This document shows, in pieces, positions 1-64,000 of a stretch of 64,000 bases of DNA. How positions within the stretch are numbered: position 1 is the first letter of the stretch; the number at the start of each line of letters is the position of its first letter. Location of the stretch: positions 1 through 64,000 of the IMG/VR virus record IMGVR_UViG_3300027573_000779. The stretch is one strand, 5' to 3'. Made by a program: the position numbers and the translations under genes. Under the pieces are notes generated by a model that searched no databases, had not been told where the DNA came from, and saw only the letters and a list, made by a program, of their open reading frames with translations.

Positions 1-137
1 TACCTTCCCCGAATAGAACTACCTTATAGAGCGAGCCAATAAAGCCGATATAAGGGTGAATGGTAGGAGAATTTAAGCGATAACCATTCGAAATAGCACA
101 CTATCAAAAGCTGAATGACAGCCTGGAAAGACAGGCA
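1..137 (+). ncRNA. 3' end of a large structured ncRNA truncated by the window edge (ROOL-like by recalled resemblance)
   Basis: Non-coding stretch with stacked hairpins CCTTATA/TATAAGG, GAATGGT/ACCATTC and GCCTG-GAAAGA-CAGGC, followed by T/A runs. The family name is from memory and needs an Rfam check. Confidence 0.4.
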
Positions 138-178
138 TCTTTTAAACTTTTTAAAAAAAAAAAAAAGACGGTCAAATT

Positions 179-2848
179 TTATCTACTATTGTATGTAAGC
201 ATCGCTGGTGAAGAGTTTAACGTTTGATACTTGCTCCAAATTGTAATTGTATATTGCGTCTTTCTTGTAATTAAGTCAACATAACTGTATGAAGTACTAT
301 TAGCCGCTAGTGTCGCGTCTACTTCAAGAGTGGTTTTCCCTTTCACTTTAGAAACAATCCTCAAACGATAACCCTCCTCCCCTGTGGAATTGTCTGTCCA
401 ATTTATGAGCAAACCATTTCCAGTTCTTACTACTCTAAGGTTGGTCGGAGGATTTAATATAACCGTTGGCGCGTTAGTAACAGTTATTGTTGCGTCTAAA
501 CTAATCTTTACGCCACAGTTATTAGTAACTATAGCCTTGTAAACTCCCGCGTTAGTGCTATTAGCCGTGAAAGTATAGTCATCATCGCCTTGAGCAACTA
601 ACACATTATCTTTATACCATTCATAGGCTAACGGTGCGGTTCCAGTTGCACGAACGCTTAAAGTATTAGTAGTCCCAATCAACATTGTTGCAGATTGTGG
701 CTGCACCGTAATAACTGGCGCGTCACAAGGCGGAGGCGGAGGCGGAGGTTCTGAACCATCAAACACCGTGACATAAAACCACCCCTTAACATTGAAATAT
801 TTACCTTTAAAAGTTACATTGAATTCATAGGTGCCGGGATTAGTATAAGTAAAACTGCCATAAGGCACTGAAATAGACTTTAATAAACCTGTATCCAATG
901 GGTCGATAAATATCATTACCGGACCATAAGGTTCTACGCTCCCTGAAAAATCATAATTTAAAGTAAAAGGAGCAAACCCGGACTGTTGGTCTATCTTTAT
1001 ATCGATGTTCGGAGCAACCGTTGTAGAGTTTGTTTCGGCACCAAATCTGATATATTTATAGTCAGAATAAAATATCTCTTTTAAAGGAGTCTCAACTATA
1101 TGGTAACCAACAACACTTCTGTTAGTCTGTGTATTAAGATATCCGAGAGTATTGCGAGAACAATTAGTAATACTCTCAAACGTAAAATATGTCACACTTG
1201 CCACTCCTCCCAACACACCAATTATATGACTTACCCATAACTGTTGAGGAGCGCCTTCTGTAAGACAAAGCCCTATACGGGGTAACATTAACAGTGGGTT
1301 GGGGTCGGGAATAACAATAGTCTCCATTGTGAAAACACTGGGAGAAATCTCAGATTTGAAAATATTTATTCCTATTTTCTTTTGTGTAGCTCCTCCCTTG
1401 CCATCTAAAGCTGTAACTGTCACTCGGGCGACGAAATCTATAACATATTTTGGAGCAATAAAAGAAACAGAATTTAAAGTCGTTTGGAAAAAGTTATCAA
1501 TAGATGATATAACAACTCTAACAGGGTCTCCATTAGGGTCAGTTGCCGTAGCACTAATAGAAACGTTTTCTCCTGCCATTACATTTTGAGTAAATTGCAC
1601 GTTCAAAACAGGCGGATTATTCGGTTGCGGATTAAGTATAAACGGATTAATTAATGCCTTTCTAACATTAATTTTACCACCGGTTTGACTCTGTGTAGCT
1701 GGAGGGTCAGTTAAAATATCATAACTATCAGGATGTAAAATAGCATCCCGTAGTTGAGTCGCCGTTAGATTAGGATTAACTGACAAAATTAAAGCTGCAA
1801 GCCCCGCAACGTGAGGAGTAGCCATTGAAGTACCATTTAAAATTCTATATCCGTTAGTGTTTCCCAAGGACACACTATTGGTTGGCACGGTGCTTAAAAT
1901 ACCAACACCGGGGGCAGCAATATCTACATTAGCATAACCATAGTTTGAAAAGGACGCTTTTTTATTATTAATGTCAGTTGCCATAACAGTAATAACACTG
2001 TTATTTGTAGCTTCCGCTGGTGAGTAATTATTAACATCAATATTAGCAGAAGAATTTCCCGCAGCAACAATAGAAGTAACACCAGCGTCTTCTAATCTTT
2101 TAAATGCCTCAGACGTGGCACTATCTATAGCTGAACCACCGCCCCAAGAATTACTGGTCAACCGAAAATTAATTCCGCGAGTTTTCTTAAGTTCAATTAT
2201 CTTATCGTAAAGTAATATCGCGTCGCTTCGACTACCAGAACCACTTGAACCAAGAAATTTAAATCCAGCAATCTTTACCTTCCAATTAACTCCTACTACA
2301 CCAATTCCGTTGTCTCCAACCGCACCTATAGTTCCAGCGCAGTGCGTTCCATGTCCATGGTCATCAATAACTCCCTCAGTTAAAACTCCTAGCCTAGCTG
2401 TCCACCCGTGAGCACCCGTTATTGGGTCGGTCCAAACGTTTGCAACCAAATCAGGATGTTCTGTCCAAAGCCCAGTGTCTACTACAGCCACAATAATATC
2501 TTCTCCTCCTGTGCTAATATCCCAACCTAAAGGAGCTTCAATATTTGGCATCCCCCAAAGTTCGGAATAACGAGGGTCATTAGGGATTGCATCTAAAGTT
2601 ATTTCTTGGTCTGGCTCCAAGAATTCAAACTTGTCAGTTGCTAAAAGTCTTTCAATAACATCGGGATTATTAAACTCAAACCTATGAATATCAACATATT
2701 GTAAATGTTGAGATTTTCCATTATTTCCTTTAACAAGACCTTCTATCTCGTCTTTATCCTTGTTGTTTTTTAATTTACCCAACCAAACTTCGCCATTTAG
2801 ATTGAGCGCTAAAAAGAGAACTAATATACAGTTAAATACTTTTCTCAT
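179..2848 (-). CDS. Secreted S8 subtilisin-like serine protease with C-terminal Ig/PKD-like, Pro-rich linker, Ig and FN3 domains
   Basis: Signal peptide; catalytic motifs VVDTG, HGHGTHCAG, NGTSMATPHVAG; oxyanion AAGN; C-terminal PPTNLRV...WTDNS FN3 pattern. Confidence 0.93.
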   Translation of the reverse strand: MRKVFNCILVLFLALNLNGEVWLGKLKNNKDKDEIEGLVKGNNGKSQHLQYVDIHRFEFNNPDVIERLLATDKFEFLEPDQEITLDAIPNDPRYSELWGMPNIEAPLGWDISTGGEDIIVAVVDTGLWTEHPDLVANVWTDPITGAHGWTARLGVLTEGVIDDHGHGTHCAGTIGAVGDNGIGVVGVNWKVKIAGFKFLGSSGSGSRSDAILLYDKIIELKKTRGINFRLTSNSWGGGSAIDSATSEAFKRLEDAGVTSIVAAGNSSANIDVNNYSPAEATNNSVITVMATDINNKKASFSNYGYANVDIAAPGVGILSTVPTNSVSLGNTNGYRILNGTSMATPHVAGLAALILSVNPNLTATQLRDAILHPDSYDILTDPPATQSQTGGKINVRKALINPFILNPQPNNPPVLNVQFTQNVMAGENVSISATATDPNGDPVRVVISSIDNFFQTTLNSVSFIAPKYVIDFVARVTVTALDGKGGATQKKIGINIFKSEISPSVFTMETIVIPDPNPLLMLPRIGLCLTEGAPQQLWVSHIIGVLGGVASVTYFTFESITNCSRNTLGYLNTQTNRSVVGYHIVETPLKEIFYSDYKYIRFGAETNSTTVAPNIDIKIDQQSGFAPFTLNYDFSGSVEPYGPVMIFIDPLDTGLLKSISVPYGSFTYTNPGTYEFNVTFKGKYFNVKGWFYVTVFDGSEPPPPPPPCDAPVITVQPQSATMLIGTTNTLSVRATGTAPLAYEWYKDNVLVAQGDDDYTFTANSTNAGVYKAIVTNNCGVKISLDATITVTNAPTVILNPPTNLRVVRTGNGLLINWTDNSTGEEGYRLRIVSKVKGKTTLEVDATLAANSTSYSYVDLITRKTQYTITIWSKYQTLNSSPAMLTYNSR

Positions 2849-2878
2849 ACAAAGGCAATTACACCTAAGTATGAGAAA
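2841..2878 (-). promoter_or_regulatory. 10-bp perfect hairpin sequestering the protease start codon, with a GTGTAA motif in the loop
   Basis: TTTCTCATAC (2841-2850) and GTATGAGAAA (2869-2878) are a perfect inverted repeat; the stem contains ATG AGA AA; the 18-nt loop carries GTGTAA on the minus strand. Confidence 0.6.
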
Positions 2879-2904
2879 GAGTGTAAAGTTTATTTACAGA
2901 AAAT

Positions 2905-2981
2905 TGGTACTCCCGTTGGGACTTGCACCCAAATTTGTCTACTTAGAAGGTAGATGCCTCATCTATTTCGGCCACAGGAGC
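2905..2981 (-). tRNA. tRNA-Arg(UCU) with non-canonical elbow (A18, G55)
   Basis: GCTCCTG/CGGGAGT acceptor, TCTAC-CTTCTAA-GTAGA anticodon arm, TTGGG-TGCAAGT-CCCAA T arm, encoded CCA, A20. Confidence 0.92.
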
Positions 2982-3003
2982 ATTTTACTGAGGTTGGCAG
3001 TCT

Positions 3004-3951
3004 TTACTCTGATAAAGCACTAATAGTGTGTAAGCCCCTACGATTCGCGAACAAAGACCAATTCATGCCATCGGAAGAGGTTAGTACTTGTAGTGGTGCG
3101 CCCCCTGCGGCCCCATTGCGCCACCATAAAAGATTATTTACCGCACTACTACCCAATGGTTCTCCTCGTAACACAAGCCAATGTGTGCCGACTGGACACG
3201 CAACATTTGGCATAGGGAAAACTGTCTTACTCACAATAGCATTCGATAAACTAAACGTGTCCATATGAGGCATACTTGAGATAGCTACAGCAACAGATTC
3301 ACCAAGCTGAGTAACGGGATTAGTGCCGCCTAACCAAATAGACGCGTAAACCTGTCCCTGTAGACCGCCTACACTTTGAAGCGCCGCTGTGAGTTCACAT
3401 ATAGCGGTGTTGTTAGTCCACACAAAGGGCGTTGCAGCATACTTCCTTGAAGATACATCAAGCCATCGAGTATAACCAAAACCACTATTTGTTGACATGT
3501 TCATTAATACTTCATCACATGTGACTACTGGGGGAGGAGGATTTGTGACGGGTGGAAGGTCATTTGTGTAAATAATAGTGATAGTATCTGTATACTTGGT
3601 GACGCGAAGGTTGGGAGGTTCTTCGGGAAGATTCGGTGGAGGAGGAGGAAGAGGCGTATTATAAACGACTTCGTTACTGAAATCACTCTCCATATTTTCA
3701 TTATTGGCAGCAGTAGCAGTAAAGTAGTAGGTGCGACCAGCAAGAAGGCCGTCAATTGAACCTAAAAGGACATTTCCAACATTAAGTTTGTTGGTATAAA
3801 ACCCGCTAGTGCCACCGGAATATAAATAATACGAAACTACATTCGTGTCAGGGCTAGGGTCCCACGCCAAAGTAACGGTCCCCGCATAGACAGAGAGGTT
3901 AATGAGAACAAGAATTACGATTGTTTTGATGCCGAGTTTGATTTTTTTCAT
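3004..3951 (-). CDS. Secreted FN3-domain protein with Pro-rich linkers and an unknown C-terminal beta domain
   Basis: Signal peptide, VTLAWDPS...YYFTATA...ESDFSNEV FN3 pattern, PPPPPP linker. Confidence 0.8.
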   Translation of the reverse strand: MKKIKLGIKTIVILVLINLSVYAGTVTLAWDPSPDTNVVSYYLYSGGTSGFYTNKLNVGNVLLGSIDGLLAGRTYYFTATAANNENMESDFSNEVVYNTPLPPPPPNLPEEPPNLRVTKYTDTITIIYTNDLPPVTNPPPPVVTCDEVLMNMSTNSGFGYTRWLDVSSRKYAATPFVWTNNTAICELTAALQSVGGLQGQVYASIWLGGTNPVTQLGESVAVAISSMPHMDTFSLSNAIVSKTVFPMPNVACPVGTHWLVLRGEPLGSSAVNNLLWWRNGAAGGAPLQVLTSSDGMNWSLFANRRGLHTISALSE

Positions 3952-4018
3952 TTTTTTAGGTGTGTTAGTGTCTCATTTTGAGGCACAAGTGGAAAAAAAG
4001 ATTTTCATTTCTATCAGT

Positions 4019-4024
4019 TTACAC
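4019..4024 (-). promoter_or_regulatory. GTGTAA motif (putative phage late promoter) upstream of the FN3 gene
   Basis: GTGTAAACTGATAG on minus strand; the same hexamer recurs in intergenic positions at 2859, 19382, 35485, 43847 and 45005. Confidence 0.4.
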
Positions 4025-4054
4025 GAACCTTGGGTTGAATACAAGGAAAAAAGA

Positions 4055-4128
4055 TGGTGGGGCCGCTCGGTAACTCTCCGAGTTCAAAAATTTAAAAGAT
4101 TTTTGCTTCAATTTAAAGCTTCGACCCC
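4055..4128 (-). tRNA. tRNA-Lys(UUU) with fully rewired elbow (A18, U19, A54, G55, A56, U58)
   Basis: GGGGTCG/CGGCCCC acceptor, AAAAT-CTTTTAA-ATTTT anticodon arm, CTCGG-AGAGTTA-CCGAG T arm, ACCA end. Confidence 0.9.
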
Positions 4129-4132
4129 ATAA

Positions 4133-4384
4133 CTAAGTTTTTTTTATTAACCAACCAGTGTTAATAGTGTTGCTTTGAAAGCCGTTCTGCCATTTTACTG
4201 TTGCATATTCTCCATAGAGATAATGGTTGTTTTCTAATCGTAAACCTAATATTTCACCTGTTAGGTTTTTTTGGTGGATTTCTTGGTATTGTTCTTTATT
4301 AATCTGACAGCCATCATATAACTTATGCGCACCCTTGGGTTCTAACTGAACCGTATCTCCTACTTGAAGTCCTGATTTATCCAT
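4133..4384 (-). CDS. Hypothetical protein
   Basis: 83-aa ORF in gene-dense minus-strand array. Confidence 0.6.
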   Translation of the reverse strand: MDKSGLQVGDTVQLEPKGAHKLYDGCQINKEQYQEIHQKNLTGEILGLRLENNHYLYGEYATVKWQNGFQSNTINTGWLIKKT

Positions 4385-4618
4385 GATTTTATTTTGTAAG
4401 CGTAAATTTTAAAAAATTTATTAAAATCAATGGTTCCTCTAGGTTAGATACTCTGTTTAAAAATCTACTTGGCTCTAAGGTTAGTTGGAGGTAACGGTAT
4501 ACTGGGTATGCGAACAGTGGCATACGGACTCTTGCCTTGTAAACGTTATACTCAGCTTCCATTCGTCACTCTTTAAATGATGGGGTTCTAGCCCAACATC
4601 TTTAATAGTTTGAAATTC

Positions 4619-5722
4619 TTAATTCTTCAAAACCTGATACAATAATTTCTTTCTATCTTCTGAATCTAAACCCTTACCGTCCAACAGTTTAAACACAAAA
4701 GAAGCGCGATTTGTATTTCCGTATGCTTTAATAACTTCAAGCGCCTGTTCTTTTCGAGTTGGTAAATGCGCCAAACGACTGGTCACAAAAGTATTCATGC
4801 CTTGAATAATCTTTGCAACCTCTTTTGAACCGTCACAAATCCGCGATGCATCCCCTCTACATTGATTCCATAGCTCCCAATCAAATTGAGAAGTAATATT
4901 AGCTTCAAAGGTTCGATATTCAGGTTCACCTTGCGCAAACCACACATCCACAACTTTATCGAAAGAAGACAAAGCTTCCTTCATTCTGTGCAAGCTCAAA
5001 TACCACAAGGACTTACATTTATGGATTGCTTGACCGTCTTTAGAATAAACACAAACGCCCTCTTTGCCTTTCCATGTCTCGACATCAGTCATTAAAGCTT
5101 CAACTGAAGAAAATTGATAAGTAGAAGGTCGCTTAAATTCTAATGCTTTCGCAACTTCATCGAGTCTTTCCTGAGACCATAAAGTATAATCTAAATGTTC
5201 AACAACTCCAACCAAAATCCAATCGGGCTGTTCACCATAATTTAGAATGATTTTACGAGTAGGGGACACCCATTCAAAGAGCCAAGACTTTTTGCCCCAA
5301 TCTTTAATTGAATTATAAATCAAGTCAATTTTGTATAAAAGGGCTTGTTTAAAAACTTCAATCTCGTGCGCATTTTCTAAATCTTCAACATTTGAAGTGC
5401 CCCGAGTCCGAATGATATGTTTGCCTTTATACTTGGAAACAATCAACAGTGAGCCGTCTACTTTCTCAACGATAGTGGTCTTGTTAAGAGATTTTGGCAC
5501 TGGAAAGTGTTCTAGATTCTCGCCCCAATTCACAAATTTAGGAAAACCTGCCGAAACTAATTCTCCATCGTTATTCCAAAGGCTAGACCGCAATATCTTG
5601 TTATCTTGAGTCCACTTACATCCAATATGTTGGGGTTGGATTAACCACAATTGTTCCCCATCCAAAACATGCTGGTGAATCATGAATTGGGCGCGGTCAA
5701 TTAAATCTAAGTCAATTTTCAA
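4619..5722 (-). CDS. T4 Rnl1-like RNA ligase (nucleotidyltransferase)
   Basis: Motif I EKVDGSL, RTRG, LFEW, EGVCV, KCKS. Confidence 0.82.
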   Translation of the reverse strand: MKIDLDLIDRAQFMIHQHVLDGEQLWLIQPQHIGCKWTQDNKILRSSLWNNDGELVSAGFPKFVNWGENLEHFPVPKSLNKTTIVEKVDGSLLIVSKYKGKHIIRTRGTSNVEDLENAHEIEVFKQALLYKIDLIYNSIKDWGKKSWLFEWVSPTRKIILNYGEQPDWILVGVVEHLDYTLWSQERLDEVAKALEFKRPSTYQFSSVEALMTDVETWKGKEGVCVYSKDGQAIHKCKSLWYLSLHRMKEALSSFDKVVDVWFAQGEPEYRTFEANITSQFDWELWNQCRGDASRICDGSKEVAKIIQGMNTFVTSRLAHLPTRKEQALEVIKAYGNTNRASFVFKLLDGKGLDSEDRKKLLYQVLKN

Positions 5723-5732
5723 TCTGGTTGCT

Positions 5733-5760
5733 ATTATAGCAAGACTTTTTAGAATGTCAA
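5733..5760 (-). promoter_or_regulatory. Sigma70-type promoter TTGACA-N16-TATAAT (extended -10)
   Basis: TTGACAttctaaaaagtcttgcTATAAT upstream of the RNA ligase. Confidence 0.7.
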
Positions 5761-5937
5761 ACGATTGGTCTCCAAAACACTTTTAAAATAGTTTGTTTTT
5801 ACCCCAAGCACCCATTCTTTGTAGTGTTTTTCTATCTCAGGAATTTCCTTAGGGGGACGTTGGGGCCAGCGAGCTTCAAAAGATGGATTTTGAACAAACA
5901 AAAAGGAAATTAACAATCCGGCACCTAAAAAATTCAT
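5749..5937 (-). CDS. Small hypothetical protein with N-terminal hydrophobic segment
   Basis: ORF track; abuts neighbours. Confidence 0.5.
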   Translation of the reverse strand: MNFLGAGLLISFLFVQNPSFEARWPQRPPKEIPEIEKHYKEWVLGVKTNYFKSVLETNRLTF

Positions 5938-6149
5938 AAACAGTCTGATTTAAGATAACCGGCCTCTTCTAGTCTGAGTTTAAGAAAATAAGGCAAACTT
6001 AGACTAAGATACCCATCTTCTTGCATATTATGCCACTCTAAAAGTATTTCATTAATTTTTCTTGTGATTGCGTCCCACGTTTGAGGGTTTTCCATAACTT
6101 TAGTTACACTAAATTCTCCCCTCAATCTCCACGCGGAGCGAGGGGTCAC
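5934..6149 (-). CDS. Hypothetical protein
   Basis: ORF track; 4-nt overlap with next gene. Confidence 0.5.
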   Translation of the reverse strand: MTPRSAWRLRGEFSVTKVMENPQTWDAITRKINEILLEWHNMQEDGYLSLSLPYFLKLRLEEAGYLKSDCL

Positions 6150-6271
6150 GCCACCCGTTCAATTAGAATACATTGACTTTTGGACAAGAACAGATGTCGT
6201 AAATTGGAGACAGAGCCTACAGCTAAGTAGGCAAAACATCTCATGAGAACGTCTCTTCTCTGTCAATGATA

Positions 6272-6742
6272 CTAACTACCTACTCTCTCATTCGTCCCAT
6301 CCCAAACAAACTCTCCATCTTCGCCGACAAGTAGATGTTTGCCACACCCACAACAATAAGTCAGTCCATAGAACTTTGGATTTCTACTATAAGTTTCGGC
6401 TATGGCTTGACCCATATAAGTTATCGCCCCACAGCCTTTGCCTATTTTATTTAACTCTTCCTGTGTCCAGAACTTACCTAGGGCGGCAGTATTCGGCGGA
6501 TACTCCTCATACTTAGCATAACCAAACTCATCATATAACTCATGCTCCTTAGCAGTAAGGTCGCGTAAGGGATACTTCGGGCCAGCGATGCCTACGTGTT
6601 TGTAGCTCGTCCTGACTGGTCGCACGAACCCTTTAGCCTTCTCTTCTTCAGAGAGTACTAAATATACCTCGCACGGAGGAACGGATTGTTTATCTTCTCC
6701 ACCGCGACAAATGCGCGGGTCATTAGGGTCTGTAGTTAGCAT
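6272..6742 (-). CDS. Conserved-type phage hypothetical protein with Cys cluster (putative Zn-binding)
   Basis: HVG...CG...TYCCGCGKHL Cys motifs. Confidence 0.65.
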   Translation of the reverse strand: MLTTDPNDPRICRGGEDKQSVPPCEVYLVLSEEEKAKGFVRPVRTSYKHVGIAGPKYPLRDLTAKEHELYDEFGYAKYEEYPPNTAALGKFWTQEELNKIGKGCGAITYMGQAIAETYSRNPKFYGLTYCCGCGKHLLVGEDGEFVWDGTNERVGS

Positions 6743-6800
6743 AATTTAAAACTTTGTTTTCCTTTATGTATGGATTTTTGTTGCTGTTGGCACCTTTAAA

Positions 6801-6894
6801 TTGCGGCTACTGCATGGAATTCCACCCACGCCGGATGTTACTCACGGTCCAATTTTCAAGACTGGTGCGACAATGTATCATTCGCCTAGTAGCC
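6801..6894 (-). tRNA. tRNA-Ser(UGA)-like gene with aberrant D/T arms and 3' GCAA instead of GCCA
   Basis: GGCTACT/AGTAGCC acceptor, CCAGT-CTTGAAA-ATTGG anticodon arm, long variable arm, G73; T loop TG-GAAT. Confidence 0.7.
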
Positions 6895-6917
6895 AAAAGG
6901 GGTATGAGAAATGGATT

Positions 6918-7607
6918 TTAGACAGACGCTGGAATCAATTGTGACTTTGCTGATTTTTGTCTATAATAAAACTCGCGACGGAATTGCCGTTGTTTTTCCA
7001 TCCACTGCGGGTTGGAGCTTAGTCTATGATACTTAGCATATCTTCTGCATTGTGTTCGGCAAAATCTCTTACGTCTATCAGACGAACTAAATGGCCTCTC
7101 ACACCAATCGCAATGCCGATAATCTGCAACAGCCGTCCGCACAGTCTTTCTTCGCCTTTGAACGTTTGCAACGCGATACAACCGCTTACATTCGTTGCTG
7201 CAAGTTTTCCGCCGATGCCCGCCGCCCGCCGATGAGAACTCAAATATCTCATGACAGATAAGACATTCCCGCATCAAAGTCTTGTGTGGTTTAGCGCGTG
7301 GAAAAGGCTTTACTATTCTCTTTAATGCAGCAGAGTAAAGCGTATTAACCTGCTTCCACTTTTCGGGGTCTCCACCGTTAGCTTCATGATACCGCGTGGC
7401 TAAGACTTTCCATCGCCGCTTAACCAAATCCAGTAAGGTTTGTTCTTCGCCGGTCCAAGCGCCCAAAATATGTCTTACGCCGGGACGATATCGCATCTCA
7501 GCATCGCTAATACCTAAAGCGTGAAGTCTCCAGCGCAGGCCGCGTGCTCGCTGACCACTCCAGTTGCGCTTGGTGGGCGGCGCTTGAGTTATGATTAACT
7601 CAGACAT
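6918..7607 (-). CDS. Degenerate J-domain-like segment plus two CxxC...CxxxC zinc-finger repeats
   Basis: RWKVLATRYHEANGGDPEKWKQVN resembles J-domain helices II-III with HPD changed to HEA; CLICHE/CSNEC and CDWCE/CRTQC. Confidence 0.55.
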   Translation of the reverse strand: MSELIITQAPPTKRNWSGQRARGLRWRLHALGISDAEMRYRPGVRHILGAWTGEEQTLLDLVKRRWKVLATRYHEANGGDPEKWKQVNTLYSAALKRIVKPFPRAKPHKTLMRECLICHEIFEFSSAGGGHRRKTCSNECKRLYRVANVQRRRKTVRTAVADYRHCDWCERPFSSSDRRKRFCRTQCRRYAKYHRLSSNPQWMEKQRQFRREFYYRQKSAKSQLIPASV

Positions 7608-7990
7608 TACTTTCTTTTAAGAGATTCGGCTTCTGCGTGAACTTTTGTATCATTAGAATCAACTAAAAGGGTTGGAGCGTCTTTAAATTTTTTTCGATAG
7701 GCGGCACAGTTTAAAAAACCTTCATATTCTGCTCTAGTACTTCTTTCGTCGTCCCAATAAGGTATTAGTGTCCAATAAGGCTCAAACCCCATATGATACC
7801 AATACATAGGAATAATTTTAAACCAATACCGACGAATACAATACTGGTCGCCTTTTCTAAGGAGTTGAATGTTTGATGTCATTCTTTCACCAATGTAATA
7901 AAACACAGCAATTAAAAACACACTTACAAATACAGTCATTACAACAAAAAACACAAGTAATACGGGTAAAATTTGAATCATTTCGCACAT
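7607..7990 (-). CDS. Hypothetical membrane protein
   Basis: N-terminal TM helix. Confidence 0.55.
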   Translation of the reverse strand: MCEMIQILPVLLVFFVVMTVFVSVFLIAVFYYIGERMTSNIQLLRKGDQYCIRRYWFKIIPMYWYHMGFEPYWTLIPYWDDERSTRAEYEGFLNCAAYRKKFKDAPTLLVDSNDTKVHAEAESLKRK

Positions 7991-8181
7991 CCAAGAACGC
8001 TCGTAGCTTTAGGTAAAAACTTGTCTTGGATAAAATTTAAAATTTCAACGCCCTGCTCCCAAGTTATAGCGCAGGGCTTTCTTGGCACGATTCGGTCAAG
8101 TCCAGTAATTAGCTCCCGCAACTCCTTAACTTCCGCCTGAAGTTGTTCTATCTTCTCGTAAAGGTCATTTGTATCTGTCAT
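7978..8181 (-). CDS. Small hypothetical coiled-coil protein
   Basis: ORF track; heptad-like N-terminus. Confidence 0.5.
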   Translation of the reverse strand: MTDTNDLYEKIEQLQAEVKELRELITGLDRIVPRKPCAITWEQGVEILNFIQDKFLPKATSVLGCAK

Positions 8182-8186
8182 GTTGT

Positions 8187-8411
8187 TTATATAGGATTCA
8201 ACTTCTGCCTAACTTTTTCTTTTTTCTTTTCTTCTTTGTCTAGAGAAAGGAATTTAAACTTTGAATACCTATTTGTAATCAAAGAACCTAAAGTATTATA
8301 AAACTCTTTGGCACACTTTCGAGAACAAAGCCCACGGTTGTCTTCCTGCCCCTTTTTTGTCTGAAATCTTAATGGAACCTTTTTGGTGCAACCTAAATTC
8401 ATGCATTTCAT
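8187..8411 (-). CDS. Small Cys-rich hypothetical protein
   Basis: CMNLGC...CSRKC. Confidence 0.5.
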   Translation of the reverse strand: MKCMNLGCTKKVPLRFQTKKGQEDNRGLCSRKCAKEFYNTLGSLITNRYSKFKFLSLDKEEKKKEKVRQKLNPI

Positions 8412-8418
8412 TAAAAAT

Positions 8419-8496
8419 TGGCGTTCGTGGTCGAACTCTCATCGACTAGGCGTAGGGTGAAAACCTACCTGCTCGAAATACTTTGCATTCACGAAC
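8419..8496 (-). tRNA. tRNA-Glu(UUC) with A18, U19, G55, A56
   Basis: GTTCGTG/CACGAAC acceptor, GTAGG-TTTTCAC-CCTAC anticodon arm, GTCGA-TGAGAGT-TCGAC T arm, GCCA end. Confidence 0.9.
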
Positions 8497-8719
8497 AATA
8501 TGGTTTCGGCTGTCCTAAGACAATGTTGGATTTGGCCGATAGCTCCTGCCATGCCCACAACACCCTAAGCAGTTGAACTTCACGTTCTGTTGGCTTGAGT
8601 TGCTCCAGTGTTGGGGCCGAGATAAACCCTCGTGGTGATTCCTTCTCAGTCACGGCTTCTATGTCTGTCATAAAACTAAACAGAAGACCAGTTTTTTCCC
8701 AATTCAAACATCGCCTCAA
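8489..8719 (-). CDS. Hypothetical protein
   Basis: ORF track; true start probably downstream of the annotated one. Confidence 0.4.
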   Translation of the reverse strand: MRRCLNWEKTGLLFSFMTDIEAVTEKESPRGFISAPTLEQLKPTEREVQLLRVLWAWQELSAKSNIVLGQPKPYCS

Positions 8720-9050
8720 GCTGTTTGGGCGAAATAAGCTTTCGCTTTACTTCTACATAATGATTTGATTTGCTATCTGGATTTGCATAACCAACTTCTC
8801 TTTCAATACCAATAATTGACGCGGTATAAACTCCGTCTGAAGAAGCTCTTTCAATAGCTTTCTCAAGAACGTCACTGCGTTTCTTTTCTACGTATTTATA
8901 AAGAAAATGACAAACGCCTAAATTACCTACAAGTTCAACTCTCCGTTCAATGAAATATTTGTTGTATGTTTTTGCCGCTTCTACAGGTTTAATAAACAAT
9001 CCAATAAACGGAAGTGACGCTAATAGATTGATAAAATTCCTTCTTTTCAT
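8676..9050 (-). CDS. Hypothetical protein with twin-arginine (Tat)-like signal peptide
   Basis: MKRRNFINLLASLPFIGLFIKPVEAA. Confidence 0.6.
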   Translation of the reverse strand: MKRRNFINLLASLPFIGLFIKPVEAAKTYNKYFIERRVELVGNLGVCHFLYKYVEKKRSDVLEKAIERASSDGVYTASIIGIEREVGYANPDSKSNHYVEVKRKLISPKQLEAMFELGKNWSSV

Positions 9051-9061
9051 AAAACAATAGA

Positions 9062-9307
9062 TTAATAATATTGCTGTAAGTATTCCTTCACGGCTTTAAG
9101 CAGCTTTTTTGAAGGCTTATCAATCATTTTTACCTCAATATCAACAAAAGGTTTTAAAAGCTCTGGAATCCTATCTAGTTCGAGCACAGTATCAGAATAG
9201 TCAAGATGCGAAACTGGCACTCCATCTTTGACTAAAACTAGAATTTCGCCAAAATCTTCTAATCCTTCATAATCACAAGTGTTATCAATATATTCAATCG
9301 TTACCAT
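9062..9307 (-). CDS. Hypothetical protein, paralog of 9294-9563 (start revised to MVTIEY)
   Basis: Aligns end to end with the upstream ORF (MVxIEYIxNTxDxxGLExF...KPSKKL). Confidence 0.65.
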   Translation of the reverse strand: MVTIEYIDNTCDYEGLEDFGEILVLVKDGVPVSHLDYSDTVLELDRIPELLKPFVDIEVKMIDKPSKKLLKAVKEYLQQYY

Positions 9308-9563
9308 CGCTATAACCTTCTTTTTTAAGATATTCTTTAATGAGCTTAACCAACTTCTTAGACGGCTTTTCAATCTTGTGAACTTCAACATCGATTCCAA
9401 AGTGCTTTAACACTCTTGGAAGAACATGCATATCAAGCGCATCGTTATTAATAAGATAAAGATGGTCAATGGGTTTGCCACCTTGTATAAAAATGGTAAT
9501 TTCGGGAAATCCCTCTAAACCATCAACATCATAAGTGTTGCCTATGTATTCTATTTTAACCAT
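9294..9563 (-). CDS. Hypothetical protein, paralog of 9062-9307
   Basis: Sequence similarity to neighbour. Confidence 0.65.
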   Translation of the reverse strand: MVKIEYIGNTYDVDGLEGFPEITIFIQGGKPIDHLYLINNDALDMHVLPRVLKHFGIDVEVHKIEKPSKKLVKLIKEYLKKEGYSDGND

Positions 9564-9569
9564 ATGTTT

Positions 9570-9776
9570 TTAAAATTGGTAACCCTTCTCTAGAAACTCA
9601 AAACAAATTAAACACAAATGTTCTTTAGGTGGGTCGGGCTGGCAATCTTTATGAGCAATACCTATCTTTTTTGATTCACAAATTTTTGAACTAGAAACGC
9701 CACAATAAGTCTTTCCGTTTGGTGTAAGCAAATGCCACTTGTCGTTTCCCACAACCTTGTATATTGACATAAACAT
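9570..9776 (-). CDS. Small Cys/His-rich hypothetical protein
   Basis: WH...YCG...C...CLIC. Confidence 0.55.
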   Translation of the reverse strand: MFMSIYKVVGNDKWHLLTPNGKTYCGVSSSKICESKKIGIAHKDCQPDPPKEHLCLICFEFLEKGYQF

Positions 9777-9779
9777 AAC

Positions 9780-9936
9780 TGATGGATGTAATCAGATTCG
9801 AACTGATACCACGCCCTTATTAGGCGTTAAAGCTATTTCATCAATCTGCTACTAGGCTTACAGAGGATATCATGGTCTGCTCTCCACAAACTAACTACTT
9901 TAATCTTTACGATTGCTACCGTTACAACATACACCC
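9780..9936 (-). ncRNA. 157-nt tRNA-like RNA with alanine identity (G3.U70, A73) and a ~90-nt insert replacing the anticodon arm
   Basis: GGGTGTA/TACATCC acceptor, TTGT-AACGGTA-GCAA D arm, ATCAG-TTCGAAT-CTGAT T arm, 3' ATCA. Confidence 0.75.
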
Positions 9937-9942
9937 ACAAAC

Positions 9943-12135
9943 TCACAAGTATTTCGACAAAATCATATCTGTCTCAAATGGAGTCGTTTCAGCCGAAAAA
10001 ACCACGTCTGCCTTCTCTGATTTATTTACCAACTTTCCGCGACCTTCTGCGTGCATAGAAAGCAAATCAAACAGATTGGGTTTAACAAGTTTGCACATTG
10101 CCTTACAAACCAAGCTAGTACTCTTTGAATTTGCGACCGCTGCATTTACAAAGTTTGGATTAGATTTCATTGACAAGTCTAACCATACTACTTGCCGCTC
10201 TTTAACATCAATCAGTAATGGTAGAGCTACCGCTGTATCAGCCGTAATGTCAATTTTGTTTTTGACAGTTCGAGCCTCAAAAATTTCACCTGAATTGGGT
10301 TTTTTGCGACCCATCCAACCCGCAAAACATTCTGGCAAATCATGATAAGGTTGTCCAGTATAGCAACGAACACTCATTACAATATAGCGTCCGTTTTGTT
10401 CCATTACATTACTCATTGGAATGTCAATGAATTCCGCTGCTCCATTAGGGGCATTAGTAATATCCCCACTGTGAGCGCCGCCCATATCCTTGAGATTATA
10501 ATACGCAATATCAGTTATGCGTTCAAAGTCTTCGCCAAGAATGGTGGCTGTTAAATCAATATCTGTTCTGCTTTCTCCGTTTTTCCACCAAACAAAGAAG
10601 CGAATGGTGTCGTAATCCCCATCCAAAGGAATCTTGGAACCTCTTACTAGGGTCTTAAGAGCTTTGGACGCACTACGTTGTGAAAACGGAACCTTATAAT
10701 TCTTTAAAGCATCATCAAGATACACGTTACCCAAAGGCTCTAGTTCCGAAAAGCGAGCTACTAAAACATCTCGTGCTTCTTTCACCACTGAATCACAAAA
10801 AGTCTGATTTAAGGGTATAGGAGCAGTATCCAATACTTTAATTTTGGCCAAGTTCCCCTTAGGGAATACAGCATGAAAATCATTTTGATTGCGTTCTTTG
10901 AAATGAGTAAACACCTGAAGCAAAACAGGAGTAGAAACTTTTGAAGCTACGTCTGAAAAACACCCTAATAGTTTCTTGCGCTCTTTGTCACTAGACGCAA
11001 GCCTAAAGATATGGTCCAGCCTTCGGGCAAAATCTCCCGGTCTAGTCCTAAGAAGTTCTACACTCTCTTTTAAATCTCCTTCTAAAAGAGATTTTTCGAC
11101 TTTTGAGTTGAAAGTGACAATTTTGACGTTATCACGTAATTTTGAAAAAGCAGCGAAAGTTACCGGAAACTGTTTCTTATAGTCGCCGGGATGAAGAACT
11201 TCCCCAAGCCTTATCCAACGTTCATCATATTTAACCATTTCTTCGGCTAAACTTGTTTTGCAGGACTCAAGAAGTCCCAACAAAAACTTCCTTTTTCCTC
11301 TTGGAATTTTGATAAACTTGGTCGTATCCGCAAGTGACACGTCTCCTCCGCACAAAGCGGCAGCTAACCTCAATACATCCGTAGGGGTCTTTACATACTT
11401 CTCTAAGATTTTAGCAGAAGTTGTAAAAGAAATCATCCCACTCGCCACAACCGCAAGTTGTTCTTTGTGGGAAATAGTTTCTGGCAGCAAACGAACGATA
11501 TCGTTTTGATAATACGCAATAAAACTTAAAACAATCTCTTTGTCGGACGCTGAGATAGAAGATTTAGCTTGTACTAAAGAAGTAAAAATGGACTCAAAAT
11601 CATTTATGTCGCCAAGTTCAATAGTGTCAAGTTTAACAGGTTCAGCTAACGGCAACCTTTCTTTCTTCTCGTAAGTGGGAAGCCAAGTATCATCTATTAA
11701 ACCTAAATCCTTGAGCCAAAAAGTCCAGTAATGGCGAATCGCATTAGAGTAAAGCTCAAACTCGCTCATATCCATTACTTGTTGGGGGAAATTTGGATAC
11801 ATTGGCCTGAAAGCCCTATGCGCTCCCCGCATTGTCTTCAGAACAGGAACAACTTCTGCATAAAAATCAGACAGTTGAGACTCAGTCAAGCGACTAAGAG
11901 CCTTAAAAAGAGTTGGACTGATGACATAACCTAGACTTTCAAGGTTCTTATCAATGGTCCCAACAAGCAAATCATTGTCCGAGCTTCTGCCTAATGGGGG
12001 AATAACCTTTAAACGCTTCTCTAGATAGATTTGAGTTACGTTCAAAGATTGCGGCACCTTGGTAACAATCGGCACTTGAGTTTTAGTTATTGCCGCCACT
12101 GGCCGTCTGATTGTTCTTCTAGTCGTTGTTCTCAT
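9943..12135 (-). CDS. Large helical (TROVE/Ro-like) protein with C-terminal TerD-like domain
   Basis: C-terminal IRFFVWWKNGESRTDIDL...HSGDITNAPNGAAEFIDI TerD-like motifs; the N-terminal RPGDFARRLD helical region is Ro-like by recalled family resemblance. Confidence 0.7.
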   Translation of the reverse strand: MRTTTRRTIRRPVAAITKTQVPIVTKVPQSLNVTQIYLEKRLKVIPPLGRSSDNDLLVGTIDKNLESLGYVISPTLFKALSRLTESQLSDFYAEVVPVLKTMRGAHRAFRPMYPNFPQQVMDMSEFELYSNAIRHYWTFWLKDLGLIDDTWLPTYEKKERLPLAEPVKLDTIELGDINDFESIFTSLVQAKSSISASDKEIVLSFIAYYQNDIVRLLPETISHKEQLAVVASGMISFTTSAKILEKYVKTPTDVLRLAAALCGGDVSLADTTKFIKIPRGKRKFLLGLLESCKTSLAEEMVKYDERWIRLGEVLHPGDYKKQFPVTFAAFSKLRDNVKIVTFNSKVEKSLLEGDLKESVELLRTRPGDFARRLDHIFRLASSDKERKKLLGCFSDVASKVSTPVLLQVFTHFKERNQNDFHAVFPKGNLAKIKVLDTAPIPLNQTFCDSVVKEARDVLVARFSELEPLGNVYLDDALKNYKVPFSQRSASKALKTLVRGSKIPLDGDYDTIRFFVWWKNGESRTDIDLTATILGEDFERITDIAYYNLKDMGGAHSGDITNAPNGAAEFIDIPMSNVMEQNGRYIVMSVRCYTGQPYHDLPECFAGWMGRKKPNSGEIFEARTVKNKIDITADTAVALPLLIDVKERQVVWLDLSMKSNPNFVNAAVANSKSTSLVCKAMCKLVKPNLFDLLSMHAEGRGKLVNKSEKADVVFSAETTPFETDMILSKYL

Positions 12136-12151
12136 TTTTTTTATAAAAGTA

Positions 12152-12213
12152 AGCGGAAACCGGTAAAGCTGGATTTTAGGATAAATTTAGAAGGAAGCTC
12201 TACCATAGCCGCT
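12152..12213 (-). ncRNA. Y-RNA-like hairpin, copy 2
   Basis: AGCGG/CCGCT closing stem, GGTAGAGCT/AGCTTTACC inner stem, conserved GAGCTTCCTTCTAAA. Confidence 0.6.
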
Positions 12214-12222
12214 CGATTTAAC

Positions 12223-12291
12223 AAACCGGGAACCACAAAAGCTGGTTTCATTCCAATAGATTTTAGAAGGAAGCTCTTATATAGCCGGTTT
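12223..12291 (-). ncRNA. Y-RNA-like hairpin, copy 1
   Basis: AAACCGG/CCGGTTT closing stem, AAGAGCT/AGCTTTT inner stem, same GAGCTTCCTTCTAAA core with different stem sequence. Confidence 0.6.
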
Positions 12292-12319
12292 GAAATTTCA
12301 AAATTCATCAACTGTCTGT

Positions 12320-12347
12320 ATCATACCAAATCTTTTCGAAAAGTCAA
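12320..12347 (-). promoter_or_regulatory. Sigma70-type promoter TTGACT-N16-TATGAT driving the hairpins and the TROVE-TerD gene
   Basis: TTGACTtttcgaaaagatttggTATGAT. Confidence 0.65.
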
Positions 12348-12357
12348 CAGGAAAAAA

Positions 12358-12444
12358 TGGTCCGAGAAAGGGCGCTCGCATCCCTACGGTATTTCTACAC
12401 CAGTTCCCAAAACTGGCCCGGTACTGTTTACGGTCTACTCTCGG
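12358..12444 (-). tRNA. tRNA-Pro(UGG) with an extra variable arm, A18 and G55
   Basis: CCGAGAG/TTCTCGG acceptor, CCAGT-TTTGGGA-ACTGG anticodon arm, 14-nt variable region with GTA-GAAA-TAC hairpin, T loop TGCGAGC, ACCA. Confidence 0.82.
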
Positions 12445-12466
12445 TTTCAAAAGCACAAAAAATACG

Positions 12467-12775
12467 CTATTTTAAACTCAATAATCTTTTACAACATTCA
12501 TCAATGGGATTAGCAGCTTGGGCTATCTCTGGATGACGTTCAATTAAAATTGCACAACAAAGTTTCCATTCTTCAACATGACTGCCGCCTAACATTTCTA
12601 GTTCTCGAACTATTCCTTCAAACTTAAGACAGTCATTAAGCCAAGCATTACATAAAAGGTCGCAATAATCAATTGAATACCCCGCTTCCTTTACAAGCTC
12701 GAAAATCATATCCAAAGGAAGTCCATGAGTGTCTTTTAGCTGAAAAACACCTTTGAAGAGTAGTTTGTCTTGCAT
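12467..12775 (-). CDS. Stand-alone fragment resembling the alanyl-tRNA synthetase tRNA-recognition helical domain
   Basis: GVFQLKDTHGLPLDMIFELVKEAGYSID matches the AlaRS AFxLYDT(Y/H)GFPxDLTxxIxxExGxxVD motif. Confidence 0.65.
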   Translation of the reverse strand: MQDKLLFKGVFQLKDTHGLPLDMIFELVKEAGYSIDYCDLLCNAWLNDCLKFEGIVRELEMLGGSHVEEWKLCCAILIERHPEIAQAANPIDECCKRLLSLK

Positions 12776-12820
12776 AAAATGGAGTTAAGCGGATAATACC
12801 TTGTAACCCCAAAAAAACCT

Positions 12821-12988
12821 AATCCTAAAAATGAACCGAATCCCGATTCTCCACGGTCATTTTCCGCATCCCTTTCAGGGATAACCCTTTTCGGGCTGCT
12901 ACCAAACGGATGTTTTAATTTAATTAATCGTATCTACTGATGGTTTCGCTATTAATCCCATCTGTATTTAAACTACATTTTTAGGACT
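12821..12988 (-). ncRNA. Unnamed ~168-nt structured RNA immediately 3' of tRNA-Gln
   Basis: 13-bp closing stem AGTCCTAAAAATG/CATTTTTAGGATT; internal hairpins GATGG/CCATC, GCCC-GAAAA-GGGT, ATCCC-TGAAA-GGGAT. Confidence 0.55.
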
Positions 12989-12996
12989 AAGTAAAT

Positions 12997-13070
12997 TGGC
13001 AGGCACAGTTGGTTACGCTCCAACGCCCCATGGTCCAAAGCCACGTACGCTACTATTACGCCATGTGCCA
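12997..13070 (-). tRNA. tRNA-Gln(UUG) with A18, A54, G55, U58 and a U1.U72 mismatch
   Basis: TGGCACA/TGTGCCT acceptor, CGTGG-CTTTGGA-CCATG anticodon arm, GTTGG-AGCGTAA-CCAAC T arm, GCCA. Confidence 0.9.
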
Positions 13071-13076
13071 ATTGTT

Positions 13077-13592
13077 TTAGAACGACAATCCAATGCCAAA
13101 ACTATACCTTAGACCATCATCACCTTCACTCACCCAATCCCAATTGAGACCAGCATAAATAAAAGCATTGTCAGAGGTATAATACTGAAGATAAGCCTCT
13201 GGCCCAGTGCGCCAAATTTCATCATCGTCACTATACATTATGCCTCCAGACCAGCCAGTATTCAGATAGATAGTGTCATTCCAAATATGCCATGACCAGT
13301 CCGCAAACAGGTCTGTATTGCCAGCAAAGGAAGGCTCCCAAAAAAGCCCCTGAGCCACACCCAACCAAATCTCGGGTCTTGCTTTAAAGGGGTTTACTGA
13401 TAAAGAAAGGTCTAACCCAAACAGGGACTCTCCTTTAATCTCTGTGCCGGAACCGCCCAAAGTAAACTCAACTCCTCCAGCTTGTTTTCCAGAACTTTCA
13501 AGCTCTGTTGCTAAAGCGAAGTTGGTTGTTTGAGCATTAACACTAAGCAAACAGCTTAGTCCAATAATTAACAGTGTTAGTTTGTGTTTCAT
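13077..13592 (-). CDS. Small outer-membrane beta-barrel-like protein
   Basis: Signal peptide, alternating aromatic/Gly beta strands, C-terminal YSFGIGLSF with terminal Phe (BAM-type signal). Confidence 0.7.
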   Translation of the reverse strand: MKHKLTLLIIGLSCLLSVNAQTTNFALATELESSGKQAGGVEFTLGGSGTEIKGESLFGLDLSLSVNPFKARPEIWLGVAQGLFWEPSFAGNTDLFADWSWHIWNDTIYLNTGWSGGIMYSDDDEIWRTGPEAYLQYYTSDNAFIYAGLNWDWVSEGDDGLRYSFGIGLSF

Positions 13593-13597
13593 TAAAA

Positions 13598-14656
13598 TTA
13601 ATCAGAATTCATGGGCGCAATCATCGAAAAAATCACCATCTTACAAAGCACCATAACTTGCTGTTTTGTGAGATTGTTCCCAGTAAGGTCAATTGTGACT
13701 TTAGAAGATGTTGTTGTGTCGCCTTTTAGAACATCTTTATACTTCATTGTGCCAACCAAGGCTGGAAGGGTAGTATCGGTTTCAAAAAAGTCAGATTCAT
13801 CACCTTCAGAAGCTGTAAAAACCGCGTTTTCTGATGGAGGAGGTTCGTTAACTCTGATATCAAACTGATATTCCCCTTCTCCTGTTACTTTTCGGTTGGG
13901 CGTTTCAACCCACCGAATATTCCCGCTCAAACGGTCAATCTTCACTGTGTTATTAACCACATATTGAACAGTAATATTGTTAAAGAACCATGAAAACTTG
14001 TCGTAATCATAGAGAGCTTCGCCATTGACAGTTACAGGCTGATACATTTGGATAGGGCCAGCCGCTATTACATGCTGGCGAAACTCCATTTTATCATATC
14101 TTTTTAAAGCCACTGTCATAATCTTTCCGCCAACTTTGCGCTTGATATTGACAGTTTCCCTTTTTAGAGTTTCCATCCAATTTGCAGGGCGAGCTAAGGG
14201 TTTTCCTACGGTAATACCAGCAAATTTGCTATCAAACCCCACCGCATTACCTCTAGGCAAAATACTCATTTGAACCGCGCCTGAATCATAGCGATAAGTC
14301 CCATCTTGGTCAATCCCAACCTTACCAAATATCCTGCCTACGTTAACTGATTGCGCCGGATTTTTAGGATTAACCACATCACAAGCTACATCAAATTCCA
14401 ATGATTTAGCTTGTTTTATTGTGCCACCTGTCCAGCCACCCATAATTAAAGGGGTGTCTTTTATGCTTCCTTTAAAAACCGCTGAATTGGACACATTAAT
14501 ATTCAAAGTATAAACATCTTTAATCCCTACTGCTTGGGGCGTTATTCGTGAGTTATACTGAATATCCATTTCGCCCTTAATGAAAGTCGGCGTATTGGTT
14601 TGTGCTACCACTTGGAACGCTAAAAATGCCAAGCAAGCACCCAGTTTTAGTTTCAT
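13598..14656 (-). CDS. Secreted/periplasmic beta-rich hypothetical protein
   Basis: Signal peptide MKLKLGACLAFLAFQVVA. Confidence 0.65.
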   Translation of the reverse strand: MKLKLGACLAFLAFQVVAQTNTPTFIKGEMDIQYNSRITPQAVGIKDVYTLNINVSNSAVFKGSIKDTPLIMGGWTGGTIKQAKSLEFDVACDVVNPKNPAQSVNVGRIFGKVGIDQDGTYRYDSGAVQMSILPRGNAVGFDSKFAGITVGKPLARPANWMETLKRETVNIKRKVGGKIMTVALKRYDKMEFRQHVIAAGPIQMYQPVTVNGEALYDYDKFSWFFNNITVQYVVNNTVKIDRLSGNIRWVETPNRKVTGEGEYQFDIRVNEPPPSENAVFTASEGDESDFFETDTTLPALVGTMKYKDVLKGDTTTSSKVTIDLTGNNLTKQQVMVLCKMVIFSMIAPMNSD

Positions 14657-14779
14657 CTATTGTGTTTCTTCTGTTTGAGTTGTGTTTTCTGTGTTTTGGT
14701 CGTTGTTCCCTGAAGTTACAACATAGAGAAGCAACAACACCCCAAAAATCAACACTGAAGCAATGATTTTAAACTTCAT
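14657..14779 (-). CDS. 40-aa single-TM protein absent from the ORF track (MKFKIIASVLIFGVLLLLYVVTSGNNDQNTENTTQTEETQ)
   Basis: Manual translation; the TAG stop directly abuts the ATG of the next gene. Confidence 0.6.
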   Translation of the reverse strand: MKFKIIASVLIFGVLLLLYVVTSGNNDQNTENTTQTEETQ

Positions 14780-14809
14780 AAAGCAATTCTATCAAGTTTT
14801 TTTAAAAAG

Positions 14810-15574
14810 TCAACCAGTGATTTTAGAGCGCGAAGTTGAAAGATTTTGTAAAGCCTCCTGTTCAGAAAGCCCTTTTAATTTTTCATCAAGAACGTTTTTG
14901 CTCCCTTTTTTGTTCTTATCGTCATCCAATAAGGCTATTTCAAGGTCCGCAAACGATTGATTGAGTTTGATTTGAACACTTTCTAGGGCAGTTTCAATAC
15001 AAATCTTATCAAAAGTGTCCCCTTCAATTTCTCCTGCCGCTTCGTTCATAGCCGCCGCCGCACAAGCCATCTTCCATTTCTTTTCTGTGCGTTTGATTGT
15101 CTCCGCAAAGTCCTGAAGAGTTACTTGGGCATCCTGATACACCCCTTGCCGATGTTCAAGCAATTGTCTCATTTTGGCCAACCGTTCTTTATAAACATCA
15201 GCGTCTTCAAGCCCGTCCTTCACGTATTGTTTAACTTGGTCCGCAAAAGTTAAAACCTGTGCCGAAAACTTACTAATATTTTCTTTATATTGGGCGAGCG
15301 CGTCTTGTTTCTTTATATACTGATTTTGTAATGTTTCAACGGGGTTTTTAGCGGACTCAGCTTTTAAGGCTTTTATACGCCAGTTTGCCATCTTCATTGC
15401 AAAGTATGGCAGAAAATTGATAATTCCCCAAGATATCCCGCCAGCAACCAAAAGACCAAATAATCCTTGAATGCTTAAAAAAACAAATGGAGCTACAAAA
15501 ACTCCTAGCACCCCAAGACCAATTACCTTCACTAATAATTCTATCCGTTTTCGTTTTTGTTCTAGGTCAGTCAT
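14810..15574 (-). CDS. Two-TM protein with long coiled coil (PspA/IM30-like architecture)
   Basis: Two N-terminal TM helices followed by ~170 aa of heptad helix ending KKWKMACAAAAMNEAAG. Confidence 0.55.
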   Translation of the reverse strand: MTDLEQKRKRIELLVKVIGLGVLGVFVAPFVFLSIQGLFGLLVAGGISWGIINFLPYFAMKMANWRIKALKAESAKNPVETLQNQYIKKQDALAQYKENISKFSAQVLTFADQVKQYVKDGLEDADVYKERLAKMRQLLEHRQGVYQDAQVTLQDFAETIKRTEKKWKMACAAAAMNEAAGEIEGDTFDKICIETALESVQIKLNQSFADLEIALLDDDKNKKGSKNVLDEKLKGLSEQEALQNLSTSRSKITG

Positions 15575-15948
15575 ATGTTTTGTAAAGATTTATATTTAAG
15601 TCTAATCAGTTCATCTAACGCTTTGCTTTGAACAATGGTTCCAGTTTCCCATCTTTTAACGCTTGCTACGCCAACATGTAAAAAACGCGCAAATTCTATT
15701 TGGGATAAATCTAATGAATTTCGAATTGCCAAAATCTCTTTTCCTGTTAAGAGATTTTGTTTTAGTCTATAAGCATCTACCGTATTCTTTCTTAATTCGT
15801 CTGCTTGTTCAAAGGTCACAGTTTTATATCCACACATAGTACATTCTTCGGCAGACGTAACAACTTCAAACTTTTCCCCATGAAACTCTTGTAAAATTGG
15901 GGCCTTCACTGTTTTAAACTCAGTATTGTTACAATCTAAACATATCAT
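15571..15948 (-). CDS. MqsA-like antitoxin (zinc ribbon + XRE HTH)
   Basis: CLDC...HGEKFEV...CTMCG zinc ribbon; IRNSLDLSQIEFARFLHVGVASVKRWETG HTH. Confidence 0.8.
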   Translation of the reverse strand: MICLDCNNTEFKTVKAPILQEFHGEKFEVVTSAEECTMCGYKTVTFEQADELRKNTVDAYRLKQNLLTGKEILAIRNSLDLSQIEFARFLHVGVASVKRWETGTIVQSKALDELIRLKYKSLQNI

Positions 15949-15953
15949 AAAAT

Positions 15954-16045
15954 TGGCACGGAGTACAGGTAACGCTCCTGTATAACGGAATGATTACCGT
16001 ATGAGGGTTTGGAATCCTCTGCCTTACTTGTCGAGCCAACTCCGT
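15954..16045 (-). tRNA. tRNA with Trp anticodon (CCA) on a long-variable-arm (class II) body; A18, A54, G55, U58
   Basis: ACGGAGT/ACTCCGT acceptor, GAGGA-TTCCAAA-CCCTC anticodon arm, ACGG/CCGT variable arm, ACAGG-AGCGTTA-CCTGT T arm, GCCA. Confidence 0.85.
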
Positions 16046-16049
16046 GTTG

Positions 16050-16074
16050 GGGCGCACCATTGCAAGGTGCGCCC
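16050..16074. other. Perfect 9-bp GC-rich hairpin in the tRNA-Trp 5' leader
   Basis: GGGCGCACC-ATTGCAA-GGTGCGCCC. Confidence 0.6.
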
Positions 16075-16251
16075 TCAGCGCATCAGTTTTTAACTTAACT
16101 TATGATAAAAAGGTCTATAAAATACCTCTTATAGACAAGAGAACTATCAATTCACTCCCAATAGCAAGGATACCTTTTGAATGCCGAAAAAGGTTCTAAA
16201 CGTGTTGGATTTTTAATTTAAGGATAACGCACCCAACTAACCTAAATTAAC

Positions 16252-16497
16252 CTAAATTTTGGGTCTGCCGTAAACCGAAGGGCCTCCGGTGTCTTTTTGT
16301 TCAATTGCTAAAGACCCCTTGGAAACAAACTCTACTTGTTGTTCGTCAAAGAATTCAGCGCGAGCTAAAGTCCCGTCTTTTGCTAGTTTTTGTGGGGTAA
16401 TTCCAATATGAACACACCCATTAAGGTATTCTGTCCGACTGGAAAACACGCCCTTGAACCCGCTGATTTTATCCTTAACAATGTCACCTAGTTTCAT
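16252..16497 (-). CDS. Conserved-type phage hypothetical protein (start revised to MKLGDIVKD)
   Basis: KLGDIVKDKISGFKGV...RTEYLNGCV pattern; the longer upstream extension is low-complexity. Confidence 0.65.
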   Translation of the reverse strand: MKLGDIVKDKISGFKGVFSSRTEYLNGCVHIGITPQKLAKDGTLARAEFFDEQQVEFVSKGSLAIEQKDTGGPSVYGRPKI

Positions 16498-16625
16498 TTT
16501 GTTATTTGTTTTGTTTTTTTGTTTTGTCTGAAATTTACCCCAAAACACACCCTTAAAGCCCCGCATTTTCATTTGTTAGTTGTTTTTGCTCAAATTCGCC
16601 CCAAAAAAGCATAACAAGCCTTTTT

Positions 16626-16826
16626 GGGGGAAGACTCCTATTTACCTTACTCAACCCCTACTTCCGGCTCAGGGTCTTTCATCCGCCCTTCCCTGCTAGT
16701 CTTTCTATGTACGGGCAGAACACTAAGTATTTTAGTGAACTGTTGCGATACATCGCCTCACGGCTCGCTCCATCGTCATCCTACTCACACTCGGTAGAAG
16801 TATTTTCGTCGGATACTAGCAACCTC
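16626..16826 (-). ncRNA. Unnamed ~200-nt structured RNA with possible pseudoknot
   Basis: TGCTAGT/ACTAGCA, TTCTAC/GTAGGA, GCC-GTGA-GGC, CACTAA/TTAGTG, TCTGCCC/GGGCGGA, GGGAAG/CTTCCC; no ORF. Confidence 0.6.
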
Positions 16827-16835
16827 AATAGGATA

Positions 16836-17063
16836 TCAAACTTGTTTGTTTAAATTTTTAATAATAGCTCGAACAAGTCTAGGTTCCGCACGAACATATT
16901 GACAAGCCAAACATTCACAGGTCCAATCTTTTTTCTTGTGAAAAGCGTCAATAACATGCATTGTGCCAAGTACGTCTAAACCTACGTTACGAACTTTAGA
17001 TAAAGCTAGTTCTTCTTGTTGTTCTGGTGTCATAAAAAATGGAGCCAAAGATAGGATTTGCAC
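16836..17063 (-). CDS. Hypothetical protein
   Basis: ORF track; CECLAC motif; start may be at the internal MTPEQ. Confidence 0.55.
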   Translation of the reverse strand: MQILSLAPFFMTPEQQEELALSKVRNVGLDVLGTMHVIDAFHKKKDWTCECLACQYVRAEPRLVRAIIKNLNKQV

Positions 17064-17123
17064 CTACAAATGAGAATTCACAAAATTCTTCCTGTTCTAG
17101 TTGAGGCACTTCGGCAATAAAAC

Positions 17124-17199
17124 TGGAACGGTAGACAAGATTCGCACTTGCGTAAAGGTTGGTTGGAAGCCAACTGCCTGACTTCTAGGCTACTACCGC
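17124..17199 (-). tRNA. tRNA-Gly(UCC) with A18 and G55
   Basis: GCGGTAG/CTACCGT acceptor, GTTGG-CTTCCAA-CCAAC anticodon arm, T loop TGCGAAT, U73-CCA. Confidence 0.92.
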
Positions 17200-17215
17200 A
17201 TTGAAAATTCAAAAA

Positions 17216-17299
17216 GGGGTCAGGATACCAATCTGCCTTATTTCATTCGACAGTGACCCTCAAGCTTTCTAAAGGGTCTTCCAACCGGAACCCTGACCC
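17216..17299 (-). ncRNA. Three-way-junction RNA, copy A
   Basis: GGGTCAGG/CCTGACCC; GACCC-TTTAGAAAGCTTGA-GGGTC; CTGTC-GAATGAAATAA-GGCAG. Confidence 0.7.
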
Positions 17300-17301
17300 G
17301 A

Positions 17302-17375
17302 AAAGGACATTAACTGTCTTATTTCATTCAACAGCACCCCTCAGTTTCCAAAGGGGTTCGTTACGAATGTCCTTT
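17302..17375 (-). ncRNA. Three-way-junction RNA, copy B
   Basis: AAAGGACAT/ATGTCCTTT; ACCCC-TTTGGAAACTGA-GGGGT; CTGTT-GAATGAAATAA-GACAG. Confidence 0.7.
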
Positions 17376-17499
17376 AAAATTGAAGAGGGGCAACCTAACG
17401 TCATCAGATAACCCCAATCACTAACGTTGCGTTAATGAGAAGTAAATTAAAACAACCTTGGGATTTCACGAGCGTTCCAATGTCTATCCAAGGTTTACT

Positions 17500-18287
17500 A
17501 AGTCTGAGACTACAACTTAGATTACTAGTCTTTCCGAAGATTATCAAGGCTTTGCGAGCCTCTTTCCTCCGTTATCCTCATAAACCCTTTAATGGCATCT
17601 ATGAACCTAGCATGGCTGCATTTTTACAGGTTGCATTTCCTGCTACCCATCACTCTACTCGATGTTCACTTTCTGTCTAGCTTGCGGCCAGTTAAGGATT
17701 ATTAGTCCAACATGCAGCGAAACAATCAACTAAATCACCCCTTGCGAGGGCAATCCAGTCTCCATTACCTTGCGGCAGGAGAATTAAGCCACTTTCGAGT
17801 GACAGAGGAAACGTCTTTGCTTTTTATATCATAGAACGATATGTTGGGATTACACCAACGCATCTAACAGCGACGTGCGTTTCCTGTCGTTTCATATCCT
17901 TTTGGGATACAAAATGCGACACGCCGCTTGCCTTTCATCTTGCAGACTACTCAACCAGATTACTCGACTTTGGATAACTTTTTAAGGGTTATCCATTACC
18001 GTTTAACCTTGCTATTAAGCCCTTGCTTGCATGGCTTGAACTTAATAACTCCTCTTTGTCCTTAGCTGTCGCTGTTTGGCATGATAATATATTAGATTGC
18101 GAGTCTAATACCCCTACTCACCGATTGGCTCTGTAGGTTTAACTATCCAGCTTCCAGTTACCTCACGTTATCGTAAGGTCTCAGGACTGAGTTTGCCTGA
18201 ATATCCCTTTGGAAAGGGCGCGAGGTTAGTTAGCACCTTCGCCTTTCGCCGTCTTGCGACGGGTTATTTAACGTGGTCAGGCCCACA
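17500..18287 (-). ncRNA. GOLLD-like giant ornate ncRNA (~790 nt)
   Basis: ORF-free, many GNRA-capped hairpins (GTC-GCAA-GAC, CCCTC-GCAA-GGGG, CACTC-GAAA-GTG), 5' loop GCCTGA complementary to TCAGGC, 3' GAGTAG...GATAATC...GAAAGACTAG...GTAGTCTCAG as recalled for GOLLD; located within a tRNA cluster. Confidence 0.7.
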
Positions 18288-18305
18288 AAATCTACAAATT
18301 AAAAT

Positions 18306-18410
18306 ACCTAAGTTCAGGTCGCTCAATATACGGTATGACCGATTGAAACAGTTAGCTATGCTGCTCCAAGTTGCCGGAATGACCCGATTTTATGCCCTCA
18401 ACGCTTAGGT
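18306..18410 (-). ncRNA. Closed ~105-nt structured domain directly 3' of tRNA-Leu
   Basis: ACCTAAG/CTTAGGT closing stem, TTCCGG-CAAC-TTGGAG hairpin; starts 3 nt after the CCA. Confidence 0.4.
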
Positions 18411-18413
18411 AAA

Positions 18414-18490
18414 TGGTCCCTCTGGCCGTGGTTGCAACGGCACTGTCAAGCTTTTAAGGCTCGCGTCTCCTGCTCTTGGACTACAGAGGG
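18414..18490 (-). tRNA. tRNA-Leu(UAA) lacking the long variable arm; A18, G55
   Basis: CCCTCTG/CAGAGGG acceptor, CGAGC-CTTAAAA-GCTTG anticodon arm, 5-nt variable loop, GCCGT-TGCAACC-ACGGC T arm, ACCA. Confidence 0.87.
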
Positions 18491-18495
18491 TAAAA

Positions 18496-18570
18496 TGGTG
18501 CGGAAAGGGAGAAGTCGCACTCCCACCTTAAACTTGGCAAGTTCACGTTCTACTACTAAACTACTTCCGC
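18496..18570 (-). tRNA. tRNA-Gly(GCC) with A18, G55, an 8-nt T loop and A73
   Basis: GCGGAAG/TTTCCGC acceptor, TGAAC-TTGCCAA-GTTTA anticodon arm, GGGAG-TGCGACTT-CTCCC T arm. Confidence 0.87.
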
Positions 18571-19100
18571 ATTTTTAAGGCTTGTCTCGCATTTTTAATC
18601 TCTTCTTCAAAATTTTTAATCTCTTCTTCTAAATCCTCAAACTCTTGATGTGCTAAGATATGACATTTCCTGCAAAGAGTCTTTAAATCTTTAACGGTTG
18701 TATCGTAAAGGTTCCTATAAACCAAATGGTGGGGTTCAACCCTAGAAGGAGACCCGCATTTTTCACAAACCGGATTGAGCTTTAACTTCTCTCTTCTCAA
18801 AGCGAACCAATGTTCCGATTTCAGATACTCGGTTCTATAGTATTCCCTTTTATCATTAACGGGATGTTCCCCACGGATTGGGGTATCGTGATAAACGCCC
18901 AGTGAGCGAGGAATCTTAAACTTAGATTTCAGCCTTCTGTTTATCTTCTTGTTGAAGATTCTCATCCCTTCCCAATCAAACCCTCTCTTCTTTTTTCGTT
19001 TTATAACGCCTTTAGGTAACATAAAGTAATGGGATTTTTTCCCTACCTCCGTTGGTAGCACCAATGTCTCCATTGATACCGGCGTCTCCGAACTTCCCAC
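18561..19100 (-). CDS. HNH endonuclease (true start likely MLPKG at ~19022)
   Basis: CEKCG...EPHHLVY...DLKTLCRKCHILAH. Confidence 0.85.
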   Translation of the reverse strand: MGSSETPVSMETLVLPTEVGKKSHYFMLPKGVIKRKKKRGFDWEGMRIFNKKINRRLKSKFKIPRSLGVYHDTPIRGEHPVNDKREYYRTEYLKSEHWFALRREKLKLNPVCEKCGSPSRVEPHHLVYRNLYDTTVKDLKTLCRKCHILAHQEFEDLEEEIKNFEEEIKNARQALKMRK

Positions 19101-19170
19101 GGCCCGCCTCTACGGTAAGCTTGATTTTCGGCTCAAACTTCTTCCAAAGCCATCCATTCTTACTTTTCCT

Positions 19171-19198
19171 ATGCTATCAAAACTTTTTCAAATGTCAA
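19171..19198 (-). promoter_or_regulatory. Sigma70-type promoter TTGACA-N16-TAGCAT for the HNH/tRNA/GOLLD unit
   Basis: TTGACAtttgaaaaagttttgaTAGCAT, just downstream of a terminator. Confidence 0.6.
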
Positions 19199-19210
19199 CA
19201 CCCTAAAAAT

Positions 19211-19245
19211 TAAAAACCCACTCTTTTGAGGGAGTGGGTCTTTTT
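19211..19245 (-). terminator. Intrinsic terminator (possibly bidirectional)
   Basis: ACCCACTC/GAGTGGGT stem flanked by T tracts on both strands. Confidence 0.75.
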
Positions 19246-19259
19246 CTCACGCAATCTGT

Positions 19260-19370
19260 CTATCTACCCCACCCCCACATACGACTTTCAGTTCTCGGAT
19301 AGACAAAATTATGGAGTAACCCACCTGTTTGGGCCTGCTTGCTTCTCCACATCTTATGAAACACACTCAT
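19260..19370 (-). CDS. 36-aa peptide absent from the ORF track (MSVFHKMWRSKQAQTGGLLHNFVYPRTESRMWGWGR)
   Basis: Manual translation; preceded by GTGTAA (19382-19387) and followed by the terminator. Confidence 0.4.
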   Translation of the reverse strand: MSVFHKMWRSKQAQTGGLLHNFVYPRTESRMWGWGR

Positions 19371-19413
19371 TCTTCTATATCTTACACAAAATTTATAAAA
19401 TTTCTACAAAAAA

Positions 19414-19911
19414 TTACAATTCTTTGCCATCCAACCCCACAAGAGTTGAAACCCTCTTCCAACCATACGTTTTCATCTGTTCTTCATTCATGGTGTCAAG
19501 GCTGGCTTCGGGACTAATCACAAAAATGGAAATATTCTTCTCTCGTATGGTTTTTAGATATTTTTTGACAATAATTTCAAGAGAATAAGCTGATTGTTGA
19601 GCGTATTGAGGGTCGATTCTAAGAACGACCAAGCTGTTAGGTTCAATCTCATCTATCTTGATTATCTTATCTAACTTTAGACCAATTTCAACGTCTGTCT
19701 CTTGTTTAAGCCAACGAATAAATTTATCTTGAACATCCTGTGAGACCCCTTGCCCCTTCATTAATTCTTCGACAGAAGCATATCTTCTCCCGGTAGGTTT
19801 AATTTCTTCTGGATTTTTTAAAGGATGATTATCGTTCAGAGGATTTTCACATCCTACATCGTCATCTTCTGTTGTTCGGCCCATATAAATTCTTTCTTTA
19901 TTATGCTGCAA
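19414..19911 (-). CDS. Hypothetical protein
   Basis: ORF track; follows the PurA-like gene. Confidence 0.6.
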   Translation of the reverse strand: MQHNKERIYMGRTTEDDDVGCENPLNDNHPLKNPEEIKPTGRRYASVEELMKGQGVSQDVQDKFIRWLKQETDVEIGLKLDKIIKIDEIEPNSLVVLRIDPQYAQQSAYSLEIIVKKYLKTIREKNISIFVISPEASLDTMNEEQMKTYGWKRVSTLVGLDGKEL

Positions 19912-21241
19912 CCATCTCTTTTTTCAAGTTTAAAAAAGACATCTTATCGTTTGCCATTTCCCCATAAGATTTAATACCTATAGGGACATTTAACATATCA
20001 GTAAGAATATTAGGAATTGCTTCCCCTTCTACTTTTTCCGATTCACAATTAACTTTACCGAGAGTTTTACCTAGTTCTTCCTGATTAACTAAAAATGACA
20101 TATGGGGTTTTTTAAGTTCCCAAAGTTTTCCATTTAAATTATAGCCAGTGTTAATATACCATGGATTGATTTCATTAATTCTATCACAATGAGAAACCGC
20201 CAAATAATCTACCCCACCGTTAACTTCTAGGGCATATTTTAAAAGGGGAATATCTAACATGCCCGTTCTAAATCTTCCTTGCCATGGACCAGTTGTATTA
20301 GCTGTGTCTTGTAAATTCCAAGGCATTTCAGTTGGAAAAGGTCCTGCGCCGTGTCTGGTGGCATAAATTCTAGTTACACCAATCTCAACAATGTTAGATT
20401 CTAATAACCCCAAGCCAGCTTCATTTAAAACCTTATATACGTTTTCTGTGGTTGTATTACTCCAAGTTGTGTGGGGGTGAAAACCCCATTTTTCATCTAG
20501 TAATATGCCTTGAGCGCCCTCAAAAACAGGATTATTGGAACCTTTTAGCAATTCTGAAACCTGTTGAGCGTCTATGATGTTAATTTTTTTGCTTAATTCC
20601 TGATATTCTTTAGCTATACGGTCAGTAAAACGCAAATCTCTGAAAAACTTAGCATGAGAACCTATAAAATTATAGAAATCAACCCCTTCCCTGTCTAGGC
20701 GCGAAATCATCGCCCTAAAGGTAAGCCAAAGCTTTTCATGGGTAATATCATAATTCTTAAGGTCTTTAACCCGTAAAACATTATCTCTCTTTAAACTGTC
20801 TAAAACTGTTTCTCCAATCCCCACTCCACACGAGCCATGACGATTATTGTTTCTACTCTCTTCTAACATCCTGTTAGCCGCAACATGAAATGGGGTAGTA
20901 ACCAAAGCTCGTTCATCTACATAAATTGATTCAAAGTTTCCCCCTTTGCGCCAAGTATTTGCACTTAAAACCTCTTCTTCTTTTATTAAGGATAAGGGGT
21001 TAAATAAAACGTGCTTAGTGAGTAATGTTTTAACGTTCCGATTGACTAAAGTTCCACTGCCAAACTGAGCAAAAACGTGAGAGTCGCCACTTGAAGTAAC
21101 AACTCTGTGGGCACATTGAGCGCCGCCATTATATCTGATAACTAAATCAGAATTGTTTTGACGGACAAGAAAGTCAACAACACTTCCTTTTGTTTCGTCG
21201 CCGTGTTGCAGACCCACAACTATGAAAACATTTTTGTCCAT
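19901..21241 (-). CDS. Divergent adenylosuccinate synthetase-like protein (start revised to MDKNV)
   Basis: GDETKG, RYNGGAQCAH, FEGAQGILLD, TRHGAGPFPTE, GRFRTG. Confidence 0.9.
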   Translation of the reverse strand: MDKNVFIVVGLQHGDETKGSVVDFLVRQNNSDLVIRYNGGAQCAHRVVTSSGDSHVFAQFGSGTLVNRNVKTLLTKHVLFNPLSLIKEEEVLSANTWRKGGNFESIYVDERALVTTPFHVAANRMLEESRNNNRHGSCGVGIGETVLDSLKRDNVLRVKDLKNYDITHEKLWLTFRAMISRLDREGVDFYNFIGSHAKFFRDLRFTDRIAKEYQELSKKINIIDAQQVSELLKGSNNPVFEGAQGILLDEKWGFHPHTTWSNTTTENVYKVLNEAGLGLLESNIVEIGVTRIYATRHGAGPFPTEMPWNLQDTANTTGPWQGRFRTGMLDIPLLKYALEVNGGVDYLAVSHCDRINEINPWYINTGYNLNGKLWELKKPHMSFLVNQEELGKTLGKVNCESEKVEGEAIPNILTDMLNVPIGIKSYGEMANDKMSFLNLKKEMVAA

Positions 21242-21310
21242 AAATTTGAAAAAAAGGGAGAGGAAAGGCAACCATAACCATTCCTCTCCCGGTGTGCGAA
21301 CCCGAACCAA

Positions 21311-22318
21311 CTAGACTAACTCTACGGAAGAAGCTTTTTTGGATTTCTCCAGTTTACCTTTTACTGTAGCAGTTTTAACAACTGCCGACGAAGGTTTATA
21401 GGCCGAAAGAGCCATACTCGCTCTGTTAATTGCGTCTTTGTCAGCACCAACATCAGCAAGGTCTTTCTTAATGTCATTGATATCATAACCTTCCTCCAAA
21501 CCAATTGTAGAAACAATCAGTTCCACAATATCTTCTGGATTTTTAAGGCGCAAAAGTCTTTGACCAAACATTTTTTTCAAAGGGTCAATAACATTTGAAT
21601 CATTGGTATGTGACGTTTCTGCTGGTATAATCCAGAAAACCTCAAATTTATCACAAAGAGCCTCAAACACTTCGTTTGTTTCAAGATTCTCTTGAAGAGT
21701 GTCACCAATCAGCGTCTTAACTTGCTTCTTATCAACCTGTTCTCTTGGCAATTCGTCGCCAGCAAAGAACAAATATCCCTTCTTGCCGCGCTTATTCACA
21801 CTGTCCAAATCAGTATGATTAGCCATAAAATACATGGCTAGCTCTGCGGATTCATAAATATGCGCACCGCCGCCCCCTTCAAGGTGAATGTGAGCTAGTA
21901 TGTCTGTGTTTTCGCTTCCTGCTTCAAATTGGCCAATTTGGAGAGGAATACTATCGCAAGTTGCGTCTCCATAAGCGCCAAAAAGAATATGAGGGTCAGC
22001 AACATACCCTTTTTTGGTAAGACTGGCCATGAGGTTGTTTAATTTTCCCACAAATTGACGGGGAACACTTGACATTGAGCCGGTTACATCAAAAATAACA
22101 GCAATTGGGAGACTGTTTGGATGAGCGTCACTGTCAAATGACTCACGAATGTTTTTCCCTACCTTGTTAACTTTTGAGGGGTTAAGAAGGTCATGAACCT
22201 TCGAATCAACCGCACCAGAAGCAATATCTGCCGAATATTTAAAATAGTCAGCGCCAGTCCTGCGACAGGTGTCTAAACGGTCAGTATGATAACTATAATC
22301 GTAACTTGAGCTTCCCAT
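21311..22318 (-). CDS. vWA-domain protein
   Basis: IAVIFDVTGSM MIDAS-like motif, EGGGG...YESAEL, FFAGDE. Confidence 0.8.
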   Translation of the reverse strand: MGSSSYDYSYHTDRLDTCRRTGADYFKYSADIASGAVDSKVHDLLNPSKVNKVGKNIRESFDSDAHPNSLPIAVIFDVTGSMSSVPRQFVGKLNNLMASLTKKGYVADPHILFGAYGDATCDSIPLQIGQFEAGSENTDILAHIHLEGGGGAHIYESAELAMYFMANHTDLDSVNKRGKKGYLFFAGDELPREQVDKKQVKTLIGDTLQENLETNEVFEALCDKFEVFWIIPAETSHTNDSNVIDPLKKMFGQRLLRLKNPEDIVELIVSTIGLEEGYDINDIKKDLADVGADKDAINRASMALSAYKPSSAVVKTATVKGKLEKSKKASSVELV

Positions 22319-22352
22319 AAATGTTTTGGTTTGTGAATTATCGTCAATCCCA

Positions 22353-22380
22353 ATCCTACCAAGACTTTTTTAAATGTCAA
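22353..22380 (-). promoter_or_regulatory. Sigma70-type promoter TTGACA-N16-TAGGAT
   Basis: TTGACAtttaaaaaagtcttggTAGGAT upstream of vWA; spacer nearly identical to the one at 5733. Confidence 0.65.
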
Positions 22381-23417
22381 CTCCGGTTCCAAACAAACTT
22401 TCTGAATTTTTTCGGTCCAAAAAGAGCAATCAAAATAGCCTGAAAATCACGATAAAATTCTGTAATGTTTTGTATACGATGAAGATGACTTAGTTGTGCC
22501 GCCTTCATCAAATCCTTAATCGCAGTTGGTAACTTATTGTTGGTCAAATAGTTAAGAATTTTGGACGCCATGTAAATGTCAAACCCAAAATTCAATTCTT
22601 TTTTGTCTTTATATTCAGGGGGATAAAAATCTTTATATTTAGGAACAATTGCTTTTAATTTTGTGCCCTTTTTTCCAGAATAACACCAATCGATAAGCAA
22701 ACCTTCGTGAGTTTCGGGAATTACAAGAACATGAGAAGGAATGATTGCGCCGTGAACATAACCGGAATCATGAGCAGCAATAAGAGCGGATAAAAGTCTA
22801 TTAAACATCCAAGCAGCGTCCCTAACATCAATACCGTCTGGATAGACCCTTTTAATTTCTTCTAAGGAAACGAACTTTGGATTGTAAGGAAAAACATTAG
22901 CCCTTTTAGTGCCGCCATCTTTAATATCTATCCCAAAGAAAGGTTTTAGTATTAACTTAACAATACTGTGCGCTGCAACAGGAGATTTGTAAATTCCATT
23001 TAAAGTATCTAGTTCGGTTTTAAGGAAGACGTTGTGTTTTGGGTCCCGAGACACCTTAACCATAACTTCCTCAGAATTAAAATGGCCCCTATACAAATCG
23101 CAGATGTCCCCATCAGCAAAAATCCCACCAATATCAATATTACCCTTACTAGAAATAATAGTAACGCCGCGACCATCAGTTTCGCGTTTTCCATAAGAAC
23201 CACTCTTAAATTTACACTCAGCTTCCTCTAAAAACTTATTTAATAATATCAGAGCCTCGTGAGCTAAATTCTTATCTGAACATAAATCAGGGTGAGTTTT
23301 TTTTACCCAGTCTCGATAAATTCCTTTTAAATCGCCACTGGTAATATCCCCAAAAATGTCTTCGGCGCAAGTAGCGCTTTGAAGCTGTTTTAAATGCTTT
23401 TTAACGGAAGCAGACAT
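22377..23417 (-). CDS. J-domain-fused Ser/Thr kinase-like protein
   Basis: YRDWVKKTHPD J motif; VMVKVS, LKTE, HGAIIPSHVLV, LIDW kinase-like motifs. Confidence 0.78.
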   Translation of the reverse strand: MSASVKKHLKQLQSATCAEDIFGDITSGDLKGIYRDWVKKTHPDLCSDKNLAHEALILLNKFLEEAECKFKSGSYGKRETDGRGVTIISSKGNIDIGGIFADGDICDLYRGHFNSEEVMVKVSRDPKHNVFLKTELDTLNGIYKSPVAAHSIVKLILKPFFGIDIKDGGTKRANVFPYNPKFVSLEEIKRVYPDGIDVRDAAWMFNRLLSALIAAHDSGYVHGAIIPSHVLVIPETHEGLLIDWCYSGKKGTKLKAIVPKYKDFYPPEYKDKKELNFGFDIYMASKILNYLTNNKLPTAIKDLMKAAQLSHLHRIQNITEFYRDFQAILIALFGPKKFRKFVWNRS

Positions 23418-23613
23418 TAATTTTTTCCATAATAACAGGACATATCAAATTGATATCCTGAGTCGAAAAAAAACTTGGAAATAAGTCTCTAATTTCTTTG
23501 CGTATGTTAGTATCAACGGTATCATCTAAATTGAAATAAATTTCATCTAAAACCTTTTCGTCTAAAATAGAACTAATCCGTTCCCAAACATAATAATAAG
23601 GACTATGTTTCAT
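23401..23613 (-). CDS. Small hypothetical protein, tandem paralog
   Basis: MKHSPYYYVWERISSILDEKVLD resembles 23603-23827. Confidence 0.6.
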   Translation of the reverse strand: MKHSPYYYVWERISSILDEKVLDEIYFNLDDTVDTNIRKEIRDLFPSFFSTQDINLICPVIMEKINVCFR

Positions 23614-23827
23614 TTTCTAAAATATGAATTTCTTCCCTAAGATAAGAATCCATTGAATCGGCATCATCACTCGAAAAATAATCTGGAAACAAGTTGCTAA
23701 TTTTTTTATGAATATCATCATTAACAATATCGATATCGTCCGAGTCAAAAAACTGTCTATCTAAAACCTTTTCGTCTAAAATAGAAGCAATCTGTCCCCA
23801 AACATAAAAAATAGGACTACGTTTCAT
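23603..23827 (-). CDS. Small hypothetical protein, tandem paralog
   Basis: MKRSPIFYVWGQIASILDEKVLD. Confidence 0.6.
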   Translation of the reverse strand: MKRSPIFYVWGQIASILDEKVLDRQFFDSDDIDIVNDDIHKKISNLFPDYFSSDDADSMDSYLREEIHILENET

Positions 23828-24026
23828 TTTCTAAAATTTCTATCATACAAACACAAACGTCTAATTGGTTCGACCGGTAATCTGTTCCAAAAAACTTTTC
23901 TAAAAACAATAATTTGGTTTCCTCACAAACCGTCTTTCTTACTTTATTTAGAATATGTTCTCTGTTTTGTCCAATTATAACACTACAACAAGAACGAAGC
24001 TGATTGGAAACCTGCTCGCTGTCCAT
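23817..24026 (-). CDS. Small hypothetical protein sharing the ILENET C-terminus with its neighbour
   Basis: ORF track. Confidence 0.55.
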   Translation of the reverse strand: MDSEQVSNQLRSCCSVIIGQNREHILNKVRKTVCEETKLLFLEKFFGTDYRSNQLDVCVCMIEILENET

Positions 24027-24032
24027 TTAAGC

Positions 24033-24060
24033 ATGATAAACGGTCTTTTTAAAATGTCAA
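24033..24060 (-). promoter_or_regulatory. Sigma70-type promoter TTGACA-N16-TATCAT
   Basis: TTGACAttttaaaaagaccgttTATCAT. Confidence 0.6.
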
Positions 24061-24107
24061 TACTCCAAAGCCGTAGGGCTTAAACTTTTTTTTAAAAGCA
24101 CCGAGGG

Positions 24108-24296
24108 CTACGAAAGTGACCTAATATCATAAATATCAACATCTTGCAACAAACCGTCGCCTCTTTTTATAAGAAAAGTTTCGACATCCTTCACCTTCAC
24201 AATTTCTCCTGTCCAATTGCCATCTTTAGACACAACCAGAACGGTCTTGTTTAACATTTTTTCGTTTGCCAACAATTTATCAGCTAAGTTTTGCAT
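24108..24296 (-). CDS. Small beta-barrel (SH3/Sm-like) hypothetical protein
   Basis: VLVVSKDGNWTGEIVKV...FLIK. Confidence 0.55.
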   Translation of the reverse strand: MQNLADKLLANEKMLNKTVLVVSKDGNWTGEIVKVKDVETFLIKRGDGLLQDVDIYDIRSLS

Positions 24297-24297
24297 T

Positions 24298-24507
24298 TTA
24301 CAACAGGTCTTTTAGGTCGTTTTTGTTCAGAAACAAGTAATCAATAGTAAATACACTTCCGCTTTTGATTTGAGCGACACAAAGACAAGGATAAGCCGGG
24401 GGTCTGATTTCTTTTTGCTTGGTGTGGGGGGCCAACTCAAAGAAAGCCTCCATCAAACGAAGCAGGACGTTCCAATCCTTTTTATCTTTAAGAATTTTAT
24501 AAATCAT
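24298..24507 (-). CDS. Hypothetical protein
   Basis: ORF track. Confidence 0.5.
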   Translation of the reverse strand: MIYKILKDKKDWNVLLRLMEAFFELAPHTKQKEIRPPAYPCLCVAQIKSGSVFTIDYLFLNKNDLKDLL

Positions 24508-24509
24508 TT

Positions 24510-25100
24510 TTAAATCTTTTCAAAAACCGAATAAGCTCTAATTCGATTTGAAAAACCGCAAATAATCCCAATACATGCAATAAAAATTGAATTTTTTGGT
24601 GGTTTTGGAACCAAGTAATGAATTATGCCTGCCCTTTCTCCTGAATTCATCACATTAAAACAGTTTTTAAGTATCAGACTCGGTGATGGGTAAACATCTC
24701 TTCCTACAATATAATTTTTGGCGTCCTCTGGTGAATAGGGCGGGTCACAAAGATATGCTTTGGGTTTCCATGTTAAAACTTGGTCGTAAGGACTAACGTG
24801 ACCGCATGGGTCTGTATACTTCAAGGGCAAAGGAAACGCTTTTCTAACATCATGTAAAATATCAGGATTGACTTCGGGGTCTAAATCCATTGTTTTATCA
24901 TTTACTCCAAACCCATTTCTATAAGGATAGTCTTTTGCTGCCCCACCACAGACATGAAGAACGGGGTCCTTAATGGTAACGCCCAATAAACGTCTAGCTC
25001 TCTCAGGAAAACCACCTAAGTAAGCGCCGTAATATTTCCTTCCGTTTTTAAGCTTGGCACGAGCTAAAATCCAAACATCTGTAATAGGTCTATAACTCAT
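24510..25100 (-). CDS. Putative amino-methyltransferase-like protein (DPPY motif)
   Basis: VLHVCGG SAM-binding-like motif, MDLD, LCDPPYS. Confidence 0.6.
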   Translation of the reverse strand: MSYRPITDVWILARAKLKNGRKYYGAYLGGFPERARRLLGVTIKDPVLHVCGGAAKDYPYRNGFGVNDKTMDLDPEVNPDILHDVRKAFPLPLKYTDPCGHVSPYDQVLTWKPKAYLCDPPYSPEDAKNYIVGRDVYPSPSLILKNCFNVMNSGERAGIIHYLVPKPPKNSIFIACIGIICGFSNRIRAYSVFEKI

Positions 25101-25357
25101 TTAAAGACCTTTACATTGAGCATATGAATTCTATTACTACAACCTAATGTGGGACAAATAACAAAAAATAATAAACTTGTTGACTTTTCATCATATGTTA
25201 ATTCTTCTTCTTGGGCTTCTACTTCACAACCACAGACAGCACATGTCCCGCTATACGTTGTTGGACTTATTGTCTTTCCTTCTTTGAGTATTTTCATTTT
25301 CTGTCCTTTAAATACCCACAAAACCAAACTACCTAAAAATAAAAACATAGTAACCAC
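25097..25357 (-). CDS. Small zinc-ribbon protein
   Basis: TCAVCGC...ICPTLGC; likely start MKILKEG. Confidence 0.55.
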   Translation of the reverse strand: MVTMFLFLGSLVLWVFKGQKMKILKEGKTISPTTYSGTCAVCGCEVEAQEEELTYDEKSTSLLFFVICPTLGCSNRIHMLNVKVFK

Positions 25358-25484
25358 AGTTTACCAAAACCAAAACACGACAATATATCGTTCGGTGTAT
25401 GCTCTGCAACTTTTTAGATTCCAAACACCAAAAAGATTAAAAATTAAAATAGCAATCATTAACTTAGTATACAAATTCATATGT

Positions 25485-25697
25485 TTATTTCTTTTTAAAT
25501 TTAAAAATTATTTTGTCACCATATTTTTCTTCCAGCGCCCCAATCAAAACACAGGGGCCACAAATCGCTCCCTCAAAAATCAACTGTAATATATCTCCTA
25601 TTGTTATATCTTGCTTTCTAAAATAGAAAATCAATCCAAAACCAATCCAGCCACTTAAAAGATAACTGGCTATTAAAACAATTAACAATATTGTCAT
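25485..25697 (-). CDS. Small two-TM protein, family member 1
   Basis: DITIGDI...GP...DKIIFK motif shared with 27879, 28098 and 28339. Confidence 0.65.
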   Translation of the reverse strand: MTILLIVLIASYLLSGWIGFGLIFYFRKQDITIGDILQLIFEGAICGPCVLIGALEEKYGDKIIFKFKKK

Positions 25698-25948
25698 TTT
25701 TCCACCATTTCCTTAATTTGCTCTACTAGCATAGCAACATCTTCATGTTGCCAATTATAATCTAGTTTTCTGTCCGTTCGCTTAATTAACCCTAAAATAG
25801 ACTTAACTGCGGCATTCCATCCCTTTAAAGCCATTATTTCATCCCTGTTAGTTTTCTCGTTCCAATGAGAATCACCTATAAAAACTTTGTCCCAAAATTT
25901 ATCAAACTGAGTTTCTTTGTCCCAAAATTTATCAAACTGAGTTTTCAT
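25694..25948 (-). CDS. Hypothetical protein with an internal 10-aa duplication
   Basis: KTQFDKFWDKETQFDKFWDK. Confidence 0.6.
   Translation of the reverse strand: MKTQFDKFWDKETQFDKFWDKVFIGDSHWNEKTNRDEIMALKGWNAAVKSILGLIKRTDRKLDYNWQHEDVAMLVEQIKEMVEK
25885..25944. repeat. Perfect 2 x 30-bp tandem repeat
   Basis: CTTTGTCCCAAAATTTATCAAACTGAGTTT x2. Confidence 0.95.
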
Positions 25949-26325
25949 GGTATTAAATCTGGAGTTTCAAAAACATTACCAACTACAGTTACATCTCTAA
26001 CAAAAGACATTCCAGAAAAATTCCAACCACAATGTCTATCTATATCACCGTCATATTCTCCAAACATAACTTCAAAAGTTCTTTTATGACTATTTGAATA
26101 AAATTCTACTAAATCCCCCTCGTAAATATCAACTCCATTTTTATCTTTTAAGCCTGTAAATTGTTGAAAAATAAGGTGTTCTGGAATATCAACGACTTCT
26201 GGCAACTCGCGTCTCTTATAATTAACCACCTTGCCTTCCAAATTAAGGAACATCGCGGCATGTTTATAAATAAATTCCTTTTGCCCTTTGTCCCAAATTC
26301 TAAATTTAAACACTCTAGTTTTCAT
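25945..26325 (-). CDS. YopX family protein
   Basis: FKFRIWD...QQFTGLKDKNGVDIYEGD...VVGNVFETPDL. Confidence 0.9.
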   Translation of the reverse strand: MKTRVFKFRIWDKGQKEFIYKHAAMFLNLEGKVVNYKRRELPEVVDIPEHLIFQQFTGLKDKNGVDIYEGDLVEFYSNSHKRTFEVMFGEYDGDIDRHCGWNFSGMSFVRDVTVVGNVFETPDLIP

Positions 26326-26626
26326 GATTGCCCTCTAACCATTCAACAATGACATCTCCGTGACAACTCAATGGCTTACAGTAACAGCCAAGCCTCTTTC
26401 CTCGTAAGCTTTTAACCATAGCCGCAAAACTTGGATTCTTAACTTGGTCCAAAAACCAACCTTTATATTTTTCAATAGCCTCTTCTCTCGTCGCAACTTT
26501 ATATACAGCTAGGCTATTGTCTAAATGAGAATATGGATTCCCAAATGGAGACCCGCGCCCAATAAATTCGTCATATGCTTCCACCCTTTTGTTGACAACA
26601 AGAGTTTTATTAAGTCTTGTTTCCAT
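26315..26626 (-). CDS. DUF4326 family protein
   Basis: FIGRGSPFGNPY...LRGKRLGCYCKPLSCHGDVI. Confidence 0.88.
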   Translation of the reverse strand: METRLNKTLVVNKRVEAYDEFIGRGSPFGNPYSHLDNSLAVYKVATREEAIEKYKGWFLDQVKNPSFAAMVKSLRGKRLGCYCKPLSCHGDVIVEWLEGNHEN

Positions 26627-26987
26627 ATTTTTCCTCTATCATCTTCCAGTAGTGGTTTACTGGTAACTTTTCTAAGTCATCGTCCCAAGTTCCATCCTTA
26701 ATCATTTGTTCTTTAATGGGTTTTTGGGGCTGTTCGTTTCGGCGCAAACAAACCCACTTAATAACCCCATCACCCTTTTTTTGCTCCCATAAAGCATAAA
26801 GCTTGGGAATCTCTTCAAAGGGCAAGTCTTCTGCGTCAGCACATCCCGCAAACATGTCATTACAACCGACTAGTATATCTGTTTGTATTCTGTTCCTATG
26901 AACTGGGTGAGTATTTATAAGAAACACCCATCCTGCTTCAATAAGTTCGCTCAAAGCCTCTGATTCAGTTGTAAGATATTTATCCAT
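26610..26987 (-). CDS. Hypothetical protein
   Basis: ORF track. Confidence 0.6.
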   Translation of the reverse strand: MDKYLTTESEALSELIEAGWVFLINTHPVHRNRIQTDILVGCNDMFAGCADAEDLPFEEIPKLYALWEQKKGDGVIKWVCLRRNEQPQKPIKEQMIKDGTWDDDLEKLPVNHYWKMIEEKYGNKT

Positions 26988-26997
26988 TTAATCTCTT

Positions 26998-27207
26998 TCA
27001 TTTGTTAAAAAGATTTACAAGCAACCAAGTAATCCACGAACAGGCAGTAACAAAAAGGGCTATTACAAAAGAAATTGCCGTCCCAAGGCCAGACATAATA
27101 CCTGAATCATTCCGCTCGGTAAAAGCTGTAAAAGCAACGCCTGAAAACGCAATAATTGTTATAATGGCTGGAATACACCAACTAGTTAAAGTGAAAGTAA
27201 TATTCAT
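26998..27207 (-). CDS. Small two-TM membrane protein
   Basis: Two hydrophobic helices. Confidence 0.55.
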   Translation of the reverse strand: MNITFTLTSWCIPAIITIIAFSGVAFTAFTERNDSGIMSGLGTAISFVIALFVTACSWITWLLVNLFNK

Positions 27208-27228
27208 TTAATCGCTATTCTTTGTTTT

Positions 27229-27882
27229 TTATAATTGATGAAGAAGTCCTCCGGGTCTTTGTTGCCCCTTTATAGTCTTCATGATTTGTTTATCTATCAT
27301 ATCACCAAGAAGAAGCTCTTTTGCTTTTCTTTTTAAATATTTTCTTCTTTGTTTTGTCGCTTCATACAATACTATACCCGTAGAAGTGCCTAAATTCAAG
27401 CTTTCAATTATCCCACACATGGGAATATTAATGCAACACTCACTGTTATCTATTGCGGCCTGACTAACACCCTGACTTTCGTTGCCGAACCAAATTGCCA
27501 GTTTCTTATGAGTGTAATCCCCTTCCTCTAAAATAACATTCTTTTTACCCTTAAGGTGTGGAGAGGTCACCATTGATACAAACCCTTTACTATTAAGATA
27601 TTTTATACATGAATCGGTGTCGGGATAACACTTAACAAAAGCCCATTTAATAGCAGAAACAGAAATTTTGTTTAAAGAGCCTGTTTCTCTCATTGTCTGC
27701 CAATATGCAGGTAAAAGTCTATACCCATCAACGACATATAGTTTTTGAACTCCTAGAGCGTCAATGTTACGGACCACTGAGCCGATGTTTTCAATCGTCT
27801 TGGGATTTTCCAAAACGGCAATTAAGTTCTTACAGCGTAATTGCTTTGCTCTATCAGCTTTCAGACGAAGATTGGTCTTCAT
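27229..27882 (-). CDS. SpoU/TrmH-family RNA 2'-O-methyltransferase
   Basis: VLENPKTIENIGSVVR (motif 1), FGNESQG (motif 2), IPMCGIIESLN (motif 3). Confidence 0.9.
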   Translation of the reverse strand: MKTNLRLKADRAKQLRCKNLIAVLENPKTIENIGSVVRNIDALGVQKLYVVDGYRLLPAYWQTMRETGSLNKISVSAIKWAFVKCYPDTDSCIKYLNSKGFVSMVTSPHLKGKKNVILEEGDYTHKKLAIWFGNESQGVSQAAIDNSECCINIPMCGIIESLNLGTSTGIVLYEATKQRRKYLKRKAKELLLGDMIDKQIMKTIKGQQRPGGLLHQL

Positions 27883-28097
27883 TTCTTTTTTCCTTTTAAA
27901 ATCACCTTGCTACCGTATCTTTCGAACAAAAACTGCACAAAAGGAATTAAGAGTATCGGCCCCAAAAATCCAGCGAAAAACCCTCCAAATAATTCCTCAA
28001 GTAGAAGGTCTTCTCCATCTAAGTAATGAAGATAAGTGAAGAAAACAATAAGCGCCCAACCACATAAAACCCACCCAATAATAATGTAAAATATCAT
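27879..28097 (-). CDS. Small two-TM protein, family member 2
   Basis: GP motif and basic C-terminus. Confidence 0.65.
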   Translation of the reverse strand: MIFYIIIGWVLCGWALIVFFTYLHYLDGEDLLLEELFGGFFAGFLGPILLIPFVQFLFERYGSKVILKGKKK

Positions 28098-28316
28098 TTA
28101 TTTTTTTCTCCGAAAAATTACTTTGTCATCCAGTCTTATTGACAAACTCATAAATAGAATAATAACCGCAAACGGCCCCATAAAAGAAAACCCACAGGCA
28201 ATCAAAATATCGCCAAGAGTTATTTCGTCGTTTTCCAAGTATTCGGATGCGACTATCAAAGCACAACCTATGCTGCACCAAACAAACACAACAAATATAA
28301 TACCAAGAGTTGCCAT
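28098..28316 (-). CDS. Small two-TM protein, family member 3
   Basis: EITLGDI...GP...DKVIFRRKK. Confidence 0.65.
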   Translation of the reverse strand: MATLGIIFVVFVWCSIGCALIVASEYLENDEITLGDILIACGFSFMGPFAVIILFMSLSIRLDDKVIFRRKK

Positions 28317-28338
28317 AAATTAACTGTAAGACGGGAGT

Positions 28339-28560
28339 TTAGTCGTTGTTTTGCTTTTTTCCTTTAATTATAACTATGTCATCCTCTTCAATTAAGAAGA
28401 ACGCAAGCCAAACCACTAAAACAATAGGACCTAAAACACCGAACAATAAACTATTAATTATTTTTTGTAATGTTATATCAAAACCCTGTATATAATCTTT
28501 ATAAATAAATAAAACTAAAGGAATCCAACCTACTAAGAACCATCCTATAACGTATATCAT
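28339..28560 (-). CDS. Small two-TM protein, family member 4
   Basis: DITLQKI...GP...DIVIIKGKK. Confidence 0.65.
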   Translation of the reverse strand: MIYVIGWFLVGWIPLVLFIYKDYIQGFDITLQKIINSLLFGVLGPIVLVVWLAFFLIEEDDIVIIKGKKQNND

Positions 28561-28775
28561 ATTTCACCTTTCCAACAAATCTTATTTGCGCGTTCAGCAG
28601 CTTTCTTTTTTGAAATATCTTCTTGTATTTTTTTCATACACTTTTTCGCATCTTCTTCCCTTCTCAACGTGCAAAACCCATAGGTCCACGTGTCAAAATC
28701 GTGCCACATTCCAAACTCACGAAACTGAGGAAGATAAACTTCCCGATAAACGTCGTAAAAGATTCTTACTTTCAT
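28557..28775 (-). CDS. Hypothetical protein
   Basis: ORF track. Confidence 0.55.
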   Translation of the reverse strand: MKVRIFYDVYREVYLPQFREFGMWHDFDTWTYGFCTLRREEDAKKCMKKIQEDISKKKAAERANKICWKGEI

Positions 28776-29869
28776 ACCGCGACCTCTCCTTTTATAGCTG
28801 GATGTGGGTCGTAGCCCTCTAACCTAATATCCTCATACTTGAAATCAAAAAGGTCTCGCTTATCGGGGTTGAGCCATAAGCGGGGTAAAGGTTTAGGCTC
28901 GCGGCTTAGTTGCTCATTTACCTGCTCTTTATGATTCTCATAAATATGCAAATCTCCATAGGTATGAATGAAAGTTCCCGGCTGCATATTAACACAATGG
29001 GCGACCATTGCTAATAGGAGACTATAAGATGTGATGTTGAATGGCACGCCTAGGAAAGTATCACAGCTTCTTTGATAGAGTAGAAGATTAAGACGGCGAC
29101 TTGGAACACCCATTCTATTTAAAGCCTCTTCTTGCTCTTGAATAGTATGGTAACCTACTTGGCCCCACGAGCCTTCTTTTTGTTTGTAAGTGGGGTTTTT
29201 AAAAGATAGCTCAAATCTTTCGTCGTGTGTTAGTTCCTCAGTATGAAACTGAAACAAGCAATGGCACGGCGGCAGCGCACATTTCTCGACCCAATAAGGA
29301 TGCCATGCACTTACTATCATGCGGCGGTCATCGGGGTTAGTCTTGAGTTTGTCGAGGACTTTCTGGAGTTGGTCTACCTCTCCCTTCAGTCCTTGTTCAA
29401 CACAATTCTCATAAAAATATGGAAATGCTCGCCACATCCCACCATAAGTTCCTTCGCCTAATTCTCCATGCTCGGCAGCAAATTTTTCGTCATTCTTTAT
29501 TCTCTCTAAGAACTTATCCATAGATAAAGCTCTTCCGTGTTCGTCGCCATCCCATTTAAAAATACCAGTAAGAGTTGGAAACTTTTCAGCATACCTCTTA
29601 TAGGGCCAAGAATTCCAAATATGAACGTCATTATCCACCAAATACTTAATGTTGGTATCTCCCCGTATGAACCATAACAGTTCGTGAACAACGCCTTTAA
29701 ACCACACCTTCTTAGTTGTTAATATAGGAAACTCCTCAAAACTAACAGGAAACTTCGCCTGCTCCCCAAACACTCCTACAGTATTTATCCCCGTCCGGTT
29801 CTTCTTAACCGTTCCCTTTTCCAGAATAGTATTTAAAAGTCTAAAATATTCCTTGTCAGTATTATTCAT
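28772..29869 (-). CDS. thyA: Thymidylate synthase
   Basis: ALPPCHCLFQF, YQRSCDTFLGVPFN, YGDLHIYENH. Confidence 0.96.
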   Translation of the reverse strand: MNNTDKEYFRLLNTILEKGTVKKNRTGINTVGVFGEQAKFPVSFEEFPILTTKKVWFKGVVHELLWFIRGDTNIKYLVDNDVHIWNSWPYKRYAEKFPTLTGIFKWDGDEHGRALSMDKFLERIKNDEKFAAEHGELGEGTYGGMWRAFPYFYENCVEQGLKGEVDQLQKVLDKLKTNPDDRRMIVSAWHPYWVEKCALPPCHCLFQFHTEELTHDERFELSFKNPTYKQKEGSWGQVGYHTIQEQEEALNRMGVPSRRLNLLLYQRSCDTFLGVPFNITSYSLLLAMVAHCVNMQPGTFIHTYGDLHIYENHKEQVNEQLSREPKPLPRLWLNPDKRDLFDFKYEDIRLEGYDPHPAIKGEVAV

Positions 29870-30608
29870 ATTCTGGAATCATCGTAAGTAATTGTTCGTT
29901 TTTTTTAAAATCCCAAGCGCCTTTGGCGACTAATTGTCCTCTTTCATCTTCCGCGCCCGAAAATTCCCTATAAACAATTCGGCCATTTTTTTGACCGTCA
30001 CTTAAATCTCTTGCCCAATTAATACCTATTTCATGTAACATTTCGTGCATATCTGATTGACTTTTCTTATGTAATTGATTAGGTAAAAAATAATATTGTG
30101 CCAACATTGAAATTGAATTTCTAACACAGTCCTGCTGCCGCCACCTAAAATAGTTCATCACTTCAATCCGGTCAGGAATGGTAAAGACGCGACAATCAAA
30201 ATATGCTTGAGTTTGGTCATACCACTGATTTTTTTCATTAAACTGTCTATAAATTCTTCGTTTGTTAAACTCTGCGGTCATTATACTAGCCGCCACAGAA
30301 GTTATCTTTTGTATATTTCCATCAAACCAAGCACAAGAATCGATATTTTCAAAATCAGTCACCAAAATACTTATTTCGTCTGACTGATTATAAGCAAAAA
30401 CCACACCCTGAATATTAGGAAATAAAGCTAATGTAGCCTCATCCAAATCATTCATTAGCCCGTTATCAAAAGGTTTCAGTAACCCTCTGGTATAGGTATG
30501 AAAAGCTTTCCCATCTAAACGAAGGATAGTATAAGTGCGCCGAGGAAGACTGTAACGAGTTCTGTCTTCGTACTGCTCCTTCATCCTTTGACCGAACAAA
30601 TCATTCAT
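29862..30608 (-). CDS. Thg1-like tRNA(His) guanylyltransferase / 3'-5' polymerase (TLP)
   Basis: ILRLDGKAFH, YNQSDEIS, FDCRVF, RQQDCVRNS. Confidence 0.92.
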   Translation of the reverse strand: MNDLFGQRMKEQYEDRTRYSLPRRTYTILRLDGKAFHTYTRGLLKPFDNGLMNDLDEATLALFPNIQGVVFAYNQSDEISILVTDFENIDSCAWFDGNIQKITSVAASIMTAEFNKRRIYRQFNEKNQWYDQTQAYFDCRVFTIPDRIEVMNYFRWRQQDCVRNSISMLAQYYFLPNQLHKKSQSDMHEMLHEIGINWARDLSDGQKNGRIVYREFSGAEDERGQLVAKGAWDFKKNEQLLTMIPEYE

Positions 30609-30832
30609 TTCTTTTCGAAAATATCCCTAATATTTTTAGCCGCTAATTCAAACATCGAAGCAAGCTTAAGCCAGTCTTTAGAATTCATGTTATTGGCTCC
30701 ATATGTGTCTAAATAAAGACACCAACAAGTACAACAAAGAGTTGTTGGTTTGCGCTTTGCCTTATAATTCTTATGATAATCACATTGGGTTGGGTCAAGG
30801 GTGTCATACGTTGAATTTTTCACTTGGTTCAT
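30605..30832 (-). CDS. Small Cys-rich hypothetical protein
   Basis: CDYH...CCTCW. Confidence 0.55.
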   Translation of the reverse strand: MNQVKNSTYDTLDPTQCDYHKNYKAKRKPTTLCCTCWCLYLDTYGANNMNSKDWLKLASMFELAAKNIRDIFEKK

Positions 30833-31196
30833 TCCTCAGACGGTAAAGTTCTTTAACGGTTTTGTCTATATCTCTAAGAAGTTTTTGGACTTCATTAACT
30901 TGATTGTTTGGCAACTGTTTATTTTCAACCAAAATTCGCAACTCATTATATTGAGCATCCAATATATCTAGCTCCTTTTCATAAGCCTCATCAAAAGTTT
31001 CAACTACAATAATATTATCAATTTCGTCCCAGTTTGCTCTATTAAGAGGGGCGTCAGCAGCGACCCACTTCACCCATTTACCCGAAGGAGAAATTTCAAG
31101 TACTTTAACTTCACTTGGGGAAATTTGAGCTTCATTAAATTTAACCAAACAACGTTTACCAAGTGAATCTTTAACTTTTTGAGACATAATTACCAA
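30804..31196 (-). CDS. Hypothetical protein
   Basis: ORF track. Confidence 0.55.
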   Translation of the reverse strand: MVIMSQKVKDSLGKRCLVKFNEAQISPSEVKVLEISPSGKWVKWVAADAPLNRANWDEIDNIIVVETFDEAYEKELDILDAQYNELRILVENKQLPNNQVNEVQKLLRDIDKTVKELYRLRNEPSEKFNV

Positions 31197-31381
31197 ATTC
31201 CGTCTGTATATTCTTGTTTTAGGGCGTGTAAATTATCTTTTATGTATTTCCAAAGGTCCGGGCTAGACTTTTTAAAGTCTTCCTGTGTCCAAAGATAATG
31301 GAAATATGATGCTGGAACATCCTGTAAAAGCTTGCCTCTATGTTTGCCAAAAGGCATTGATGACAAATCATTCAGTTCCAT
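31190..31381 (-). CDS. DUF3820-like small protein
   Basis: MPFGKHRGKLLQDVPASYFHYL. Confidence 0.75.
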   Translation of the reverse strand: MELNDLSSMPFGKHRGKLLQDVPASYFHYLWTQEDFKKSSPDLWKYIKDNLHALKQEYTDGIW

Positions 31382-31406
31382 AAACGTATGGTATTAAGCA
31401 TTTGGG

Positions 31407-32849
31407 TTAAAATGCAAGCGCTAAATCATTATCCCGTAGAGGTTCTTCAATAAAGACCATTGATTCTCTTATTTTATCAAGGCGAGACTTAATAATTTTA
31501 AACTCCTCTAAAACGCCCAAAACTTTCCCTTTATCAACTTCGTCTGACCGCTGATTGCGAGCGGCAAAAAACTGATAGACTTCACTGTTATTAATCTCTA
31601 TGTTATATGTTAACTGCCCGTCTTTTAAAACCCCAAGTAATCTCGAATGTCCGCCAGTAACTCTACTTCCATAACCCCCAATACAATTATGCATAATGGC
31701 CCCCCATTCCTTAAGCTCAAAACTGGTTTTGGGGACTACAATCTGTAAGTTATCTATTTTATATCCATCAATCTTCTCATATTTTTTATCTTTAATGATT
31801 CCAAGCTCGAAATCCTCTTCTTTTGTATACCCTCTGCCCCATTGTTGATTTAAGTGAGTGTGTAGCTCGTCATGAATTTGTGAAAAGCTTCTTGGACGCT
31901 CAGGTAACGTAAAGCCTTGTAAACGCTCTGGACTAACAAAATAATAAACAGTATCAACAAGCATCGCATAAAAAACATCGCACTCTAAAAGACTCTTTAA
32001 TAAAAGTTTCCTGCGGTCTACATTGTAATGTCTTAAAACGCGCCTAAAAGCCATAATAGACTTGGAAATTTGGCTGTTAAAATGAATTTTTTTATGAACG
32101 TGAGTTTTTAAACATCCAAGAATAAAATCAAATGAAACCAATCCTCTTGTAGCCGCGCCAAACTGAAGTTTTTCAACAAGGGCTTGATTAACTGTTTCAC
32201 TTTCAAAAAGAGGATAAATCTCTTTTGATATCTGTTTGCCCGAATTACCAAAAATATCCTCTAAAACATCTTTAAAAGTTTCATTGCGCCCAAGATATTT
32301 AGTAATACTTCCATTTAAATTTGGACACCATTGTAAATCTAAACCCCGAAAACACGGATAAGATGCCTTAAGACAATTGATATAAGGATTTTTATTAAAT
32401 TTAAATTTGATGCCGTTTCTTTTTAAAAAATTTTTTAAAATTTTATTGAAGCGCCACTCAAAAACATTTTTTCCTATATCTGATTTCTTTGATTTCTCTC
32501 CATCATGAACTGTAAATAAAGTGCTAGCCCAAAAATAAAAAGACTGTGGCGAATGAGAATGATTACGAAATCTATCACTTGCTGCAAAATATATCCTCAG
32601 TTTCCCATTCTTTACTTTAAAAATATAACGCTCTAAGTTCTTTACTTTAAAGGGTTGTTTGTCTTGTGAAGCTTGAAACTTAAAAACATTTAAATTGGTG
32701 CCAAAATCATAAAGAAAGATATATTTGGGCATCCTCCTAAATCGTTTTGTTTGTTTATCAAAATAACTCCGCTTAAGTAAAGTATAACGAACTCCCTTTT
32801 CTTTTTGAACAACATACTTAGGGTTGTCAAGTTTGATAGGCTCAATCAT
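31407..32849 (-). CDS. Large protein with C-terminal PcfJ-like domain
   Basis: IHDEL...VPKTSFELKEWGAIMHNCIGGYGSRV. Confidence 0.75.
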   Translation of the reverse strand: MIEPIKLDNPKYVVQKEKGVRYTLLKRSYFDKQTKRFRRMPKYIFLYDFGTNLNVFKFQASQDKQPFKVKNLERYIFKVKNGKLRIYFAASDRFRNHSHSPQSFYFWASTLFTVHDGEKSKKSDIGKNVFEWRFNKILKNFLKRNGIKFKFNKNPYINCLKASYPCFRGLDLQWCPNLNGSITKYLGRNETFKDVLEDIFGNSGKQISKEIYPLFESETVNQALVEKLQFGAATRGLVSFDFILGCLKTHVHKKIHFNSQISKSIMAFRRVLRHYNVDRRKLLLKSLLECDVFYAMLVDTVYYFVSPERLQGFTLPERPRSFSQIHDELHTHLNQQWGRGYTKEEDFELGIIKDKKYEKIDGYKIDNLQIVVPKTSFELKEWGAIMHNCIGGYGSRVTGGHSRLLGVLKDGQLTYNIEINNSEVYQFFAARNQRSDEVDKGKVLGVLEEFKIIKSRLDKIRESMVFIEEPLRDNDLALAF

Positions 32850-32855
32850 ATTAAA

Positions 32856-33260
32856 TTATTTATGATTCTCTATTCTTGCTTCTTCAGTGTCAAAATATTC
32901 ACACCCTACTTCTATCCACTTACCGTCTTTTTTAACTTCAAACTTTAGATTTTCGGGCACTAATGATTTTTCTATGGTTTCTTCTAAGGTTTCCTGTTGG
33001 CTAAGTTCATAAAGCTTCCTAGCAAGCCAAAACTTCATCTTGGGGGTTTCTACCAGTCTTTTAAACGCTTTTCTTAAATTCTGCGCCCGACTTCTTTCTT
33101 CGGTTCCTTGCGCTCGCGCCCCTGATTCTAGATGGTAAATACGACAACAGTTGTCGTGTTTATTCCTATATTGTCCGCCGCTACCGGGACCGCCTGAGAA
33201 CCAACTGATTTCCAAATCCTTCTTACTCAGAAGAGTTATTTTCTGTTGTTCCTGTTCCAT
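32856..33260 (-). CDS. Stand-alone RF-1-domain (GGQ) peptidyl-tRNA hydrolase-like protein (ArfB/PrfH-like)
   Basis: GPGSGGQYRNK...RIYHLESG...ERSRAQN. Confidence 0.88.
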   Translation of the reverse strand: MEQEQQKITLLSKKDLEISWFSGGPGSGGQYRNKHDNCCRIYHLESGARAQGTEERSRAQNLRKAFKRLVETPKMKFWLARKLYELSQQETLEETIEKSLVPENLKFEVKKDGKWIEVGCEYFDTEEARIENHK

Positions 33261-33588
33261 CTAATTTACATATTCCAAAATTATTTTTTGTTCTTTGTTT
33301 TACCCAAGCATCAATATAGGCAATCATAATTTCCATTTTGCGCAAATCTTGTTGGTCCTTTACCACACAATGTTCACCTATAAAACCATAATTTTTTTGG
33401 TCTATTGTCAGAGATAAAAGTGGAACATTATATTTAATACAAACCTTTGTTAATTCAGATTGTATTTCTTTAATTTCGGCGTCGGCGTCAGTTAGAGAAT
33501 CGGTGTCTATAATGCGACCATCAATACATTCAATTTTCATAAGTTTTTTATTTGATTTCAGTAATTGCATACTTCCCTCCAGACGCAT
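33223..33588 (-). CDS. Hypothetical protein, tandem paralog of 33548-33847
   Basis: MKIECIDGRIIDTDSLTDADAEI vs MDIKLRDGSTLNTDKLSDIEAEI. Confidence 0.6.
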   Translation of the reverse strand: MRLEGSMQLLKSNKKLMKIECIDGRIIDTDSLTDADAEIKEIQSELTKVCIKYNVPLLSLTIDQKNYGFIGEHCVVKDQQDLRKMEIMIAYIDAWVKQRTKNNFGICKLDGTGTTENNSSE

Positions 33589-33847
33589 TTATAACAAAAT
33601 CATTAAGCCAAGAGAAAAGAACACCAACTCTTTTTAACTTTCTTTCTTCGAACGCTTTATCATCAACATCAAAATGCTGTGAAATAAAAGGTTTCCTTTC
33701 TCCGTCTGCAAAACTAACTGAATACCAAGGAACGTTATATTTCCTACAAAGATTACCAACCTCTGTTTGTTTTTCTATTATTTCGGCTTCAATATCAGAA
33801 AGTTTATCTGTGTTTAGCGTTGAACCATCACGTAACTTAATATCCAT
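33548..33847 (-). CDS. Hypothetical protein, tandem paralog of 33223-33588
   Basis: Shared N-terminus and CxKYNVP motif. Confidence 0.6.
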   Translation of the reverse strand: MDIKLRDGSTLNTDKLSDIEAEIIEKQTEVGNLCRKYNVPWYSVSFADGERKPFISQHFDVDDKAFEERKLKRVGVLFSWLNDFVINASGGKYAITEIK

Positions 33848-33849
33848 AA

Positions 33850-34257
33850 TTATTTCTCTCCAATCATGTAGGTATAGTCTGGAAAGGCCACTGAAACGCG
33901 CAACTGACCTAATTTCTCTTTTAAAAGGTATGCTAGTTCAAAAGCCAGCCTTCTTATTTCTTCCTTTTCCCTAGGGAACCTAGGATAGTTAATAATTTCA
34001 ACAATAGCCCCAACCTCGCGCCCACCAACATAAACAAACTCCGTTTCTGTTATATTTACACAAAGTCCTTTTTGGTTGCAAAAATTTTCACAAGCCCAAT
34101 TTATCTCCAGTTCAGAATGGACCTTAGGCCCATAAGCCTCTTTGCGACCAACATAAATTTTAGAATAAAAGCTTTCAGCGCCGGTTAGTTGACCAAAATC
34201 TGAGTTAACTTCGAAGGTCATACATTCACAACTTCCCCGTTTAAATGACCAACGCAA
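33850..34257 (-). CDS. Conserved-type phage hypothetical protein
   Basis: EFVYVGGREVGAIVEIINYPRFP pattern. Confidence 0.65.
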   Translation of the reverse strand: MRWSFKRGSCECMTFEVNSDFGQLTGAESFYSKIYVGRKEAYGPKVHSELEINWACENFCNQKGLCVNITETEFVYVGGREVGAIVEIINYPRFPREKEEIRRLAFELAYLLKEKLGQLRVSVAFPDYTYMIGEK

Positions 34258-34739
34258 TTAAGAGAAACTTTGATTCCAAGTAACTGAACCTCTGCTTCAC
34301 AAAACATTGTTTTAGTAACTTTAAAAGACTTTTCCCACTTGGGGTCATCCCACGGCCAGTTCAAATGAAAAACAACCTTGGAAACTCCTGCTTGAATGAT
34401 GGTTTTGGCACAGTCATGACACGGAATTCCTTGAGAATAAAGTGTTGTTCCTATAGTGGAGATGCCATTTCGGGCACAGTTTAAAACTGCATTGTGTTCA
34501 CCATGAACGATGTATTGATACTTGGTTTCCCTATTATCATATCTTTCAAATACATCAAAGACCCCCCTTGGAAACCCATTATAGCCTAAGGAGACAGGAG
34601 TGTTGTTTTTAACGATTACGGCACCAATTTTGGTTCTAGGGTCCTTTGATTTCTCTGCTACTTTATAAACCAACCCCATATAAAGTGCGTCCCATGACAG
34701 GGGGGAAACCACAGTTTGTTGATAGGTTTCTAATTCCAC
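34218..34739 (-). CDS. dCMP deaminase
   Basis: SKDPRTKIGA, GYNGFPRG, VHGEHNA, PCHDC. Confidence 0.93.
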   Translation of the reverse strand: MELETYQQTVVSPLSWDALYMGLVYKVAEKSKDPRTKIGAVIVKNNTPVSLGYNGFPRGVFDVFERYDNRETKYQYIVHGEHNAVLNCARNGISTIGTTLYSQGIPCHDCAKTIIQAGVSKVVFHLNWPWDDPKWEKSFKVTKTMFCEAEVQLLGIKVSLNCVGHLNGEVVNV

Positions 34740-35490
34740 TTTTTATATGGTAGTAAGGTTTTAGGTGAAATGTCAACCTTTAAGAACTTACTTTGTGATA
34801 CAAAGGACACTTGACGGGGACTGTTTATTTTTTAACGAAATAAATAGAGGCGTTAGCGTAGCGAGAGCCTCTAGAATTGTAATCCTTAGAAACGAAAACT
34901 GGCAAGTTTGAGTTTCTCATCTTTTTCTTTGAAATCTTTAACCAAAGTAGAGTTTTTTATCTTAACATTCTGAGGGTTTTCAAACTTTATATTTTCTTTT
35001 TAAAACCCGAAGAATGTACTGGGTGCCGAACTTTCCTTAGAAGCGTAGCGTTTAGCGAAGCTTCTATTTTGTACTCTTTTTTTAATCTATCTTTTCTTAC
35101 CCCCTTGAGGGGGTTGGGGGTGTTAGTTCTTTCATAATTTATAAAGATAATTCCCCTAGACAAAAATAACTAAATCTTCGTTTAGGGGAAAGTAATCACC
35201 AAAAACTTTTAAATCTTTGGTACAGTAGGAGTCCTGTTAAACTGTTTTACGTTTACCATCCTGTCCTTTCGGACACAGCGGGAATTTCGGTCAGCTTCTA
35301 CGATTTACACGTAGCTCCATTTTTCCATTCTGAAAAGAATGTGCCATACCCTCTGCTTCACTCCTGACAGGCTAATCAGAATATCCTCAATTTCTCGGAG
35401 AAGCTCAGGAAACCTTGCTAAATTTATCTTAGCGGCTTAAAGGGGGTCGGACCCTTTATGTTGTTAAAACTTAACTGAAAAACTTTACAC
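34740..35490. other. 750-bp ORF-free, hairpin-rich region (candidate origin and/or ncRNA)
   Basis: Twin AGCGTAGCG-loop hairpins at 34846-34872 and 35039-35065, ACCCCC/GGGGGT, a cluster of short stems at 35240-35460, GTGTAA at 35485-35490 pointing into it. Confidence 0.5.
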
Positions 35491-36018
35491 CTAAACTATT
35501 CGATGTGTACTCCCAAATCCACCCAACCCTCTATCACTTTCTGTAAGTTGTTGAACTTCAACGAAATCCACATCAAAATATTTTTTGAATACTATTTGAG
35601 CGATTGGGTCTCCGGGTTTTATTTCAAGAGTGTCCTGACTGCCAAATATGTTTTCCTGTGCCCAAAGAGTTTTGAACTCTTCAATTGCCTGAATGCCAAT
35701 TAATAATTTTTTAATCGTTTCAAATCCATTCAAGTTAATTAAGACAACGCCAATGTTATCTCTGTAACCAGAATCAATAACTCCAGCCATCACATCAATC
35801 CCCTTTTTTAAGGCGAGTCCGCTTTTAGGTCTTATCATTGCGACAAAACCTTCAGGGAACTCAAACCTCAATCCAATAGGAATCAATTTCCTTTCAAAGG
35901 GTGCAAGTTTAAAATATTCAGGACTGAATAAATCATAACCTGCATCCCCTTGTTTGGCCTTTTTAGGAATGATGGCTTTAGAATTAGTTTTGATGAATTT
36001 GACTTGAAAATCACTCAT
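35491..36018 (-). CDS. dut: dUTPase (trimeric type)
   Basis: GDAGYDL, RPKSG, GVIDSGYR, RGLGGFGST. Confidence 0.95.
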   Translation of the reverse strand: MSDFQVKFIKTNSKAIIPKKAKQGDAGYDLFSPEYFKLAPFERKLIPIGLRFEFPEGFVAMIRPKSGLALKKGIDVMAGVIDSGYRDNIGVVLINLNGFETIKKLLIGIQAIEEFKTLWAQENIFGSQDTLEIKPGDPIAQIVFKKYFDVDFVEVQQLTESDRGLGGFGSTHRIV

Positions 36019-36340
36019 TAACGCAAATGGTTTCTACTGAAGGACTTATATCAATTGATTCAGTCTTTTTATAAATTCTGCTCGGACAGCCGCCAGAAGG
36101 TCTCGTTTTTTCAAGCCTTATCAATGTCCCTTCTTCAACAGCCTTATTAACTTTAAGCTGAATTGACACTGCACTTAGACTTTTGTTTTCGGCGTTTAGT
36201 GAGCTTTCAATATCTTTAACTGAGAATTCTGAAGTGGGCCACTCAATATGAGTTTTCTTGCGGCCAGTTTTTTTATTAATTTTTAAACTATTGTTCATAT
36301 CTTTCAACAGAGCATAAGAAACCCTTGAGTTCTTTGTCAA
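36011..36340 (-). CDS. Winged-helix-like DNA-binding protein
   Basis: FSVKDI...LSAVSIQLKVNKAVEEG...GCPSRIY. Confidence 0.55.
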   Translation of the reverse strand: MTKNSRVSYALLKDMNNSLKINKKTGRKKTHIEWPTSEFSVKDIESSLNAENKSLSAVSIQLKVNKAVEEGTLIRLEKTRPSGGCPSRIYKKTESIDISPSVETICVNE

Positions 36341-36388
36341 TAGGATTTTTGCTTAGAATTTTTCGTTACTTGTAAAGATGATAGGCCG

Positions 36389-36802
36389 ATGACAACTCTT
36401 GATGCAGCATTGAAACTTTACGAATGGTTCGCTGAAAATGATTCATTTAATTTTAAAATAAATTTTAAAAATTTACCAGTTGTATCAGACGAACCTTTTG
36501 TTACTAAGGCAACTTTTCAAACCGCCTTGGATGAAATGGAGAAAGCGGGGTATTTATCCAAAACCATCTTAAATAATGACGAGTATTGGATACTTAAAAA
36601 ACCTTTAGCCGCCATGGACCAAACCCTTAGTCTTAATGGAACCCTTTGTGGAGCTATCGCAAGCGTGATTAATTCTGCTTGTGAACAGCTTAAAGACACC
36701 AAAAACATTTGCAATCCTTTAAATCTTAAAGAAGGCGATATTGAGTTTTTAATGTTTTTACTAAATTTAAAATATAAAGACCAAGAAAATTCTATTGACT
36801 AA
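36389..36802 (+). CDS. Hypothetical protein (first gene of the plus-strand arm)
   Basis: ORF track; divergent from 36340. Confidence 0.6.
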   Translation: MTTLDAALKLYEWFAENDSFNFKINFKNLPVVSDEPFVTKATFQTALDEMEKAGYLSKTILNNDEYWILKKPLAAMDQTLSLNGTLCGAIASVINSACEQLKDTKNICNPLNLKEGDIEFLMFLLNLKYKDQENSID

Positions 36803-36832
36803 ACTACAAAGACATTGCTAAGATTGTCTTAG

Positions 36833-37417
36833 ATGAGTATAGAAATGATTGGCATTACGGGAGTTGCGAGGGCAGGGAAAGACACGCTTTGTAATTACTT
36901 TTTAAAGACTTACCCTAAGTGCCAAAGATTAGCTCTTGCCGACGAACTTAAAAAAGACTTAGATGCTTTTCTAATTGAAAAAGTAGGTATTAGCGCCTTT
37001 ACCAAGGACACCGAAGAGAAGAAGTTAATTAGGGACCTTCTTGTAGCTTATGGGAAGATTCAAAGGGCGCGGACTCAAGGCAAATATTGGACAGGACTAA
37101 TTCAACCAAAAATTCTAACACTTAAAAAAGAAGGATTTTTACCTATTGTTACTGATGTGCGTTACGCTATTTACGCGGAGGATGAATACCAATGGTTAAA
37201 GAACAATAACGGAATGCTTATCCATGTTAAAAGGGTTCAACCTGACGGGACACCAGTGTTGCCCCCCAATCAAGATGAAAGGATAAATGACCCTATTTTG
37301 GAGAAGCTGGCCGATTATAGGGTTGTTTGGCCAACCGTAATAAGCAATGACGAATCAAATCTGGATGTTTCCAAATACGTGCAAGACCAATTAAAAAATC
37401 TTTTAGCTCAAATTTAA
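36833..37417 (+). CDS. Deoxynucleoside monophosphate kinase
   Basis: IGITGVARAGKDT P-loop, LADELK, VTDVRY. Confidence 0.88.
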   Translation: MSIEMIGITGVARAGKDTLCNYFLKTYPKCQRLALADELKKDLDAFLIEKVGISAFTKDTEEKKLIRDLLVAYGKIQRARTQGKYWTGLIQPKILTLKKEGFLPIVTDVRYAIYAEDEYQWLKNNNGMLIHVKRVQPDGTPVLPPNQDERINDPILEKLADYRVVWPTVISNDESNLDVSKYVQDQLKNLLAQI

Positions 37418-37842
37418 TGACGTTTTGGGAAGATACTGACAAGTCAGAAAACATTTTCTATTTTATTCATAAAAATAGAAAGTCAGTGAAACTTAAAAAA
37501 TCCCAATTAACAACTTTAAAAGAATTAAGCAAAAATGCCAACAAAGAATTTGATGAAAATTTACAATGGCACTTTTGTATTATTTTAGCGATGAAGATGA
37601 CTGACCCAAGTTACAGGCACGTTTCATTGACTCTTTTTGAAGTCGAAGGTAAAACCCAACCAATTATTTTACTTGAATCTTTTCCTATCAATCAACCCAT
37701 GGAACTTAAAGCTTTTTTGGCTAGCCCCAAATGTATGTTTGAACAATTTGAAAGTGAGGTTCTGGTCATAGAAGGAGATTACACAATGGACACTTTGACA
37801 AAGGTTATTACAGAATGGCAACTACAAACAAATCAGACCTAG
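37417..37842 (+). CDS. Hypothetical protein
   Basis: ORF track. Confidence 0.6.
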   Translation: MTFWEDTDKSENIFYFIHKNRKSVKLKKSQLTTLKELSKNANKEFDENLQWHFCIILAMKMTDPSYRHVSLTLFEVEGKTQPIILLESFPINQPMELKAFLASPKCMFEQFESEVLVIEGDYTMDTLTKVITEWQLQTNQT

Positions 37843-38411
37843 AACTTATTAAAGAAGTCAAAGAAAAGGGTTGTGATAAGAGCTTCAATGAGCTTAACTC
37901 AAGATATGGAATGCTATGTTATAAAATATTTCATAGATATGCGCAATCTCTAAGAGCAACCGGATTTACTTTACAAGACTTTGATAAGGAAAAAGATTAT
38001 ATTTTGTTTCAATCTATTATAAAATATGATAGTAATAAATCAAAGTTCATCACTTTTGTTGGAAGAAACGTAATGTGGTCATGTAAGAAAAGAATAACTG
38101 AACATATTAAACTCTCAGTTAAGAAATTCGAACCAATTCACGAGCAGGAGATTATAGATGATTCTTGGTCCACCAGTCAGGACAATTCAGAATTCTTTGA
38201 ATTTGTTAACCATACCCTTAATGGCATTAAAGACAAAAGGGTTAAAGAAATTTATGAGATGCGCTATTTTACAGACAAAAAAAGAAATTTACCTTGGAAA
38301 ATTATCGCTGATAAATTTAGAATAAGCATACAACAAACGATTAATCTACACAATTCTGGCCAAAGACTTTTAAAAGAAAAATTTTATGAAAAACAACAAA
38401 CAGTTGGTTAA
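37815..38411 (+). CDS. Sigma70-family RNA polymerase sigma factor (regions 2 and 4)
   Basis: SDLELIKEVKE, KYDSNKSKFITFV region 2, WKIIADKFRISIQQTINL HTH. Confidence 0.8.
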   Translation: MATTNKSDLELIKEVKEKGCDKSFNELNSRYGMLCYKIFHRYAQSLRATGFTLQDFDKEKDYILFQSIIKYDSNKSKFITFVGRNVMWSCKKRITEHIKLSVKKFEPIHEQEIIDDSWSTSQDNSEFFEFVNHTLNGIKDKRVKEIYEMRYFTDKKRNLPWKIIADKFRISIQQTINLHNSGQRLLKEKFYEKQQTVG

Positions 38412-38670
38412 AATTGGTGCGCTATGGAAACGCACGTCCGCAAATGGTAACGAGTTCTTCACCGGGACAGTTACTGTAGATGGCAAACTTCAAAACATCA
38501 TTGCTTTTACCAACAAGCAAAAGACAAGCCACAATCATCCCGATTGGACTGTTTATGAATCAGAGCCGCCAACATATCAAGGGGATAAATCGAGCAAGCC
38601 GACCAAAGCTAAAACCGAGAAGGTAACCGCTCCTGCGGAAGCTCCTGTAGCAGACGAGGTTCCGCTATAA
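38386..38670 (+). CDS. Small OB-fold/DUF736-like putative ssDNA-binding protein
   Basis: KIGALWKRTS...FFTG...NKQK...HPDW and acidic C-terminal tail DEVPL. Confidence 0.6.
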   Translation: MKNNKQLVKIGALWKRTSANGNEFFTGTVTVDGKLQNIIAFTNKQKTSHNHPDWTVYESEPPTYQGDKSSKPTKAKTEKVTAPAEAPVADEVPL

Positions 38671-38672
38671 AA

Positions 38673-39764
38673 ATGTTCACTTTAAACATCCCAATTAACT
38701 CCGTCTCTTTTGGCCAAACCTCAATTGCCATACTTAGGGAATTATATGCTCGCGGCATAGAGCCACATATTTTTCCCATAGGTCCGGTGGATTTAAGTGC
38801 CCAAAAGAATGATGATAGCTTTAATAATAAGGTTAGGACAGGATTAAATTCTGCCTTGTTGAAGCATAATAGAAACATGTTGACAGTCAAACTGTGGCAT
38901 CTTTCTGGAGGAATTGAATCTTTTGGCAACAGTCAGGTTTTGATTACTTTTTACGAGCTAGACAGCCCCACCAAAGAAGAAATCAACGCTTGTAAAAATA
39001 ACACCAAAGTCATCTTCACTTCAAAATATGCTCAACGGACTTTTGAAGACTGCGGTGTAACAAATACAGCTTTCATTCCTTTGGGCTTTGACTCTTATAG
39101 TTTTTATCGAAAAGATAAAGAATATTTCAAAGACAGAACAACCTTTAACTTGGCTGGTAAGTTTGAAAAGCGCAAAAATCACCCTAAAATAATCGCTTCT
39201 TGGGTTAAGAAATTTGGAAACAATCCAAAATATAGTCTTCAGTGCGCAATATATAATCCTTTTATGTCGCCCGAAGAGAACAAAGCTCTTCTTCCGCAAC
39301 TAACTGGAGGACAACGAATTGGAAACATAACCTTTTGCGGAGTTATGGCTACAAATGAAGATTATAACGATTACCTTAATTCTGCTGATATTATGATTGG
39401 AATGTCGGGAGGAGAAGGATTTGGACTGCCAGAGTTTCAATCTGTGGCCTTAGGAAAACATGCCGTTATTATGAATGCTCACGGCTACAAAAGTTGGGCA
39501 ACTGCTGAAAACTCAGTTTTAGTCAATCCGTCAGGGAAAATGCCCGCTTATGATGGTAAATTCTTTGTTCAAAACACCCCTTTTAATCAGGGTAATATTT
39601 ATGATTTTAATGAAGAAGAGTTTATTGCTGGCTGCGAAGCGGCGATTGAAAGAGTGGGTAAAAACAAAGTGAACGAAGAAGGGTTAAAGCTTCAAACGAC
39701 CCATTCAATTAAGACTGTTGTTGATAAGCTTTTAGATGTAATCAATGAATGCGAAAAAAAATGA
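38673..39764 (+). CDS. GT4-family glycosyltransferase
   Basis: GKFEKRKN, EGFGLPEFQSVALG. Confidence 0.85.
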   Translation: MFTLNIPINSVSFGQTSIAILRELYARGIEPHIFPIGPVDLSAQKNDDSFNNKVRTGLNSALLKHNRNMLTVKLWHLSGGIESFGNSQVLITFYELDSPTKEEINACKNNTKVIFTSKYAQRTFEDCGVTNTAFIPLGFDSYSFYRKDKEYFKDRTTFNLAGKFEKRKNHPKIIASWVKKFGNNPKYSLQCAIYNPFMSPEENKALLPQLTGGQRIGNITFCGVMATNEDYNDYLNSADIMIGMSGGEGFGLPEFQSVALGKHAVIMNAHGYKSWATAENSVLVNPSGKMPAYDGKFFVQNTPFNQGNIYDFNEEEFIAGCEAAIERVGKNKVNEEGLKLQTTHSIKTVVDKLLDVINECEKK

Positions 39765-40134
39765 AAAGGGCTTATGGTATTTAGCGGCTCCTTACTCTCA
39801 TAAAGACGATTATATTCGTTACTTGAGAGTGCTTCAAATTAATAAAGTAGCATCTCATTTGTTTGACGAAGGTTATTGGATATTTAGCCCAATTAGTCAC
39901 ACTCATCCAATTAAAGAAGTCTCAGCGCCGGGACAAATAGCCAGAGATGGAAGTTGGGAATTTTGGAAGGAATATGATGAATATATGCTTTCTTTATGTG
40001 ATGGCATTATTGTTTTAATGCTTGATGGATATGAGAATTCTGTAGGTGTGACTGCGGAACACAAATTCGCACGAGAAAATAACATACCGGTTCTATTCTT
40101 TGACCCTTTAACTTATACGTTCCTCACCATTTAA
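39745..40134 (+). CDS. DUF1937-family (nucleoside deoxyribosyltransferase-like) protein
   Basis: YLAAPYSH, FSPISHTH, CDGIIVL, SVGVTAE. Confidence 0.8.
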   Translation: MNAKKNEKGLWYLAAPYSHKDDYIRYLRVLQINKVASHLFDEGYWIFSPISHTHPIKEVSAPGQIARDGSWEFWKEYDEYMLSLCDGIIVLMLDGYENSVGVTAEHKFARENNIPVLFFDPLTYTFLTI

Positions 40135-40141
40135 CTTATAC

Positions 40142-40513
40142 ATGCCCCATTACATCTATCAAAACCCTAAAACCAGAGAAATAAAAGAAGTCGTTCAGAG
40201 GATGAATGAACCCCATATCTATTCTGAAAATGGGGTTAAATTTAACCGTATCTTTACCATCCCTCAAGAAGCTATTGACACAAAAATAGACCCCAATAAC
40301 TCCAAAGACTTTGTTTCTAAAATGGGACGCAAAAGATGCAAGCTCGGAGATATGATGGACGAATCTGCGGCGCTTAGCGAACGCAGAGAAAAAATGATGG
40401 GTAAGGACCCAGTAAAAGAAAAATATTTTGAAAATTACAGTAAAAGAAGAAGAGGAAAACCGCACCCTTCGAAACTTACAAAACCAGAAGATATTTCTGT
40501 TGAAATAGTGTAG
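40142..40513 (+). CDS. FmdB-like protein (zinc-ribbon Cys lost)
   Basis: MPHYIYQNPKTREIKEV...M N-terminus. Confidence 0.55.
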   Translation: MPHYIYQNPKTREIKEVVQRMNEPHIYSENGVKFNRIFTIPQEAIDTKIDPNNSKDFVSKMGRKRCKLGDMMDESAALSERREKMMGKDPVKEKYFENYSKRRRGKPHPSKLTKPEDISVEIV

Positions 40514-40572
40514 TAAAATATTTGTTAAATTTTCTTAAAGGAGATTTAATTTTGTTGTAATTTCATAATACT

Positions 40573-43500
40573 ATGACAAAAACTTTAACTCAGGACGCTA
40601 CCTCTATTAATTTTGAACAGGAAATTTCAAACTATATTTTTGTTAGTCGTTACAGTAGATTTAATGAAAAGTTAGGGAGAAGAGAAACATGGGATGAGGC
40701 AGTTAGTAGGTTGGAAACCATGCACTTAAAGAAATTTAATTATCTTTCAAAGGAGGATAAGGATGAAATTAAGTGGGCGTTTGATATGGTTAGAGCAAAA
40801 CGGGTCGTTCCTTCGATGCGAAGTTTACAGTTCGGAGGCAAAGCAATTGAAGCTCATCAAGCTAGAATTTTCAACTGTAGTGTTCGGCATGTAGATTCTA
40901 TTCGTTCTTTTGCTGAGATAATGTATCTTTTGCTTTGTGGATGCGGGGTAGGTATTGGAGTAAGCAGGTTTTTTCTTCGTCGCTTGCCTGATTTGGTAGA
41001 TGCTAAAGATAAAACTGGAACAGTTGTCACTTATAGTATTGAGGATAGTATGGAGGGGTGGGCTGATTCAGTTGAAGCTCTTTTGATGTGTTATTTTAAG
41101 AATACTCCCTATACAGGTAGGAAGATTTGTTTTGATTATTCTAAAATTAGAAAAAAAGGAACGCCTCTTAAGACTGGAGGAGGTAAAGCTCCGGGTTACA
41201 AAGGCTTAAAAAACACTCATCTGAAAATTAAAGCTCTTCTTGACCATATTATTGAAAATAAAAAACAACTTCGACTTAAATCTATTGATGCTTATGATAT
41301 TTTAATGCATTGTGCCGACGCCGTTCTTTCAGGGGGAATTAGACGCTCAGCTACTTCGGTTATTTTTGATGAAGACGACGAAGATATGATGAATGCTAAA
41401 ACCTCATTTAAAGTAACTAAAAAAAGTGGGTTTGAAGAAGATGGGACCTCTGTTGTTGGTGGAAAGACCTATCAGTTATACAACGGCAAAGTTACTGTTG
41501 ATGGCCTAACCTATTATGTCACTTTGAAAGAATATGAATACGAACAGCTTAAGAAAAGCGGAACAATTAGCTGGATGCATATTCAACCCCAAAGAGCAAG
41601 GTCTAACAATAGCATTTTACTTCTAAGGGATAAAATAACGTATGAGAAGTTCAATGAGATGGTACAAAGAACCCGTCAATGGGGAGAACCGGGATTTGTA
41701 TTTGCTAATCATCCTTGGACCCTACTGAACCCCTGTTTTGAGATAGGGTTTATTCCTATTACCGACGATGGAGTTTGCGGCACCCAGTTTTGTAACCTCA
41801 CTTCTATCAACGGGAAAAAGATTACCTCTTTTCAAGACTTTAAAGAATGTGGCAAGGCAGCTTCATTAATAGGAACACTCCAAGCGGCTTATACTTACTT
41901 CTCTTATCTTTCACAAGCAGCACAGGAAGTAAGCGAGCAAGAAAGTTTATTGGGCGTAAGCCTAACAGGATGGATGGATTCTCCGTCCGTTCTCTTAAAT
42001 GAGGAAAATCAAAGAAAGGTAAGTTCTCTCGTGGTAGAAACAAACAGGATTTGGGCTAAGAAAATTGGCGTAAATCAGGCAGCAAGAACAACATGCGTAA
42101 AACCCGAGGGTTGCGTTTCAGCCGATACTTTAATTTTATCTAATGAAGGTATTTTATATTTAGATGAGGTTGGGGATATTAATGGTAAAGAATGGCAAAA
42201 TCATCAAATAAATATTAGTTCTGCGTTAGATATTAAAGCATCAGATAAATTTTTTGTTAATGGACGCAAAAACGTATTAAAAATTAAATTTAACAGTGGA
42301 TTTGAATTTACTGGAACCCTCAATCATAAAGTTCAAGTTGTCAATAGTCACGGAATAGAATGGAAACAGCTTGATAATTTACAAAAAGGGGATGCTGTTG
42401 TTTACAGAATTGGTGGATACGATAGTGCTTTTGGGTCTTATCAAAAGCTCAAGAAGCCCTCATTTGTATTACATAAAAACTCTCATAACACACAAGAAAT
42501 AATATGCCCCCCTATCTTAGACGAAGAACTTGCTTGGTTCCTCGGTCTTTATTTAGGAGACGGTTCGAATCACGAGAAAGGGATACGTATTTCAGGCAAC
42601 CGAAAAGATGTGTCAGATTTAGATAAAGCGAATAAGATAGTTAATAAATATTTTGGCATATCTTTTACTACTAGTAATTATCAAAAAGATGAATTAGATA
42701 ATAGAATTCAATATTATTTCAATTCAATACAATTGCTTAAGTTTTTGGAAGAGAATGGCCTTTTGAAACCTAAATCTCAAGACATTGAAATCCCTAAGAT
42801 TGTTCGTCAGTCTCCTAAATCTGTAATTGAATTTTATTTAGATGGGTATGCAGCAGCAGATGGATGTGATGAGAGTCGAACTAGGAGTTACCATACTGTT
42901 TCTGAGAAGATGGCAAAGCAACTACCAATAGTTTTAAGAGCTATAGGAAAAGATTGTAAAGTTCGCAAATATAAGCCTTCCAAAGGGTCGTTCGGCACAA
43001 ATGAAAAATATTGGATACAAGAACGAAAGAGCTTAAATGGTAATATAAACAGGAATAGCCGTTTAGATAAAAAAATATACAATATATTAAAGGCAAGCGG
43101 CTACAGTAGCCATTTATATGATGTGGTTGACAATGTTGTTTATGGGGCGAATGAGCCAACCTATGATATTTCGGTTCCAGACGAACATGCCTATATTGCT
43201 AATAGCTTTGTTTCCCACAACACATCATCTTTAGTCCTAGGCACTGCCTCAGGCATTCACCCACATCATTCTAGAAGATATTTCAGAAGAGTTCAATGTA
43301 ACACAGAAGACAATGTGTATAGACACTTTAAAAAGACCAATCCCAAACTTTGTGAGCCTTCAGTATGGTCCGCCAATAAAACAGACGATGTAATTACTTT
43401 TCCAGTCACGGTTTCTGATGAAGCAATGGTTAAAAGTGACCTTTCTGCTATTGAACATTTGGAAATTATCAAATCTGTTCAAAAAAATTGGGTAATTAAC

Positions 43501-43827
43501 GGAACAACCGAAGCAAACAAGAAGGATTTGACTCATAATGTCTCATGCACCGTTATCGTTAAAGATGACGAGTGGGACAAGGTAATCGATTATCTTTATC
43601 TAAACAGAGAGTATTTTGCTGCCGTTTCTCTTTTGCCAGAAACTGGAGATAAAGACTTTCCTCAAGCTCCAATGGAGGCCGTTATAACTCCAGAAGATGA
43701 AGAACATTGGGAGGAAATTATTAGTAATTTTAAGTCCGTAGATTATACCAAACTTAAAGAAGAAGAAGATAATACTGCCCTTTCCCAAGAAGGCTCTTGT
43801 TATGGTGGAGCCTGTCAAATAATATAG
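40573..43827 (+). CDS. nrdJ: Class II (B12-dependent) ribonucleotide reductase containing an intein
   Basis: RSLQFGG, FNCS, NPCFEI, FCNL, TTCVKPEG|T, C-terminal CYGGAC. Confidence 0.9.
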   Translation: MTKTLTQDATSINFEQEISNYIFVSRYSRFNEKLGRRETWDEAVSRLETMHLKKFNYLSKEDKDEIKWAFDMVRAKRVVPSMRSLQFGGKAIEAHQARIFNCSVRHVDSIRSFAEIMYLLLCGCGVGIGVSRFFLRRLPDLVDAKDKTGTVVTYSIEDSMEGWADSVEALLMCYFKNTPYTGRKICFDYSKIRKKGTPLKTGGGKAPGYKGLKNTHLKIKALLDHIIENKKQLRLKSIDAYDILMHCADAVLSGGIRRSATSVIFDEDDEDMMNAKTSFKVTKKSGFEEDGTSVVGGKTYQLYNGKVTVDGLTYYVTLKEYEYEQLKKSGTISWMHIQPQRARSNNSILLLRDKITYEKFNEMVQRTRQWGEPGFVFANHPWTLLNPCFEIGFIPITDDGVCGTQFCNLTSINGKKITSFQDFKECGKAASLIGTLQAAYTYFSYLSQAAQEVSEQESLLGVSLTGWMDSPSVLLNEENQRKVSSLVVETNRIWAKKIGVNQAARTTCVKPEGCVSADTLILSNEGILYLDEVGDINGKEWQNHQINISSALDIKASDKFFVNGRKNVLKIKFNSGFEFTGTLNHKVQVVNSHGIEWKQLDNLQKGDAVVYRIGGYDSAFGSYQKLKKPSFVLHKNSHNTQEIICPPILDEELAWFLGLYLGDGSNHEKGIRISGNRKDVSDLDKANKIVNKYFGISFTTSNYQKDELDNRIQYYFNSIQLLKFLEENGLLKPKSQDIEIPKIVRQSPKSVIEFYLDGYAAADGCDESRTRSYHTVSEKMAKQLPIVLRAIGKDCKVRKYKPSKGSFGTNEKYWIQERKSLNGNINRNSRLDKKIYNILKASGYSSHLYDVVDNVVYGANEPTYDISVPDEHAYIANSFVSHNTSSLVLGTASGIHPHHSRRYFRRVQCNTEDNVYRHFKKTNPKLCEPSVWSANKTDDVITFPVTVSDEAMVKSDLSAIEHLEIIKSVQKNWVINGTTEANKKDLTHNVSCTVIVKDDEWDKVIDYLYLNREYFAAVSLLPETGDKDFPQAPMEAVITPEDEEHWEEIISNFKSVDYTKLKEEEDNTALSQEGSCYGGACQII
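42112..43221 (+). mobile_element. 370-aa intein with LAGLIDADG homing endonuclease
   Basis: Starts CVSADT after KPEG, ends VSHN before Thr; LAWFLGLYLGDGS and FYLDGYAAADG. Confidence 0.95.
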
Positions 43828-43846
43828 GTCTTTTTTAGGCTCTTTT

Positions 43847-43852
43847 GTGTAA
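43847..43852 (+). promoter_or_regulatory. GTGTAA motif (putative late promoter)
   Basis: GTGTAAATACATAAG intergenic, upstream of the membrane gene pair. Confidence 0.4.
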
Positions 43853-43937
43853 ATACATAAGAGCCATGTTAACTATAGAAAGACTTTAATTTTAAAGCTA
43901 TCGTGCAACTTTCGAGGTTGGCGGTAGCTTATTTTTT

Positions 43938-44312
43938 ATGGACGAAAAAATACAACTAGAATTTGAAAACAGAATAGGACAATTGGAAAGTCTTCAGAGT
44001 CAGACACTTAGGATTGTCCAAAAGATTGAGAGGCGTCTAATTGGGGATATTGAAGATGATAAGCCGGGGCTGGTAGATGATTTTAGAGCGGTTCGCAAAA
44101 TTGTTGAGACCTTTGATGGTAAAATGATTCGTCTTGAACAACTTAACTTAGAAGAGAGAATTATCAGCGTTGAATCTTCGGTTACTGATTTAACAAGGGC
44201 TTTTCAAGACGTTAATAAATGGAAATGGGCTATTTGGGGCGGAATTATTGTTTTTGTCTTCTTTGTTGATAAAATTTGGGAAATTGTAAAAGAGTGGTTT
44301 AAAACACCTTAA
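43938..44312 (+). CDS. Coiled-coil protein with C-terminal TM (holin/XhlA-like architecture)
   Basis: Heptad helix followed by WKWAIWGGIIVFVFFV. Confidence 0.55.
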   Translation: MDEKIQLEFENRIGQLESLQSQTLRIVQKIERRLIGDIEDDKPGLVDDFRAVRKIVETFDGKMIRLEQLNLEERIISVESSVTDLTRAFQDVNKWKWAIWGGIIVFVFFVDKIWEIVKEWFKTP

Positions 44313-44315
44313 AAT

Positions 44316-44987
44316 ATGAAAAAAGTTATATTATTGTTTTTAGTTTTTGTAAGTTTGTTTATTGTTTCGTGCAGTTCTTCTATGCGAATTAAGGGAGGTA
44401 AACTGAACTATACTGGCGCAACCGGCACTGTCGCCAATCAAATCCAATCAGAAGACCCAAAAGACAAGACAAGTTTCTCCAGTGAGTCAGAAAAAATCAT
44501 AGAAATGATTATCCCTGCTGGCTCCATTATAGAAGTGCCATCTTTGGTGGGGACTACCAACACACAAAAGATTACTATTATTACCAACATTCCTTTCAAA
44601 GCCACTATTAAAGATAAAGTTAACAGTAGTGCGGGAGGCTCCCAAAAAAACGTACTTGGGGAGACTATCGCGAAGCTGAAAAGCATGAAATGGATAAGTA
44701 TAGTCGGAATGTTTTTGATGCTGTTCGGTGGAGCCTCTATGTTCTGGCCCCCATTGAGAGCGGTTATCGGGAGTTATACGACATCTTTAGTAATAGTGGC
44801 TGGTGGCGTTCTATTATTAATTCTACCAGTAATAGTAGTGGGGAATGAGACTCTTATACTAGCCGTTGTGCTTGGTGCAGTTGGTATTTATTTTCTAGCT
44901 TACCGTTATGGCGGAACCAGCAAAGAAACAAAAATTTGGCGCGACCTCAACAAAAACAATATTGTTGATGAAGGGGAAACAAAGTAG
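44316..44987 (+). CDS. Lipoprotein with three C-terminal TM helices
   Basis: Lipobox IVSC; three hydrophobic segments near the C-terminus. Confidence 0.6.
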   Translation: MKKVILLFLVFVSLFIVSCSSSMRIKGGKLNYTGATGTVANQIQSEDPKDKTSFSSESEKIIEMIIPAGSIIEVPSLVGTTNTQKITIITNIPFKATIKDKVNSSAGGSQKNVLGETIAKLKSMKWISIVGMFLMLFGGASMFWPPLRAVIGSYTTSLVIVAGGVLLLILPVIVVGNETLILAVVLGAVGIYFLAYRYGGTSKETKIWRDLNKNNIVDEGETK

Positions 44988-45004
44988 AAAAATTCCCTCT
45001 CTGA

Positions 45005-45010
45005 GTGTAA
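45005..45010 (+). promoter_or_regulatory. GTGTAA motif upstream of the glycosylation cluster
   Basis: GTGTAATATATAG. Confidence 0.4.
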
Positions 45011-45187
45011 TATATAGTGAGTGTTAAATCAATTAAAGAAGTAGGTCAATAACAACACCGAAAAAGTCCCTCGCCAGATTTAACACATCGATGGTCATAC
45101 TTACGATGATGACCTTTCCCAAATAAACATTAATGGCGAGGCATTTTTATTGGAAATTTCAGTGCTTAAAATTATGATATCCAATAG

Positions 45188-45556
45188 ATGATAGATACTA
45201 GTGCCAAGCCCGAAATAGTTAAAAAAGGTTGGGGCGAAGAAGTAATCATTGTTAATAATGATGAATACTGCGGAAAAATTCTAAAAATAAATGCGGGGCA
45301 CGAATTTTCGTTTCATTTCCATAAACTAAAACTAGAAACTTTTTATGTGCTTAAAGGAATTGCTGCTTTAAAATATCTAGATTTAGCTACCGGAGAAGAG
45401 CTTCAGGCAACTCTACAAAAGGGAGACATTGTTCATATCCCAAGATGCGAACCTCATCAAATTAGTGCCGACTTTGATACCGAAATCATCGAATTTTCAA
45501 CCCATCATGAAGATTCAGACAGCTACAGAATCGCAAAGGGTGACTCCCAAAGGTAG
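45188..45556 (+). CDS. Cupin (sugar isomerase-like)
   Basis: KGWGEE, FHFHKLKLETFYV, PHQ. Confidence 0.85.
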   Translation: MIDTSAKPEIVKKGWGEEVIIVNNDEYCGKILKINAGHEFSFHFHKLKLETFYVLKGIAALKYLDLATGEELQATLQKGDIVHIPRCEPHQISADFDTEIIEFSTHHEDSDSYRIAKGDSQR

Positions 45557-45559
45557 ACT

Positions 45560-46435
45560 ATGATTATTGCAACTTGCGGGGGTATTGGGGACCAAATACT
45601 AGCCTTTCAAGCGGCTAATAGGTTTTGTGCTGAAGGCGGTAATTGTAAGCCTATTATTTACTCATTCTCCAGAAAGGAAGTTTTTGAAGTTTTGTTTACT
45701 TTGTTTGGAAATTATTTCCAGATAAAACATATAGATGATGAAGCTGAACATAAGTTATTAAACGACGAAACTTATAGGAACAAGGTTTTCAAAGACAATG
45801 AATTTGGTTTGGTTTGGCCTGACCTTTTGTGGTCGCACCCATTATCTCTAAAACTTTATGATAGTCACATACAGATAGTTAAACAAATAAGGCTTTTAAC
45901 TAAACATTTAATTCCTGAAAATATTATCTATTTTGGTTTAAATACAACTACTAATGGATATCTTTATAATAATATTGGACAGTTACTTTTAAATACTGCT
46001 AGATTGTTACCAAACCATACAGTTTATTTTCCCAAAATTGATAAATGGAACGCAACGCCCATTAACATAGATTTAGAGTTTGACTTTCCTAAAAACGTCC
46101 ATATTGATACCAATCCAACCTTCCTTAAGAGTCTTGATTATTTAAAGAGAAGCTGTTATGGGGTTTTTGCCGACAATGGCCCTTCTCATATTGCCTATCA
46201 ATTAGGACTGCCCAGACTGGTTTTGGATTCTAGGTTTGGTTTTAATGGGCTTCCATGGGCCGCTCGTTGGAGACAAGACCTTACAGAATCAATTCCTATT
46301 TCTTCCAGTCCTTCAGAAATTGCTAGACTTATTAAAACCAACATTGAAGTCCCCCAAACCTGTCTAATTCCTAGACATACAGTTTTAGTTAATCAAGACG
46401 TAGATTGGAAACAAGTTCTTATAATCAAATACTAG
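45560..46435 (+). CDS. GT9-like glycosyltransferase
   Basis: GGIGDQI, ADNGPSHIA. Confidence 0.7.
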   Translation: MIIATCGGIGDQILAFQAANRFCAEGGNCKPIIYSFSRKEVFEVLFTLFGNYFQIKHIDDEAEHKLLNDETYRNKVFKDNEFGLVWPDLLWSHPLSLKLYDSHIQIVKQIRLLTKHLIPENIIYFGLNTTTNGYLYNNIGQLLLNTARLLPNHTVYFPKIDKWNATPINIDLEFDFPKNVHIDTNPTFLKSLDYLKRSCYGVFADNGPSHIAYQLGLPRLVLDSRFGFNGLPWAARWRQDLTESIPISSSPSEIARLIKTNIEVPQTCLIPRHTVLVNQDVDWKQVLIIKY

Positions 46436-46436
46436 T

Positions 46437-47351
46437 ATGAAAGTTTTAGTTTTAGGTGGATGCGGTTACGTAGGGTCGGCACTTTGTCCTTATTTAAAAA
46501 CTAACGGAATTGAAGTATTTTCTGTTGATTTAGAATGGTTTGGCAATCCAGCGAACATTCCTAATAGAATTTTGGATATGTCTGATATATTGGATATTTC
46601 TCATATAATGCCTTTAGATTATGATGCAATTGTTTTGCTGGCTGGCCATTCAAGCGTCAAAATGTGTTTAAATAATCTTCTTCCAACTTTTAAAAACAAC
46701 GTTCAGAACTTTGTTGAATTGCTTGGCAAGGTTAAAAAGGGCACAAAATTCATTTATGCCAGTAGTTCCAGCGTCTATGGCAAAGTTAATCGTAGTATAA
46801 TGGACGAAAACTGTATTGAGTATGTTTGTAGTAACTATTATGATTTCTCAAAGTTTGAAATCGATAGTTATATGAAAATGAATCAAGACGTTGAGTATTA
46901 TGGTCTTAGGTTTGGAACCATAAATGGCTTTTCTCATAATTTCAGAAACGACATTATGTTGAATTCAATGTATGCGACCGCAATGTCAGACAAAGAAATC
47001 AGAGTTAATAATTTACAAGTAAGAAGACCAATACTTGGAATGTATGATTTATGCAAAGCTATTCTAACTATTCTTAAAAAAGGTTCGTTTGAAAAGCGCG
47101 GAATTTACAATTTAGCTTCATTTAATGGAAGCGTCGATGCTATTTCTCAAAGAGCCGCTAAAATATTAGAGGTTCCAGTTCGTTATATGACCGATACAGA
47201 TGCCTATGATTTTGCCATTTCAACCGGAAAATTTGAAAACACTTTTAAATTTAATTTTGTAGAAACTGTTGATAGTATTTTGTTTAGTATTACAGAAAAC
47301 AAAGATAATTTAGTAATGTCAAATCGTAACCAGCCTAAGTTTTATGATTAA
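46437..47351 (+). CDS. NAD-dependent epimerase/dehydratase (extended SDR)
   Basis: GGCGYVG, ASSSSVYG, YDFSK, LRFGT. Confidence 0.9.
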   Translation: MKVLVLGGCGYVGSALCPYLKTNGIEVFSVDLEWFGNPANIPNRILDMSDILDISHIMPLDYDAIVLLAGHSSVKMCLNNLLPTFKNNVQNFVELLGKVKKGTKFIYASSSSVYGKVNRSIMDENCIEYVCSNYYDFSKFEIDSYMKMNQDVEYYGLRFGTINGFSHNFRNDIMLNSMYATAMSDKEIRVNNLQVRRPILGMYDLCKAILTILKKGSFEKRGIYNLASFNGSVDAISQRAAKILEVPVRYMTDTDAYDFAISTGKFENTFKFNFVETVDSILFSITENKDNLVMSNRNQPKFYD

Positions 47352-48132
47352 AATTGGAGTTACCGCAATTGGTTATAATTGCAACGAACATTTAGCGGCT
47401 GTTCTAAAACCTTGGATGGAACTAAAAGAAGCCTGTCTTTTTGGTAATTTAATTAAGTCTGTTCATATAGCATTTACTCATGGATGCTTTACTGAAACTG
47501 CGCAACTGGGCTATCCAATAATATCCACAGATGGGACTATAGAATACTTAAAAGCTCTTCATGAACTTGGTGATAGTGGAATTGATTTTTTAGACATTAA
47601 AGAAACTCCGCAGCTTGAATATGAGATGTGGACCAATAATTTACCTTATCTCTTTAGTAAAGACATTGATTTGTTGGTAATGCTTAACGCGGACGAACTA
47701 TGGGAGATTAATGAAATTATTAAAGCTGTAACCTACATTAAAGAAACAGAATTCATTGATTATTTTAAAGTTAATTTTAAAAACTATTGTATCGATTATA
47801 ATCATTATGTTTCAGACTTCATAGTCCCCCGTATTTGGTGGGCTAAAAAGAATGGAGGGATTAAAAGGTTTTATCGAGATGACCTGCTTGAATATAATAA
47901 CGGAAAAAGAGATGTGGAGGTTTCCCATAAGGTTATTTCCCCTAATATTATTTTCCCCAAACATTATTCTTGGGTAGGGTCAAAAGAATACCTTCAGCGC
48001 AAATTAGGATTTCAAAAGCTCCGTTATGGCAACTGTTCTTATGCTTGGGATGAAGTTAATGACAGGCTTATGCTGAATGAAGAGTTTTATAAAACTACCG
48101 GATTACCTAAACCAGAGATTTTAAGCGTATGA
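47344..48132 (+). CDS. GT-A-fold glycosyltransferase-like protein
   Basis: LNADELW DxD-like motif; cluster context. Confidence 0.55.
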   Translation: MIKIGVTAIGYNCNEHLAAVLKPWMELKEACLFGNLIKSVHIAFTHGCFTETAQLGYPIISTDGTIEYLKALHELGDSGIDFLDIKETPQLEYEMWTNNLPYLFSKDIDLLVMLNADELWEINEIIKAVTYIKETEFIDYFKVNFKNYCIDYNHYVSDFIVPRIWWAKKNGGIKRFYRDDLLEYNNGKRDVEVSHKVISPNIIFPKHYSWVGSKEYLQRKLGFQKLRYGNCSYAWDEVNDRLMLNEEFYKTTGLPKPEILSV

Positions 48133-49373
48133 GTTATACAACAATAACCAAGTGCCGACTTTGTAAATCAACATCTTTAGATAAAATGTTGGATTTTGGC
48201 GAAGTTCCATTGGCAAATGACTATCCAGAAAAGATAGATTCACCGGTTGAAGCCTATCCCCTTACAGTTTCAAAATGTAAAGGGTGTGGACACGTTCAAC
48301 TAAATGAAACAGTGTCGCCGGAAAGGTTGTTTTCTAATTATACTTATGCCAGTTCAGATTCACCAGCCCTAGTTAAGCATTTTACCGAATATGCAAACAC
48401 GGTAACAAGTAAATTTCGTTTGGGTGATTACTCTCAGATACTAGAATTGGGAATGAATGATGGTGTGCTGCTTGACCAATTTCAGAAGTTGGGACTACTA
48501 CAGCTATTTGGCGTTGACCCCGCTAAAAACATTTGCGAGCTAGCGCAAGAAAAATTAGGGTTTCCAACTAAGATTATAAACGATTTCTTTAATGAGGAAA
48601 CGGCTCTTAAGATGCGAAAACAACATGGGATGTTTGATATTATTTGTGCTAACAACGTCTTTGCTCATGTGGCTGATTTAGATAGTTTTACTAGCGGGGT
48701 GAAAATTTTATTGAGCAAAAATGGGACGTTTATATTTGAAAACGCTTATTTATTTGATACAATAAACAATCTTTATTTGGACCAATTTTATTCAGAACAC
48801 CTACAATATTATGGCATTCTTCCTCTTGTTCAATATTTAGATAAGTTTAAGTTAAAAATCTTTGATATCCAACACGTTAACACTCAAGGAGGTTCTTTTA
48901 GGATATTTGCTTCTCACAAGGACGATACACGAACAGAGCCTATAGTTCAACAATGGATAGACGAAGAGTTGCAGTTTGGTCTCTATAATGAGGACACTTA
49001 TAAAGATTTTAAATTTAGTTTAAATGACCTTCAAGAATCCATGAAAAATACTATGGATTGGATGAAGGAGAACAATTATACTGTTTCTTGTTATGGGTGC
49101 CCTGCAAAATTTGCACTTTTAAGTAAGTTTTTTAACTTTAATCGGGACAATATTCGGTATGTCGTTGACGATTCACCTTTAAAATATGGGAGGTTTTCTC
49201 AGGGTGCGAAAATTCCCATTGTTAATAACCAACATTTTAAAGCCAACCCAACTGATTATACTATCATTTCTACTTGGAATATGGCGGCATCGATTATGGA
49301 ACGAAACCCTAGTTACAACGGGACATGGATAGTTCCTTTACCTGAAATTAAATTTTATGGACCAAAATCCTAA
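48129..49373 (+). CDS. NDP-hexose C-methyltransferase
   Basis: CRLC...PLAN...CKGCGHVQL Zn domain, ELGMNDG, ANNVFAH, YSEH, YGCPAK, DDSPLK. Confidence 0.9.
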   Translation: MSYTTITKCRLCKSTSLDKMLDFGEVPLANDYPEKIDSPVEAYPLTVSKCKGCGHVQLNETVSPERLFSNYTYASSDSPALVKHFTEYANTVTSKFRLGDYSQILELGMNDGVLLDQFQKLGLLQLFGVDPAKNICELAQEKLGFPTKIINDFFNEETALKMRKQHGMFDIICANNVFAHVADLDSFTSGVKILLSKNGTFIFENAYLFDTINNLYLDQFYSEHLQYYGILPLVQYLDKFKLKIFDIQHVNTQGGSFRIFASHKDDTRTEPIVQQWIDEELQFGLYNEDTYKDFKFSLNDLQESMKNTMDWMKENNYTVSCYGCPAKFALLSKFFNFNRDNIRYVVDDSPLKYGRFSQGAKIPIVNNQHFKANPTDYTIISTWNMAASIMERNPSYNGTWIVPLPEIKFYGPKS

Positions 49374-50277
49374 TATAGCATTTTATATTTTAACTTATAA
49401 TAGACCAAACATTTTAAAGGTTTGTTTAGAAACTCTTTTTACCAATACCAATATTAAATATAACGAGGCTTGGCTAATAGACGATGGTTCGCAACCAGAC
49501 TTGAAGCACGGACTTTTAGATTTTAGTATCGCAAACTCAACCGCCTTTCCTATCAATACTCTTATCCATGGAAGAAATTATGGAATTGGTTTTGGGTTTG
49601 AAAGGATATACAACCTAATGCGTCAAAATGATGACTTGGACATTGGTTGCATTATCGAGTCTGATTACGTATGGCGTAAAAATTGGTTAGAAGACGTAGT
49701 GGCAGTTTTCGAAGCTTCACCTTTAACCGTTGCTATAGCAGGGGTATCACATCCAGATATGGTAGATAAAAATAAAACACACGGCACTTTCCCTGAAATA
49801 ATGAAAGAATGTTTTGGTGAAGATTTGACGGCTAGAGAACATCTTTATAAACCTTTTGATTTAAACACATCTGTTGGCTCCGTTAAAGTTCAAGGAGTAA
49901 GTAACTCTTGTGGTTGTCTGATGATTAATTGGAAGAGATTTAAAGAGGTAATAACTACAGTAGATTATCACTATAAATTTAATTATTGGAAAAGAATGGA
50001 CAGAGCTTTTAATAAAGGAATTGCTCATGATACAAGAGCTAATGCTAGCGACGGTCATATGAGTTCTAATATCACTTATTACGGAGAAAAGTATATACTT
50101 ATGCAGGGTGAAGACATTTCTAAACATTTTCCCATGTTGGATATTTGTGACTATAGTATAAGTCAACATATCTGTGGCGGAGGAGTTAATAGTGGACGTA
50201 TGTCAGAAGGAAACACTTTTATTTTGTCTCCAAACTGGAAAGATGAATATATACAAGTAAACCCAAGAAAAATTTAA
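49357..50277 (+). CDS. GT2-like glycosyltransferase
   Basis: ILTYNRP, LIDDGS, IESD. Confidence 0.8.
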   Translation: MDQNPNIAFYILTYNRPNILKVCLETLFTNTNIKYNEAWLIDDGSQPDLKHGLLDFSIANSTAFPINTLIHGRNYGIGFGFERIYNLMRQNDDLDIGCIIESDYVWRKNWLEDVVAVFEASPLTVAIAGVSHPDMVDKNKTHGTFPEIMKECFGEDLTAREHLYKPFDLNTSVGSVKVQGVSNSCGCLMINWKRFKEVITTVDYHYKFNYWKRMDRAFNKGIAHDTRANASDGHMSSNITYYGEKYILMQGEDISKHFPMLDICDYSISQHICGGGVNSGRMSEGNTFILSPNWKDEYIQVNPRKI

Positions 50278-50279
50278 AA

Positions 50280-50684
50280 ATGAACCCAATTCTTAATTTT
50301 GGTCCCGCATATCAAGACGATAGGGGAGTAATTCAAATGGTGGTTGAAGACACGAAGTTCTCTAGTGTATCGGTAATTATAAGTGTTGCTGGTTCAAGTA
50401 GGGCACGGCATTGGCACAAGCAGGATTCTCATATTTGTTTTGTTGTTAAGGGAGAGATTGAATATTACGAACGACCAGTAAACTTAAACATTAAACCAGA
50501 AAAACATATTATTAAAGCTGGCCAACTGTTTTATACTGGACCTTATGTAGAACATGAAATGGTTTTTACTCAGGATACCGAATTTTGGTGTTTTAGTAGT
50601 TTGAGTAGAAAAAACGCGGATTACGAACAAGATACTACTAGGTTTTCTTATTCGTTAAAAGAATTGTATGACAAATCTGTTTGA
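50280..50684 (+). CDS. Cupin (RmlC/WxcM-like sugar epimerase/isomerase)
   Basis: DDRG, RARHWHK, EH. Confidence 0.78.
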   Translation: MNPILNFGPAYQDDRGVIQMVVEDTKFSSVSVIISVAGSSRARHWHKQDSHICFVVKGEIEYYERPVNLNIKPEKHIIKAGQLFYTGPYVEHEMVFTQDTEFWCFSSLSRKNADYEQDTTRFSYSLKELYDKSV

Positions 50685-51723
50685 ACAAGAAAAAGATGAT
50701 TTTAGGTATATAGCTCAAGAGTTAATTGATTCGGGCGACCTGATTAAACTACTTAACAAAACCGTTTTGCTTGTTGGTGGAAGTGGTTTTTTGGGGACTG
50801 CTTTTAAGAAGCTTCTTCTGTATTGTAACGATGTTTTTGACTTAAATTGTAAAATTATCAGTGTCGATAACTATATTAAAGGAACCGTTGTAGCTAGTAA
50901 TGATATTGAGGCTCCAAACCTCATAAATATTACCCACAACATAATCCTTCCAATAAACAAAAAGATATCAAAATACAAGATAGACTATATTTTGAATTGT
51001 AGTGGAAATGCCGCCCCTAAAAACTATTTGACATACCCATGGGAAACTATTGATGTTTCTGTTATAGGAACACGTAATTTGTTAGACTTGGCTGAGATTT
51101 TAAAAATTCCTATTCTAAACTTTAGTAGCTCCGAAGTCCTAGGAACACCACAAGATAAAGATATTCCTACTTCAGAGGATTGTTTACCTTGTTTTAATTC
51201 GACAAACGATAGAGCGCCCTACGATACAAGCAAGTTGATGATTGAAACAATGTCGTTCTTAGCAAAGAAAGAGGGGGTAGATTGTAAAGTGGTGCGCCCG
51301 TTTAACGTGACTGGTTATTTCCATAAAGAGGATTATAGGGTTCTACCTAACTTTTTTGGGAAAGTTTTAAAAGGAGAACCTCTTCAAATTTACAAACCGG
51401 GGACTCAAACTAGAACTTTTTGTTTCTACTCTGACTTTTTAATTGGAGCTTTTAAGGTTCTTTTAAATGATTGTGACCTTATTTATCATATTGGGAATTC
51501 TGACAATGAAATCTCAATGATAGACCTAGCCAACAAAGTCGCGACTCTTTGTAAACATCCCGAATTGGTTGAGTTAGTTGATACTCCCGAAGTTTATAAA
51601 CATGAGCCTAAGCGCAGATGTCCCAGTATAGAGAAGGCGAGGCACGAACTGAGTTACAACCCCAAGGTTAATCTTGACAAAATGCTAAGTAAAATATATC
51701 ATTGGTGTAGAGAAACTTATTAA
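50668..51723 (+). CDS. NAD-dependent epimerase/dehydratase (UDP-glucuronate decarboxylase-like)
   Basis: GGSGFLG, SSSEV, YDTSK, RPFN, QTRTFC, KRRCPSI. Confidence 0.88.
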   Translation: MTNLFEQEKDDFRYIAQELIDSGDLIKLLNKTVLLVGGSGFLGTAFKKLLLYCNDVFDLNCKIISVDNYIKGTVVASNDIEAPNLINITHNIILPINKKISKYKIDYILNCSGNAAPKNYLTYPWETIDVSVIGTRNLLDLAEILKIPILNFSSSEVLGTPQDKDIPTSEDCLPCFNSTNDRAPYDTSKLMIETMSFLAKKEGVDCKVVRPFNVTGYFHKEDYRVLPNFFGKVLKGEPLQIYKPGTQTRTFCFYSDFLIGAFKVLLNDCDLIYHIGNSDNEISMIDLANKVATLCKHPELVELVDTPEVYKHEPKRRCPSIEKARHELSYNPKVNLDKMLSKIYHWCRETY

Positions 51724-52539
51724 ATGAACTTTGGACTCGTTGGCGTAGGGAAATTCGGCAAGAACTACATCAGGACATTACAACAAATTCCTGAAGCCAA
51801 GTTGATTGCTACAGCTTCAAAAACAGGAACCAACTGGGAGGCTCTTCCAGAAGAACTCAGGCAGGTTCCTCATCATTTAACTTATGGAGCGCTATTAGGT
51901 AATGAGGATATTGATACTATCATTATTGCCACTCACCCCGATTCTCATTTTGAAATTGCTCAACAGGCGCTAAGACTAGGTAAAAATGTAATCTGTGAAA
52001 AGCCCTGTATGTTTACTCCAGAGCAATATAGGGAGATAGTGGATATTTTAATACTTAAAAAAGGAAGCGTCCAATTTGTCACCAACTATATTAACTTGTG
52101 GCATAACTGGAACTATAAGGTTCGTACAAATTTTGGCGCAAAGTTTAGTCTTTGGAAGATTGTAAATGCTGGCAATGGCCCACATAGAGAATATTCTTCA
52201 CTTTGGGACTATGGAAGTCACGTGTTTTCAATAATTTTTCATTATTATCCCGAATTTGAACTAAATTACATAACCAAAACTACACTAAATAATTATTACT
52301 TTTCGGGCAAAGCACATTATAGCTACATCCAAGGAATGTTTGGTAGCGGCGCAGAAGAAAGAGAAAACTCTGTTTCAATCAAGGGAACAGACGAAGATTT
52401 TTATTGGAAAGACGACAGAACCGGAAATCCTCTTAAAAATATGATTGAGGGGGTTATGGAGGGTAAAATCTTATCTAATATTAAACTAAGTTTAAAAATC
52501 TCAAGAACTTTAACTGATTGCGAATTTCAAACAATATGA
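51724..52539 (+). CDS. Gfo/Idh/MocA oxidoreductase
   Basis: GVGKFG, HF...GKNVICEKP, WDYGSH. Confidence 0.88.
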   Translation: MNFGLVGVGKFGKNYIRTLQQIPEAKLIATASKTGTNWEALPEELRQVPHHLTYGALLGNEDIDTIIIATHPDSHFEIAQQALRLGKNVICEKPCMFTPEQYREIVDILILKKGSVQFVTNYINLWHNWNYKVRTNFGAKFSLWKIVNAGNGPHREYSSLWDYGSHVFSIIFHYYPEFELNYITKTTLNNYYFSGKAHYSYIQGMFGSGAEERENSVSIKGTDEDFYWKDDRTGNPLKNMIEGVMEGKILSNIKLSLKISRTLTDCEFQTI

Positions 52540-52889
52540 AACTTAAAGTAACTGTAGACGCGGCTTATGCATTTGATATGCTGGCAATTGCTCAAATTAA
52601 AGCAGAAAAAATTGATAGCATAGACGCTAATTGGCGGTTTCAAGACCTCGAAAACGAAATAAGACACCAAATTAGTGAAGAACTGTTTTATAAAATAATC
52701 TTATCTAAAGAATATACAGAAGTTTATAACGCTAATTTGATTGTTTGGGAAATGGTCCGCGATTCAAGAGATAATAAGGTTACTGCTCAAGAGGTAGATA
52801 ATGCTAACTATGACAGACACATTAAAAAAATGAGCTTGCAACACAAGTTTTTCAATAGTGAATTAACAGAGGAAAAAAAGCGTGACTAA
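52518..52889 (+). CDS. Hypothetical protein
   Basis: ORF track; cluster context. Confidence 0.6.
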   Translation: MRISNNMKLKVTVDAAYAFDMLAIAQIKAEKIDSIDANWRFQDLENEIRHQISEELFYKIILSKEYTEVYNANLIVWEMVRDSRDNKVTAQEVDNANYDRHIKKMSLQHKFFNSELTEEKKRD

Positions 52890-53673
52890 GGTAATTGGCT
52901 TAATAACAAGGGATTTGCCGGGAATTGGGGACAAACTTGTTGTAAGTTCCTTTCCTGAAAACATTTATAAAAACACAGGTAATAAAGTTATTGATGTAGA
53001 TAATTGCCGAGTTTTTGATTATAATCCCTATGTTTTAAGACAAGCCGAATACGAGGTTGGAATGCGCCATGAAGATATTTGTGCGCTTTTTAATTATAAA
53101 AATGTTACCAAACCCTTTATTTCGTTTCCTGAAAGAGCGGTGTTGGGTCTAGGTCTAGAGAAGGTTTATCTTCGTAATCCTAGACTTTATGCTTATGAAG
53201 ATGCAACTCAAGAGAAAAAAATTTGCCTTCATAGTTCGGGTAGTTCAAAAGATAGACATATTCCACAGGAAGCCATAGCTAACATTTTAGACCGTTATCC
53301 ATATCACGAAATAATACAAATTGGTTACAAGAAAGATATTCCTCTAAGTGAAAAATTTCCAAGGATTATTGATAGGACTTCAGAAAAGTCTGTTGATGCC
53401 GCTTTTTGGGAAACAGCTTATGAAATTGCTACTTGTGAAATTTATATAGGTATTGATTCGGGGTGGGTTCACATGGCAAACGCCTACAACAGAGTGAGAA
53501 AGAAGATTTTTTTAAATTATGGTGAAGACCTTCTGGAAAACTTTGTTCCTAACGTAATGAATCCTAATCCAAGTTTGCCAGTATTTTCAAATCCGTGGTT
53601 TGACTTTAATTGGGAATACTATAATACATTTAAAAGGGATATTGGTGTCACTAGAAGTTATATCCATATATGA
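52882..53673 (+). CDS. GT9-like glycosyltransferase
   Basis: GIGDKL, YIGIDSGWVHMA. Confidence 0.72.
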   Translation: MTKVIGLITRDLPGIGDKLVVSSFPENIYKNTGNKVIDVDNCRVFDYNPYVLRQAEYEVGMRHEDICALFNYKNVTKPFISFPERAVLGLGLEKVYLRNPRLYAYEDATQEKKICLHSSGSSKDRHIPQEAIANILDRYPYHEIIQIGYKKDIPLSEKFPRIIDRTSEKSVDAAFWETAYEIATCEIYIGIDSGWVHMANAYNRVRKKIFLNYGEDLLENFVPNVMNPNPSLPVFSNPWFDFNWEYYNTFKRDIGVTRSYIHI

Positions 53674-54500
53674 TTGACTTAGTATTTTTTCTTTCAACAA
53701 AGTCGCGTTACGGGCGAACTAATGATTATAAGGTGACTCTAACCAGTTTTTTTAATTTGGTTCAACCAAGCTTTTTTGCTCAAAGGTTCCTAAATCTTAA
53801 AGTTTTTAAAGATGATGACAAACAAGAAGAAGAAATTAAAAGATTTTTTGGCCAGTTTGATTTTAAGATAAACACTATCTATGACTTACGAAAAGGCACG
53901 GATATTGACCGGGACGCTCAAAGAAACGAACTAATCATAGGAACCATCCTTGATGATATTGCCAGTTTTTTTGTTCAATATGAACCTGTTTTAAACGACC
54001 ATGTATTTTTATTAGAGGACGATTCTCCAGTTGTCTTTAATCCAATTCAATCAGTTTGGCAGCAGTTAAGTCATATGATTGACCATTCTTACCGGAGTTT
54101 AGAAGAGAATGTAAATTTACAATCTATTCATTTTGCGCGGAAATCCCTTTTTGGAAAACCCTCTACCACAGAAGAATGGTTGGCTTATCATAAATTTGAA
54201 GTTGATTCCGATGGTTTAATTAAAAATAACTACTTTTATAACTTTCAGCCTAGGCTATGTAGGACCAGCGATTTGACTAAAGCTTGTTCTTTAATTAGGG
54301 GGCAATGGCATCTTTTCAAACATCATCATCCCGAAGAGGGCTTAAAGGTCGCACTTTTAAACTATAATCCCAATGCTACTTGGTGGGCTTTCAATCCAGA
54401 AGACGCTTATTCTGTCCATTTAGGGGAGGAACCGGCGATTCATAAACAGGTATTAGAAAGTGAACCTGAATTAGCAAAACTGTATGACAGTAACCCTTAA
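53670..54500 (+). CDS. GT-A-fold-like hypothetical protein
   Basis: FLLEDD, FQPRL; cluster context. Confidence 0.5.
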   Translation: MIDLVFFLSTKSRYGRTNDYKVTLTSFFNLVQPSFFAQRFLNLKVFKDDDKQEEEIKRFFGQFDFKINTIYDLRKGTDIDRDAQRNELIIGTILDDIASFFVQYEPVLNDHVFLLEDDSPVVFNPIQSVWQQLSHMIDHSYRSLEENVNLQSIHFARKSLFGKPSTTEEWLAYHKFEVDSDGLIKNNYFYNFQPRLCRTSDLTKACSLIRGQWHLFKHHHPEEGLKVALLNYNPNATWWAFNPEDAYSVHLGEEPAIHKQVLESEPELAKLYDSNP

Positions 54501-55209
54501 TAATAAAGAATACATTTTTAACAATAATTTTCAAGAGTATCGTAATCCTCAATGGGAAATAGATGCTCTAAGAGATGTTTTTAAACCTGTTTTTAGAGAC
54601 GGTTTAGTTTTGGATATTGGAGCCGGATGTGGAGATTCAGCACTTGCCCTATGGTCTTTAGCTCAAGATTCCAAGATTGTTTGTTTTGAACCCAATCTTG
54701 AATGTTTTGGTTATCTTAAATCTAATGTAATTGTTAATGGATTAGAGGAACATTTTGATTATCATAATGTAGCCGCTCATAACGATAATTGTTTTGAGGC
54801 GTTCTTTTTTAATGGGCCAAACGGAGGGATTGTAAGAGGTTATAGCGAGGAAGAAAGAGGGCAAATGTTACATAAATTGCCCGTTTGGTGTGTCAACACT
54901 ACAGAATTCTTAGTTAAAAAATATACTCTTCAAACACTATACGAAAAACTGTCTTTTATTAAGATTGATACAGAAGGACAGGATGCTTTCATTTTAAAGA
55001 ACTTAGAACCATTAATTAAGCTTGCTCAACCCACCGTTTTTATGGAGTGGTGGTTTCACGAAAGCCGCAATAAAGATACATTTGAAGCTATACGTGATAT
55101 TGATTATAATGCTTATAATGCAATAACTTATAATTTAGTTACAGAAGAAGATTTTAAAGATAACAAGTGTCAAGATTTGATATTATTACCTAAGAACAAA
55201 AGTTTATGA
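54484..55209 (+). CDS. FkbM-family methyltransferase
   Basis: LDIGAGCG, CFEPN, IKIDTEGQD. Confidence 0.9.
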   Translation: MTVTLNNKEYIFNNNFQEYRNPQWEIDALRDVFKPVFRDGLVLDIGAGCGDSALALWSLAQDSKIVCFEPNLECFGYLKSNVIVNGLEEHFDYHNVAAHNDNCFEAFFFNGPNGGIVRGYSEEERGQMLHKLPVWCVNTTEFLVKKYTLQTLYEKLSFIKIDTEGQDAFILKNLEPLIKLAQPTVFMEWWFHESRNKDTFEAIRDIDYNAYNAITYNLVTEEDFKDNKCQDLILLPKNKSL

Positions 55210-56189
55210 ATATAGCTTATTTAGATTTTAATGATGAATTAGTAGAAAGTTACGTAACTAATTCTAAGGCTGGAGCTTACGGGGGGGGGCGCGTTTTTGC
55301 GTCTATCGCTAAAGAAGCTTTAGATAATTTTTTTATTTTTGCCAATCCAGAATGTTTTAAACATTTAGCTCCCGACGAGAAGAAGAAAAATTGTATTGGC
55401 TTAAATTCCGAACAAAGAGCGCGAATTCGGGCTGGCGAGCCTGTTAAAGATATTATTCCTTTTGCTGAAGAATTTGACCTTTTTGTCCATCATCAAGTTT
55501 GTCATCATGTTAATATTGAAGGACTTAAGGCGAAAGAGTGTTGTTGGGCAGTAGGATACGGAGAGCCTATTCATCCTCAGAACGAACACTTATTACTTTA
55601 TAATAACTTTCAAAGTCCCCAAGTTACAAATCCTGAGACAAAAGTTTATAAAATTGTAATTGGTAAAGAAATTCCTGAGTTCCAAGAATACAATAAAGAG
55701 AATTTTATCTTTCAATGCACCCGACATTGTGAACAATTTAATTCTATTAATGTAGCAATTTTAGCGAAACATTTTGGTGTTCCTGTTTATTTCGCGGGTC
55801 CAATAGGTAGAGATTATCCTTTGCTTCATTATGTCGATAATCAAATGGTTCATTATTTGGGAATCATCTCAGAGGAAACTAAGATAGATTATTTAAAAAG
55901 AGCAAAAATGTCTACTTTTATTCATACTTGGCCCACACCATTTAGCCTTTCTGCAATCGAGGCTTTATCTTATGGTACTCCAATTTTAGCTACTAATGTA
56001 GGATTTTGGCCTAGTTTGGTTAACGGATTGAATGGGGACCACATCGTTAACTTTGCTGAGTTGCCGAGATTTTTTAATAAAGATTATAAACAGTGGGATT
56101 GTTTTGAAAGCGCGTTACCTTATAGTAGCAAAATAATGTTAAATAACTTTACAAATGTATTTGAGGAGATTTTGAATGAAAAAGATTAA
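55206..56189 (+). CDS. GT4-like glycosyltransferase
   Basis: GGGRV, PFSLSAIEALSYGTPILAT. Confidence 0.8.
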   Translation: MNIAYLDFNDELVESYVTNSKAGAYGGGRVFASIAKEALDNFFIFANPECFKHLAPDEKKKNCIGLNSEQRARIRAGEPVKDIIPFAEEFDLFVHHQVCHHVNIEGLKAKECCWAVGYGEPIHPQNEHLLLYNNFQSPQVTNPETKVYKIVIGKEIPEFQEYNKENFIFQCTRHCEQFNSINVAILAKHFGVPVYFAGPIGRDYPLLHYVDNQMVHYLGIISEETKIDYLKRAKMSTFIHTWPTPFSLSAIEALSYGTPILATNVGFWPSLVNGLNGDHIVNFAELPRFFNKDYKQWDCFESALPYSSKIMLNNFTNVFEEILNEKD

Positions 56190-57192
56190 AGTAGTTGGCG
56201 ACCCAAACAATACCCCTTCTTGTAGCAGCGAGATTATCATCTCAAACCTAAACAAAGGATTAAAAAATCTTGAATTATATGATGAAGACGGTGAATTGGT
56301 TGTTTACGACTGTCTGGCTAACGACCACGGACACAAGACTAATTTCATTATTTGCCCCTATGAAACAGCTATCCCTTTTGTGGTTTTATATAATGCAAAA
56401 AACAGGATTTTAATAGGGGTCTCAAATCAAAATCAAGCCTTTTTTAGTCAGGGGGGCTATCCCAAAGAAAAAACCGATGTGTGTCTTTTAGGAGTAGATA
56501 GTGACCTTTGGCGACCGTTTGATAGACCTCAAAACGACAAATTTACTTTTGGAATGATGTGTGACTCCAACACAAGAGCGGCTTACGACGATTTATTGGC
56601 AGCTTTTTCCGGTATTTTTACTGGAGTGAATGACGTTCGTCTTTTTATTAAAGACAGGTGGGCGACTGAGAAGTTTAAACAGCGGGTTAAAGATATCGCT
56701 AAACGGGACAATTTAGATATTGTTTTAGATGATACTCATATAACTGATAAAGAACAAGAAAGAGTTCTCTATAATAATTTAGATTGCCATATCTTTTTGA
56801 ATCGAAGCTCAACTTTCGCCATGACAGTCGCACAAGGAATGGCTATGCAAAAACCCACTATAGTAATGGATTACAGTGGACCAAGAGATTATTGTAACTC
56901 TTTAAATTCATGTTTAGTCAATTATCGTTTAATGCCGATTGAACAACAAACAATTGATTATCTTCAATTTCTAGGATATAGGAATTATCTTTTGACACCC
57001 AACATGACTTCTTTCCGAACAAATCCCCAATGGGCAATTCCAGACATTTATAATATCAAAGAATGCCTTAAAGAAATTTATCAGAATGCAAACTACAGGT
57101 GTGCAATTGCTTACTATGCTAGAGCAACAGCGGAAGCCATGACATGGACAAAATCAGCAGCTACCCTGTATTCAATTGTAAACAAACATTAA
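56176..57192 (+). CDS. GT4-like glycosyltransferase
   Basis: FAMTVAQGMAMQKPTIVMDYSG. Confidence 0.78.
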   Translation: MKKIKVVGDPNNTPSCSSEIIISNLNKGLKNLELYDEDGELVVYDCLANDHGHKTNFIICPYETAIPFVVLYNAKNRILIGVSNQNQAFFSQGGYPKEKTDVCLLGVDSDLWRPFDRPQNDKFTFGMMCDSNTRAAYDDLLAAFSGIFTGVNDVRLFIKDRWATEKFKQRVKDIAKRDNLDIVLDDTHITDKEQERVLYNNLDCHIFLNRSSTFAMTVAQGMAMQKPTIVMDYSGPRDYCNSLNSCLVNYRLMPIEQQTIDYLQFLGYRNYLLTPNMTSFRTNPQWAIPDIYNIKECLKEIYQNANYRCAIAYYARATAEAMTWTKSAATLYSIVNKH

Positions 57193-57193
57193 A

Positions 57194-57694
57194 ATGTCAC
57201 ACAATTTTAATAGATATACAACCTATAGATATTTTGTGGCCGGACTAGTAAAACAGATGGAACCGGATAATGTTTTAGAAATTGGTCTTGGACATAGCAG
57301 CACCGCAAATGAAATTTTAAAAGTTTTAACAGAATTAAACAAAGGTAAATATTATGCTATTGATACAACCCCTCATCTAGAATATTTAGAAAAATTTAGT
57401 GAAAAGTTTTTTGAGATTGCGACGGGACAATCTTCAATTATTATTTCTAAAAACGATTGGCCTAATTTTGACCTTGTTTTAGTTGATGCGACCCATACTG
57501 AAGAGGCAGTTTATGAAGATACCAAAAATTCAATCCCCAAGTTGAACAAAGAAGGATTATTTGTTTATCATGATGCAAACTCTACGCTAGTAATGAACGG
57601 AATTCAACGCGCCGCTAAAGATTATAACCTTGTAACCTTTTATTTCCCTCAATTTTACACCTCTGTTTCTCGCTATGAAAATTCACATGTTTGA
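57194..57694 (+). CDS. Class I SAM methyltransferase (Methyltransf_24-like)
   Basis: LEIGLGHSS, DLVLVDATH, VYHD. Confidence 0.82.
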   Translation: MSHNFNRYTTYRYFVAGLVKQMEPDNVLEIGLGHSSTANEILKVLTELNKGKYYAIDTTPHLEYLEKFSEKFFEIATGQSSIIISKNDWPNFDLVLVDATHTEEAVYEDTKNSIPKLNKEGLFVYHDANSTLVMNGIQRAAKDYNLVTFYFPQFYTSVSRYENSHV

Positions 57695-58709
57695 TGACGA
57701 TGAGCGCCAGTATACAGACCCAACGTATGCTGTCAACCATGGTCCATTTTCAGAAATATCTATACAGTTAAATAAAGCTTTAAAGAAACTAGACGCTTTT
57801 GCGCCGCCAAACTTAGCTGATTGGGTTGGATATAATACAAGTTTAAATTTAAAATTCCAATATCCAAACAAACAAAGTTTTATTATTACAGTGTGGGAGT
57901 GTAGCGCTATTCCTAATCTTTTAGTCTCAATGGCTAGAGATACAAGAATTTTTGGTCTTTCTCAACAAATAACCGAACTTTGGGATAAATACGGAATTAA
58001 TGCCCCTACTGTTTATCCCGGCTGTGATACAGATTTTTGGAAGCCGGTTTGTGAAAAAAACCCCACTTTTACTTTTCTTCATATCAATAGTTCAAACGTC
58101 CGTTCGGGGTTAGATTTAACAATTCAGGCTTTTCATAAGGTGTTTAAAAATTACCCTTATGTTCAATTAGTTATTAAAGACACCAACGATTCTCCACAGC
58201 TTTGCAATAAGATTCGAAAATACATAGATGAAGGCTCACAAATTTTTTACTATTCAAAAAGAATCAGTTATGAGGAAATTCGAAGGCTATACTCTTCTTC
58301 TCACGTTTGTCTAAATCTCTTAAGAAGCACTTCATTTGGCTTACCCCTTCTTGAATGTTCAGCTTGCGGTTGTCTTTGTGTTACAGGAGATACCAAACCC
58401 ACCAATGAAATTATAAAACCAGAATATGGAGTTTTAGTGCCGCCATCTGACGAAGTGGGGCTTGAAGGAATGGCGTCTTATTTAAGTCAGGAGTGGGGTC
58501 TTAGGAACTGCTATCCTGCGCTTCAATACAATGAAACTCCTAAGTTTTGGGACTTTAGTGTTGAAGAATACGCTAAAACATTGGAAAAAATATACTCCAA
58601 TTGGGATACTACTTACAGCAAAATAGACACCAGAACACCCATAGTTGAAAATTGGACTTGGGAAAAAAGCGCAAAAACTTTAATAAATCTTTTAGAAAAT
58701 GGAATATAG
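57675..58709 (+). CDS. GT4-like glycosyltransferase
   Basis: RSGLD, FGLPLLECSACG. Confidence 0.8.
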   Translation: MKIHMFDDDERQYTDPTYAVNHGPFSEISIQLNKALKKLDAFAPPNLADWVGYNTSLNLKFQYPNKQSFIITVWECSAIPNLLVSMARDTRIFGLSQQITELWDKYGINAPTVYPGCDTDFWKPVCEKNPTFTFLHINSSNVRSGLDLTIQAFHKVFKNYPYVQLVIKDTNDSPQLCNKIRKYIDEGSQIFYYSKRISYEEIRRLYSSSHVCLNLLRSTSFGLPLLECSACGCLCVTGDTKPTNEIIKPEYGVLVPPSDEVGLEGMASYLSQEWGLRNCYPALQYNETPKFWDFSVEEYAKTLEKIYSNWDTTYSKIDTRTPIVENWTWEKSAKTLINLLENGI

Positions 58710-59916
58710 TTGGCCTTTAAATACACCACAATTCAGCTTACTAGACAAACTTAAAATAGCGAAGTTCGTTTTAACTGATTCTCGTTGGACACAAGGAAAG
58801 AAAGTTCAGGAATTTGAACAAAAAATGGCAGAATATGTAGGTTCACGTTATGCTATTTTTACTTCAAGCGGCTCTACTGCTAACACTTTGTTAGCAATGT
58901 ATTTAAGAGACCATTGTTCGCCAGAAAGAAACATAGTTGTTTTTCCTTCAACTACTTGGATTACTTCAGTTTCGCCTTTTATCCGAGAGGGGTTTACTCC
59001 TCGTTTTATTGATATCAATCTTGTTAATTTTTCAATGAATTTGACAGAACTGGAAGAATATTTAAAAAAGAACTCTTCTAAAGTGGCCTGTATTTTTATT
59101 ACGTCATTAATTGGGTTTGTGCCTAATATCCAAACCATTAAGGCAATGGCCAAACATTATAATGTAACAGTAATGATGGATAATTGTGAAAATACTTTAG
59201 GGTCTTTTGAAAACAAAAATGTTTCTTCCTTTTTTACTTCAACAACCAGTACATATTTTGGGCACCAATTACAAAGTGTTGAGGGCGGGTTTGTATTTAC
59301 TAACTCTCTAGAACAACATGATTACTTTTTAATGGCAAGGAATCACGGAATGGTGCGGAGTCTTCCAGAATGGCGACAAAAATTTTATACTAATGGAGAA
59401 GTAGATTCGCGCTTTGATTTCAAAATTTTAGGCAACAATTTTAGAAACTCGGACCTTAATGCCTATATTGGTTTACTTGATTTTGCTCGATTGGAAGAAT
59501 ACTCGCAAAAACGAAAATATCTTTATGAAACTTTTGTAAGTAATTCAAGTGAAAAGCTTTTAATTATGCCTTTTGATTTGTTTTCGTGCAAACATGTTCC
59601 TTTTTGCCTACCTGTTATTTTAAGTCCTAAAGCTACCAAATATGTCGATTTACTTCCTGAATTGGTTGTGGAACTTAAAAAGGCATGTGAAGAAACTGAA
59701 ATCGAAACAAGGCCAATAATATCAGGAAACCTGCTCCGACAAACGTGTTTTAAACAATTTGGTTTTAAACCTAAAGATTTTCCTATAAGCGAATACGTTC
59801 ACAAAAACGGTTTTTATGTTGGTCTTTATGCAAATTTGGAGCCTGAGAGAGTTAGGAATTTTGCTATTAAAGTAAGAACGTATTTAGAGCAACAATTAGG
59901 TATAGCAGAGAGTTAA
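58699..59916 (+). CDS. PLP-dependent DegT-family enzyme, ColD-like (His replaces the catalytic Lys)
   Basis: SSGSTAN, DNCE, STYFGHQLQSVEGG, RNHG. Confidence 0.85.
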   Translation: MEYSWPLNTPQFSLLDKLKIAKFVLTDSRWTQGKKVQEFEQKMAEYVGSRYAIFTSSGSTANTLLAMYLRDHCSPERNIVVFPSTTWITSVSPFIREGFTPRFIDINLVNFSMNLTELEEYLKKNSSKVACIFITSLIGFVPNIQTIKAMAKHYNVTVMMDNCENTLGSFENKNVSSFFTSTTSTYFGHQLQSVEGGFVFTNSLEQHDYFLMARNHGMVRSLPEWRQKFYTNGEVDSRFDFKILGNNFRNSDLNAYIGLLDFARLEEYSQKRKYLYETFVSNSSEKLLIMPFDLFSCKHVPFCLPVILSPKATKYVDLLPELVVELKKACEETEIETRPIISGNLLRQTCFKQFGFKPKDFPISEYVHKNGFYVGLYANLEPERVRNFAIKVRTYLEQQLGIAES

Positions 59917-59918
59917 TT

Positions 59919-61022
59919 ATGAACAATAAAACAGTTGTAATCACCGGAGTAACAGGACAATTGGGGTCACTGTTTTCTGATTATTTACTTAAAAAAGGAT
60001 TTAAGGTTATTGGTACAATTAGGCGTTTAAGTGTTCCTAATCATGAGAACATTGAACATATTAAAAATAATGAAAATTTTAAGCTTGAATTAATGGATTT
60101 GGGGGACCCAATTTCAATTAATGGAATCGTTCAAAAATATCAACCAGATTATTTTATTAATTGTGCGGCTAATAGCTTTGTTGGCGATAGTTGGAAATGC
60201 CCTGTCCAACATTTTCAATATAATACTTTAGGAGTACTAAATCAATTAGAATCTATTAGATTATTTTCTCCAAAAACAAGATATATTAATTTAGGTTCGA
60301 GCGAAGAATTCGGAGATGTGCAGTATAGTCCTCAAAATGAAAAACATCCCTTGAGGGCACGAAGTCCTTATGGCGCTTCAAAAATTGCAGCTAGACAAAT
60401 AGTAAAGGTTTATAGAGAAAGTTATAATCTTTATGCGGTTCAGTCATGGTGCTTCAACTATGAGTCGTTTGCTCGTGGGAAACAGTTTATTTCGAGAAAA
60501 GTCACTTGTGGAATAGCAAATATTTGGAACAAGCTTCATCAAAACAAACCGTTTGAAGCTATTGAGCTTGGTAATATTTATGCAAAACGTGACTGGAGCC
60601 ATGCTTTTGATGTAGTAGAAGGTATTTGGAGAATGCTAAATCAGGAAGATTATAATGATGACATTGCATATGAGCTTAGTCTTGAAGTTGTTAATAAATG
60701 GAACTGTTTGGTTAAAAATATTAAAGAATATGTTTTTTCATCTAATGAAACACACACAGTCAAAGAACTTGTTGAGTTAGCTTTTAAAACTGCTAATATT
60801 GAAGGAGTTTGGGAAGGAGAGGGGATTAACGAAAAATATGTTTTAAAATCTAATCCTTCTGTCACTTTGGTTAGAATCAATCCAGAGTTCTATCGTCCTG
60901 CTGACGTGGAACTTTTGTTAGGTGATTCTTCGTTAGTTCGAAAAGAGTTAGGATGGGAGCCTCAAAGGACTTTTAAAACGTTAGTACAAGAAATGGTTGC
61001 TCATGATATCGCTTTATCATAA
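59919..61022 (+). CDS. gmd: GDP-mannose 4,6-dehydratase
   Basis: ITGVTGQLG, AANSFV, SSEEFG, PRARSPYGASK-type motif, FNYES, RDWSHA, YRPADV. Confidence 0.93.
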   Translation: MNNKTVVITGVTGQLGSLFSDYLLKKGFKVIGTIRRLSVPNHENIEHIKNNENFKLELMDLGDPISINGIVQKYQPDYFINCAANSFVGDSWKCPVQHFQYNTLGVLNQLESIRLFSPKTRYINLGSSEEFGDVQYSPQNEKHPLRARSPYGASKIAARQIVKVYRESYNLYAVQSWCFNYESFARGKQFISRKVTCGIANIWNKLHQNKPFEAIELGNIYAKRDWSHAFDVVEGIWRMLNQEDYNDDIAYELSLEVVNKWNCLVKNIKEYVFSSNETHTVKELVELAFKTANIEGVWEGEGINEKYVLKSNPSVTLVRINPEFYRPADVELLLGDSSLVRKELGWEPQRTFKTLVQEMVAHDIALS

Positions 61023-61068
61023 CAATACTTTGACAACAAACTCAAGAAATTGCTAGTCTATTTAATGA

Positions 61069-61467
61069 ATGATTAAAAAGAAAGGTTTTGTTCCCAAAGT
61101 TCCTCTATTAGAAGAGGATGGAACTCAAACGGCCATTTTTCATTCGAAACATACTTATTTAGTTAAAAAATTCCTTAAAAAAGACTCGGATGTTAACTGG
61201 GCAAACGAGATTCGAATAGCTAATATTCTTTTTAAATACAATTCTTCGATGGATTTTTGGGAGTTTTTTGAGTTAGATTTTAAACTTAATTCGCTCGCCT
61301 TTTTTTTAACCGAAAAAGGAAAGCTTTTAGTTAAAAAAGGAGAAAACAATTTTAAATTTTCAAACGTCCAGAAAACAGACACCAAGATAGAAAAGAAGAA
61401 AGTGGGAGAAGATAAGAACATAAACCCACAAAAACCAAAAACTTTATTTGATTTTATAAAACGTTAA
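61069..61467 (+). CDS. Hypothetical protein
   Basis: ORF track. Confidence 0.6.
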   Translation: MIKKKGFVPKVPLLEEDGTQTAIFHSKHTYLVKKFLKKDSDVNWANEIRIANILFKYNSSMDFWEFFELDFKLNSLAFFLTEKGKLLVKKGENNFKFSNVQKTDTKIEKKKVGEDKNINPQKPKTLFDFIKR

Positions 61468-61470
61468 ATT

Positions 61471-62586
61471 ATGGCTCCAAAAAAACAAGAACAAAAACAA
61501 GAAGAACAAATCGATTCAGTAGATAGGGTATTTGCTGAACTTCAAAAAGAAAAAAAAATTTATGGCACTAGGGCAGGAAATGAAATTGTCGCGCAAGAAG
61601 TGATTTCAACTGGGAGTTTTATTTTTGATGAAATTCTTGGGGGCGGTTTTAGGGATTCGGGATGGTCAAGGTTTTATTCTCCTGAAGAATGTGGCAAGAG
61701 CAGTTCTGCGCTTTGTTGGGGTAGAAACTGGCAACAAAAATATCCCGAAGGAGGTTTTGTAATTTATTACAACGCCGAAGGACGTGTTACCAAAGAACTG
61801 ATTGATAGGACCGGAATTGATACAGATTCATCAAAGTTTAGAGTTATAGATACAAATAATTTTGAGGCTATTTTTACAGCCACAGAAAAATTAATTCTAG
61901 AGAATAAAGAAAAACGCAAGTATTTTTTTATCGTTGATTCAACTGATGCGTGTGAACGGGAATTAGATAAAGGTAAAGAATTTGGTGATGCAGATAAAAT
62001 TGCTGGAGGCGCGGCGTTAGTAAGCGCGGCAGGAAAGAGGCTAAGTCTTCTTTTTAATGTTACCGGACATCACCTTTTCCTTTGTTCTCAGGTTAGAGAT
62101 AAGATGGCTAAAGGGCCAATGGCACAAGCGGGAGGAAAAACAGCTAGCGGAGGCAACGCTCCAAAGTTTTATAGTTCGCTTATTTGCGAGATTAAAAGAC
62201 CTTGGTCAGACAGATGGATTTACGAAAATCCTTCAGACAAAGACAGTAAAATTATTGGTAGAATGGTAGAAATCAAACTTGATAAAACGCCAAATGAAAA
62301 AACAGGAGTTACCGTTATGTATCCTGTTAAATATGGGCTGAAGGGTGGCGTTTGGCGTGCCCATGAAGCCATGACTGTTGCTCAAAGCTGTGACATAGTT
62401 AAACAAGCTAAGGCTTGGTATAACATTGAAGAATCATTTTTCGAAGATATGAAAACCAAAGGGATTAAGCTTGATTCTGATAAATTTCAAGGGGAACGGG
62501 CGCTTAGAGATTGTTTTGATACCAATCCAGATTTAGTGGAATATGTTTTAACTCAAGGGAAGATAATCTGGCAGGCCAAAAAATGA
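61471..62586 (+). CDS. RecA/UvsX-like recombinase
   Basis: ISTGSFIFDEILGGG, SPEECGKSS, NAEG, IVDS, SQVR, GGNAPKFYSS. Confidence 0.9.
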   Translation: MAPKKQEQKQEEQIDSVDRVFAELQKEKKIYGTRAGNEIVAQEVISTGSFIFDEILGGGFRDSGWSRFYSPEECGKSSSALCWGRNWQQKYPEGGFVIYYNAEGRVTKELIDRTGIDTDSSKFRVIDTNNFEAIFTATEKLILENKEKRKYFFIVDSTDACERELDKGKEFGDADKIAGGAALVSAAGKRLSLLFNVTGHHLFLCSQVRDKMAKGPMAQAGGKTASGGNAPKFYSSLICEIKRPWSDRWIYENPSDKDSKIIGRMVEIKLDKTPNEKTGVTVMYPVKYGLKGGVWRAHEAMTVAQSCDIVKQAKAWYNIEESFFEDMKTKGIKLDSDKFQGERALRDCFDTNPDLVEYVLTQGKIIWQAKK

Positions 62587-62996
62587 GGCTTTTTAATGTT
62601 AAAGGAAAACTAGTCTATTTAAATGTTAAAAAGTATTTGATAGATTGGGACTCTGCCAGCAGGTCAAAACTGCAAACCAGAGTTAAAAAGTTCCTTAAAC
62701 CGTTTTGGGAAAAACACTTATGTTATGAAGAGTTTCCCGTATATGGCAGTAGATTAAAAGTGGATTTTCTTAATGCTACTAAACGTATAGCCGTAGAGGT
62801 TCAGGGCGTTCAACATGATAACTTTAATGAGTTCTTTCATAAAAACCGGCTTAATTATTTTTTTTCAATTAAGCGCGATGTTAAGAAACTTAACTGGTTG
62901 GAAACGAACAAATTTAAAGTTTTAGAATTTACAGAGGAAGACGTTGAACAATTAACTTATGATTTTGTTTTGCAGAAGTTTGAAATTTATTTATGA
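62583..62996 (+). CDS. Vsr/DUF559-like PD-(D/E)xK endonuclease
   Basis: EEFPV...VDF...IAVEVQGVQH...RD...K. Confidence 0.75.
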   Translation: MRLFNVKGKLVYLNVKKYLIDWDSASRSKLQTRVKKFLKPFWEKHLCYEEFPVYGSRLKVDFLNATKRIAVEVQGVQHDNFNEFFHKNRLNYFFSIKRDVKKLNWLETNKFKVLEFTEEDVEQLTYDFVLQKFEIYL

Positions 62997-64000
62997 CAAC
63001 AGACGAAGGAAAAGAAACAACACCCTTATATTCGATAAGGATAGAAAAACATGTATTAGGCGGGTTAATTAAAAACCCAAAATCGTTAGTAGACATTACC
63101 GGCTTTGTTAAAAGCAGTGATTTTTTTGTTAAACCACACCAAGTTATTTTTGGTGTTTTGGAAAATTTAATTCTAACTAACACCCAGTTCGATGAAGTTA
63201 CACTCGCTCAAAGGATTAATGATTTGGGCGTTAAGTTTAAAGATAATATTAACATCTTTGATTACATTCAAACACTCGCATTTACTCAAATTACTCCCAA
63301 TGGCACCCTAAAGGCCGCTAAAGAGTTAATAAAGCTTCGAATCAAAAGAGAGATTTGTGCTACCGCTGATTCAATCAAAAACTATCTTCACGACACTCAA
63401 GAAGAAGATATTGATAAGATAATTGCTGAAGCTGACGCTATTTATAACAGAAACATTACAAGTTACAGTCTTCAGGATGAGCCGGTAGATGTATTTGAAG
63501 GTCTGGCTGACCTAATCGAAGAGAGGGGAAATTCTCCTATAGATGAAATCGGTTATCCTACTTTGTATCCAGAGTTTAACAGGCTTTTTGGAGGAGTGAG
63601 GCCGGGAAATATTTATGCAATAGTTGCAAGGCCGGGACAAGCAAAGTCAACTATGATAAGCGATATGTGTTATGGCATAGCCAAACTAACACGTTTTAAA
63701 ATTCCGGTTTTAATTCTAGATACTGAAATGAACACGACAGATGTTCGTTTTAGATTAGCTTCATCTATCACAGGGGTACCATTTTGGCATTTAGAAACAG
63801 GTAATTGGCGCAAGAACACAGAAATGTTTCAAAAGGTAAGGACAGTTCTAAAAGACCTAGAAGCGTTTAACTTTTTTCACTATCAAGTAGCTAATAAAAA
63901 CATTGATGAAATTGTTTCAATTATTAGACGTTGGTATTATTTAAAGGTTGGAAGAGGCAATAGATGTATTGTTGCTTATGATTACATTAAACTAACAGGG
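62993..64000 (+). CDS. dnaB: DnaB-like replicative helicase (truncated at the window end; not in the ORF track)
   Basis: Manual translation MTTDEGKETTPLYSIRIEKHVLGGL...ARPGQAKST...LDTEM...YDYIK. Confidence 0.92.
   Translation, partial: MTTDEGKETTPLYSIRIEKHVLGGLIKNPKSLVDITGFVKSSDFFVKPHQVIFGVLENLILTNTQFDEVTLAQRINDLGVKFKDNINIFDYIQTLAFTQITPNGTLKAAKELIKLRIKREICATADSIKNYLHDTQEEDIDKIIAEADAIYNRNITSYSLQDEPVDVFEGLADLIEERGNSPIDEIGYPTLYPEFNRLFGGVRPGNIYAIVARPGQAKSTMISDMCYGIAKLTRFKIPVLILDTEMNTTDVRFRLASSITGVPFWHLETGNWRKNTEMFQKVRTVLKDLEAFNFFHYQVANKNIDEIVSIIRRWYYLKVGRGNRCIVAYDYIKLTG

What the first reader, a model, noticed from the sequence alone, without database searches (positions are those of the whole stretch)
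2841..2878. Start-codon-sequestering hairpin with a putative late promoter in its loop
Seen: a perfect 10-bp stem hides the protease ATG and the loop contains GTGTAA. Known: T4 late genes such as e and soc are silenced on read-through transcripts by hairpins that late-promoter transcripts cannot form. Inference: the same temporal switch keeps the protease off until late infection.
Basis: partly seen in the sequence, partly recalled or inferred. Interest (0 to 1): 0.6.

Follow-up and report, generated by a model that had tools for sequence, protein, structure and literature searches.

The report
Promoter-in-hairpin switch on phage protease
A strong RNA hairpin hides the start codon of a secreted protease gene in an uncultivated 209-kb phage, and a phage-specific promoter motif sits in its loop. 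This is the same timing trick known from phage T4, rebuilt here with a different promoter and apparently leaderless messages.

Summary
On the minus strand, TTTCTCATAC (2878-2869) pairs perfectly with GTATGAGAAA (2850-2841), which holds the ATG (2848-2846) of an 889-aa secreted S8 subtilase. The 18-nt loop holds GTGTAA (2864-2859) plus a 5-bp inner helix. The hairpin folds at -18 kcal/mol (z about -7).

A 10-bp palindrome alone is not rare here (15 in the genome, about 6 expected). The context carries the case.
- GTGTAA is the most enriched hexamer upstream of genes in this genome. It marks the tail-gene block and both sides of divergent intergenic regions.
- A start codon lies exactly 8 nt after GTGTAA in 11 of 79 copies. 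This mirrors the leaderless sigma70-type early promoters.
- The only two perfect hairpins of 10 bp or more that span a start codon belong to the two S8 paralogs. Their arms lie in different, non-homologous positions.
- Three more GTGTAA sites lying behind early-type or sigma70-like promoters carry significant hairpins whose 5' arm lies upstream of the predicted start.

No start site or expression timing could be measured. The promoter is not the T4 type, and "late" may mean middle plus late. I class it as a new variant of a known kind, of moderate interest.

The parts
2869..2878 (-). 5' arm of the hairpin (TTTCTCATAC). It lies upstream of the predicted start of the GTGTAA-driven transcript, so it is present only in read-through RNA.
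   Evidence: Sequence; folds.
2851..2868 (-). 18-nt loop. It contains GTGTAA and a 5-bp inner helix, AGGUG (2866-2862) with UGCCU (2857-2853), which includes two G.U pairs. AGGUG is the only Shine-Dalgarno-like string, 13 nt before the AUG, and it is paired.
   Evidence: The sense strand folds 3 kcal/mol better than the antisense strand.
2859..2864 (-). GTGTAA, the core of a phage-specific, -10-like promoter motif with no -35 element.
   Evidence: It is the most enriched hexamer upstream of genes: 25 genes against 3.7 expected. In sense-oriented upstream intergenic DNA it occurs 26 times against a shuffle mean of 7.3 and a maximum of 20. It is present in both orientations in the divergent regions at 82.05-82.11 kb and 143.61-143.70 kb. 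A start codon lies exactly at +14 in 11 of 79 copies, against 146 of 12,493 for all NNNTAA hexamers.
2841..2850 (-). 3' arm (GTATGAGAAA) holding the protease ATG (2848-2846). The predicted start of the GTGTAA transcript is at about 2852-2850.
   Evidence: start-codon pairing probability 1.0; rank 4 of 322 by MFE. RNA beginning at 2852 has an unpaired AUG, with MFE -5.1 and z +0.2. The start position is inferred from the motif-to-ATG spacing.
179..2848 (-). The regulated gene: an 889-aa secreted S8 subtilase with a signal-peptide-like N-terminus, an Ig domain and a possible FN3-like C-terminus.
   Evidence: The FN3-like label is my reading of the C-terminal sequence and of fn3 hits in homologues; Pfam gave no fn3 hit on this protein. 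A paralog with 52% identity lies at genome 149694..151790(+).
2905..2981 (-). tRNA-Arg(UCU), 26 nt upstream on the same strand. It forms part of the presumed read-through early transcript.
5733..5760 (-). The nearest upstream early promoter (TTGACA-16-TATAAT, 12 of 12 matches plus TG). It is the presumed source of read-through RNA across the RNA-ligase gene, small ORFs, the 315-aa ORF and the tRNA into the protease gene.
   Evidence: No minus-strand terminator-like site lies in the intergenic DNA between 5733 and 2878.
2881..2886 (+). A second GTGTAA on the opposite strand, just outside the hairpin. It forms a TTACAC-N16-GTGTAA inverted pair. Its role is unknown: possibly an antisense start, possibly chance.
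   Evidence: Similar inverted pairs occur at 82058-82088 and 115204-115221.

Best explanation
The hairpin is an RNA switch that ties translation of the protease to promoter choice.

The genome is a 209-kb phage genome. Early genes are driven by host-type TTGACA-N17-TATAAT promoters, mostly as leaderless messages. A second class of genes, including the tail module, is preceded by a single -10-like element, GTGTAA. This element is probably read with the phage's own ECF-like sigma factor.

The protease gene sits at the end of an early, minus-strand transcription unit. RNA that reads through from upstream contains both arms. It folds at -18 kcal/mol and buries the AUG, together with the only SD-like AGGUG, so the protease is not made.

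RNA started from the GTGTAA in the loop begins about 8 nt after the motif, at 2852-2850. It lacks the 5' arm and presents the AUG 2-4 nt from its 5' end. That form is translatable in this phage, whose early genes already rely on leaderless messages.

- Shown: the hairpin, its energy and position, the motif statistics, the early promoters, and the recurrence of the architecture.
- Inferred: that GTGTAA is a promoter, where transcription starts, that read-through RNA exists, and that the class is expressed after the early class.
For: 1. Structure. The stem is 10 perfect bp plus 5 inner bp, -17.7 to -18.6 kcal/mol, z -6.5 to -7.0. The start codon is paired with probability 1.0. The fold ranks 4th of 322 start regions, and the three above it are short ORFs with GTG or TTG starts, or lying alone on the opposite strand, that are probably miscalls.

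2. The truncated RNA from 2852 has no structure over the AUG.

3. GTGTAA is promoter-like.
- It is the top enriched upstream hexamer.
- It is under-represented genome-wide but concentrated before genes of the 69-147 kb block. That block holds a minor tail protein and a lambda-J-like fibre.
- It often follows a terminator directly, and it occurs in both orientations in two divergent intergenic regions where promoters must exist.
- It has no -35 element and always a purine at +14.
- Its TAA is a real upstream stop codon in only 4 sites.

4. Spacing. Early promoters place the ATG 6-9 nt after the -10 hexamer in 17 of 29 cases, which implies leaderless messages. GTGTAA places a start codon exactly 8 nt after itself in 11 of 79 copies, against 1.2% for other NNNTAA hexamers.

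5. Recurrence with non-homologous arms.
- The S8 paralog (149694..151790) has a perfect 10-bp hairpin, GTAATAGCTT/AAGCTATTAC, with the ATG in its loop and its 5' arm overlapping GTGTAAT.
- Gene 198360..198590 has a 14-bp hairpin (-17.0, z -5.2) with GTGT in the 5' arm and the ATG in the 3' arm.
- The sites at 145475(-) and 43847(+) have GTGTAA in a hairpin loop (z -3.4 and -3.1). The site at 203644(-) has a weaker 7-bp version.
- A local fold z of -3 or lower occurs in 5 of 8 embedded sites against 1 of 15 structural-block sites. My post hoc Fisher test gives p of about 0.009.

6. RNA level rather than DNA level.
- The arm sequences differ at every site, so there is no shared operator.
- G.U pairs make the sense strand more stable than the antisense strand by 3.1 kcal/mol (this site) and 6.5 kcal/mol (the 198-kb gene).

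7. Read-through is plausible. A 12/12 early promoter sits at 5760(-), and there is no terminator-like site in the intervening intergenic DNA.

8. A sigma-70-family ORF is present: 233 aa at 142461..143162(-). It scores PF04542 over the cut-off and TIGR02937 at E 2e-10.

9. T4 precedent for the logic: PMC2988022 section 12.
Against: - There are no transcript data. No RNA run holds this phage.
- There is no covariation. All environmental copies are identical over both protease hairpins. The nearest protease homologues (36-59% identity) sit in other contexts without this arrangement.
- The flanks of this GTGTAA copy are GC-richer than, and score poorly against, the structural-block copies: rank 68 of 79.
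- One GTGTAA gene in an early block (202028..202237) has no hairpin, and several intergenic GTGTAA copies in the window have no clear ORF behind them.
- GTGTAA also precedes an ORF next to the DNA polymerase gene, so "late" is not established.
- A 10-bp perfect palindrome has roughly a one-in-three prior of being chance in this genome.
- The classification of sites as embedded or structural was made after seeing the data.
- The host is unknown, so its ability to translate leaderless messages is inferred only from the phage's own early genes.
Confidence: 0.55

Rival explanations
1. The hairpin is mainly a transcriptional or RNA-processing boundary. It acts as a terminator, pause site or RNase III-type site that ends or cuts the early tRNA-containing transcript before the protease gene. 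Silencing then works on the transcript rather than on the ribosome. The GTGTAA transcript escapes because it lacks the 5' arm.
For: The paralog's hairpin is scored terminator-like on both strands and is followed by TAGTTTTGTGTTTTTT. The 145475 hairpin is followed by TTTAATAT. The hairpin here begins only 26 nt after a tRNA gene. The 43847 hairpin flanks GTGTAA but covers no real start codon.
Against: The hairpin at 2841-2878 has no U-tract. Its tail is AGUAUUUA, and the scan did not flag it. The 198-kb hairpin has none either. In the two strongest cases the AUG itself is in the stem, which a boundary element would not need. The helix is 15 bp interrupted by a 2x2 internal loop, which is short for a canonical RNase III site (my own knowledge).
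Confidence: 0.15
2. The palindrome is a chance or neutral feature. GTGTAA may or may not be a working promoter here, and the stem has no regulatory role.
For: Locally shuffled genomes give about 6 perfect 10-bp hairpins against 15 observed, so roughly a third are expected by chance. There is no covariation or orthologue support. The flank score of this GTGTAA copy is poor.
Against: The only two perfect stems of 10 bp or more over start codons are on the two S8 paralogs. The chance that a random pair of 322 genes is that pair is about 2e-5 (my calculation). Further independent GTGTAA-plus-hairpin cases exist. The energy z-score is -7. G.U pairs favour the sense strand.
Confidence: 0.12
3. The hairpin forms on all protease transcripts, because transcription starts upstream of it or GTGTAA is not a promoter. 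It then acts as a constitutive damper, or as a trans-activated element opened by a factor, by temperature or by translation of an upstream frame. Output of a potentially harmful secreted protease stays low rather than being timed.
For: The start site is only inferred. In a distant relative (L027), GTGTAA lies 68 nt before the protease ATG and a 7-bp helix pairs the AUG within that leader. In the T4 genes listed for this kind of control, the RNA structure sequesters the ribosome-binding site (PMC2988022).
Against: The exact 8-nt motif-to-start spacing mode and the consistent placement of 5' arms upstream of +12 to +14 at five or six sites are hard to explain if transcripts start further upstream. 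The L027 helix is weak (z -1.9).
Confidence: 0.1
4. The inverted repeat acts in DNA, as an operator for a dimeric regulator or as a cruciform that controls the GTGTAA promoter lying between its arms.
For: The arms flank the motif symmetrically, and inverted TTACAC/GTGTAA pairs occur at three sites. In T4, I-TevI binds an operator that overlaps its late promoter (PMC2988022).
Against: The arm sequences are unrelated among the sites, and arm spacing and register vary. The centre-to-centre spacing of 28 bp is atypical for a dimeric operator (my own knowledge). G.U pairs in two hairpins would be A-C mismatches in the other strand of a DNA cruciform.
Confidence: 0.06

Closest known systems
Phage T4 (and Aeromonas phage Aeh1) genes whose ribosome-binding site is sequestered on early or middle read-through transcripts and freed on transcripts from an internal late promoter: I-TevI, I-TevII, I-TevIII, segB and mobE. 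RBS sequestration by RNA structure is also reported for soc, e, 39, 25 and 26 (PMC2988022, section 12).
   Same: The gene is embedded in an earlier transcription unit. A very stable hairpin covers the initiation region. A promoter of a later class is placed so that its transcripts lack the 5' half of the hairpin. The expected result is that translation depends on which promoter made the RNA.
   Different: The promoter core is GTGTAA, not TATAAATA. The candidate factor is an ECF-like sigma, not gp55/gp33/clamp. There is no well-spaced Shine-Dalgarno. The short transcript would be leaderless or carry a 2-nt leader, so the switch runs between a buried internal AUG and a 5'-terminal AUG. The phage is an unrelated 209-kb genome with lambda-like tail genes. 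The targets are two secreted subtilases and small ORFs, not lysozyme, capsid decoration or homing endonucleases. Nothing has been tested experimentally.
Phage lambda cI expressed from PRM (leaderless mRNA) or from PRE (leadered mRNA). This comparison rests on my own knowledge, not on a tool result.
   Same: One gene has two promoters, one of which starts at the A of the AUG. The 5' end of the message therefore decides how it is translated.
   Different: In lambda the leadered form is the well-translated one, and no hairpin hides the AUG. Here the long form is predicted to be silent and the near-leaderless form active.
Intrinsic (rho-independent) terminators that insulate phage transcription units
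   Same: Both are stable stem-loops at the junction between two units. The paralog's hairpin has a U-rich tail and matches a terminator pattern.
   Different: The hairpin at 2841-2878 has no U-tract and is not flagged. It contains the start codon and a promoter motif.
Single-element phage promoters that lack a -35 (T4 late TATAAATA; extended -10 promoters). This comparison rests on my own knowledge.
   Same: GTGTAA is a short -10-region element with no conserved -35. It sits about 8 nt before the inferred start.
   Different: The sequence fits neither TATAAATA nor TGnTATAAT, because there is no spacer base between TG and TA. The recognising factor is unknown.

Membership tests
T4-type promoter-in-hairpin translational switch | A stable RNA hairpin pairs the start codon or RBS in the longer transcript. 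| tested here: met
   10+5 bp, -17.7 to -18.6 kcal/mol, z -6.5 to -7.0. AUG pairing probability 1.0. Rank 4 of 322.
T4-type promoter-in-hairpin translational switch | The gene lies inside an earlier transcription unit, so longer read-through transcripts exist. | tested here: inconclusive
   It lies in a same-strand early block. A 12/12 sigma70-type promoter sits at 5760(-), and no terminator-like site lies in the intergenic DNA before 2878. This is a prediction only, because no RNA data exist.
T4-type promoter-in-hairpin translational switch | A promoter of a later class sits so that its start lies 3' of the hairpin's 5' arm. | tested here: inconclusive
   The motif is present in the loop and is statistically promoter-like. 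The spacing predicts a start at 2852-2850. The actual 5' end has not been measured, and the flank score is poor.
T4-type promoter-in-hairpin translational switch | The short transcript leaves the initiation region open. | tested here: met
   RNA from 2852 to 2800 has MFE -5.1, z +0.2, and an unpaired AUG.
T4-type promoter-in-hairpin translational switch | Protein is made only at the later time. | not testable with these tools
   The phage is uncultivated and no expression data exist.
T4 late promoter / gp55 system | A TATAAATA -10 element upstream of late genes. | tested here: not met
   TATAAATA has 29 copies and is not among the enriched upstream words. The enriched word is GTGTAA.
T4 late promoter / gp55 system | A gp55-type sigma with gp33 and the sliding clamp. 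| not tested
   Only a generic sigma70 region 2 / ECF-superfamily ORF was found. No gp55, gp33 or gp45 search was run.
Intrinsic terminator | A G+C-containing stem followed at once by a U-tract. | tested here: not met
   The scan of 1-6500 did not flag 2841-2878. Its tail is AGUAUUUA. The paralog's hairpin does meet the pattern.
Leaderless mRNA | Transcription starts at or within a few nt of the A of the AUG. | not testable with these tools
   This is inferred from two spacings. The -10-to-ATG distance is 6-9 nt at 17 of 29 early promoters. The GTGTAA-N8-start spacing is the mode. Here the spacing is N10, which implies a leader of about 2 nt.
Curated cis-regulatory RNA families (Rfam 15) | A match to a covariance model. 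| tested here: not met
   Only the tRNA matched in 2600-3100 at E of 1 or lower.

The most novel reading that the evidence does not exclude
This phage lineage may run its whole programme on near-leaderless messages. Both the host-type early promoters and a new GTGTAA promoter class (read by a phage ECF-like sigma) would be set to start at the AUG. Hairpins whose 5' arm lies just upstream of the start would then be a general device. They would make any GTGTAA gene embedded in an early unit silent on read-through RNA, so that promoter choice alone decides translation without Shine-Dalgarno involvement. The two secreted subtilases would be the most tightly gated cargo.
Probability: 0.3. Interest if true: 0.7.

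Novelty: new variant of a known kind. Interest (0 to 1): 0.5.

Why it matters
If the model holds, the T4 trick of placing a promoter inside an inhibitory hairpin has arisen independently. It would exist in an unrelated, uncultivated jumbo phage that uses a different promoter and sigma factor and has no Shine-Dalgarno in the switch. That would suggest a general solution for placing later genes inside early operons.

The finding also yields three practical things:
- a candidate promoter consensus (GTGTAA, start about 8 nt downstream);
- a candidate sigma factor for a lineage that standard phage protein families barely annotate;
- evidence that leaderless initiation is the default in this phage-host pair.

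Finally, it marks the two secreted subtilases as products whose timing the phage seems to guard closely. This hints at a role around or after lysis, such as acting on envelope or matrix proteins.

Tried and rejected
- **Comparative support.**
  - Word-based protein search.
  - Contig look-ups for the seven nearest homologues.
  - Alignment-based locus search in viral contigs.
  - A degenerate DNA pattern for the promoter-ATGAG core.
  - These found only identical copies of this phage or distant proteases in other contexts, so no covariation test was possible.
- **Population variants.** Contigs from two other sediment metagenomes are identical over 2259-3445. Four further copies of the paralog locus are also identical.
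- **Expression.** No run on record as RNA holds the stretch.
- **Similarity to known phages.** There was no DNA match. The protease has only matches below 40% identity, mainly in Bacillus phages.
- **T7-like RNAP.** The Pfam search was silent, but its control was also silent, so this says nothing.
- **Stop-codon artefact.** I considered that the TAA of GTGTAA might simply be upstream stop codons. Rejected: only 4 sites fit that reading.
- **Ordinary extended -10 promoter.** Rejected on spacing (and reasoning).
- **Shared operator.** Rejected because the arm sequences differ at every site.
- **GACCAAG word.** The intergenic enrichment of this word turned out to be coding 12-nt repeats, not a regulatory motif.
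- **Function of structural-block proteins.** PHROG and Pfam annotation of most of them failed. The "late" label therefore rests on two tail-gene hits only.
- **Not run.** The costly representative protein search, structure prediction and complex prediction were not needed.
Full report
**What the window is.** The window is the first 64 kb of a single 208,933-bp virus record with 37% G+C. Near-identical copies occur in groundwater and freshwater-sediment metagenomes. No known phage resembles it at the DNA level. Most of its proteins escape PHROG and Pfam annotation. Recognisable genes include an RNA ligase, a PurZ-like adenylosuccinate synthetase, a ribonucleotide reductase, a DNA polymerase, a minor tail protein and a lambda-J-like tail fibre.

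**The observation.** It holds exactly, on the minus strand.
- 5' arm: 2878-2869, TTTCTCATAC.
- Loop: 2868-2851, 18 nt.
- 3' arm: 2850-2841, GTATGAGAAA.
- The ATG at 2848-2846 opens ORF 179..2848(-).
- The product is an 889-aa S8 subtilase (Pfam E 1e-48) with a signal-peptide-like N-terminus and an Ig domain. The N-terminus aligns with its paralog, so this is the real start.
- GTGTAA lies at 2864-2859. AGGUG (2866-2862) pairs with UGCCU (2857-2853) inside the loop.
- The 38-nt element folds at -17.7 kcal/mol, z -7.0.
- A tRNA-Arg(UCU) gene ends 26 nt upstream on the same strand.

**Is it more than chance?**
- A perfect 10-bp inverted repeat is only mildly unusual. The genome has 15, against 5.6 +/- 1.8 in locally shuffled genomes.
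- Position makes the case. Among 322 called genes this start region ranks 4th by folding energy, with the AUG fully paired. The three above it are short ORFs with GTG or TTG starts, or lying alone on the opposite strand, that are probably miscalls.
- Across the genome, only two perfect stems of 10 bp or more span a start codon. They are on the two S8 protease genes.

**GTGTAA as a promoter-like motif.**
- It is the most enriched hexamer in the 60 nt before genes: 25 genes against 3.7 expected.
- In sense-oriented upstream intergenic DNA it occurs 26 times. The shuffle mean is 7.3 and the maximum in 2000 shuffles is 20.
- Genome-wide it is scarcer than its base composition predicts: 79 copies against about 140 (and my calculation).
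- The gene-proximal copies concentrate in the 69-147 kb block that holds the tail genes. They often follow a terminator hairpin and T-run directly. They occur in both orientations in the divergent regions at 82.05-82.11 kb and 143.61-143.70 kb, where promoters must exist.
- No -35 element accompanies it. The position 14 nt from its first G is always a purine.
- Its TAA is a genuine upstream stop codon at only four sites.
- A divergent sigma-70-family ORF of 233 aa at 142461..143162(-) is a candidate reader. It has region 2 over the Pfam cut-off and matches the ECF superfamily at E 2e-10.

**Where would transcription start?**
- The genome has a clear early class, TTGACA-N16-18-TAnnnT. It fills the minus-strand block (154-209 kb plus 1-36 kb) and the plus block at 146.6-153 kb.
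- In 17 of 29 such promoters with an ORF behind them, the start codon lies 6-9 nt after the -10 hexamer. These messages are therefore leaderless.
- GTGTAA shows the same behaviour. A start codon that opens an ORF of 40 aa or more lies exactly 8 nt after the motif in 11 of 79 copies, against 146 of 12,493 for all NNNTAA words.
- This places the start about 8 nt after the motif. At the protease that is 2852-2850, at the loop/3'-arm junction, which gives a 2-4 nt leader.
- An RNA beginning at 2852 has no structure over the AUG.

**Read-through.** The nearest upstream early promoter is a perfect TTGACA-16-TATAAT with TG at 5760-5733(-). No minus-strand terminator-like site lies in the intergenic DNA between it and the hairpin. 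Early RNA should therefore cross the RNA-ligase gene, the small ORFs, the 315-aa ORF and the tRNA, and carry both arms.

**Recurrence, the strongest argument.**
- *Paralog.* The S8 paralog (698 aa, 52% identity, genome 149694..151790(+), in the plus early block) has GTGTAAT 14 nt before its ATG. It also has a perfect 10-bp hairpin, GTAATAGCTT/AAGCTATTAC, with the ATG in the 8-nt loop.
- *Different pairing.* The two upstream regions are homologous around the motif (GTGTAAT-GC-TTT). The paired segments lie in different positions, so the pairing was rebuilt rather than inherited.
- *The 198-kb gene.* An unrelated 76-aa gene (198360..198590(-)) has a 14-bp hairpin (-17.0 kcal/mol, z -5.2). GTGT lies in its 5' arm and the ATG in its 3' arm.
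- *Further sites.*
  - At 145475(-) the site lies behind the early promoter at 146661, and GTGTAA sits in a hairpin loop (z -3.4).
  - At 43847(+) the site follows the reductase gene, and GTGTAA also sits in a hairpin loop (z -3.1).
  - The site at 203644(-) has a weaker 7-bp version.
- *Geometry.* In every case the 5' arm lies upstream of the predicted start.
- *Contrast.* Among structural-block copies only 1 of 15 reaches z of -3 or lower, and that one is an upstream terminator. My post hoc Fisher test on 5/8 against 1/15 gives p of about 0.009.
- *RNA level.* Arm sequences differ at every site. G.U pairs make the sense strand more stable than the antisense strand by 3.1 kcal/mol here and 6.5 kcal/mol at the 198-kb gene. 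This points to RNA pairing, not a shared DNA operator.

**Weaknesses.**
- There are no RNA data.
- There is no sequence variation in any environmental copy.
- There are no orthologous loci. The nearest homologues (36-59% identity) lie in other contexts.
- The flanks of this GTGTAA copy score poorly against structural-block copies, rank 68 of 79. The hairpin arms constrain those flanks, and the flank model itself is weak.
- One GTGTAA gene in an early block has no hairpin (202028..202237). Several intergenic copies in the window have no convincing ORF behind them.
- GTGTAA also precedes a 66-aa ORF just before the DNA polymerase gene. The class may therefore be middle plus late.
- The paralog's hairpin has a U-rich tail and matches a terminator pattern on both strands. 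Termination of read-through may contribute at some sites. The hairpin at 2841-2878 has no such tail.

**Comparison with what is known.**
- The logic matches phage T4 and its relatives. For I-TevI, I-TevII, I-TevIII, segB and Aeh1 mobE, an RNA structure sequesters the ribosome-binding site on early or middle transcripts. A late promoter placed just upstream yields transcripts too short to form it. RBS sequestration by RNA structure is also reported for soc, e, 39, 25 and 26 (PMC2988022 section 12).
- The differences are the promoter word (GTGTAA, not TATAAATA, which is not enriched) and the likely factor (an ECF-like sigma).
- A further difference is that no well-spaced Shine-Dalgarno is present, so the short message is near-leaderless.
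- The phage lineage and the gated genes also differ from the T4 cases.
- It therefore works like the T4 switch but does not belong to the T4 late-promoter system.

**Verdict.** It is best described as a new variant of a known regulatory device, resting on consistent but purely computational, within-genome evidence. My confidence in the switch model is about 0.55. The rivals, in order, are a transcript boundary or terminator (0.15), chance (0.12), a constitutive or trans-opened damper (0.10) and a DNA operator (0.06).

Noticed in passing
genome-wide; in the window e.g. 24060(-), 34776(-), 36340(-): The early sigma70-type promoters (TTGACA-N16-18-TAnnnT) place the start codon 6-9 nt after the -10 hexamer in 17 of 29 cases. 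The first gene of most early operons would therefore be translated from a leaderless mRNA. This says something about the unknown host.
   Followed up: partly
window 43838-43865 (+): Just after the reductase gene, GTGTAA sits in the loop of a 7-bp hairpin (GGCTCTT/AAGAGCC, z -3.1). No real ORF start lies in the stem, only a 4-codon ATG frame. The hairpin-around-promoter design is therefore not always tied to a start codon.
   Followed up: partly
window 2859-2886; also L011:18058-18088 and L014:204-221: Inverted TTACAC...GTGTAA pairs with spacers of 16, 19 and 6 nt occur far more often than 79 copies in 418 kb would give by chance. One pair marks a truly divergent promoter region. The other two would point an antisense start into a tRNA or coding region.
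   Followed up: no
window 19901-21310 (-): A 469-aa adenylosuccinate-synthetase homologue matches the PHROG family that holds PurZ-type enzymes, E 9e-78. The phage DNA might carry 2-aminoadenine in place of adenine.
   Followed up: no
L017:14975-15306 (genome 181,975-182,306) and scattered over 166-195 kb, minus strand: Long runs of a 12-nt unit, GGGACCAAGTT(T/C), read in frame as W/R-D-Q-V tetrapeptide repeats. They recur in several small early-block ORFs.
   Followed up: no
L015:11461-12162 (-) (genome 142461..143162): A 233-aa divergent ECF-like sigma factor gene. The ORF just upstream of it carries its own GTGTAA site, which would allow positive autoregulation.
   Followed up: partly
L012:16191-17078 (+) (genome 98191..99078): A 295-aa ORF with an HNH region like that of IscB and a weak HTH sits inside the structural block. 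It follows a terminator and its own sigma70-type promoter, and looks like a mobile homing-endonuclease cassette.
   Followed up: no
L014:243-16649 (+) (genome 115243..131649): A single open frame of 5,468 codons is preceded by GTGTAA and a Shine-Dalgarno sequence.
   Followed up: no
window 40573-43827 (+): The ribonucleotide reductase ORF is 1,084 aa. The reductase matches are split, and unrelated matches fall at residues 513-612 and 823-885. This suggests an inserted element such as an intein.
   Followed up: no
L027:1366-1371 and 4153-4169: A 28% G+C contig carries a 36%-identical protease of the same domain order. It has GTGTAA at the end of the preceding gene and a GTGTAA-N8-ATG before the following gene. 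The motif and its spacing may therefore be shared by a wider phage group.
   Followed up: partly
window 2843-2845 and 2905-2981 (-): The second codon of the protease is AGA, and it lies in the 3' arm. The tRNA gene 26 nt upstream is tRNA-Arg(UCU), which reads AGA.
   Followed up: no
window 150-170 (-) and genome 208,906-208,930 (-): A run of about 14-16 T after CGTC follows the protease stop codon. A very similar CGTC-T run lies just upstream of the early promoter at the other end of the record.
   Followed up: no

Follow-up and report, generated by a model that had tools for sequence, protein, structure and literature searches.

[quoted passage not shown] Single changes at G18-U55, G19-C56 or U54-A58 inactivate a yeast suppressor tRNA (PMC4117946). 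T-loops outside tRNA, in riboswitches, group introns, RNase P and rRNA, follow a UGNRA rule, in which an adenine intercalates between T-loop positions 4 and 5 and hydrogen-bonds to the sugar edge of the G at position 2 (bioRxiv 10.1101/2022.12.26.521914). Mitochondrial and other non-canonical tRNAs can lack G18, G19 and U55 (PMC7609411). Phage tRNA islands of the T4, T5 and jumbo-phage type contain clusters of tRNA genes interspersed with small ORFs and HNH homing endonucleases and accompanied by an Rnl1-like RNA ligase, and GOLLD RNA can be found near such islands (bioRxiv 10.1101/2024.12.08.627333). [quoted passage not shown] Phage tRNAs that escape tRNA-targeting defence through sequence changes are established for the anticodon loop (PMC10264068, PMC11555353).

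The tRNA island analysed here belongs to a phage of ~209 kb and lies in a 64,000-nucleotide stretch (the window), positions 1 to 64,000 of IMG/VR record IMGVR_UViG_3300027573_000779. As in other phage islands, the tRNA genes match preferred, mostly A-ending codons and are accompanied by small ORFs, HNH genes, an Rnl1-like ligase and GOLLD. However, every elongator tRNA found in the about 84 kb of the genome that was scanned has A18/G55 in place of G18/U55, an elbow that seems undescribed in tRNA. In contrast to mitochondrial and other non-canonical tRNAs, the elbow is not degenerate; the D- and T-loops keep normal sizes and three tertiary contacts are kept through paired changes. The tRNAs are spread over about 16 kb among phage genes, roughly 0.7 per kb, and the L-array paper (PMC8421152) uses none of the terms G18, T-loop, consensus or conserved nucleotides.

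tRNA genes of the island

An earlier note, made from the sequence alone, reported A18/G55 in nine conventional tRNAs and G55 in a Ser-like one. This observation is confirmed and was understated, since a tenth conventional tRNA, Thr(UGU), had been missed. All ten genes lie on the minus strand in intergenic gaps, each with an encoded N-CCA. ARAGORN at default settings found four of the ten and the Rfam tRNA model at its gathering score found five. Rfam alignments place A at 18 and G at 55 for five of the ten, and an independent covariance model (R1), trained only on A18/G55 tRNAs from other viral contigs, places them in the same way for all ten. With filters off, R1 finds exactly these ten in the 64-kb window. 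The assignment of position 18 in the longer D-loops (Glu, Arg and Leu) rests on alignment and on the pairing of 19 with 56.

tRNA-Arg(UCU) (2905–2981) has the D-loop ..UAGAUG and the T-loop UGCAAGU (A18 G19 / U54 G55 C56 A57 A58) with an encoded ACCA; it was found by ARAGORN, by Rfam (52.3 bits) and by R1 (41.5 bits, E 1.6e-10). tRNA-Lys(UUU) (4055–4128), with the D-loop UAAAUUG and the T-loop AGAGUUA (A18 U19 / A54 G55 A56 G57 U58), also has A8 with U14, a swapped 8-14 pair; it was missed by ARAGORN at default settings and by Rfam at gathering score, but forms a cloverleaf of 7/4/5/5 bp and scores 48.1 bits with R1 (E 1.4e-12). tRNA-Glu(UUC) (8419–8496) has the D-loop AAGUAUUUCG and the T-loop UGAGAGU (A18 U19 / U54 G55 A56 G57 A58), with A53-U61 instead of G53-C61 (R1 19.2 bits, E 0.0016). 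tRNA-Pro(UGG) (12358–12444), with the D-loop ..AACAGUA and the T-loop UGCGAGC (A18 G19 / U54 G55 C56), has a 14-nt variable arm, a weak D stem and A53/G61; it was found by ARAGORN at a relaxed threshold and is the weakest of the ten (R1 16.5 bits, E 0.011). tRNA-Gln(UUG) (12997–13070) has the D-loop AAUAGUA and the T-loop AGCGUAA (A18 G19 / A54 G55 C56 G57 U58), a U1/U72 mismatch and G73 (Rfam 44.3 bits; R1 66 bits, E 3e-18).

tRNA-Trp(CCA) (15954–16045), with the D-loop GACAAGUA and the T-loop AGCGUUA (A18 G19 / A54 G55 C56 G57 U58), has a 21-nt variable arm and was found by ARAGORN at a relaxed threshold (R1 21.3 bits, E 3.6e-4). tRNA-Thr(UGU) (17040–17115) has the D-loop AACUAGAA and the T-loop UGCAAAU (A18 G19 / U54 G55 C56 A57 A58; Rfam 43.7 bits, R1 33.9 bits). 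tRNA-Gly(UCC) (17124–17199), with the D-loop AGAAGUC and the T-loop UGCGAAU (A18 G19 / U54 G55 C56 G57 A58), has U73 and was found by ARAGORN, by Rfam (51.1 bits) and by R1 (53.9 bits). tRNA-Leu(UAA) (18414–18490), with the D-loop AAGAGCAGG and the T-loop UGCAACC (A18 G19 / U54 G55 C56 A57 A58), has a short 5-nt variable arm and U53-A61 (found by ARAGORN; R1 41.5 bits, E 1.7e-10). tRNA-Gly(GCC) (18496–18570) has the D-loop AGUAGUA, an 8-nt T-loop, UGCGACUU (A18 G19 / U54 G55 C56 G57 A58), and A73 (found by ARAGORN; Rfam 55.9 bits, R1 62.8 bits).

The paired swaps described in the earlier note, U19-A56 in Lys and Glu and A54-U58 in Lys, Gln and Trp, were as stated. An additional Ser(UGA)-like class-II element (6805–6895, minus strand) is uncertain. 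It has UGGAA in its T-loop, giving G55 with G56, and a possible A18-C19, but it lacks an encoded CCA, was found by ARAGORN only at a relaxed threshold and was not found by R1; its minimum-energy fold has five arms, with a z-score of only -1.5.

The ten tRNAs look functional. Their cloverleafs are intact, the acceptor and T stems are complete and every anticodon loop has U33. Discriminator bases fit the anticodons: G73 with the U1/U72 mismatch for Gln, G73 for Trp and Glu, U73 for Gly(UCC) and A73 for Leu, Arg, Lys and Pro. Cognate codons are the phage's most used for Arg, Lys, Glu, Gln, Gly and Leu. Correct charging is not assured, however, given the long variable arms of Pro and Trp, the short one of Leu and A73 in Gly(GCC); Pro, Glu and Trp also score weakly even with R1. 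The ten tRNAs are only about 54% identical to each other and are not recent copies of one gene.

The earlier note described the elbow as genome-wide, which is too strong. Two other assemblies of the same phage, L286 and L287, are 99.98% identical to window positions 145–12848. [quoted passage not shown] As only about 84 kb of the ~209 kb was scanned, canonical elongator tRNAs could also exist elsewhere in the genome.

Other genes and RNAs of the window

The conserved 3′ domain of GOLLD RNA lies inside the island (17501–17929, minus strand), between Leu/Gly(GCC) and Gly(UCC)/Thr (Rfam RF02032, full model, 194.3 bits against a gathering score of 150, E 3e-53). The 484 nt up to 18413 could, by inference, hold its variable 5′ half. 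No GOLLD was found in the loci of six close relatives.

The island also contains, on the minus strand, a gene for a T4 Rnl1-like RNA ligase of the tRNA repair type (4619–5722; Pfam RNA_lig_T4_1, 1.1e-10; phrog_562, 1e-30; NCBIfam T4 RnlA family, below cutoff) and an HNH endonuclease-like gene (6918–7607; phrog_1271, 6.9e-06; no Pfam hit). A second HNH endonuclease gene is next to tRNA-Gly(GCC) (18561–19100, minus strand; Pfam HNH, 0.0029, and eleven PHROG families, nine of them annotated as HNH endonuclease). Further along the minus strand are genes for a SpoU/TrmH-like 2′-O-methyltransferase (27229–27882) and a Thg1-like protein, a 3′–5′ polymerase of the tRNA 5′-end repair type (29862–30608; Pfam Thg1, 1e-27; PDB 4KGK, a Thg1-like protein, E 1.4e-45). 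The closest characterised relatives of the methyltransferase methylate G18 of tRNA (Pfam SpoU_methylase, 3e-24; the top three PDB hits are Gm18 methyltransferases, E 1e-18), although its best NCBIfam hit, TrmH, reaches 75.8 bits against a cutoff of 227. A 63% identical homologue sits inside a mixed, mostly canonical tRNA array at another locus (L280).

Distribution of the A18/G55 elbow

The elbow is not unique to this phage. It occurs in at least 120 viral stretches, 120 of 124 matches folding as full cloverleafs, and in at least 106 bacterial genome stretches, 106 of 121 matches folding. The bacterial examples include tRNA-His in Pelagibacter (SAR11) isolates and single-cell genomes, initiator-type tRNA-Met in many CPR bacteria, Thr and Val tRNAs in Alphaproteobacteria and tRNA arrays in Verrucomicrobia that are almost entirely A18/G55. 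The cultured Pelagibacter phage HTVC008M carries one such tRNA, unannotated in its record. In most other viral contigs the elbow sits beside canonical tRNAs; 74 of 120 loci are mixed.

Positions 18/55, 19/56 and 54/58 covary here and in hundreds of other tRNAs, the 18/55 covariation being strong. Among bystander tRNAs with 7-nt D-loops, with the position defined by loop length alone, G18/U55 was counted 137 times, A18/G55 18 times and G/G or A/U only 3 times; in genome loci the counts were 38 for A/G and 35 for G/U. For 19-56 the counts were 146 for G-C, 7 for A-U and 2 for U-A. The loci outside the window were selected for carrying one A18/G55 tRNA, and frequencies outside the relatives of this phage are thus biased; the elbow-agnostic scanner was custom-made.

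Relatives of the phage, at 35–45% protein identity, are about 98% canonical, with G55 in 2 of 114 unique tRNAs. At this rate, ten of ten by chance has a probability of about 3e-18, and the complete conversion of the elongator tRNAs found is a true lineage-specific shift. Close relatives also carry a Gln(UUG) gene upstream of the same 730-aa gene, with a canonical elbow or with C55.

Possible origins of the conversion

The earlier note inferred selection for a folded but non-self elbow, which could let phage tRNAs evade a host tRNA-attacking defence or let a phage factor tell host from phage tRNA. This interpretation is partly supported: the tRNAs appear to be folded and selected rather than decaying, but the elbow is not shown to be a non-self mark. 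Its occurrence in bacterial genomes suggests that ordinary bacterial RNase P, EF-Tu and ribosomes can use it. Evasion or discrimination by a phage factor remains possible, though tentative, as the reason for the conversion. Either a tRNA-inactivating enzyme of the host or of a competitor would recognise the canonical G18/U55 T-loop, or a phage factor would act on canonical host tRNAs and have to spare the phage's own. It would be consistent with the concerted, lineage-specific change and with the Rnl1-like ligase, the Thg1-like repair enzyme and the TrmH-like enzyme, whose usual target G18 is absent from the phage's own elongator tRNAs; this context is suggestive but not specific. Verrucomicrobia arrays that are almost entirely G55 also carry RtcB, Ro60/TROVE and HNH genes. 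Escape of phage tRNAs from tRNA-targeting defence through sequence changes is a precedent, but there the changed site is the anticodon loop, whereas here it is the elbow. On the other hand, the elbow usually coexists with canonical tRNAs in one phage, this phage keeps a canonical initiator tRNA, the TrmH-like gene also occurs in the mostly canonical array of L280, and no gene shared with other highly converted contigs was found. None of three tRNA-defence papers examined mentions the elbow, the T-loop or an elbow-reading nuclease; where a cut site was stated, it was the anticodon arm or the 3′ tail. The canonical initiator does not point to a rule, since initiator-type tRNAs of CPR bacteria and several viral contigs can also carry A18/G55. 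A somewhat less likely reading is independence from modification: a UGNRA T-loop with an intercalated adenine would fold stably without pseudouridine 55, Gm18 or m5U54, and phage tRNAs made in bulk would neither depend on host TruB, TrmH or TrmA nor compete for them. G55 and A18 remove the TruB and TrmH substrates in all ten, and A54 removes that of TrmA in three (enzyme specificities from PMC7912444); the elbow also occurs in genome-reduced bacteria, SAR11 and CPR. However, the stability is only supposed, the phage itself encodes a TrmH-like enzyme, relatives with similar lifestyles keep canonical elbows and the initiator stays canonical.

History rather than selection is about as doubtful. 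The A18/G55 state may be nearly neutral once both changes are present, and the phage would have drifted into it or inherited its tRNAs from a mobile array lineage in which the state was already general, the canonical initiator being a later acquisition from the host. Whole arrays with this elbow exist in Verrucomicrobia genomes and in viral contigs such as L064 (13 of 15) and L039 (11 of 19), the short-arm Leu most resembles Leu tRNAs of those arrays, and the island holds two HNH genes. Nevertheless, the Gln(UUG) gene upstream of the same gene in close relatives argues for conversion in place, the tRNAs are scattered between phage genes rather than forming one imported block, and drift to ten of ten from a background of about 2% is improbable; the sequences are too diverged to trace any donor (best identities 0.68–0.76). 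It is very unlikely that the elements are decaying pseudogenes, or tRNA-like elements serving as RNA processing signals between genes or as partners or cargo of GOLLD. The failure of five of the ten to reach the Rfam threshold, the four ARAGORN default calls, the odd variable arms of Pro, Trp and Leu, the dispersal of the genes one per intergenic gap and the neighbouring GOLLD, whose cages have been speculated to hold phage tRNAs (bioRxiv 10.1101/2024.12.08.627333), could be seen in this light. The complete acceptor and T stems, encoded CCA, matching discriminators, U33, anticodons for preferred codons, compensatory changes at three tertiary pairs and the presence of the elbow in bacterial genome tRNAs speak against it.

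A probable second structural solution for the tRNA elbow

The most probable explanation (about 0.7) is that these are working elongator tRNAs whose elbow uses a second structural solution, already the standard one for T-loops outside tRNA. The T-loop reads U/A-G-N-R-A/U and the D-loop supplies an adenine at position 18, as in the UGNRA rule, although A54/U58 in three tRNAs departs from the YGNRA consensus at T-loop positions 1 and 5. The outer face of the elbow would stay a Watson–Crick 19-56 pair, G-C in eight tRNAs, U-A in two and possibly C-G in the Ser-like element, and 54-58 would stay a two-base contact, U/A in seven and A/U in three. Because single changes at these contacts inactivate the yeast suppressor tRNA, the paired state is compensatory. 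The sequences, their covariation, the wider distribution and the contrast with relatives come directly from the analysis, whereas the three-dimensional contact, the function in translation, including expression and charging, and the loss of modifications are inferred from sequence.

In this view, the shape read by RNase P and the ribosome would be preserved, while the substrates of the host enzymes that make pseudouridine 55, Gm18 and, in three tRNAs, m5U54 would be gone. The conversion may reflect evasion, independence from host modification or history; a factor acting in trans on positions 18/55 of elongator tRNAs seems more likely than drift. The variant recurs in phage tRNA islands, in horizontally mobile bacterial tRNA arrays and in a few tRNAs in bacterial genome records. 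What is special here is that one phage lineage converted all of its elongator tRNAs, as far as the genome was scanned, while its relatives did not, and kept a canonical initiator.

tRNA genes of the phage and their elbow

The window is the first 64 kb of the 208,933-bp viral contig IMGVR_UViG_3300027573_000779, which has near-identical ~209-kb counterparts in at least two other samples. ARAGORN at default settings finds four tRNAs in the window, and Rfam at its gathering score finds five, together with a GOLLD RNA. A relaxed ARAGORN run, a scan for a 7-bp acceptor stem, a T arm and N-CCA, and a cloverleaf parse bring the total to ten conventional tRNA genes: Arg(UCU), Lys(UUU), Glu(UUC), Pro(UGG), Gln(UUG), Trp(CCA), Thr(UGU), Gly(UCC), Leu(UAA) and Gly(GCC). 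All are located on the minus strand, each in an intergenic gap and each with an encoded CCA. The earlier note listed nine of them and missed Thr(UGU) at 17040-17115. A Ser(UGA)-like element at 6805-6895 has a class-II shape but no encoded CCA; its fold is unconvincing (z = -1.5) and it is not found by the dedicated model described below.

The observation made in the earlier note, that these tRNAs carry A18 and G55 in place of the usual nucleotides, is confirmed. Each of the ten has G as the second base of the T-loop and lacks GG in the usual place of the D-loop, where A-G, or A-U in Lys and Glu, is found instead. Rfam alignments put A at 18 and G at 55 in the five tRNAs that Rfam detects. As an independent check, a covariance model (R1) was built from 90 A18/G55 tRNAs taken only from other viral contigs. 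With all filters off, R1 reports exactly these ten genes in the 64-kb window and nothing else up to E = 1; the E-values run from 3e-18 to 0.011, and the alignments place the A-G of each D-loop on the A18-G19 of the model. The other paired changes are as the note stated, with U19 and A56 in Lys and Glu, and A54 and U58 in Lys, Gln and Trp. In addition, tRNA-Lys (4055-4128) has A8 with U14, a swap of the conserved U8-A14 pair and the fourth swapped tertiary pair. Thus, of the elbow nucleotides G18, G19, U54, U55, C56 and A58 of a bacterial-type elongator tRNA (RF00005), the first and the fourth are absent from all ten.

In other respects the genes look functional. The cloverleaf has the expected stems (7-bp acceptor, 3-4-bp D, 5-bp anticodon and 5-bp T), with 7 of 7 acceptor pairs in nine tRNAs and 6 of 7 in Gln, and 5 of 5 T-stem pairs in nine and 4 of 5 in Pro, the D stem of which is weak. 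All ten have a 7-nt anticodon loop with U33 and a purine at 37. The discriminator base fits the amino acid of the anticodon in nine: Gln has the expected U1/U72 mismatch and G73, Trp and Glu have G73, Gly(UCC) has U73, and Leu, Arg, Lys and Pro have A73. In Gly(GCC), however, A73 is found where bacterial tRNA-Gly usually has U73, and the T-loop is 8 nt long. Against the Rfam gathering threshold of 29 bits, five of the ten score 43.7-55.9 bits, while Lys, Glu, Pro, Trp and Leu are not reported even at E up to 10. Glu, Leu and Pro lack G53-C61. Variable arms are unusual for their anticodons in Pro(UGG) (12358-12444; 14 nt), Trp(CCA) (15954-16045; 21 nt with a 4-bp stem) and Leu(UAA) (18414-18490; a short arm of 5 nt); short-arm Leu tRNAs also occur in L014 and L029, two loci of relatives of the phage, and in Verrucomicrobia arrays. 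In 43 ORFs of the window, the cognate codons are the most used synonymous codons for Arg (AGA 37%), Lys, Glu, Gln, Gly and Leu (UUA 36%), which gives support, though only indirect, for a role in translation. The ten tRNAs are only about 54% identical to each other, at most 64%, so recent duplication is rejected as the source of the shared elbow.

The term ‘genome-wide’ used in the earlier note is too strong. Two other assemblies of the same phage, L286 and L287, are 99.98% identical to window 145-12848 and diverge from the first 144 bases of the window at a poly-T tract. They carry there a tRNA-Met(CAU) (L286 12754-12827) with a C1/A72 mismatch, an A11-U24 pair, a GG D-loop and a UUCAAAU T-loop, scoring 63.7 bits in Rfam; it is therefore a canonical initiator-type tRNA. 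Window 1-144 looks like a contig-end junction. No other tRNA appears in the next 10 kb on that side or between 64 and 74.5 kb; these statements leave out the remaining ~125 kb of the genome.

Gene context of the tRNA island

The GOLLD RNA (RF02032) is located inside the tRNA island at 17501-17929 (-), possibly extending to 18413, and is flanked by A18/G55 tRNAs. It scores 194.3 bits over the full model (positions 1-416), above the gathering score of 150 bits; none was found in the loci of six close relatives. Published cryo-EM work shows that GOLLD forms a 14-mer cage, and its authors speculate that the cage could hold phage tRNAs. HNH genes are present at 6918-7607 and 18561-19100; association with homing endonuclease genes is described for mobile tRNA arrays (PMC8421152). 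The island does not, however, reach the published definition of a tRNA array unit, at least 20 tRNA genes at 2 or more per kb (PMC4758250): it has eleven tRNA or tRNA-like genes within about 16 kb (2.9-18.6 kb), or twelve over about 18.7 kb if the initiator of the other assemblies is included. A 102-aa ORF at 12467-12775 (-), between the Pro and Gln tRNAs, has a weak precomputed Pfam hit to the alanyl-tRNA synthetase family (tRNA-synt_2c).

The phage carries a set of genes related to tRNA maintenance, comprising a T4 Rnl1-like RNA ligase (4619-5722), a TrmH-like (G18-type) 2'-O-methyltransferase (27229-27882) and a Thg1-like 3'-5' polymerase (29862-30608), the latter closest to a bacterial TLP structure. 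For the TrmH-like protein, TrmH is the best NCBIfam hit, at 75.8 bits against an equivalog cutoff of 227; the Pfam SpoU family passes, the top three PDB hits are Gm18 methyltransferases, and the aligned motifs look conserved. A nucleotide-metabolism set is located at 19901-21310, 28772-29869, 34218-34739, 35491-36018 and 36833-37417 and includes an adenylosuccinate-synthetase-like protein (469 aa), a long thymidylate-synthase-like protein (365 aa), dCMP deaminase, dUTPase and a dNMP kinase; from sequence similarity alone, these could point to modified DNA bases (a PurZ-type or hydroxymethylase-type pathway). At 40573-43827 and 45560-61022, a ribonucleotide reductase is interrupted by an intein with a LAGLIDADG domain and is followed by about 16 kb of sugar-modification genes, namely epimerases, an aminotransferase, a C-methyltransferase and several glycosyltransferases.

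Comparison with related phages

A megablast search of the tRNA region against cultured phages returned nothing, and a protein search found only distant relatives, at most 37% identical. A 730-aa protein encoded in the island retrieved 34 related loci from large viral contigs, at 34-45% identity. ARAGORN and an elbow-neutral scan find about 200 tRNAs in these loci; nearly all have GG and UUC, and G55 occurs in 2 of 114 unique tRNAs. An elbow-neutral scan of eleven loci, including the eight relatives' loci in which ARAGORN found no tRNA, revealed no hidden A18/G55 tRNAs in those eight.

The tRNA sequences are too diverged to establish orthology, with best identities to relatives of 0.62-0.76, often to other isoacceptors; only the shared upstream position of Gln(UUG) could be used. 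In five close relatives, a Gln(UUG) gene is the nearest tRNA upstream of the 730-aa gene, within about 0.5 to 2.6 kb (1.8-2.6 kb in three of them). The Gln(UUG) of the window lies 860 nt upstream, with Pro in between. In the relatives this gene is canonical, carries C55 or carries U19-A56, which favours conversion in place. The family does show sporadic elbow plasticity: A19-U56 in the loci L010, L013, L028 and L030, U19-A56 in L010 and L013, C19-G56 in L027, C55 with G18 in several tRNAs of L036 and L025, and A54/U58 in L029.

Distribution of the A18/G55 elbow

An IUPAC pattern was written for a class-I tRNA with a 7-nt D-loop ARNAGTA, U33, G53-WGCRW-C61 and an encoded CCA. In the window it finds only Gln, with zero matches expected by chance. 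In IMG/VR it matches at least 120 stretches, and 120 of the 124 matches collected fold into full cloverleafs. In a collection of one genome per GTDB species, 106 of the 121 matches collected, likewise a lower bound, fold. They include tRNA-His(GUG) of many Pelagibacteraceae, including isolate genomes, initiator-type tRNA-Met of many CPR lineages, Thr(GGU) and Val(GAC) of Alphaproteobacteria, Ala(GGC) of CPR bacteria and many tRNAs of Verrucomicrobia. The cultured Pelagibacter phage HTVC008M carries a tRNA-Gly(ACC) with A18/G55 and A54-U58 (L281, the locus of this phage, 1501-1574; KC465899.1 91140-91213) that is not annotated in its GenBank record; tRNA-His in genomes of the family of its host, Pelagibacteraceae, uses the same elbow.

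Among all tRNAs found by the elbow-neutral scan, those with GG in the D-loop have U55 in 583 cases and G55 in 11, whereas those without GG have U55 in 48 and G55 in 136. To avoid circularity, the tRNAs matching the search pattern were dropped and positions 18 and 19 were defined by loop length alone, in 7-nt D-loops. Viral bystanders then show G18/U55 in 137 cases and A18/G55 in 18, with only 3 G/G or A/U; genome bystanders show A/G in 38 and G/U in 35. For positions 19 and 56, viral bystanders have G-C in 146 cases, A-U in 7 and U-A in 2. A third T-loop class, GGCRG with A18, also recurs.

Mixed sets are the norm and full conversion is rare. Of the 120 viral loci, a sample that gives no unbiased frequency of the variant among phage tRNAs, 74 hold both G55 and U55 tRNAs, typically one or two A18/G55 among ten to twenty-five. 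A few are mostly converted, including the viral contigs L064 (13 of 15 G55 tRNAs) and L039 (11 of 19 A18/G55-type tRNAs). L064 also encodes a tmRNA (7094-7530; 100 bits) within the array. L039 encodes a 278-nt bacterial type-A RNase P RNA (2590-2867; 143 bits) inside its tRNA array, in which about 80 model positions after J11/12 are replaced by 12 nt and a further 24-position segment near the 3' end is absent; the larger gap appears to cover much of the specificity domain that reads the tRNA elbow.

Verrucomicrobia loci (L228, L235, L242, L189, L179 and others) hold dense arrays of 10-18 tRNAs in 8 kb that are almost entirely A18/G55 and include the GGCRG class; often only a CAU tRNA is canonical. 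The arrays carry RtcB, Ro60/TROVE, sigma-70 and HNH genes and sit among chromosomal genes. These loci, which may represent either accessory arrays or the main tRNA set, fit the horizontally transferred long tRNA arrays reported for Verrucomicrobia and other phyla; in one studied case (Anabaena), such array tRNAs are aminoacylated in vivo (PMC8421152). That paper was found to use none of the elbow terms looked for. A rule that the initiator stays canonical was considered and rejected, since CPR initiator tRNAs and several viral initiator-type tRNAs carry A18/G55; the canonical CAU tRNAs of the Verrucomicrobia arrays are not clearly initiators.

Structural interpretation

Outside tRNA, T-loops follow UGNRA: an adenine from the partner element intercalates between positions 4 and 5 and bonds the sugar edge of the G at position 2, tRNA being the exception with U at position 2 (bioRxiv 10.1101/2022.12.26.521914). 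The T-loops of the ten tRNAs (UGCAA, UGCGA, UGAGA, AGCGU, AGAGU) have G at position 2 and a purine at position 4; positions 1 and 5 are U/A in seven and A/U in Lys, Gln and Trp, the latter lying outside YGNRA. In the most likely view, A18 with G55 would be this general rule transplanted into tRNA. The 19-56 pair stays Watson–Crick, so the flat outer face on which RNase P and the ribosome stack would be kept (PMC4810234, PMC7912444). Single changes at these tertiary pairs inactivate a yeast suppressor tRNA (PMC4117946), so the paired state is compensatory. The identity of the bases at 18 and 55 in all ten tRNAs and their covariation in other tRNAs are established from the sequences, whereas the geometry of the contact, as well as processing, aminoacylation and use on the ribosome, is inferred.

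Possible causes of the complete conversion

The interpretation of the earlier note, that the paired changes reflect selection for a folded but non-self elbow, is partly supported: the genes look functional, but evasion or insulation has support from context only. A concerted shift of the elongator tRNAs found here, against a family background of about 2%, argues for a factor acting in trans on positions 18/55. The context consists of the Rnl1-like ligase, the Thg1-like repair enzyme and the TrmH-like enzyme, whose closest solved relatives methylate G18, a base that these elongator tRNAs lack. On the other hand, the elbow occurs in tRNAs of bacterial genomes, mixed sets are the norm, and a TrmH-like gene sits inside a mostly canonical array. 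A tblastn search of all window ORFs against the other A18/G55-bearing loci gave no shared gene beyond this enzyme. The defence papers checked do not mention the elbow, and no elbow-reading nuclease appears in them. Independence from host modification (pseudouridine 55, Gm18, m5U54) and inheritance from an already converted mobile array are the other candidates.

A broader reading, not excluded but unlikely on present evidence, is that A18/G55, together with its A54/U58 and G54/G58 relatives, may define a distinct and largely unannotated class of tRNA elbow, carried preferentially by mobile tRNA sets, meaning phage tRNA islands and bacterial L-arrays with RNA-repair genes. Its fixation in whole sets, as in this phage, would then reflect insulation of those tRNAs from a factor that reads positions 18/55 of ordinary tRNAs, such as a defence nuclease, a toxin or a phage-encoded enzyme. 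That would be a second axis of tRNA self/non-self conflict beside the anticodon loop.

Significance

Phage tRNA islands are already known; what differs here is the elbow, for which no description of A18/G55 tRNAs was found in the open literature, although older compilations outside it may mention the variant. It is less singular than the earlier note supposed, but broader in scope. G18, U55 and their partners are taught as invariant, and tRNA finders are tuned to them. When tRNAs depart from these nucleotides, they do so in a coordinated way, A18 with G55, that matches the general T-loop architecture, which gives a simple structural explanation. Such tRNAs are missed by common tools, as the default ARAGORN and Rfam results and the unannotated tRNA of the cultured SAR11 phage illustrate, and phage tRNA repertoires are probably undercounted. 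The elbow could also serve as a starting point for engineered tRNAs that avoid host elbow modification. Whole tRNA sets with this elbow, as in this phage and the Verrucomicrobia arrays, offer a way to learn what TruB, TrmH, TrmA, RNase P and the ribosome really need from the elbow. If complete conversion is driven by a nuclease or a phage factor, it would add an elbow-based layer to phage–host conflict over tRNA.

Follow-up and report, generated by a model that had tools for sequence, protein, structure and literature searches.

A conserved structured RNA adjoins genes for large helical-TerD proteins in bacteria and large phages: a candidate ribonucleoprotein module

Conserved linkage between a small structured RNA and a large protein gene suggests a candidate ribonucleoprotein module in bacteria and large phages. 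In the viral DNA analyzed here (64,000 nt of IMG/VR record IMGVR_UViG_3300027573_000779, hereafter the window), two hairpin RNAs of a family that we call R1 and the gene for a 730-aa protein form one copy of an RNA–protein gene pair found in many bacteria and large phages, and apparently undescribed so far. Probably, R1 and its ~700-aa helical-TerD partner constitute a two-part module that parallels the Ro60–Y RNA system in its logic, although neither component is homologous to its counterpart there. The original prediction for this locus was broader, joining four parts: an AlaRS-like mini-protein, two Y-like hairpin RNAs, a Ro-like/TerD protein, and an RNA with alanine identity. Those parts do exist and are co-oriented, with all four on one strand within 3 kb. 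The mini-protein ORF, a tRNA, a promoter match, the twin hairpins, the 730-aa ORF, and the alanine-identity RNA are all present on the minus strand:

13000..13070, minus strand: atypical tRNA (Rfam RF00005, 44.3 bits)
12467..12775, minus strand: 102-aa mini-protein with the AlaRS G3.U70 minor-groove loop K14-D15-T-H-G18-L-P (sub-threshold AlaRS matches)
12320..12347, minus strand: sigma-70-like promoter match TTGACT-16-(TG)TATGAT (consensus match only, 10/12 positions)
12222..12292, minus strand: R1 copy 1, hairpin 1 (covariance model R1, 71.5 bits, E 3e-16)
12151..12214, minus strand: R1 copy 2, hairpin 2 (covariance model R1, 58.2 bits, E 3.7e-13)
9943..12135, minus strand: 730-aa partner protein (phrog_33734, E 9e-95; NF041916, E 4e-122, below cut-off)
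10156..10653, minus strand: TerD-fold domain of that protein, ~residues 495–660, with an invariant HSGD...E..D motif (Foldseek; Pfam in homologues)
9783..9936, minus strand: 154-nt RNA, plausibly tRNA-shaped, with alanine identity marks (read from the sequence and a constrained fold)

R1 is an RNA of ~65–75 nt in which compensatory changes preserve the fold while certain nucleotides stay invariant. A P1 stem leads into a GGCUAU/GCUUUCC internal loop, a 9-bp P2, and a loop beginning UCCUUCUA; GGCUAU, CUUCCUUCU, AG, and UUUCC are invariant. The two hairpins foreseen in the window are both members, with scores against the R1 model (71.5 and 58.2 bits) that lie far beyond chance. In hairpin 1, a seed row of alignment A1, P1 pairs CAAACCGG with CCGGUUUG, CUAU faces GGUUC in the internal loop, P2 passes through AGAGCU/AGCUUU, and the loop begins UCCUUCUAAA. 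In hairpin 2, P1 is GAGCGG/CCGCUU. The two copies form a direct repeat with 73–76 nt spacing and two blocks of 88% and 76% identity. Both window copies and the majority of R1 members are plain hairpins, most members having loops of 16–31 nt, and the distal loop takes insertions, tRNA-like modules among them. In the MAFFT alignment A1, 85% of cells pair (60% when shuffled, 34–51% when partners are slid), and the covariation score of 0.64 (vs. 0.17) is reached by 0/500 shuffles. When 92 bacterial copies are aligned to the model (A5), the paired share is 97% with a covariation score of 0.91 (vs. 0.18), pairing figures that are inflated by the model fit.

R1 counts as a new class of structured RNA, and its members number in the hundreds. 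Rfam holds no known family for the hairpins, whether searched at gathering score, at E ≤ 10, or with a 191-nt query and lax filters; matches over them are at chance level (e.g., Vault RNA, 12.5 bits, E 4.3), and a search at gathering score across the loci of 10 relatives returned nothing over R1. We also found no paper describing this RNA. The alanine-identity RNA downstream was considered as a third R1 copy and rejected, since a model search with filters off gave <6 bits.

From one bacterial phylum to another, and in large phages too, R1 and helical-TerD genes stay locked together as immediate neighbors on one strand. R1 lies directly beside the homologue of the 730-aa protein in 30/30 phage loci (88 matches, 87 of them flanking the gene on its own strand). 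Four closer relatives yield 8 matches, and 3/3 further bacterial loci also carry R1. Among loci from bacterial species, 75/80 have R1 (92 matches, all on the gene strand, and 0 elsewhere in 596 kb), and two of the five loci without a match are cut close to the gene start. Three of four cultured phages (XacN1, Weasels2, and LpeD) have R1 beside the homologue, while phage WXIN gave no match. Cultured carriers of the pair include Xanthomonas phage XacN1, Rhodococcus phage Weasels2, and Bacillus and Paenibacillus strains. The phage loci sit within tRNA arrays, and no conserved flanking protein gene was found in the bacterial ones. The earlier view that the hairpins and the 730-aa protein belong together is thus borne out in the form of a tightly conserved RNA–protein gene pair.

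The arrangement of R1 around the gene bears on whether it acts only in cis. R1 might serve the TerD-family mRNA in cis, regulating it or affecting its stability, perhaps as an autoregulatory operator bound by the encoded protein or as a ligand-sensing leader, with no function as a separate RNA. In favor of this, R1 is always found immediately next to the ORF and on its strand, bacterial loci usually hold a single copy, and hairpin 2 of the window stops 15 nt 5′ of the ATG of the 730-aa ORF, with both copies 3′ of the promoter-like site. However, R1 follows the stop codon in many phage loci and in 15 bacterial loci, where it mostly begins 6–15 nt past the stop; it lies upstream in 56 bacterial loci and on both sides in none. 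Phage loci carry two to six copies on one or both sides of the gene, the invariant nucleotides are the same whether the RNA is 5′ or 3′, and large tRNA-like insertions have no obvious purpose in an operator. We regard a purely cis-acting role as unlikely. The promoter proposed ahead of the hairpins does have its counterpart at 12347–12320, where TTGACT-16-TATGAT is preceded by an upstream TG and the predicted transcription start falls ~20 nt ahead of hairpin 1; its standing is that of a consensus match only, and 10 sites of such quality occur in the region where 7.1 are expected. If it is used, the window pair would be transcribed from it with both hairpins in the leader.

The 730-aa partner combines a large helical domain with a TerD domain. 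Its AF2 model is confident (pLDDT 92.5, pTM 0.90) and places a helical domain at residues ~30–480, followed by a TerD beta-sandwich and then C-terminal helices. Pfam finds 0 families at E ≤ 1 in the protein itself; Pfam TerD (PF02342) is detected in 9/50 homologues (best E 7.6e-10), and Foldseek matches the TerD region to PDB entries 3ibz and 2qz7 (E 3e-5 to 4e-4, TM by target 0.60–0.74). Together with an acidic motif invariant among homologues (H555, S556, G557, D558, E568, and D571), these matches confirm the TerD assignment made at the outset. Many Arg/Lys residues are likewise invariant, and no recognized RNA-binding domain was found. TerD domains are usually discussed as binders of Ca2+ or nucleotide derivatives (PMC7159879). 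The window domain shares the TerD fold and HSGD...E..D motif of the Ter tellurite-resistance proteins, but classical TerD proteins are stand-alone, ~190 aa long, and encoded in ter operons, whereas here TerD forms the end of a protein of 700 aa, 450 aa of which make up a helical domain. Bacterial R1–TerD loci have no Ter partners nearby, TerD being coupled to an RNA instead.

Close relatives are the MXAN_6230/SCO0854 RING proteins (NF041916), in which both a TerD region and the helical domain recur (E 4e-122) and which match residues 30–480 structurally (TM 0.86, Atlas search). The window protein lacks the RING domain and scores 409 bits against a cut-off of 600, its best stretch covering profile positions 383–760 of 842; it is a RING-less relative. 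The protein family is large: it comprises >3,100 clusters at the 50% identity level, a bacterial collection of one genome per species contains at least 566 matching stretches, and many phages carry members too. So far it has been annotated only as “TerD family” or hypothetical. Our literature search found no paper mentioning the MXAN_6230/SCO0854 family, nothing relevant on its phrog counterpart, and nothing relevant tying TerD to TROVE, Y RNA, riboswitches, or RNA binding. The linked, covarying R1 RNA is the first functional clue for the large helical-TerD family.

No homology to Ro proteins is detectable. The original prediction had called the protein Ro-like and proposed a check of its fold; with the AF2 model searched by Foldseek, neither profile nor fold links it to Ro60/TROVE. 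TROVE is not among the 25 families listed, of 40, in the Pfam results for 50 homologues, and a PDB profile search came back empty. Foldseek against PDB shows no Ro60 among the best 50 of 556 matches, the significant ones being TerD structures only, and the ESM Atlas structure search has no TROVE family among the matches listed. Since Pfam, the PDB profile search, Foldseek (PDB and BFVD), and the ESM Atlas return only TerD and family members, we reject Ro/TROVE homology.

The comparison with Y RNAs nonetheless proved apt, because some R1 relatives carry a permuted tRNA-like module in YrlA order. Such modules occupy the R1 loop in phage loci L027, L030, L031, L033, and L021 and in bacterial locus L099 (among them L027:2914-3055, L030:8682-8815, L031:8477-8610, and L099:5141-5271), running from a T-arm through a closed acceptor hairpin to a D-arm; both window copies and most R1 members lack them. 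In the YrlA Y RNA, the order is also T, then an acceptor-like stem, then D (PMC4201824). As in Ro60 (Rsr)–Y RNA systems, particularly those with YrlA, one or more small structured RNA genes adjoin the protein gene, and both systems occur in bacteria and phages. Y RNA and R1 each join a basal stem, which has an asymmetric loop that is conserved, to a variable distal module; in the subset of R1 relatives named above this module is, as in YrlA, a tRNA mimic made of T-arm, closed acceptor-like hairpin, and D-arm. Both protein partners have a large helical domain followed by a C-terminal domain of a metal-binding type.

The differences are equally specific. R1 lacks the GNCGAAN0-1G sequence and Ro-binding helix of Y RNAs and has its own set (GGCUAU / CUUCCUUCU / UUUCC), it has no Rfam Y_RNA or YrlA match, and most of its members are plain hairpins, the window copies too. 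Its protein partner has no detectable TROVE or vWA domain, with TerD in the place of vWA, and R1–TerD loci lack the RtcB/PNPase neighborhood of Ro60.

The tandem copies upstream of a protein gene would also fit a different role, in which R1 is an RNA inhibitor (type III antitoxin-like) or a processed substrate of the protein and the module serves abortive infection or phage competition rather than RNA quality control. TerD proteins have been linked to phage and stress resistance (PMC7824862) and some homologues are fused to ankyrin repeats, both of which are in keeping with such a role, as is the position of the tandem copies directly upstream and on the gene strand. However, in type III toxin–antitoxin systems the toxin is a small endoribonuclease whose gene follows tandem RNA repeats that are almost identical, and R1–TerD is unlike them on both counts: the copies of one locus diverge in their helices with compensating changes, and no nuclease-like domain was found in the 730-aa protein (Pfam, Foldseek, and ESM Atlas). 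PADLOC gave no defense-system match, and bacteria mostly have one copy, sometimes downstream. Type III membership was rejected on the diverged copies, the nuclease-free protein, and the PADLOC result, and we judge the inhibitor or substrate role as a whole to be highly unlikely.

The preferred reading remains a two-part ribonucleoprotein module. We infer that R1 and the protein bind, in which case the protein would contact R1 at its invariant internal loop and along the loop strand that is rich in pyrimidines. The variable distal part could then serve as an adaptor or decoy arm, engaging tRNA-binding factors where it mimics tRNA, and the TerD domain may supply sensing of Ca2+ or nucleotide derivatives. 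In phages, R1–TerD modules are embedded in co-oriented arrays of tRNAs, and this setting points to a possible role in tRNA/RNA quality control or in conflict over tRNAs. More tentatively, and with appreciable doubt on our part, R1 and helical-TerD might be a widespread undescribed ribonucleoprotein class that has arrived independently at the Ro60–Y RNA design (a protein platform with a modular, tRNA-mimicking RNA) and that large phages, in the course of infection, would use within their tRNA islands for sensing, protecting, or decoying tRNAs. Should the pair prove to be a ribonucleoprotein, tRNA-mimicking RNAs beside the gene for their protein would be known from a second system not homologous to the first, the purpose of the tRNA-like module, an open question for Y RNAs, could be tested in another context, and the TerD domain would be linked to RNA biology.

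The other two parts of the proposed system do exist, the AlaRS-like mini-protein as well as the alanine-identity RNA, yet they are chance neighbors of the R1–TerD pair in this one phage. The mini-protein matches AlaRS below threshold (Pfam PF01411, E 1.8e-5, 24 bits under a cut-off of 30.3; TIGR00344, E 7e-5, 21 bits vs. 457), with E 0.04 to the AlaRS structures 1riq/3htz in PDB. By BLASTP its residues 3–36 correspond to E. coli AlaS 388–421, so that D15 aligns with Asp400 and G18 with Gly403, as the earlier reading of an Asp400 motif had it; in E. coli AlaRS these two residues read the G3.U70 minor groove (PMC6055181). Both the Asp and the Gly are ≥90% conserved in 16 family members, and Lys (K14) replaces Tyr399 in the window sequence. 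Unlike AlaRS, the mini-protein has neither the catalytic core nor the Asn303 region, and only ~35 residues align. An alanyl-tRNA synthetase with a class II core and full recognition domain was rejected, the protein being 102 aa long and both profiles falling below cut-off.

The 154-nt RNA bears the alanine identity features claimed for it. Its acceptor stem is a perfect 7 bp (GGGUGUA/UACAUCC) with G1-C72, G2-C71, G3.U70, and A73, and it has a D-arm (UUGU-AACGGUA-GCAA, containing GG) and a canonical T-arm (AUCAG-UUCGAAU-CUGAU). The window holds only two canonical-pattern T-arms, neither in a called tRNA, and this one alone is followed by a matching acceptor strand. The constrained cloverleaf (−38.8 kcal/mol) lies close to the minimum free energy (−39.3). 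G3.U70, A73, and the T- and D-arms are shared with tRNA-Ala and the tmRNA tRNA-like domain. In contrast to these, an ~82-nt arm replaces the anticodon arm, followed by a variable-arm-like hairpin and then the T-arm, and UCA stands at the place of CCA, so CCA is not encoded. The Rfam tRNA model scores it at 15.9 bits, below the threshold of 29, and ARAGORN made no call. A tmRNA reading was rejected, since ARAGORN called no tmRNA anywhere in the window and the open frame through the RNA lacks a typical tag end.

The original prediction envisaged a tRNA-decoy, repair, or ribosome-rescue machine in which the mini-protein recognizes the G3.U70 RNA and a Ro-like ring with Y-like RNAs scaffolds it. 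Proximity on one strand within 3 kb, the retained Asp and Gly of the G3.U70-reading loop, and G3.U70 with A73 in the RNA at 9783–9936 all fit such a machine. However, co-occurrence of the four parts, a test set beforehand as one that could refute it, fails for two of them (the mini-protein and the G3.U70 RNA). The ~35 relatives of the mini-protein occur in unrelated phage contexts, and members of its family lie with no R1 RNA, TerD gene, or tRNA within 8 kb. Conversely, the mini-protein is absent at R1–TerD loci (34 phage loci, 4 closer relatives, and 80 bacterial loci), and co-occurrence was not seen by tblastn in 40 loci, in IMG/VR and JGI metagenome scans, or in four long-contig contexts. 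No G3.U70 RNA was found in relatives, and we saw it in this phage only. The R1–TerD pair stands without the other two parts in >110 loci, and the full combination was seen in one phage only. No Ro fold was found, and the promoter-like site lies between the mini-protein gene and the pair. A four-part machine is accordingly extremely improbable.

The mini-protein, the G3.U70 RNA, and a Gln-type tRNA share the phage RNA island with the R1–TerD pair as separate elements. That tRNA (13000–13070), for which ARAGORN made no call, had been labeled tRNA-Pro; its anticodon loop CUUUGGA gives the anticodon UUG in the Rfam alignment, which makes a Gln(UUG)-type tRNA more likely. It is atypical in having a U1.U72 mismatch, G73, and the T-loop AGCGUAA.

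The window carries a real conserved unit, made up of a structured RNA (R1) and a protein with a helical domain and a TerD fold, that is apparently new to science. The original prediction had assigned both to a four-part ribonucleoprotein system together with an AlaRS-like mini-protein and a tRNA-shaped RNA containing a G3.U70 pair. All of the listed parts are present and co-oriented on the minus strand, and the prediction is borne out in part: the pairing of the RNA and TerD-protein genes is conserved elsewhere, while a Ro/TROVE fold and co-occurrence of the mini-protein found no support. The window matches a 208,933-bp IMG/VR phage contig, and the parts in question are laid out as follows, from 5′ to 3′:

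13070–13000, minus strand: atypical tRNA (Rfam 44.3 bits; no ARAGORN call)
12776–12999, minus strand: intergenic spacer of 224 nt (folding z = −3.25)
12775–12467, minus strand: ORF of the mini-protein, 102 aa
12347–12320, minus strand: promoter-like site TTGACT-16-(TG)TATGAT (consensus match)
12292–12222, minus strand: R1 hairpin 1 (related to hairpin 2; R1 model match)
12214–12151, minus strand: R1 hairpin 2 (related to hairpin 1; R1 model match)
12135–9943, minus strand: 730-aa ORF, with its ATG 15 nt past hairpin 2
9936–9783, minus strand: tRNA-shaped G3.U70 RNA of 154 nt (sequence features)

R1 is a large RNA family with a covarying two-stem structure. Short-word BLAST with the hairpins as query landed beside phage homologues of the 730-aa gene, although the encoded proteins are just 35–45% identical. 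Twenty-two copies aligned with MAFFT share a 6-bp outer stem whose inner two pairs are G-C, an internal loop in which CUAU on the 5′ strand faces GCUUU on the 3′ strand, a 9-bp inner stem, and a loop that begins with UCCUUCUAA. In this alignment RNAalifold finds compensatory changes in 10/12 pairs; under a 15-pair structure 85% of cells are paired (60% after shuffling, 34–51% with partners slid), and the covariation score is 0.64 against 0.17 for the control, with 0/500 shuffles reaching the observed score. For 92 bacterial copies the corresponding figures are 97% of cells paired and a score of 0.91 against 0.18, which lean toward the structure because the alignment was fitted to the model. 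Nucleotides conserved in at least 90% of copies are GGCUAU, CUUCCUUCU, AG, U, and CC. Rfam 15 gave no match at E ≤ 10 over the hairpins, including with a query of 191 nt, and none where R1 lies in the loci of ten relatives; the phage records of XacN1, Weasels2, and LpeD carry no annotation where their R1 copies lie. Hairpin 1 (12219–12291, minus strand) scores 12.5 bits against 34 for Vault RNA (E = 4.3), the RNA that partners TEP1, a TROVE protein; the match is at chance level, and we treat it as a coincidence.

R1 accompanies the TerD-family gene in phages and bacteria. A covariance model of R1 finds just the two hairpins in the window (71.5 and 58.2 bits), 8 matches in four closer relatives (protein identity 59–62%), 3 in three bacterial loci, and 88 in 30/30 nonredundant phage loci. 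Among the latter, 87/88 lie on the gene strand and at most ~600 nt upstream or 1 kb downstream of the gene, and by our own count phages have two to six copies, on one or both gene sides. Loci from 80 bacterial species (Acidobacteriota, Planctomycetota, Verrucomicrobiota, Armatimonadota, Bacteroidota, Bacillota, relatives of Cyanobacteria, Chloroflexota, Alphaproteobacteria, and Saccharimonadales) yield 92 matches in 75/80 loci, every one beside the gene and on its strand, with none away from the gene flanks in 596 kb. Among neighboring protein genes, none is shared by more than five of these 80 loci, and the module therefore consists of the RNA and the protein. Related loci of Melainabacteria and Obscuribacterales (L073, L078, L086, L089, and L092) have a second R1 ~800 nt further upstream, with an ORF of 120–291 aa in between.

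A main rival explanation is that R1 is purely cis-regulatory. In 56 bacterial loci R1 precedes the ORF, mostly no more than ~120 nt from the start codon (start positions being approximate). Against a role only in cis, R1 is downstream of the ORF in 15 bacterial loci, many of them Bacteroidota, where it mostly starts 6–15 nt past the stop codon, and phage copies occur on either or both sides of the gene; none of the 80 bacterial loci has R1 on both sides. Its position on either side of the gene argues for a partner RNA and not a leader alone.

The protein was originally labeled Ro/TROVE-TerD, and its significant PDB structure matches are to TerD. Pfam gives no match for the 730-aa protein itself, which matches phrog_33734 (function not assigned there) and NCBIfam NF041916, the MXAN_6230/SCO0854 RING family (E = 4e-122, under the cut-off), without the RING domain. 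Its family comprises >3100 clusters at 50% identity, and members are named "TerD family protein" in their source records. An AlphaFold2 model built with 85 homologues (pLDDT 92.5, pTM 0.90) has TerD structures as its only significant matches among the PDB entries listed by Foldseek (3ibz and 2qz7; E = 3e-5 to 4e-4); Ro60 does not appear among the best 50 of 556 matches, and the helical region finds only weak solenoid-type matches (E > 0.06). Foldseek against BFVD returns family members and TerD domains, nothing else. Pfam TerD is matched by 9/50 homologues (best E = 7.6e-10), and TROVE is absent among the Pfam families listed for these 50 and among the Atlas matches listed. In Atlas, the 450-aa helical domain is common to the RING-bearing SCO0854 family (TM 0.86). 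Given TerD matches without TROVE or Ro60, the TerD part of the label is right and the Ro/TROVE part is unsupported. Three homologues of 1066–1075 aa (P0128, P0134, and P0166) have an N-terminal ankyrin-repeat region of ~370 aa.

The analogy with Ro and Y RNA is one of RNA and gene arrangement, not of protein fold. YrlA Y RNAs are encoded beside Ro60 genes and contain a tRNA-like domain in the order T, acceptor-like stem-loop, D (Chen et al. 2014, PMC4201824). R1 loops are mostly 16–31 nt, and some members have large insertions. Some of these are tRNA-like in the same order, with a canonical T-arm first, then a closed acceptor-like hairpin, then a canonical D-arm (e.g., UAGCUCAGUUGGUAGAGC), in L027:2914-3055, L030:8682-8815, L031:8477-8610, and bacterial L099:5141-5271 (loci around homologues of the 730-aa gene); L027:3392-3520 contains a whole cloverleaf in which a tetraloop replaces the anticodon loop (Rfam tRNA, 47 bits). 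R1 and the helical-TerD protein would most likely form a ribonucleoprotein paralleling Ro60–Y RNA, a reading we hold with moderate confidence and for which we infer R1–protein binding as well as R1 expression and processing. The other main rival casts R1 as an inhibitor or substrate of the protein. Searches of a literature collection that excludes most subscription journals turned up no paper connecting an RNA with either TerD proteins or the SCO0854 family.

The mini-protein and the G3.U70 RNA stand apart from this unit. In three independent searches, by profile or by sequence, the mini-protein obtains the same sub-threshold match of ~35 residues to AlaRS, and BLASTP aligns residues 3–36 with 388–421 of E. 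coli AlaS (E = 1e-4 in a single comparison), placing D15 at Asp400 and G18 at Gly403. In AlaRS these two residues and Tyr399 touch the G3.U70 minor groove, and the D400A variant has almost no activity (PMC6055181). The mini-protein's AF2 model is of fair quality (pLDDT 80.7); Foldseek returns no significant match for it, and 4/18 weak matches are AlaRS catalytic fragments, one being 3htz (42 columns, 2.2 Å). A profile search gathers 35 family members, and Atlas suggests a wider set, of phage proteins of ~85–90 aa. Across 16 family members, conservation of the Asp and the Gly is 90% or higher. The predicted co-occurrence fails in relatives: seven contexts of other family members (four with 8 kb per side) contain no R1, TerD-family gene, or tRNA, one member sitting between terminase and portal genes, and the mini-protein is absent beside the R1–TerD pair at all other loci searched.

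The G3.U70 RNA is plausibly tRNA-like. Its acceptor stem pairs G1-C72, G2-C71, G3.U70, U4-A69, G5-C68, U6-A67, and A7-U66, followed by A73; UG at 8–9, a D-arm (UUGU-AACGGUA-GCAA), a long irregular arm of ~82 nt, a variable-arm-like hairpin, and a T-arm (AUCAG-UUCGAAU-CUGAU) complete a fold 0.5 kcal/mol above the MFE. By our own estimate, a 7-bp acceptor-strand partner arises by chance within 230 nt about 1 time in 5, and the case therefore depends on how the features combine and on how exactly they fill the intergenic gap, since the RNA starts 7 nt past the 730-aa ORF's stop codon and ends 7 nt ahead of the next ORF. It falls below the Rfam tRNA threshold, receives no ARAGORN tmRNA call, does not match the R1 model, and had no relatives found outside this phage. 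A link between it and the mini-protein would be an idea drawn from one genome.

Other RNA genes lie near the unit. The tRNA at 13000–13070, previously called tRNA-Pro, appears mislabeled: the Rfam alignment gives a Gln-like UUG anticodon, with a U1.U72 mismatch and G73, and its T-loop AGCGUAA is noncanonical. The adjoining spacer (12776–12999, minus strand) is predicted to form a multihairpin fold with a long outer closing stem (MFE −63.1 kcal/mol, z = −3.25; 1/200 shuffles is as stable), contains a 17-nt inverted repeat (I2) and a terminator-like hairpin at 12849–12833, and may be another RNA gene. Further tRNAs and a GOLLD RNA share the strand of the R1–TerD pair; a second tRNA found only by Rfam lies at 17043–17115 (minus strand; 43.7 bits, no ARAGORN call), and the full-length GOLLD RNA (RF02032, 194 bits) lies between tRNA genes at 17501–17929 (minus strand), in a phage region that is an island of RNA genes.

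Phage R1–TerD modules in general lie within co-oriented tRNA arrays, some of which include tmRNA, ROOL, or skipping-rope RNAs as well (ROOL RNA, skipping-rope RNA, and phage tmRNAs at L014:11583-12180 and 10308-10374, L030:3436-3835, and L021:1679-2081). Beside the module, tRNAs with a CUA (amber) anticodon, labeled "tRNA-Pyl" by ARAGORN, occur at L028:5226-5304 and 8882-8956 and at L033:5267-5342; these could act as suppressors. In phage relatives, genes for DUF4326 and His_Phos_1 are found repeatedly downstream of the TerD-family gene, with DUF4326 in XacN1 too (L040:9709-10679, L042:8658-10166, L043:6849-7580, and L128:4691-4981); near the module there is a Thg1-like gene in L042 and an RNA ligase gene in L139, neighbors that may point to a loose tie to RNA-end chemistry.
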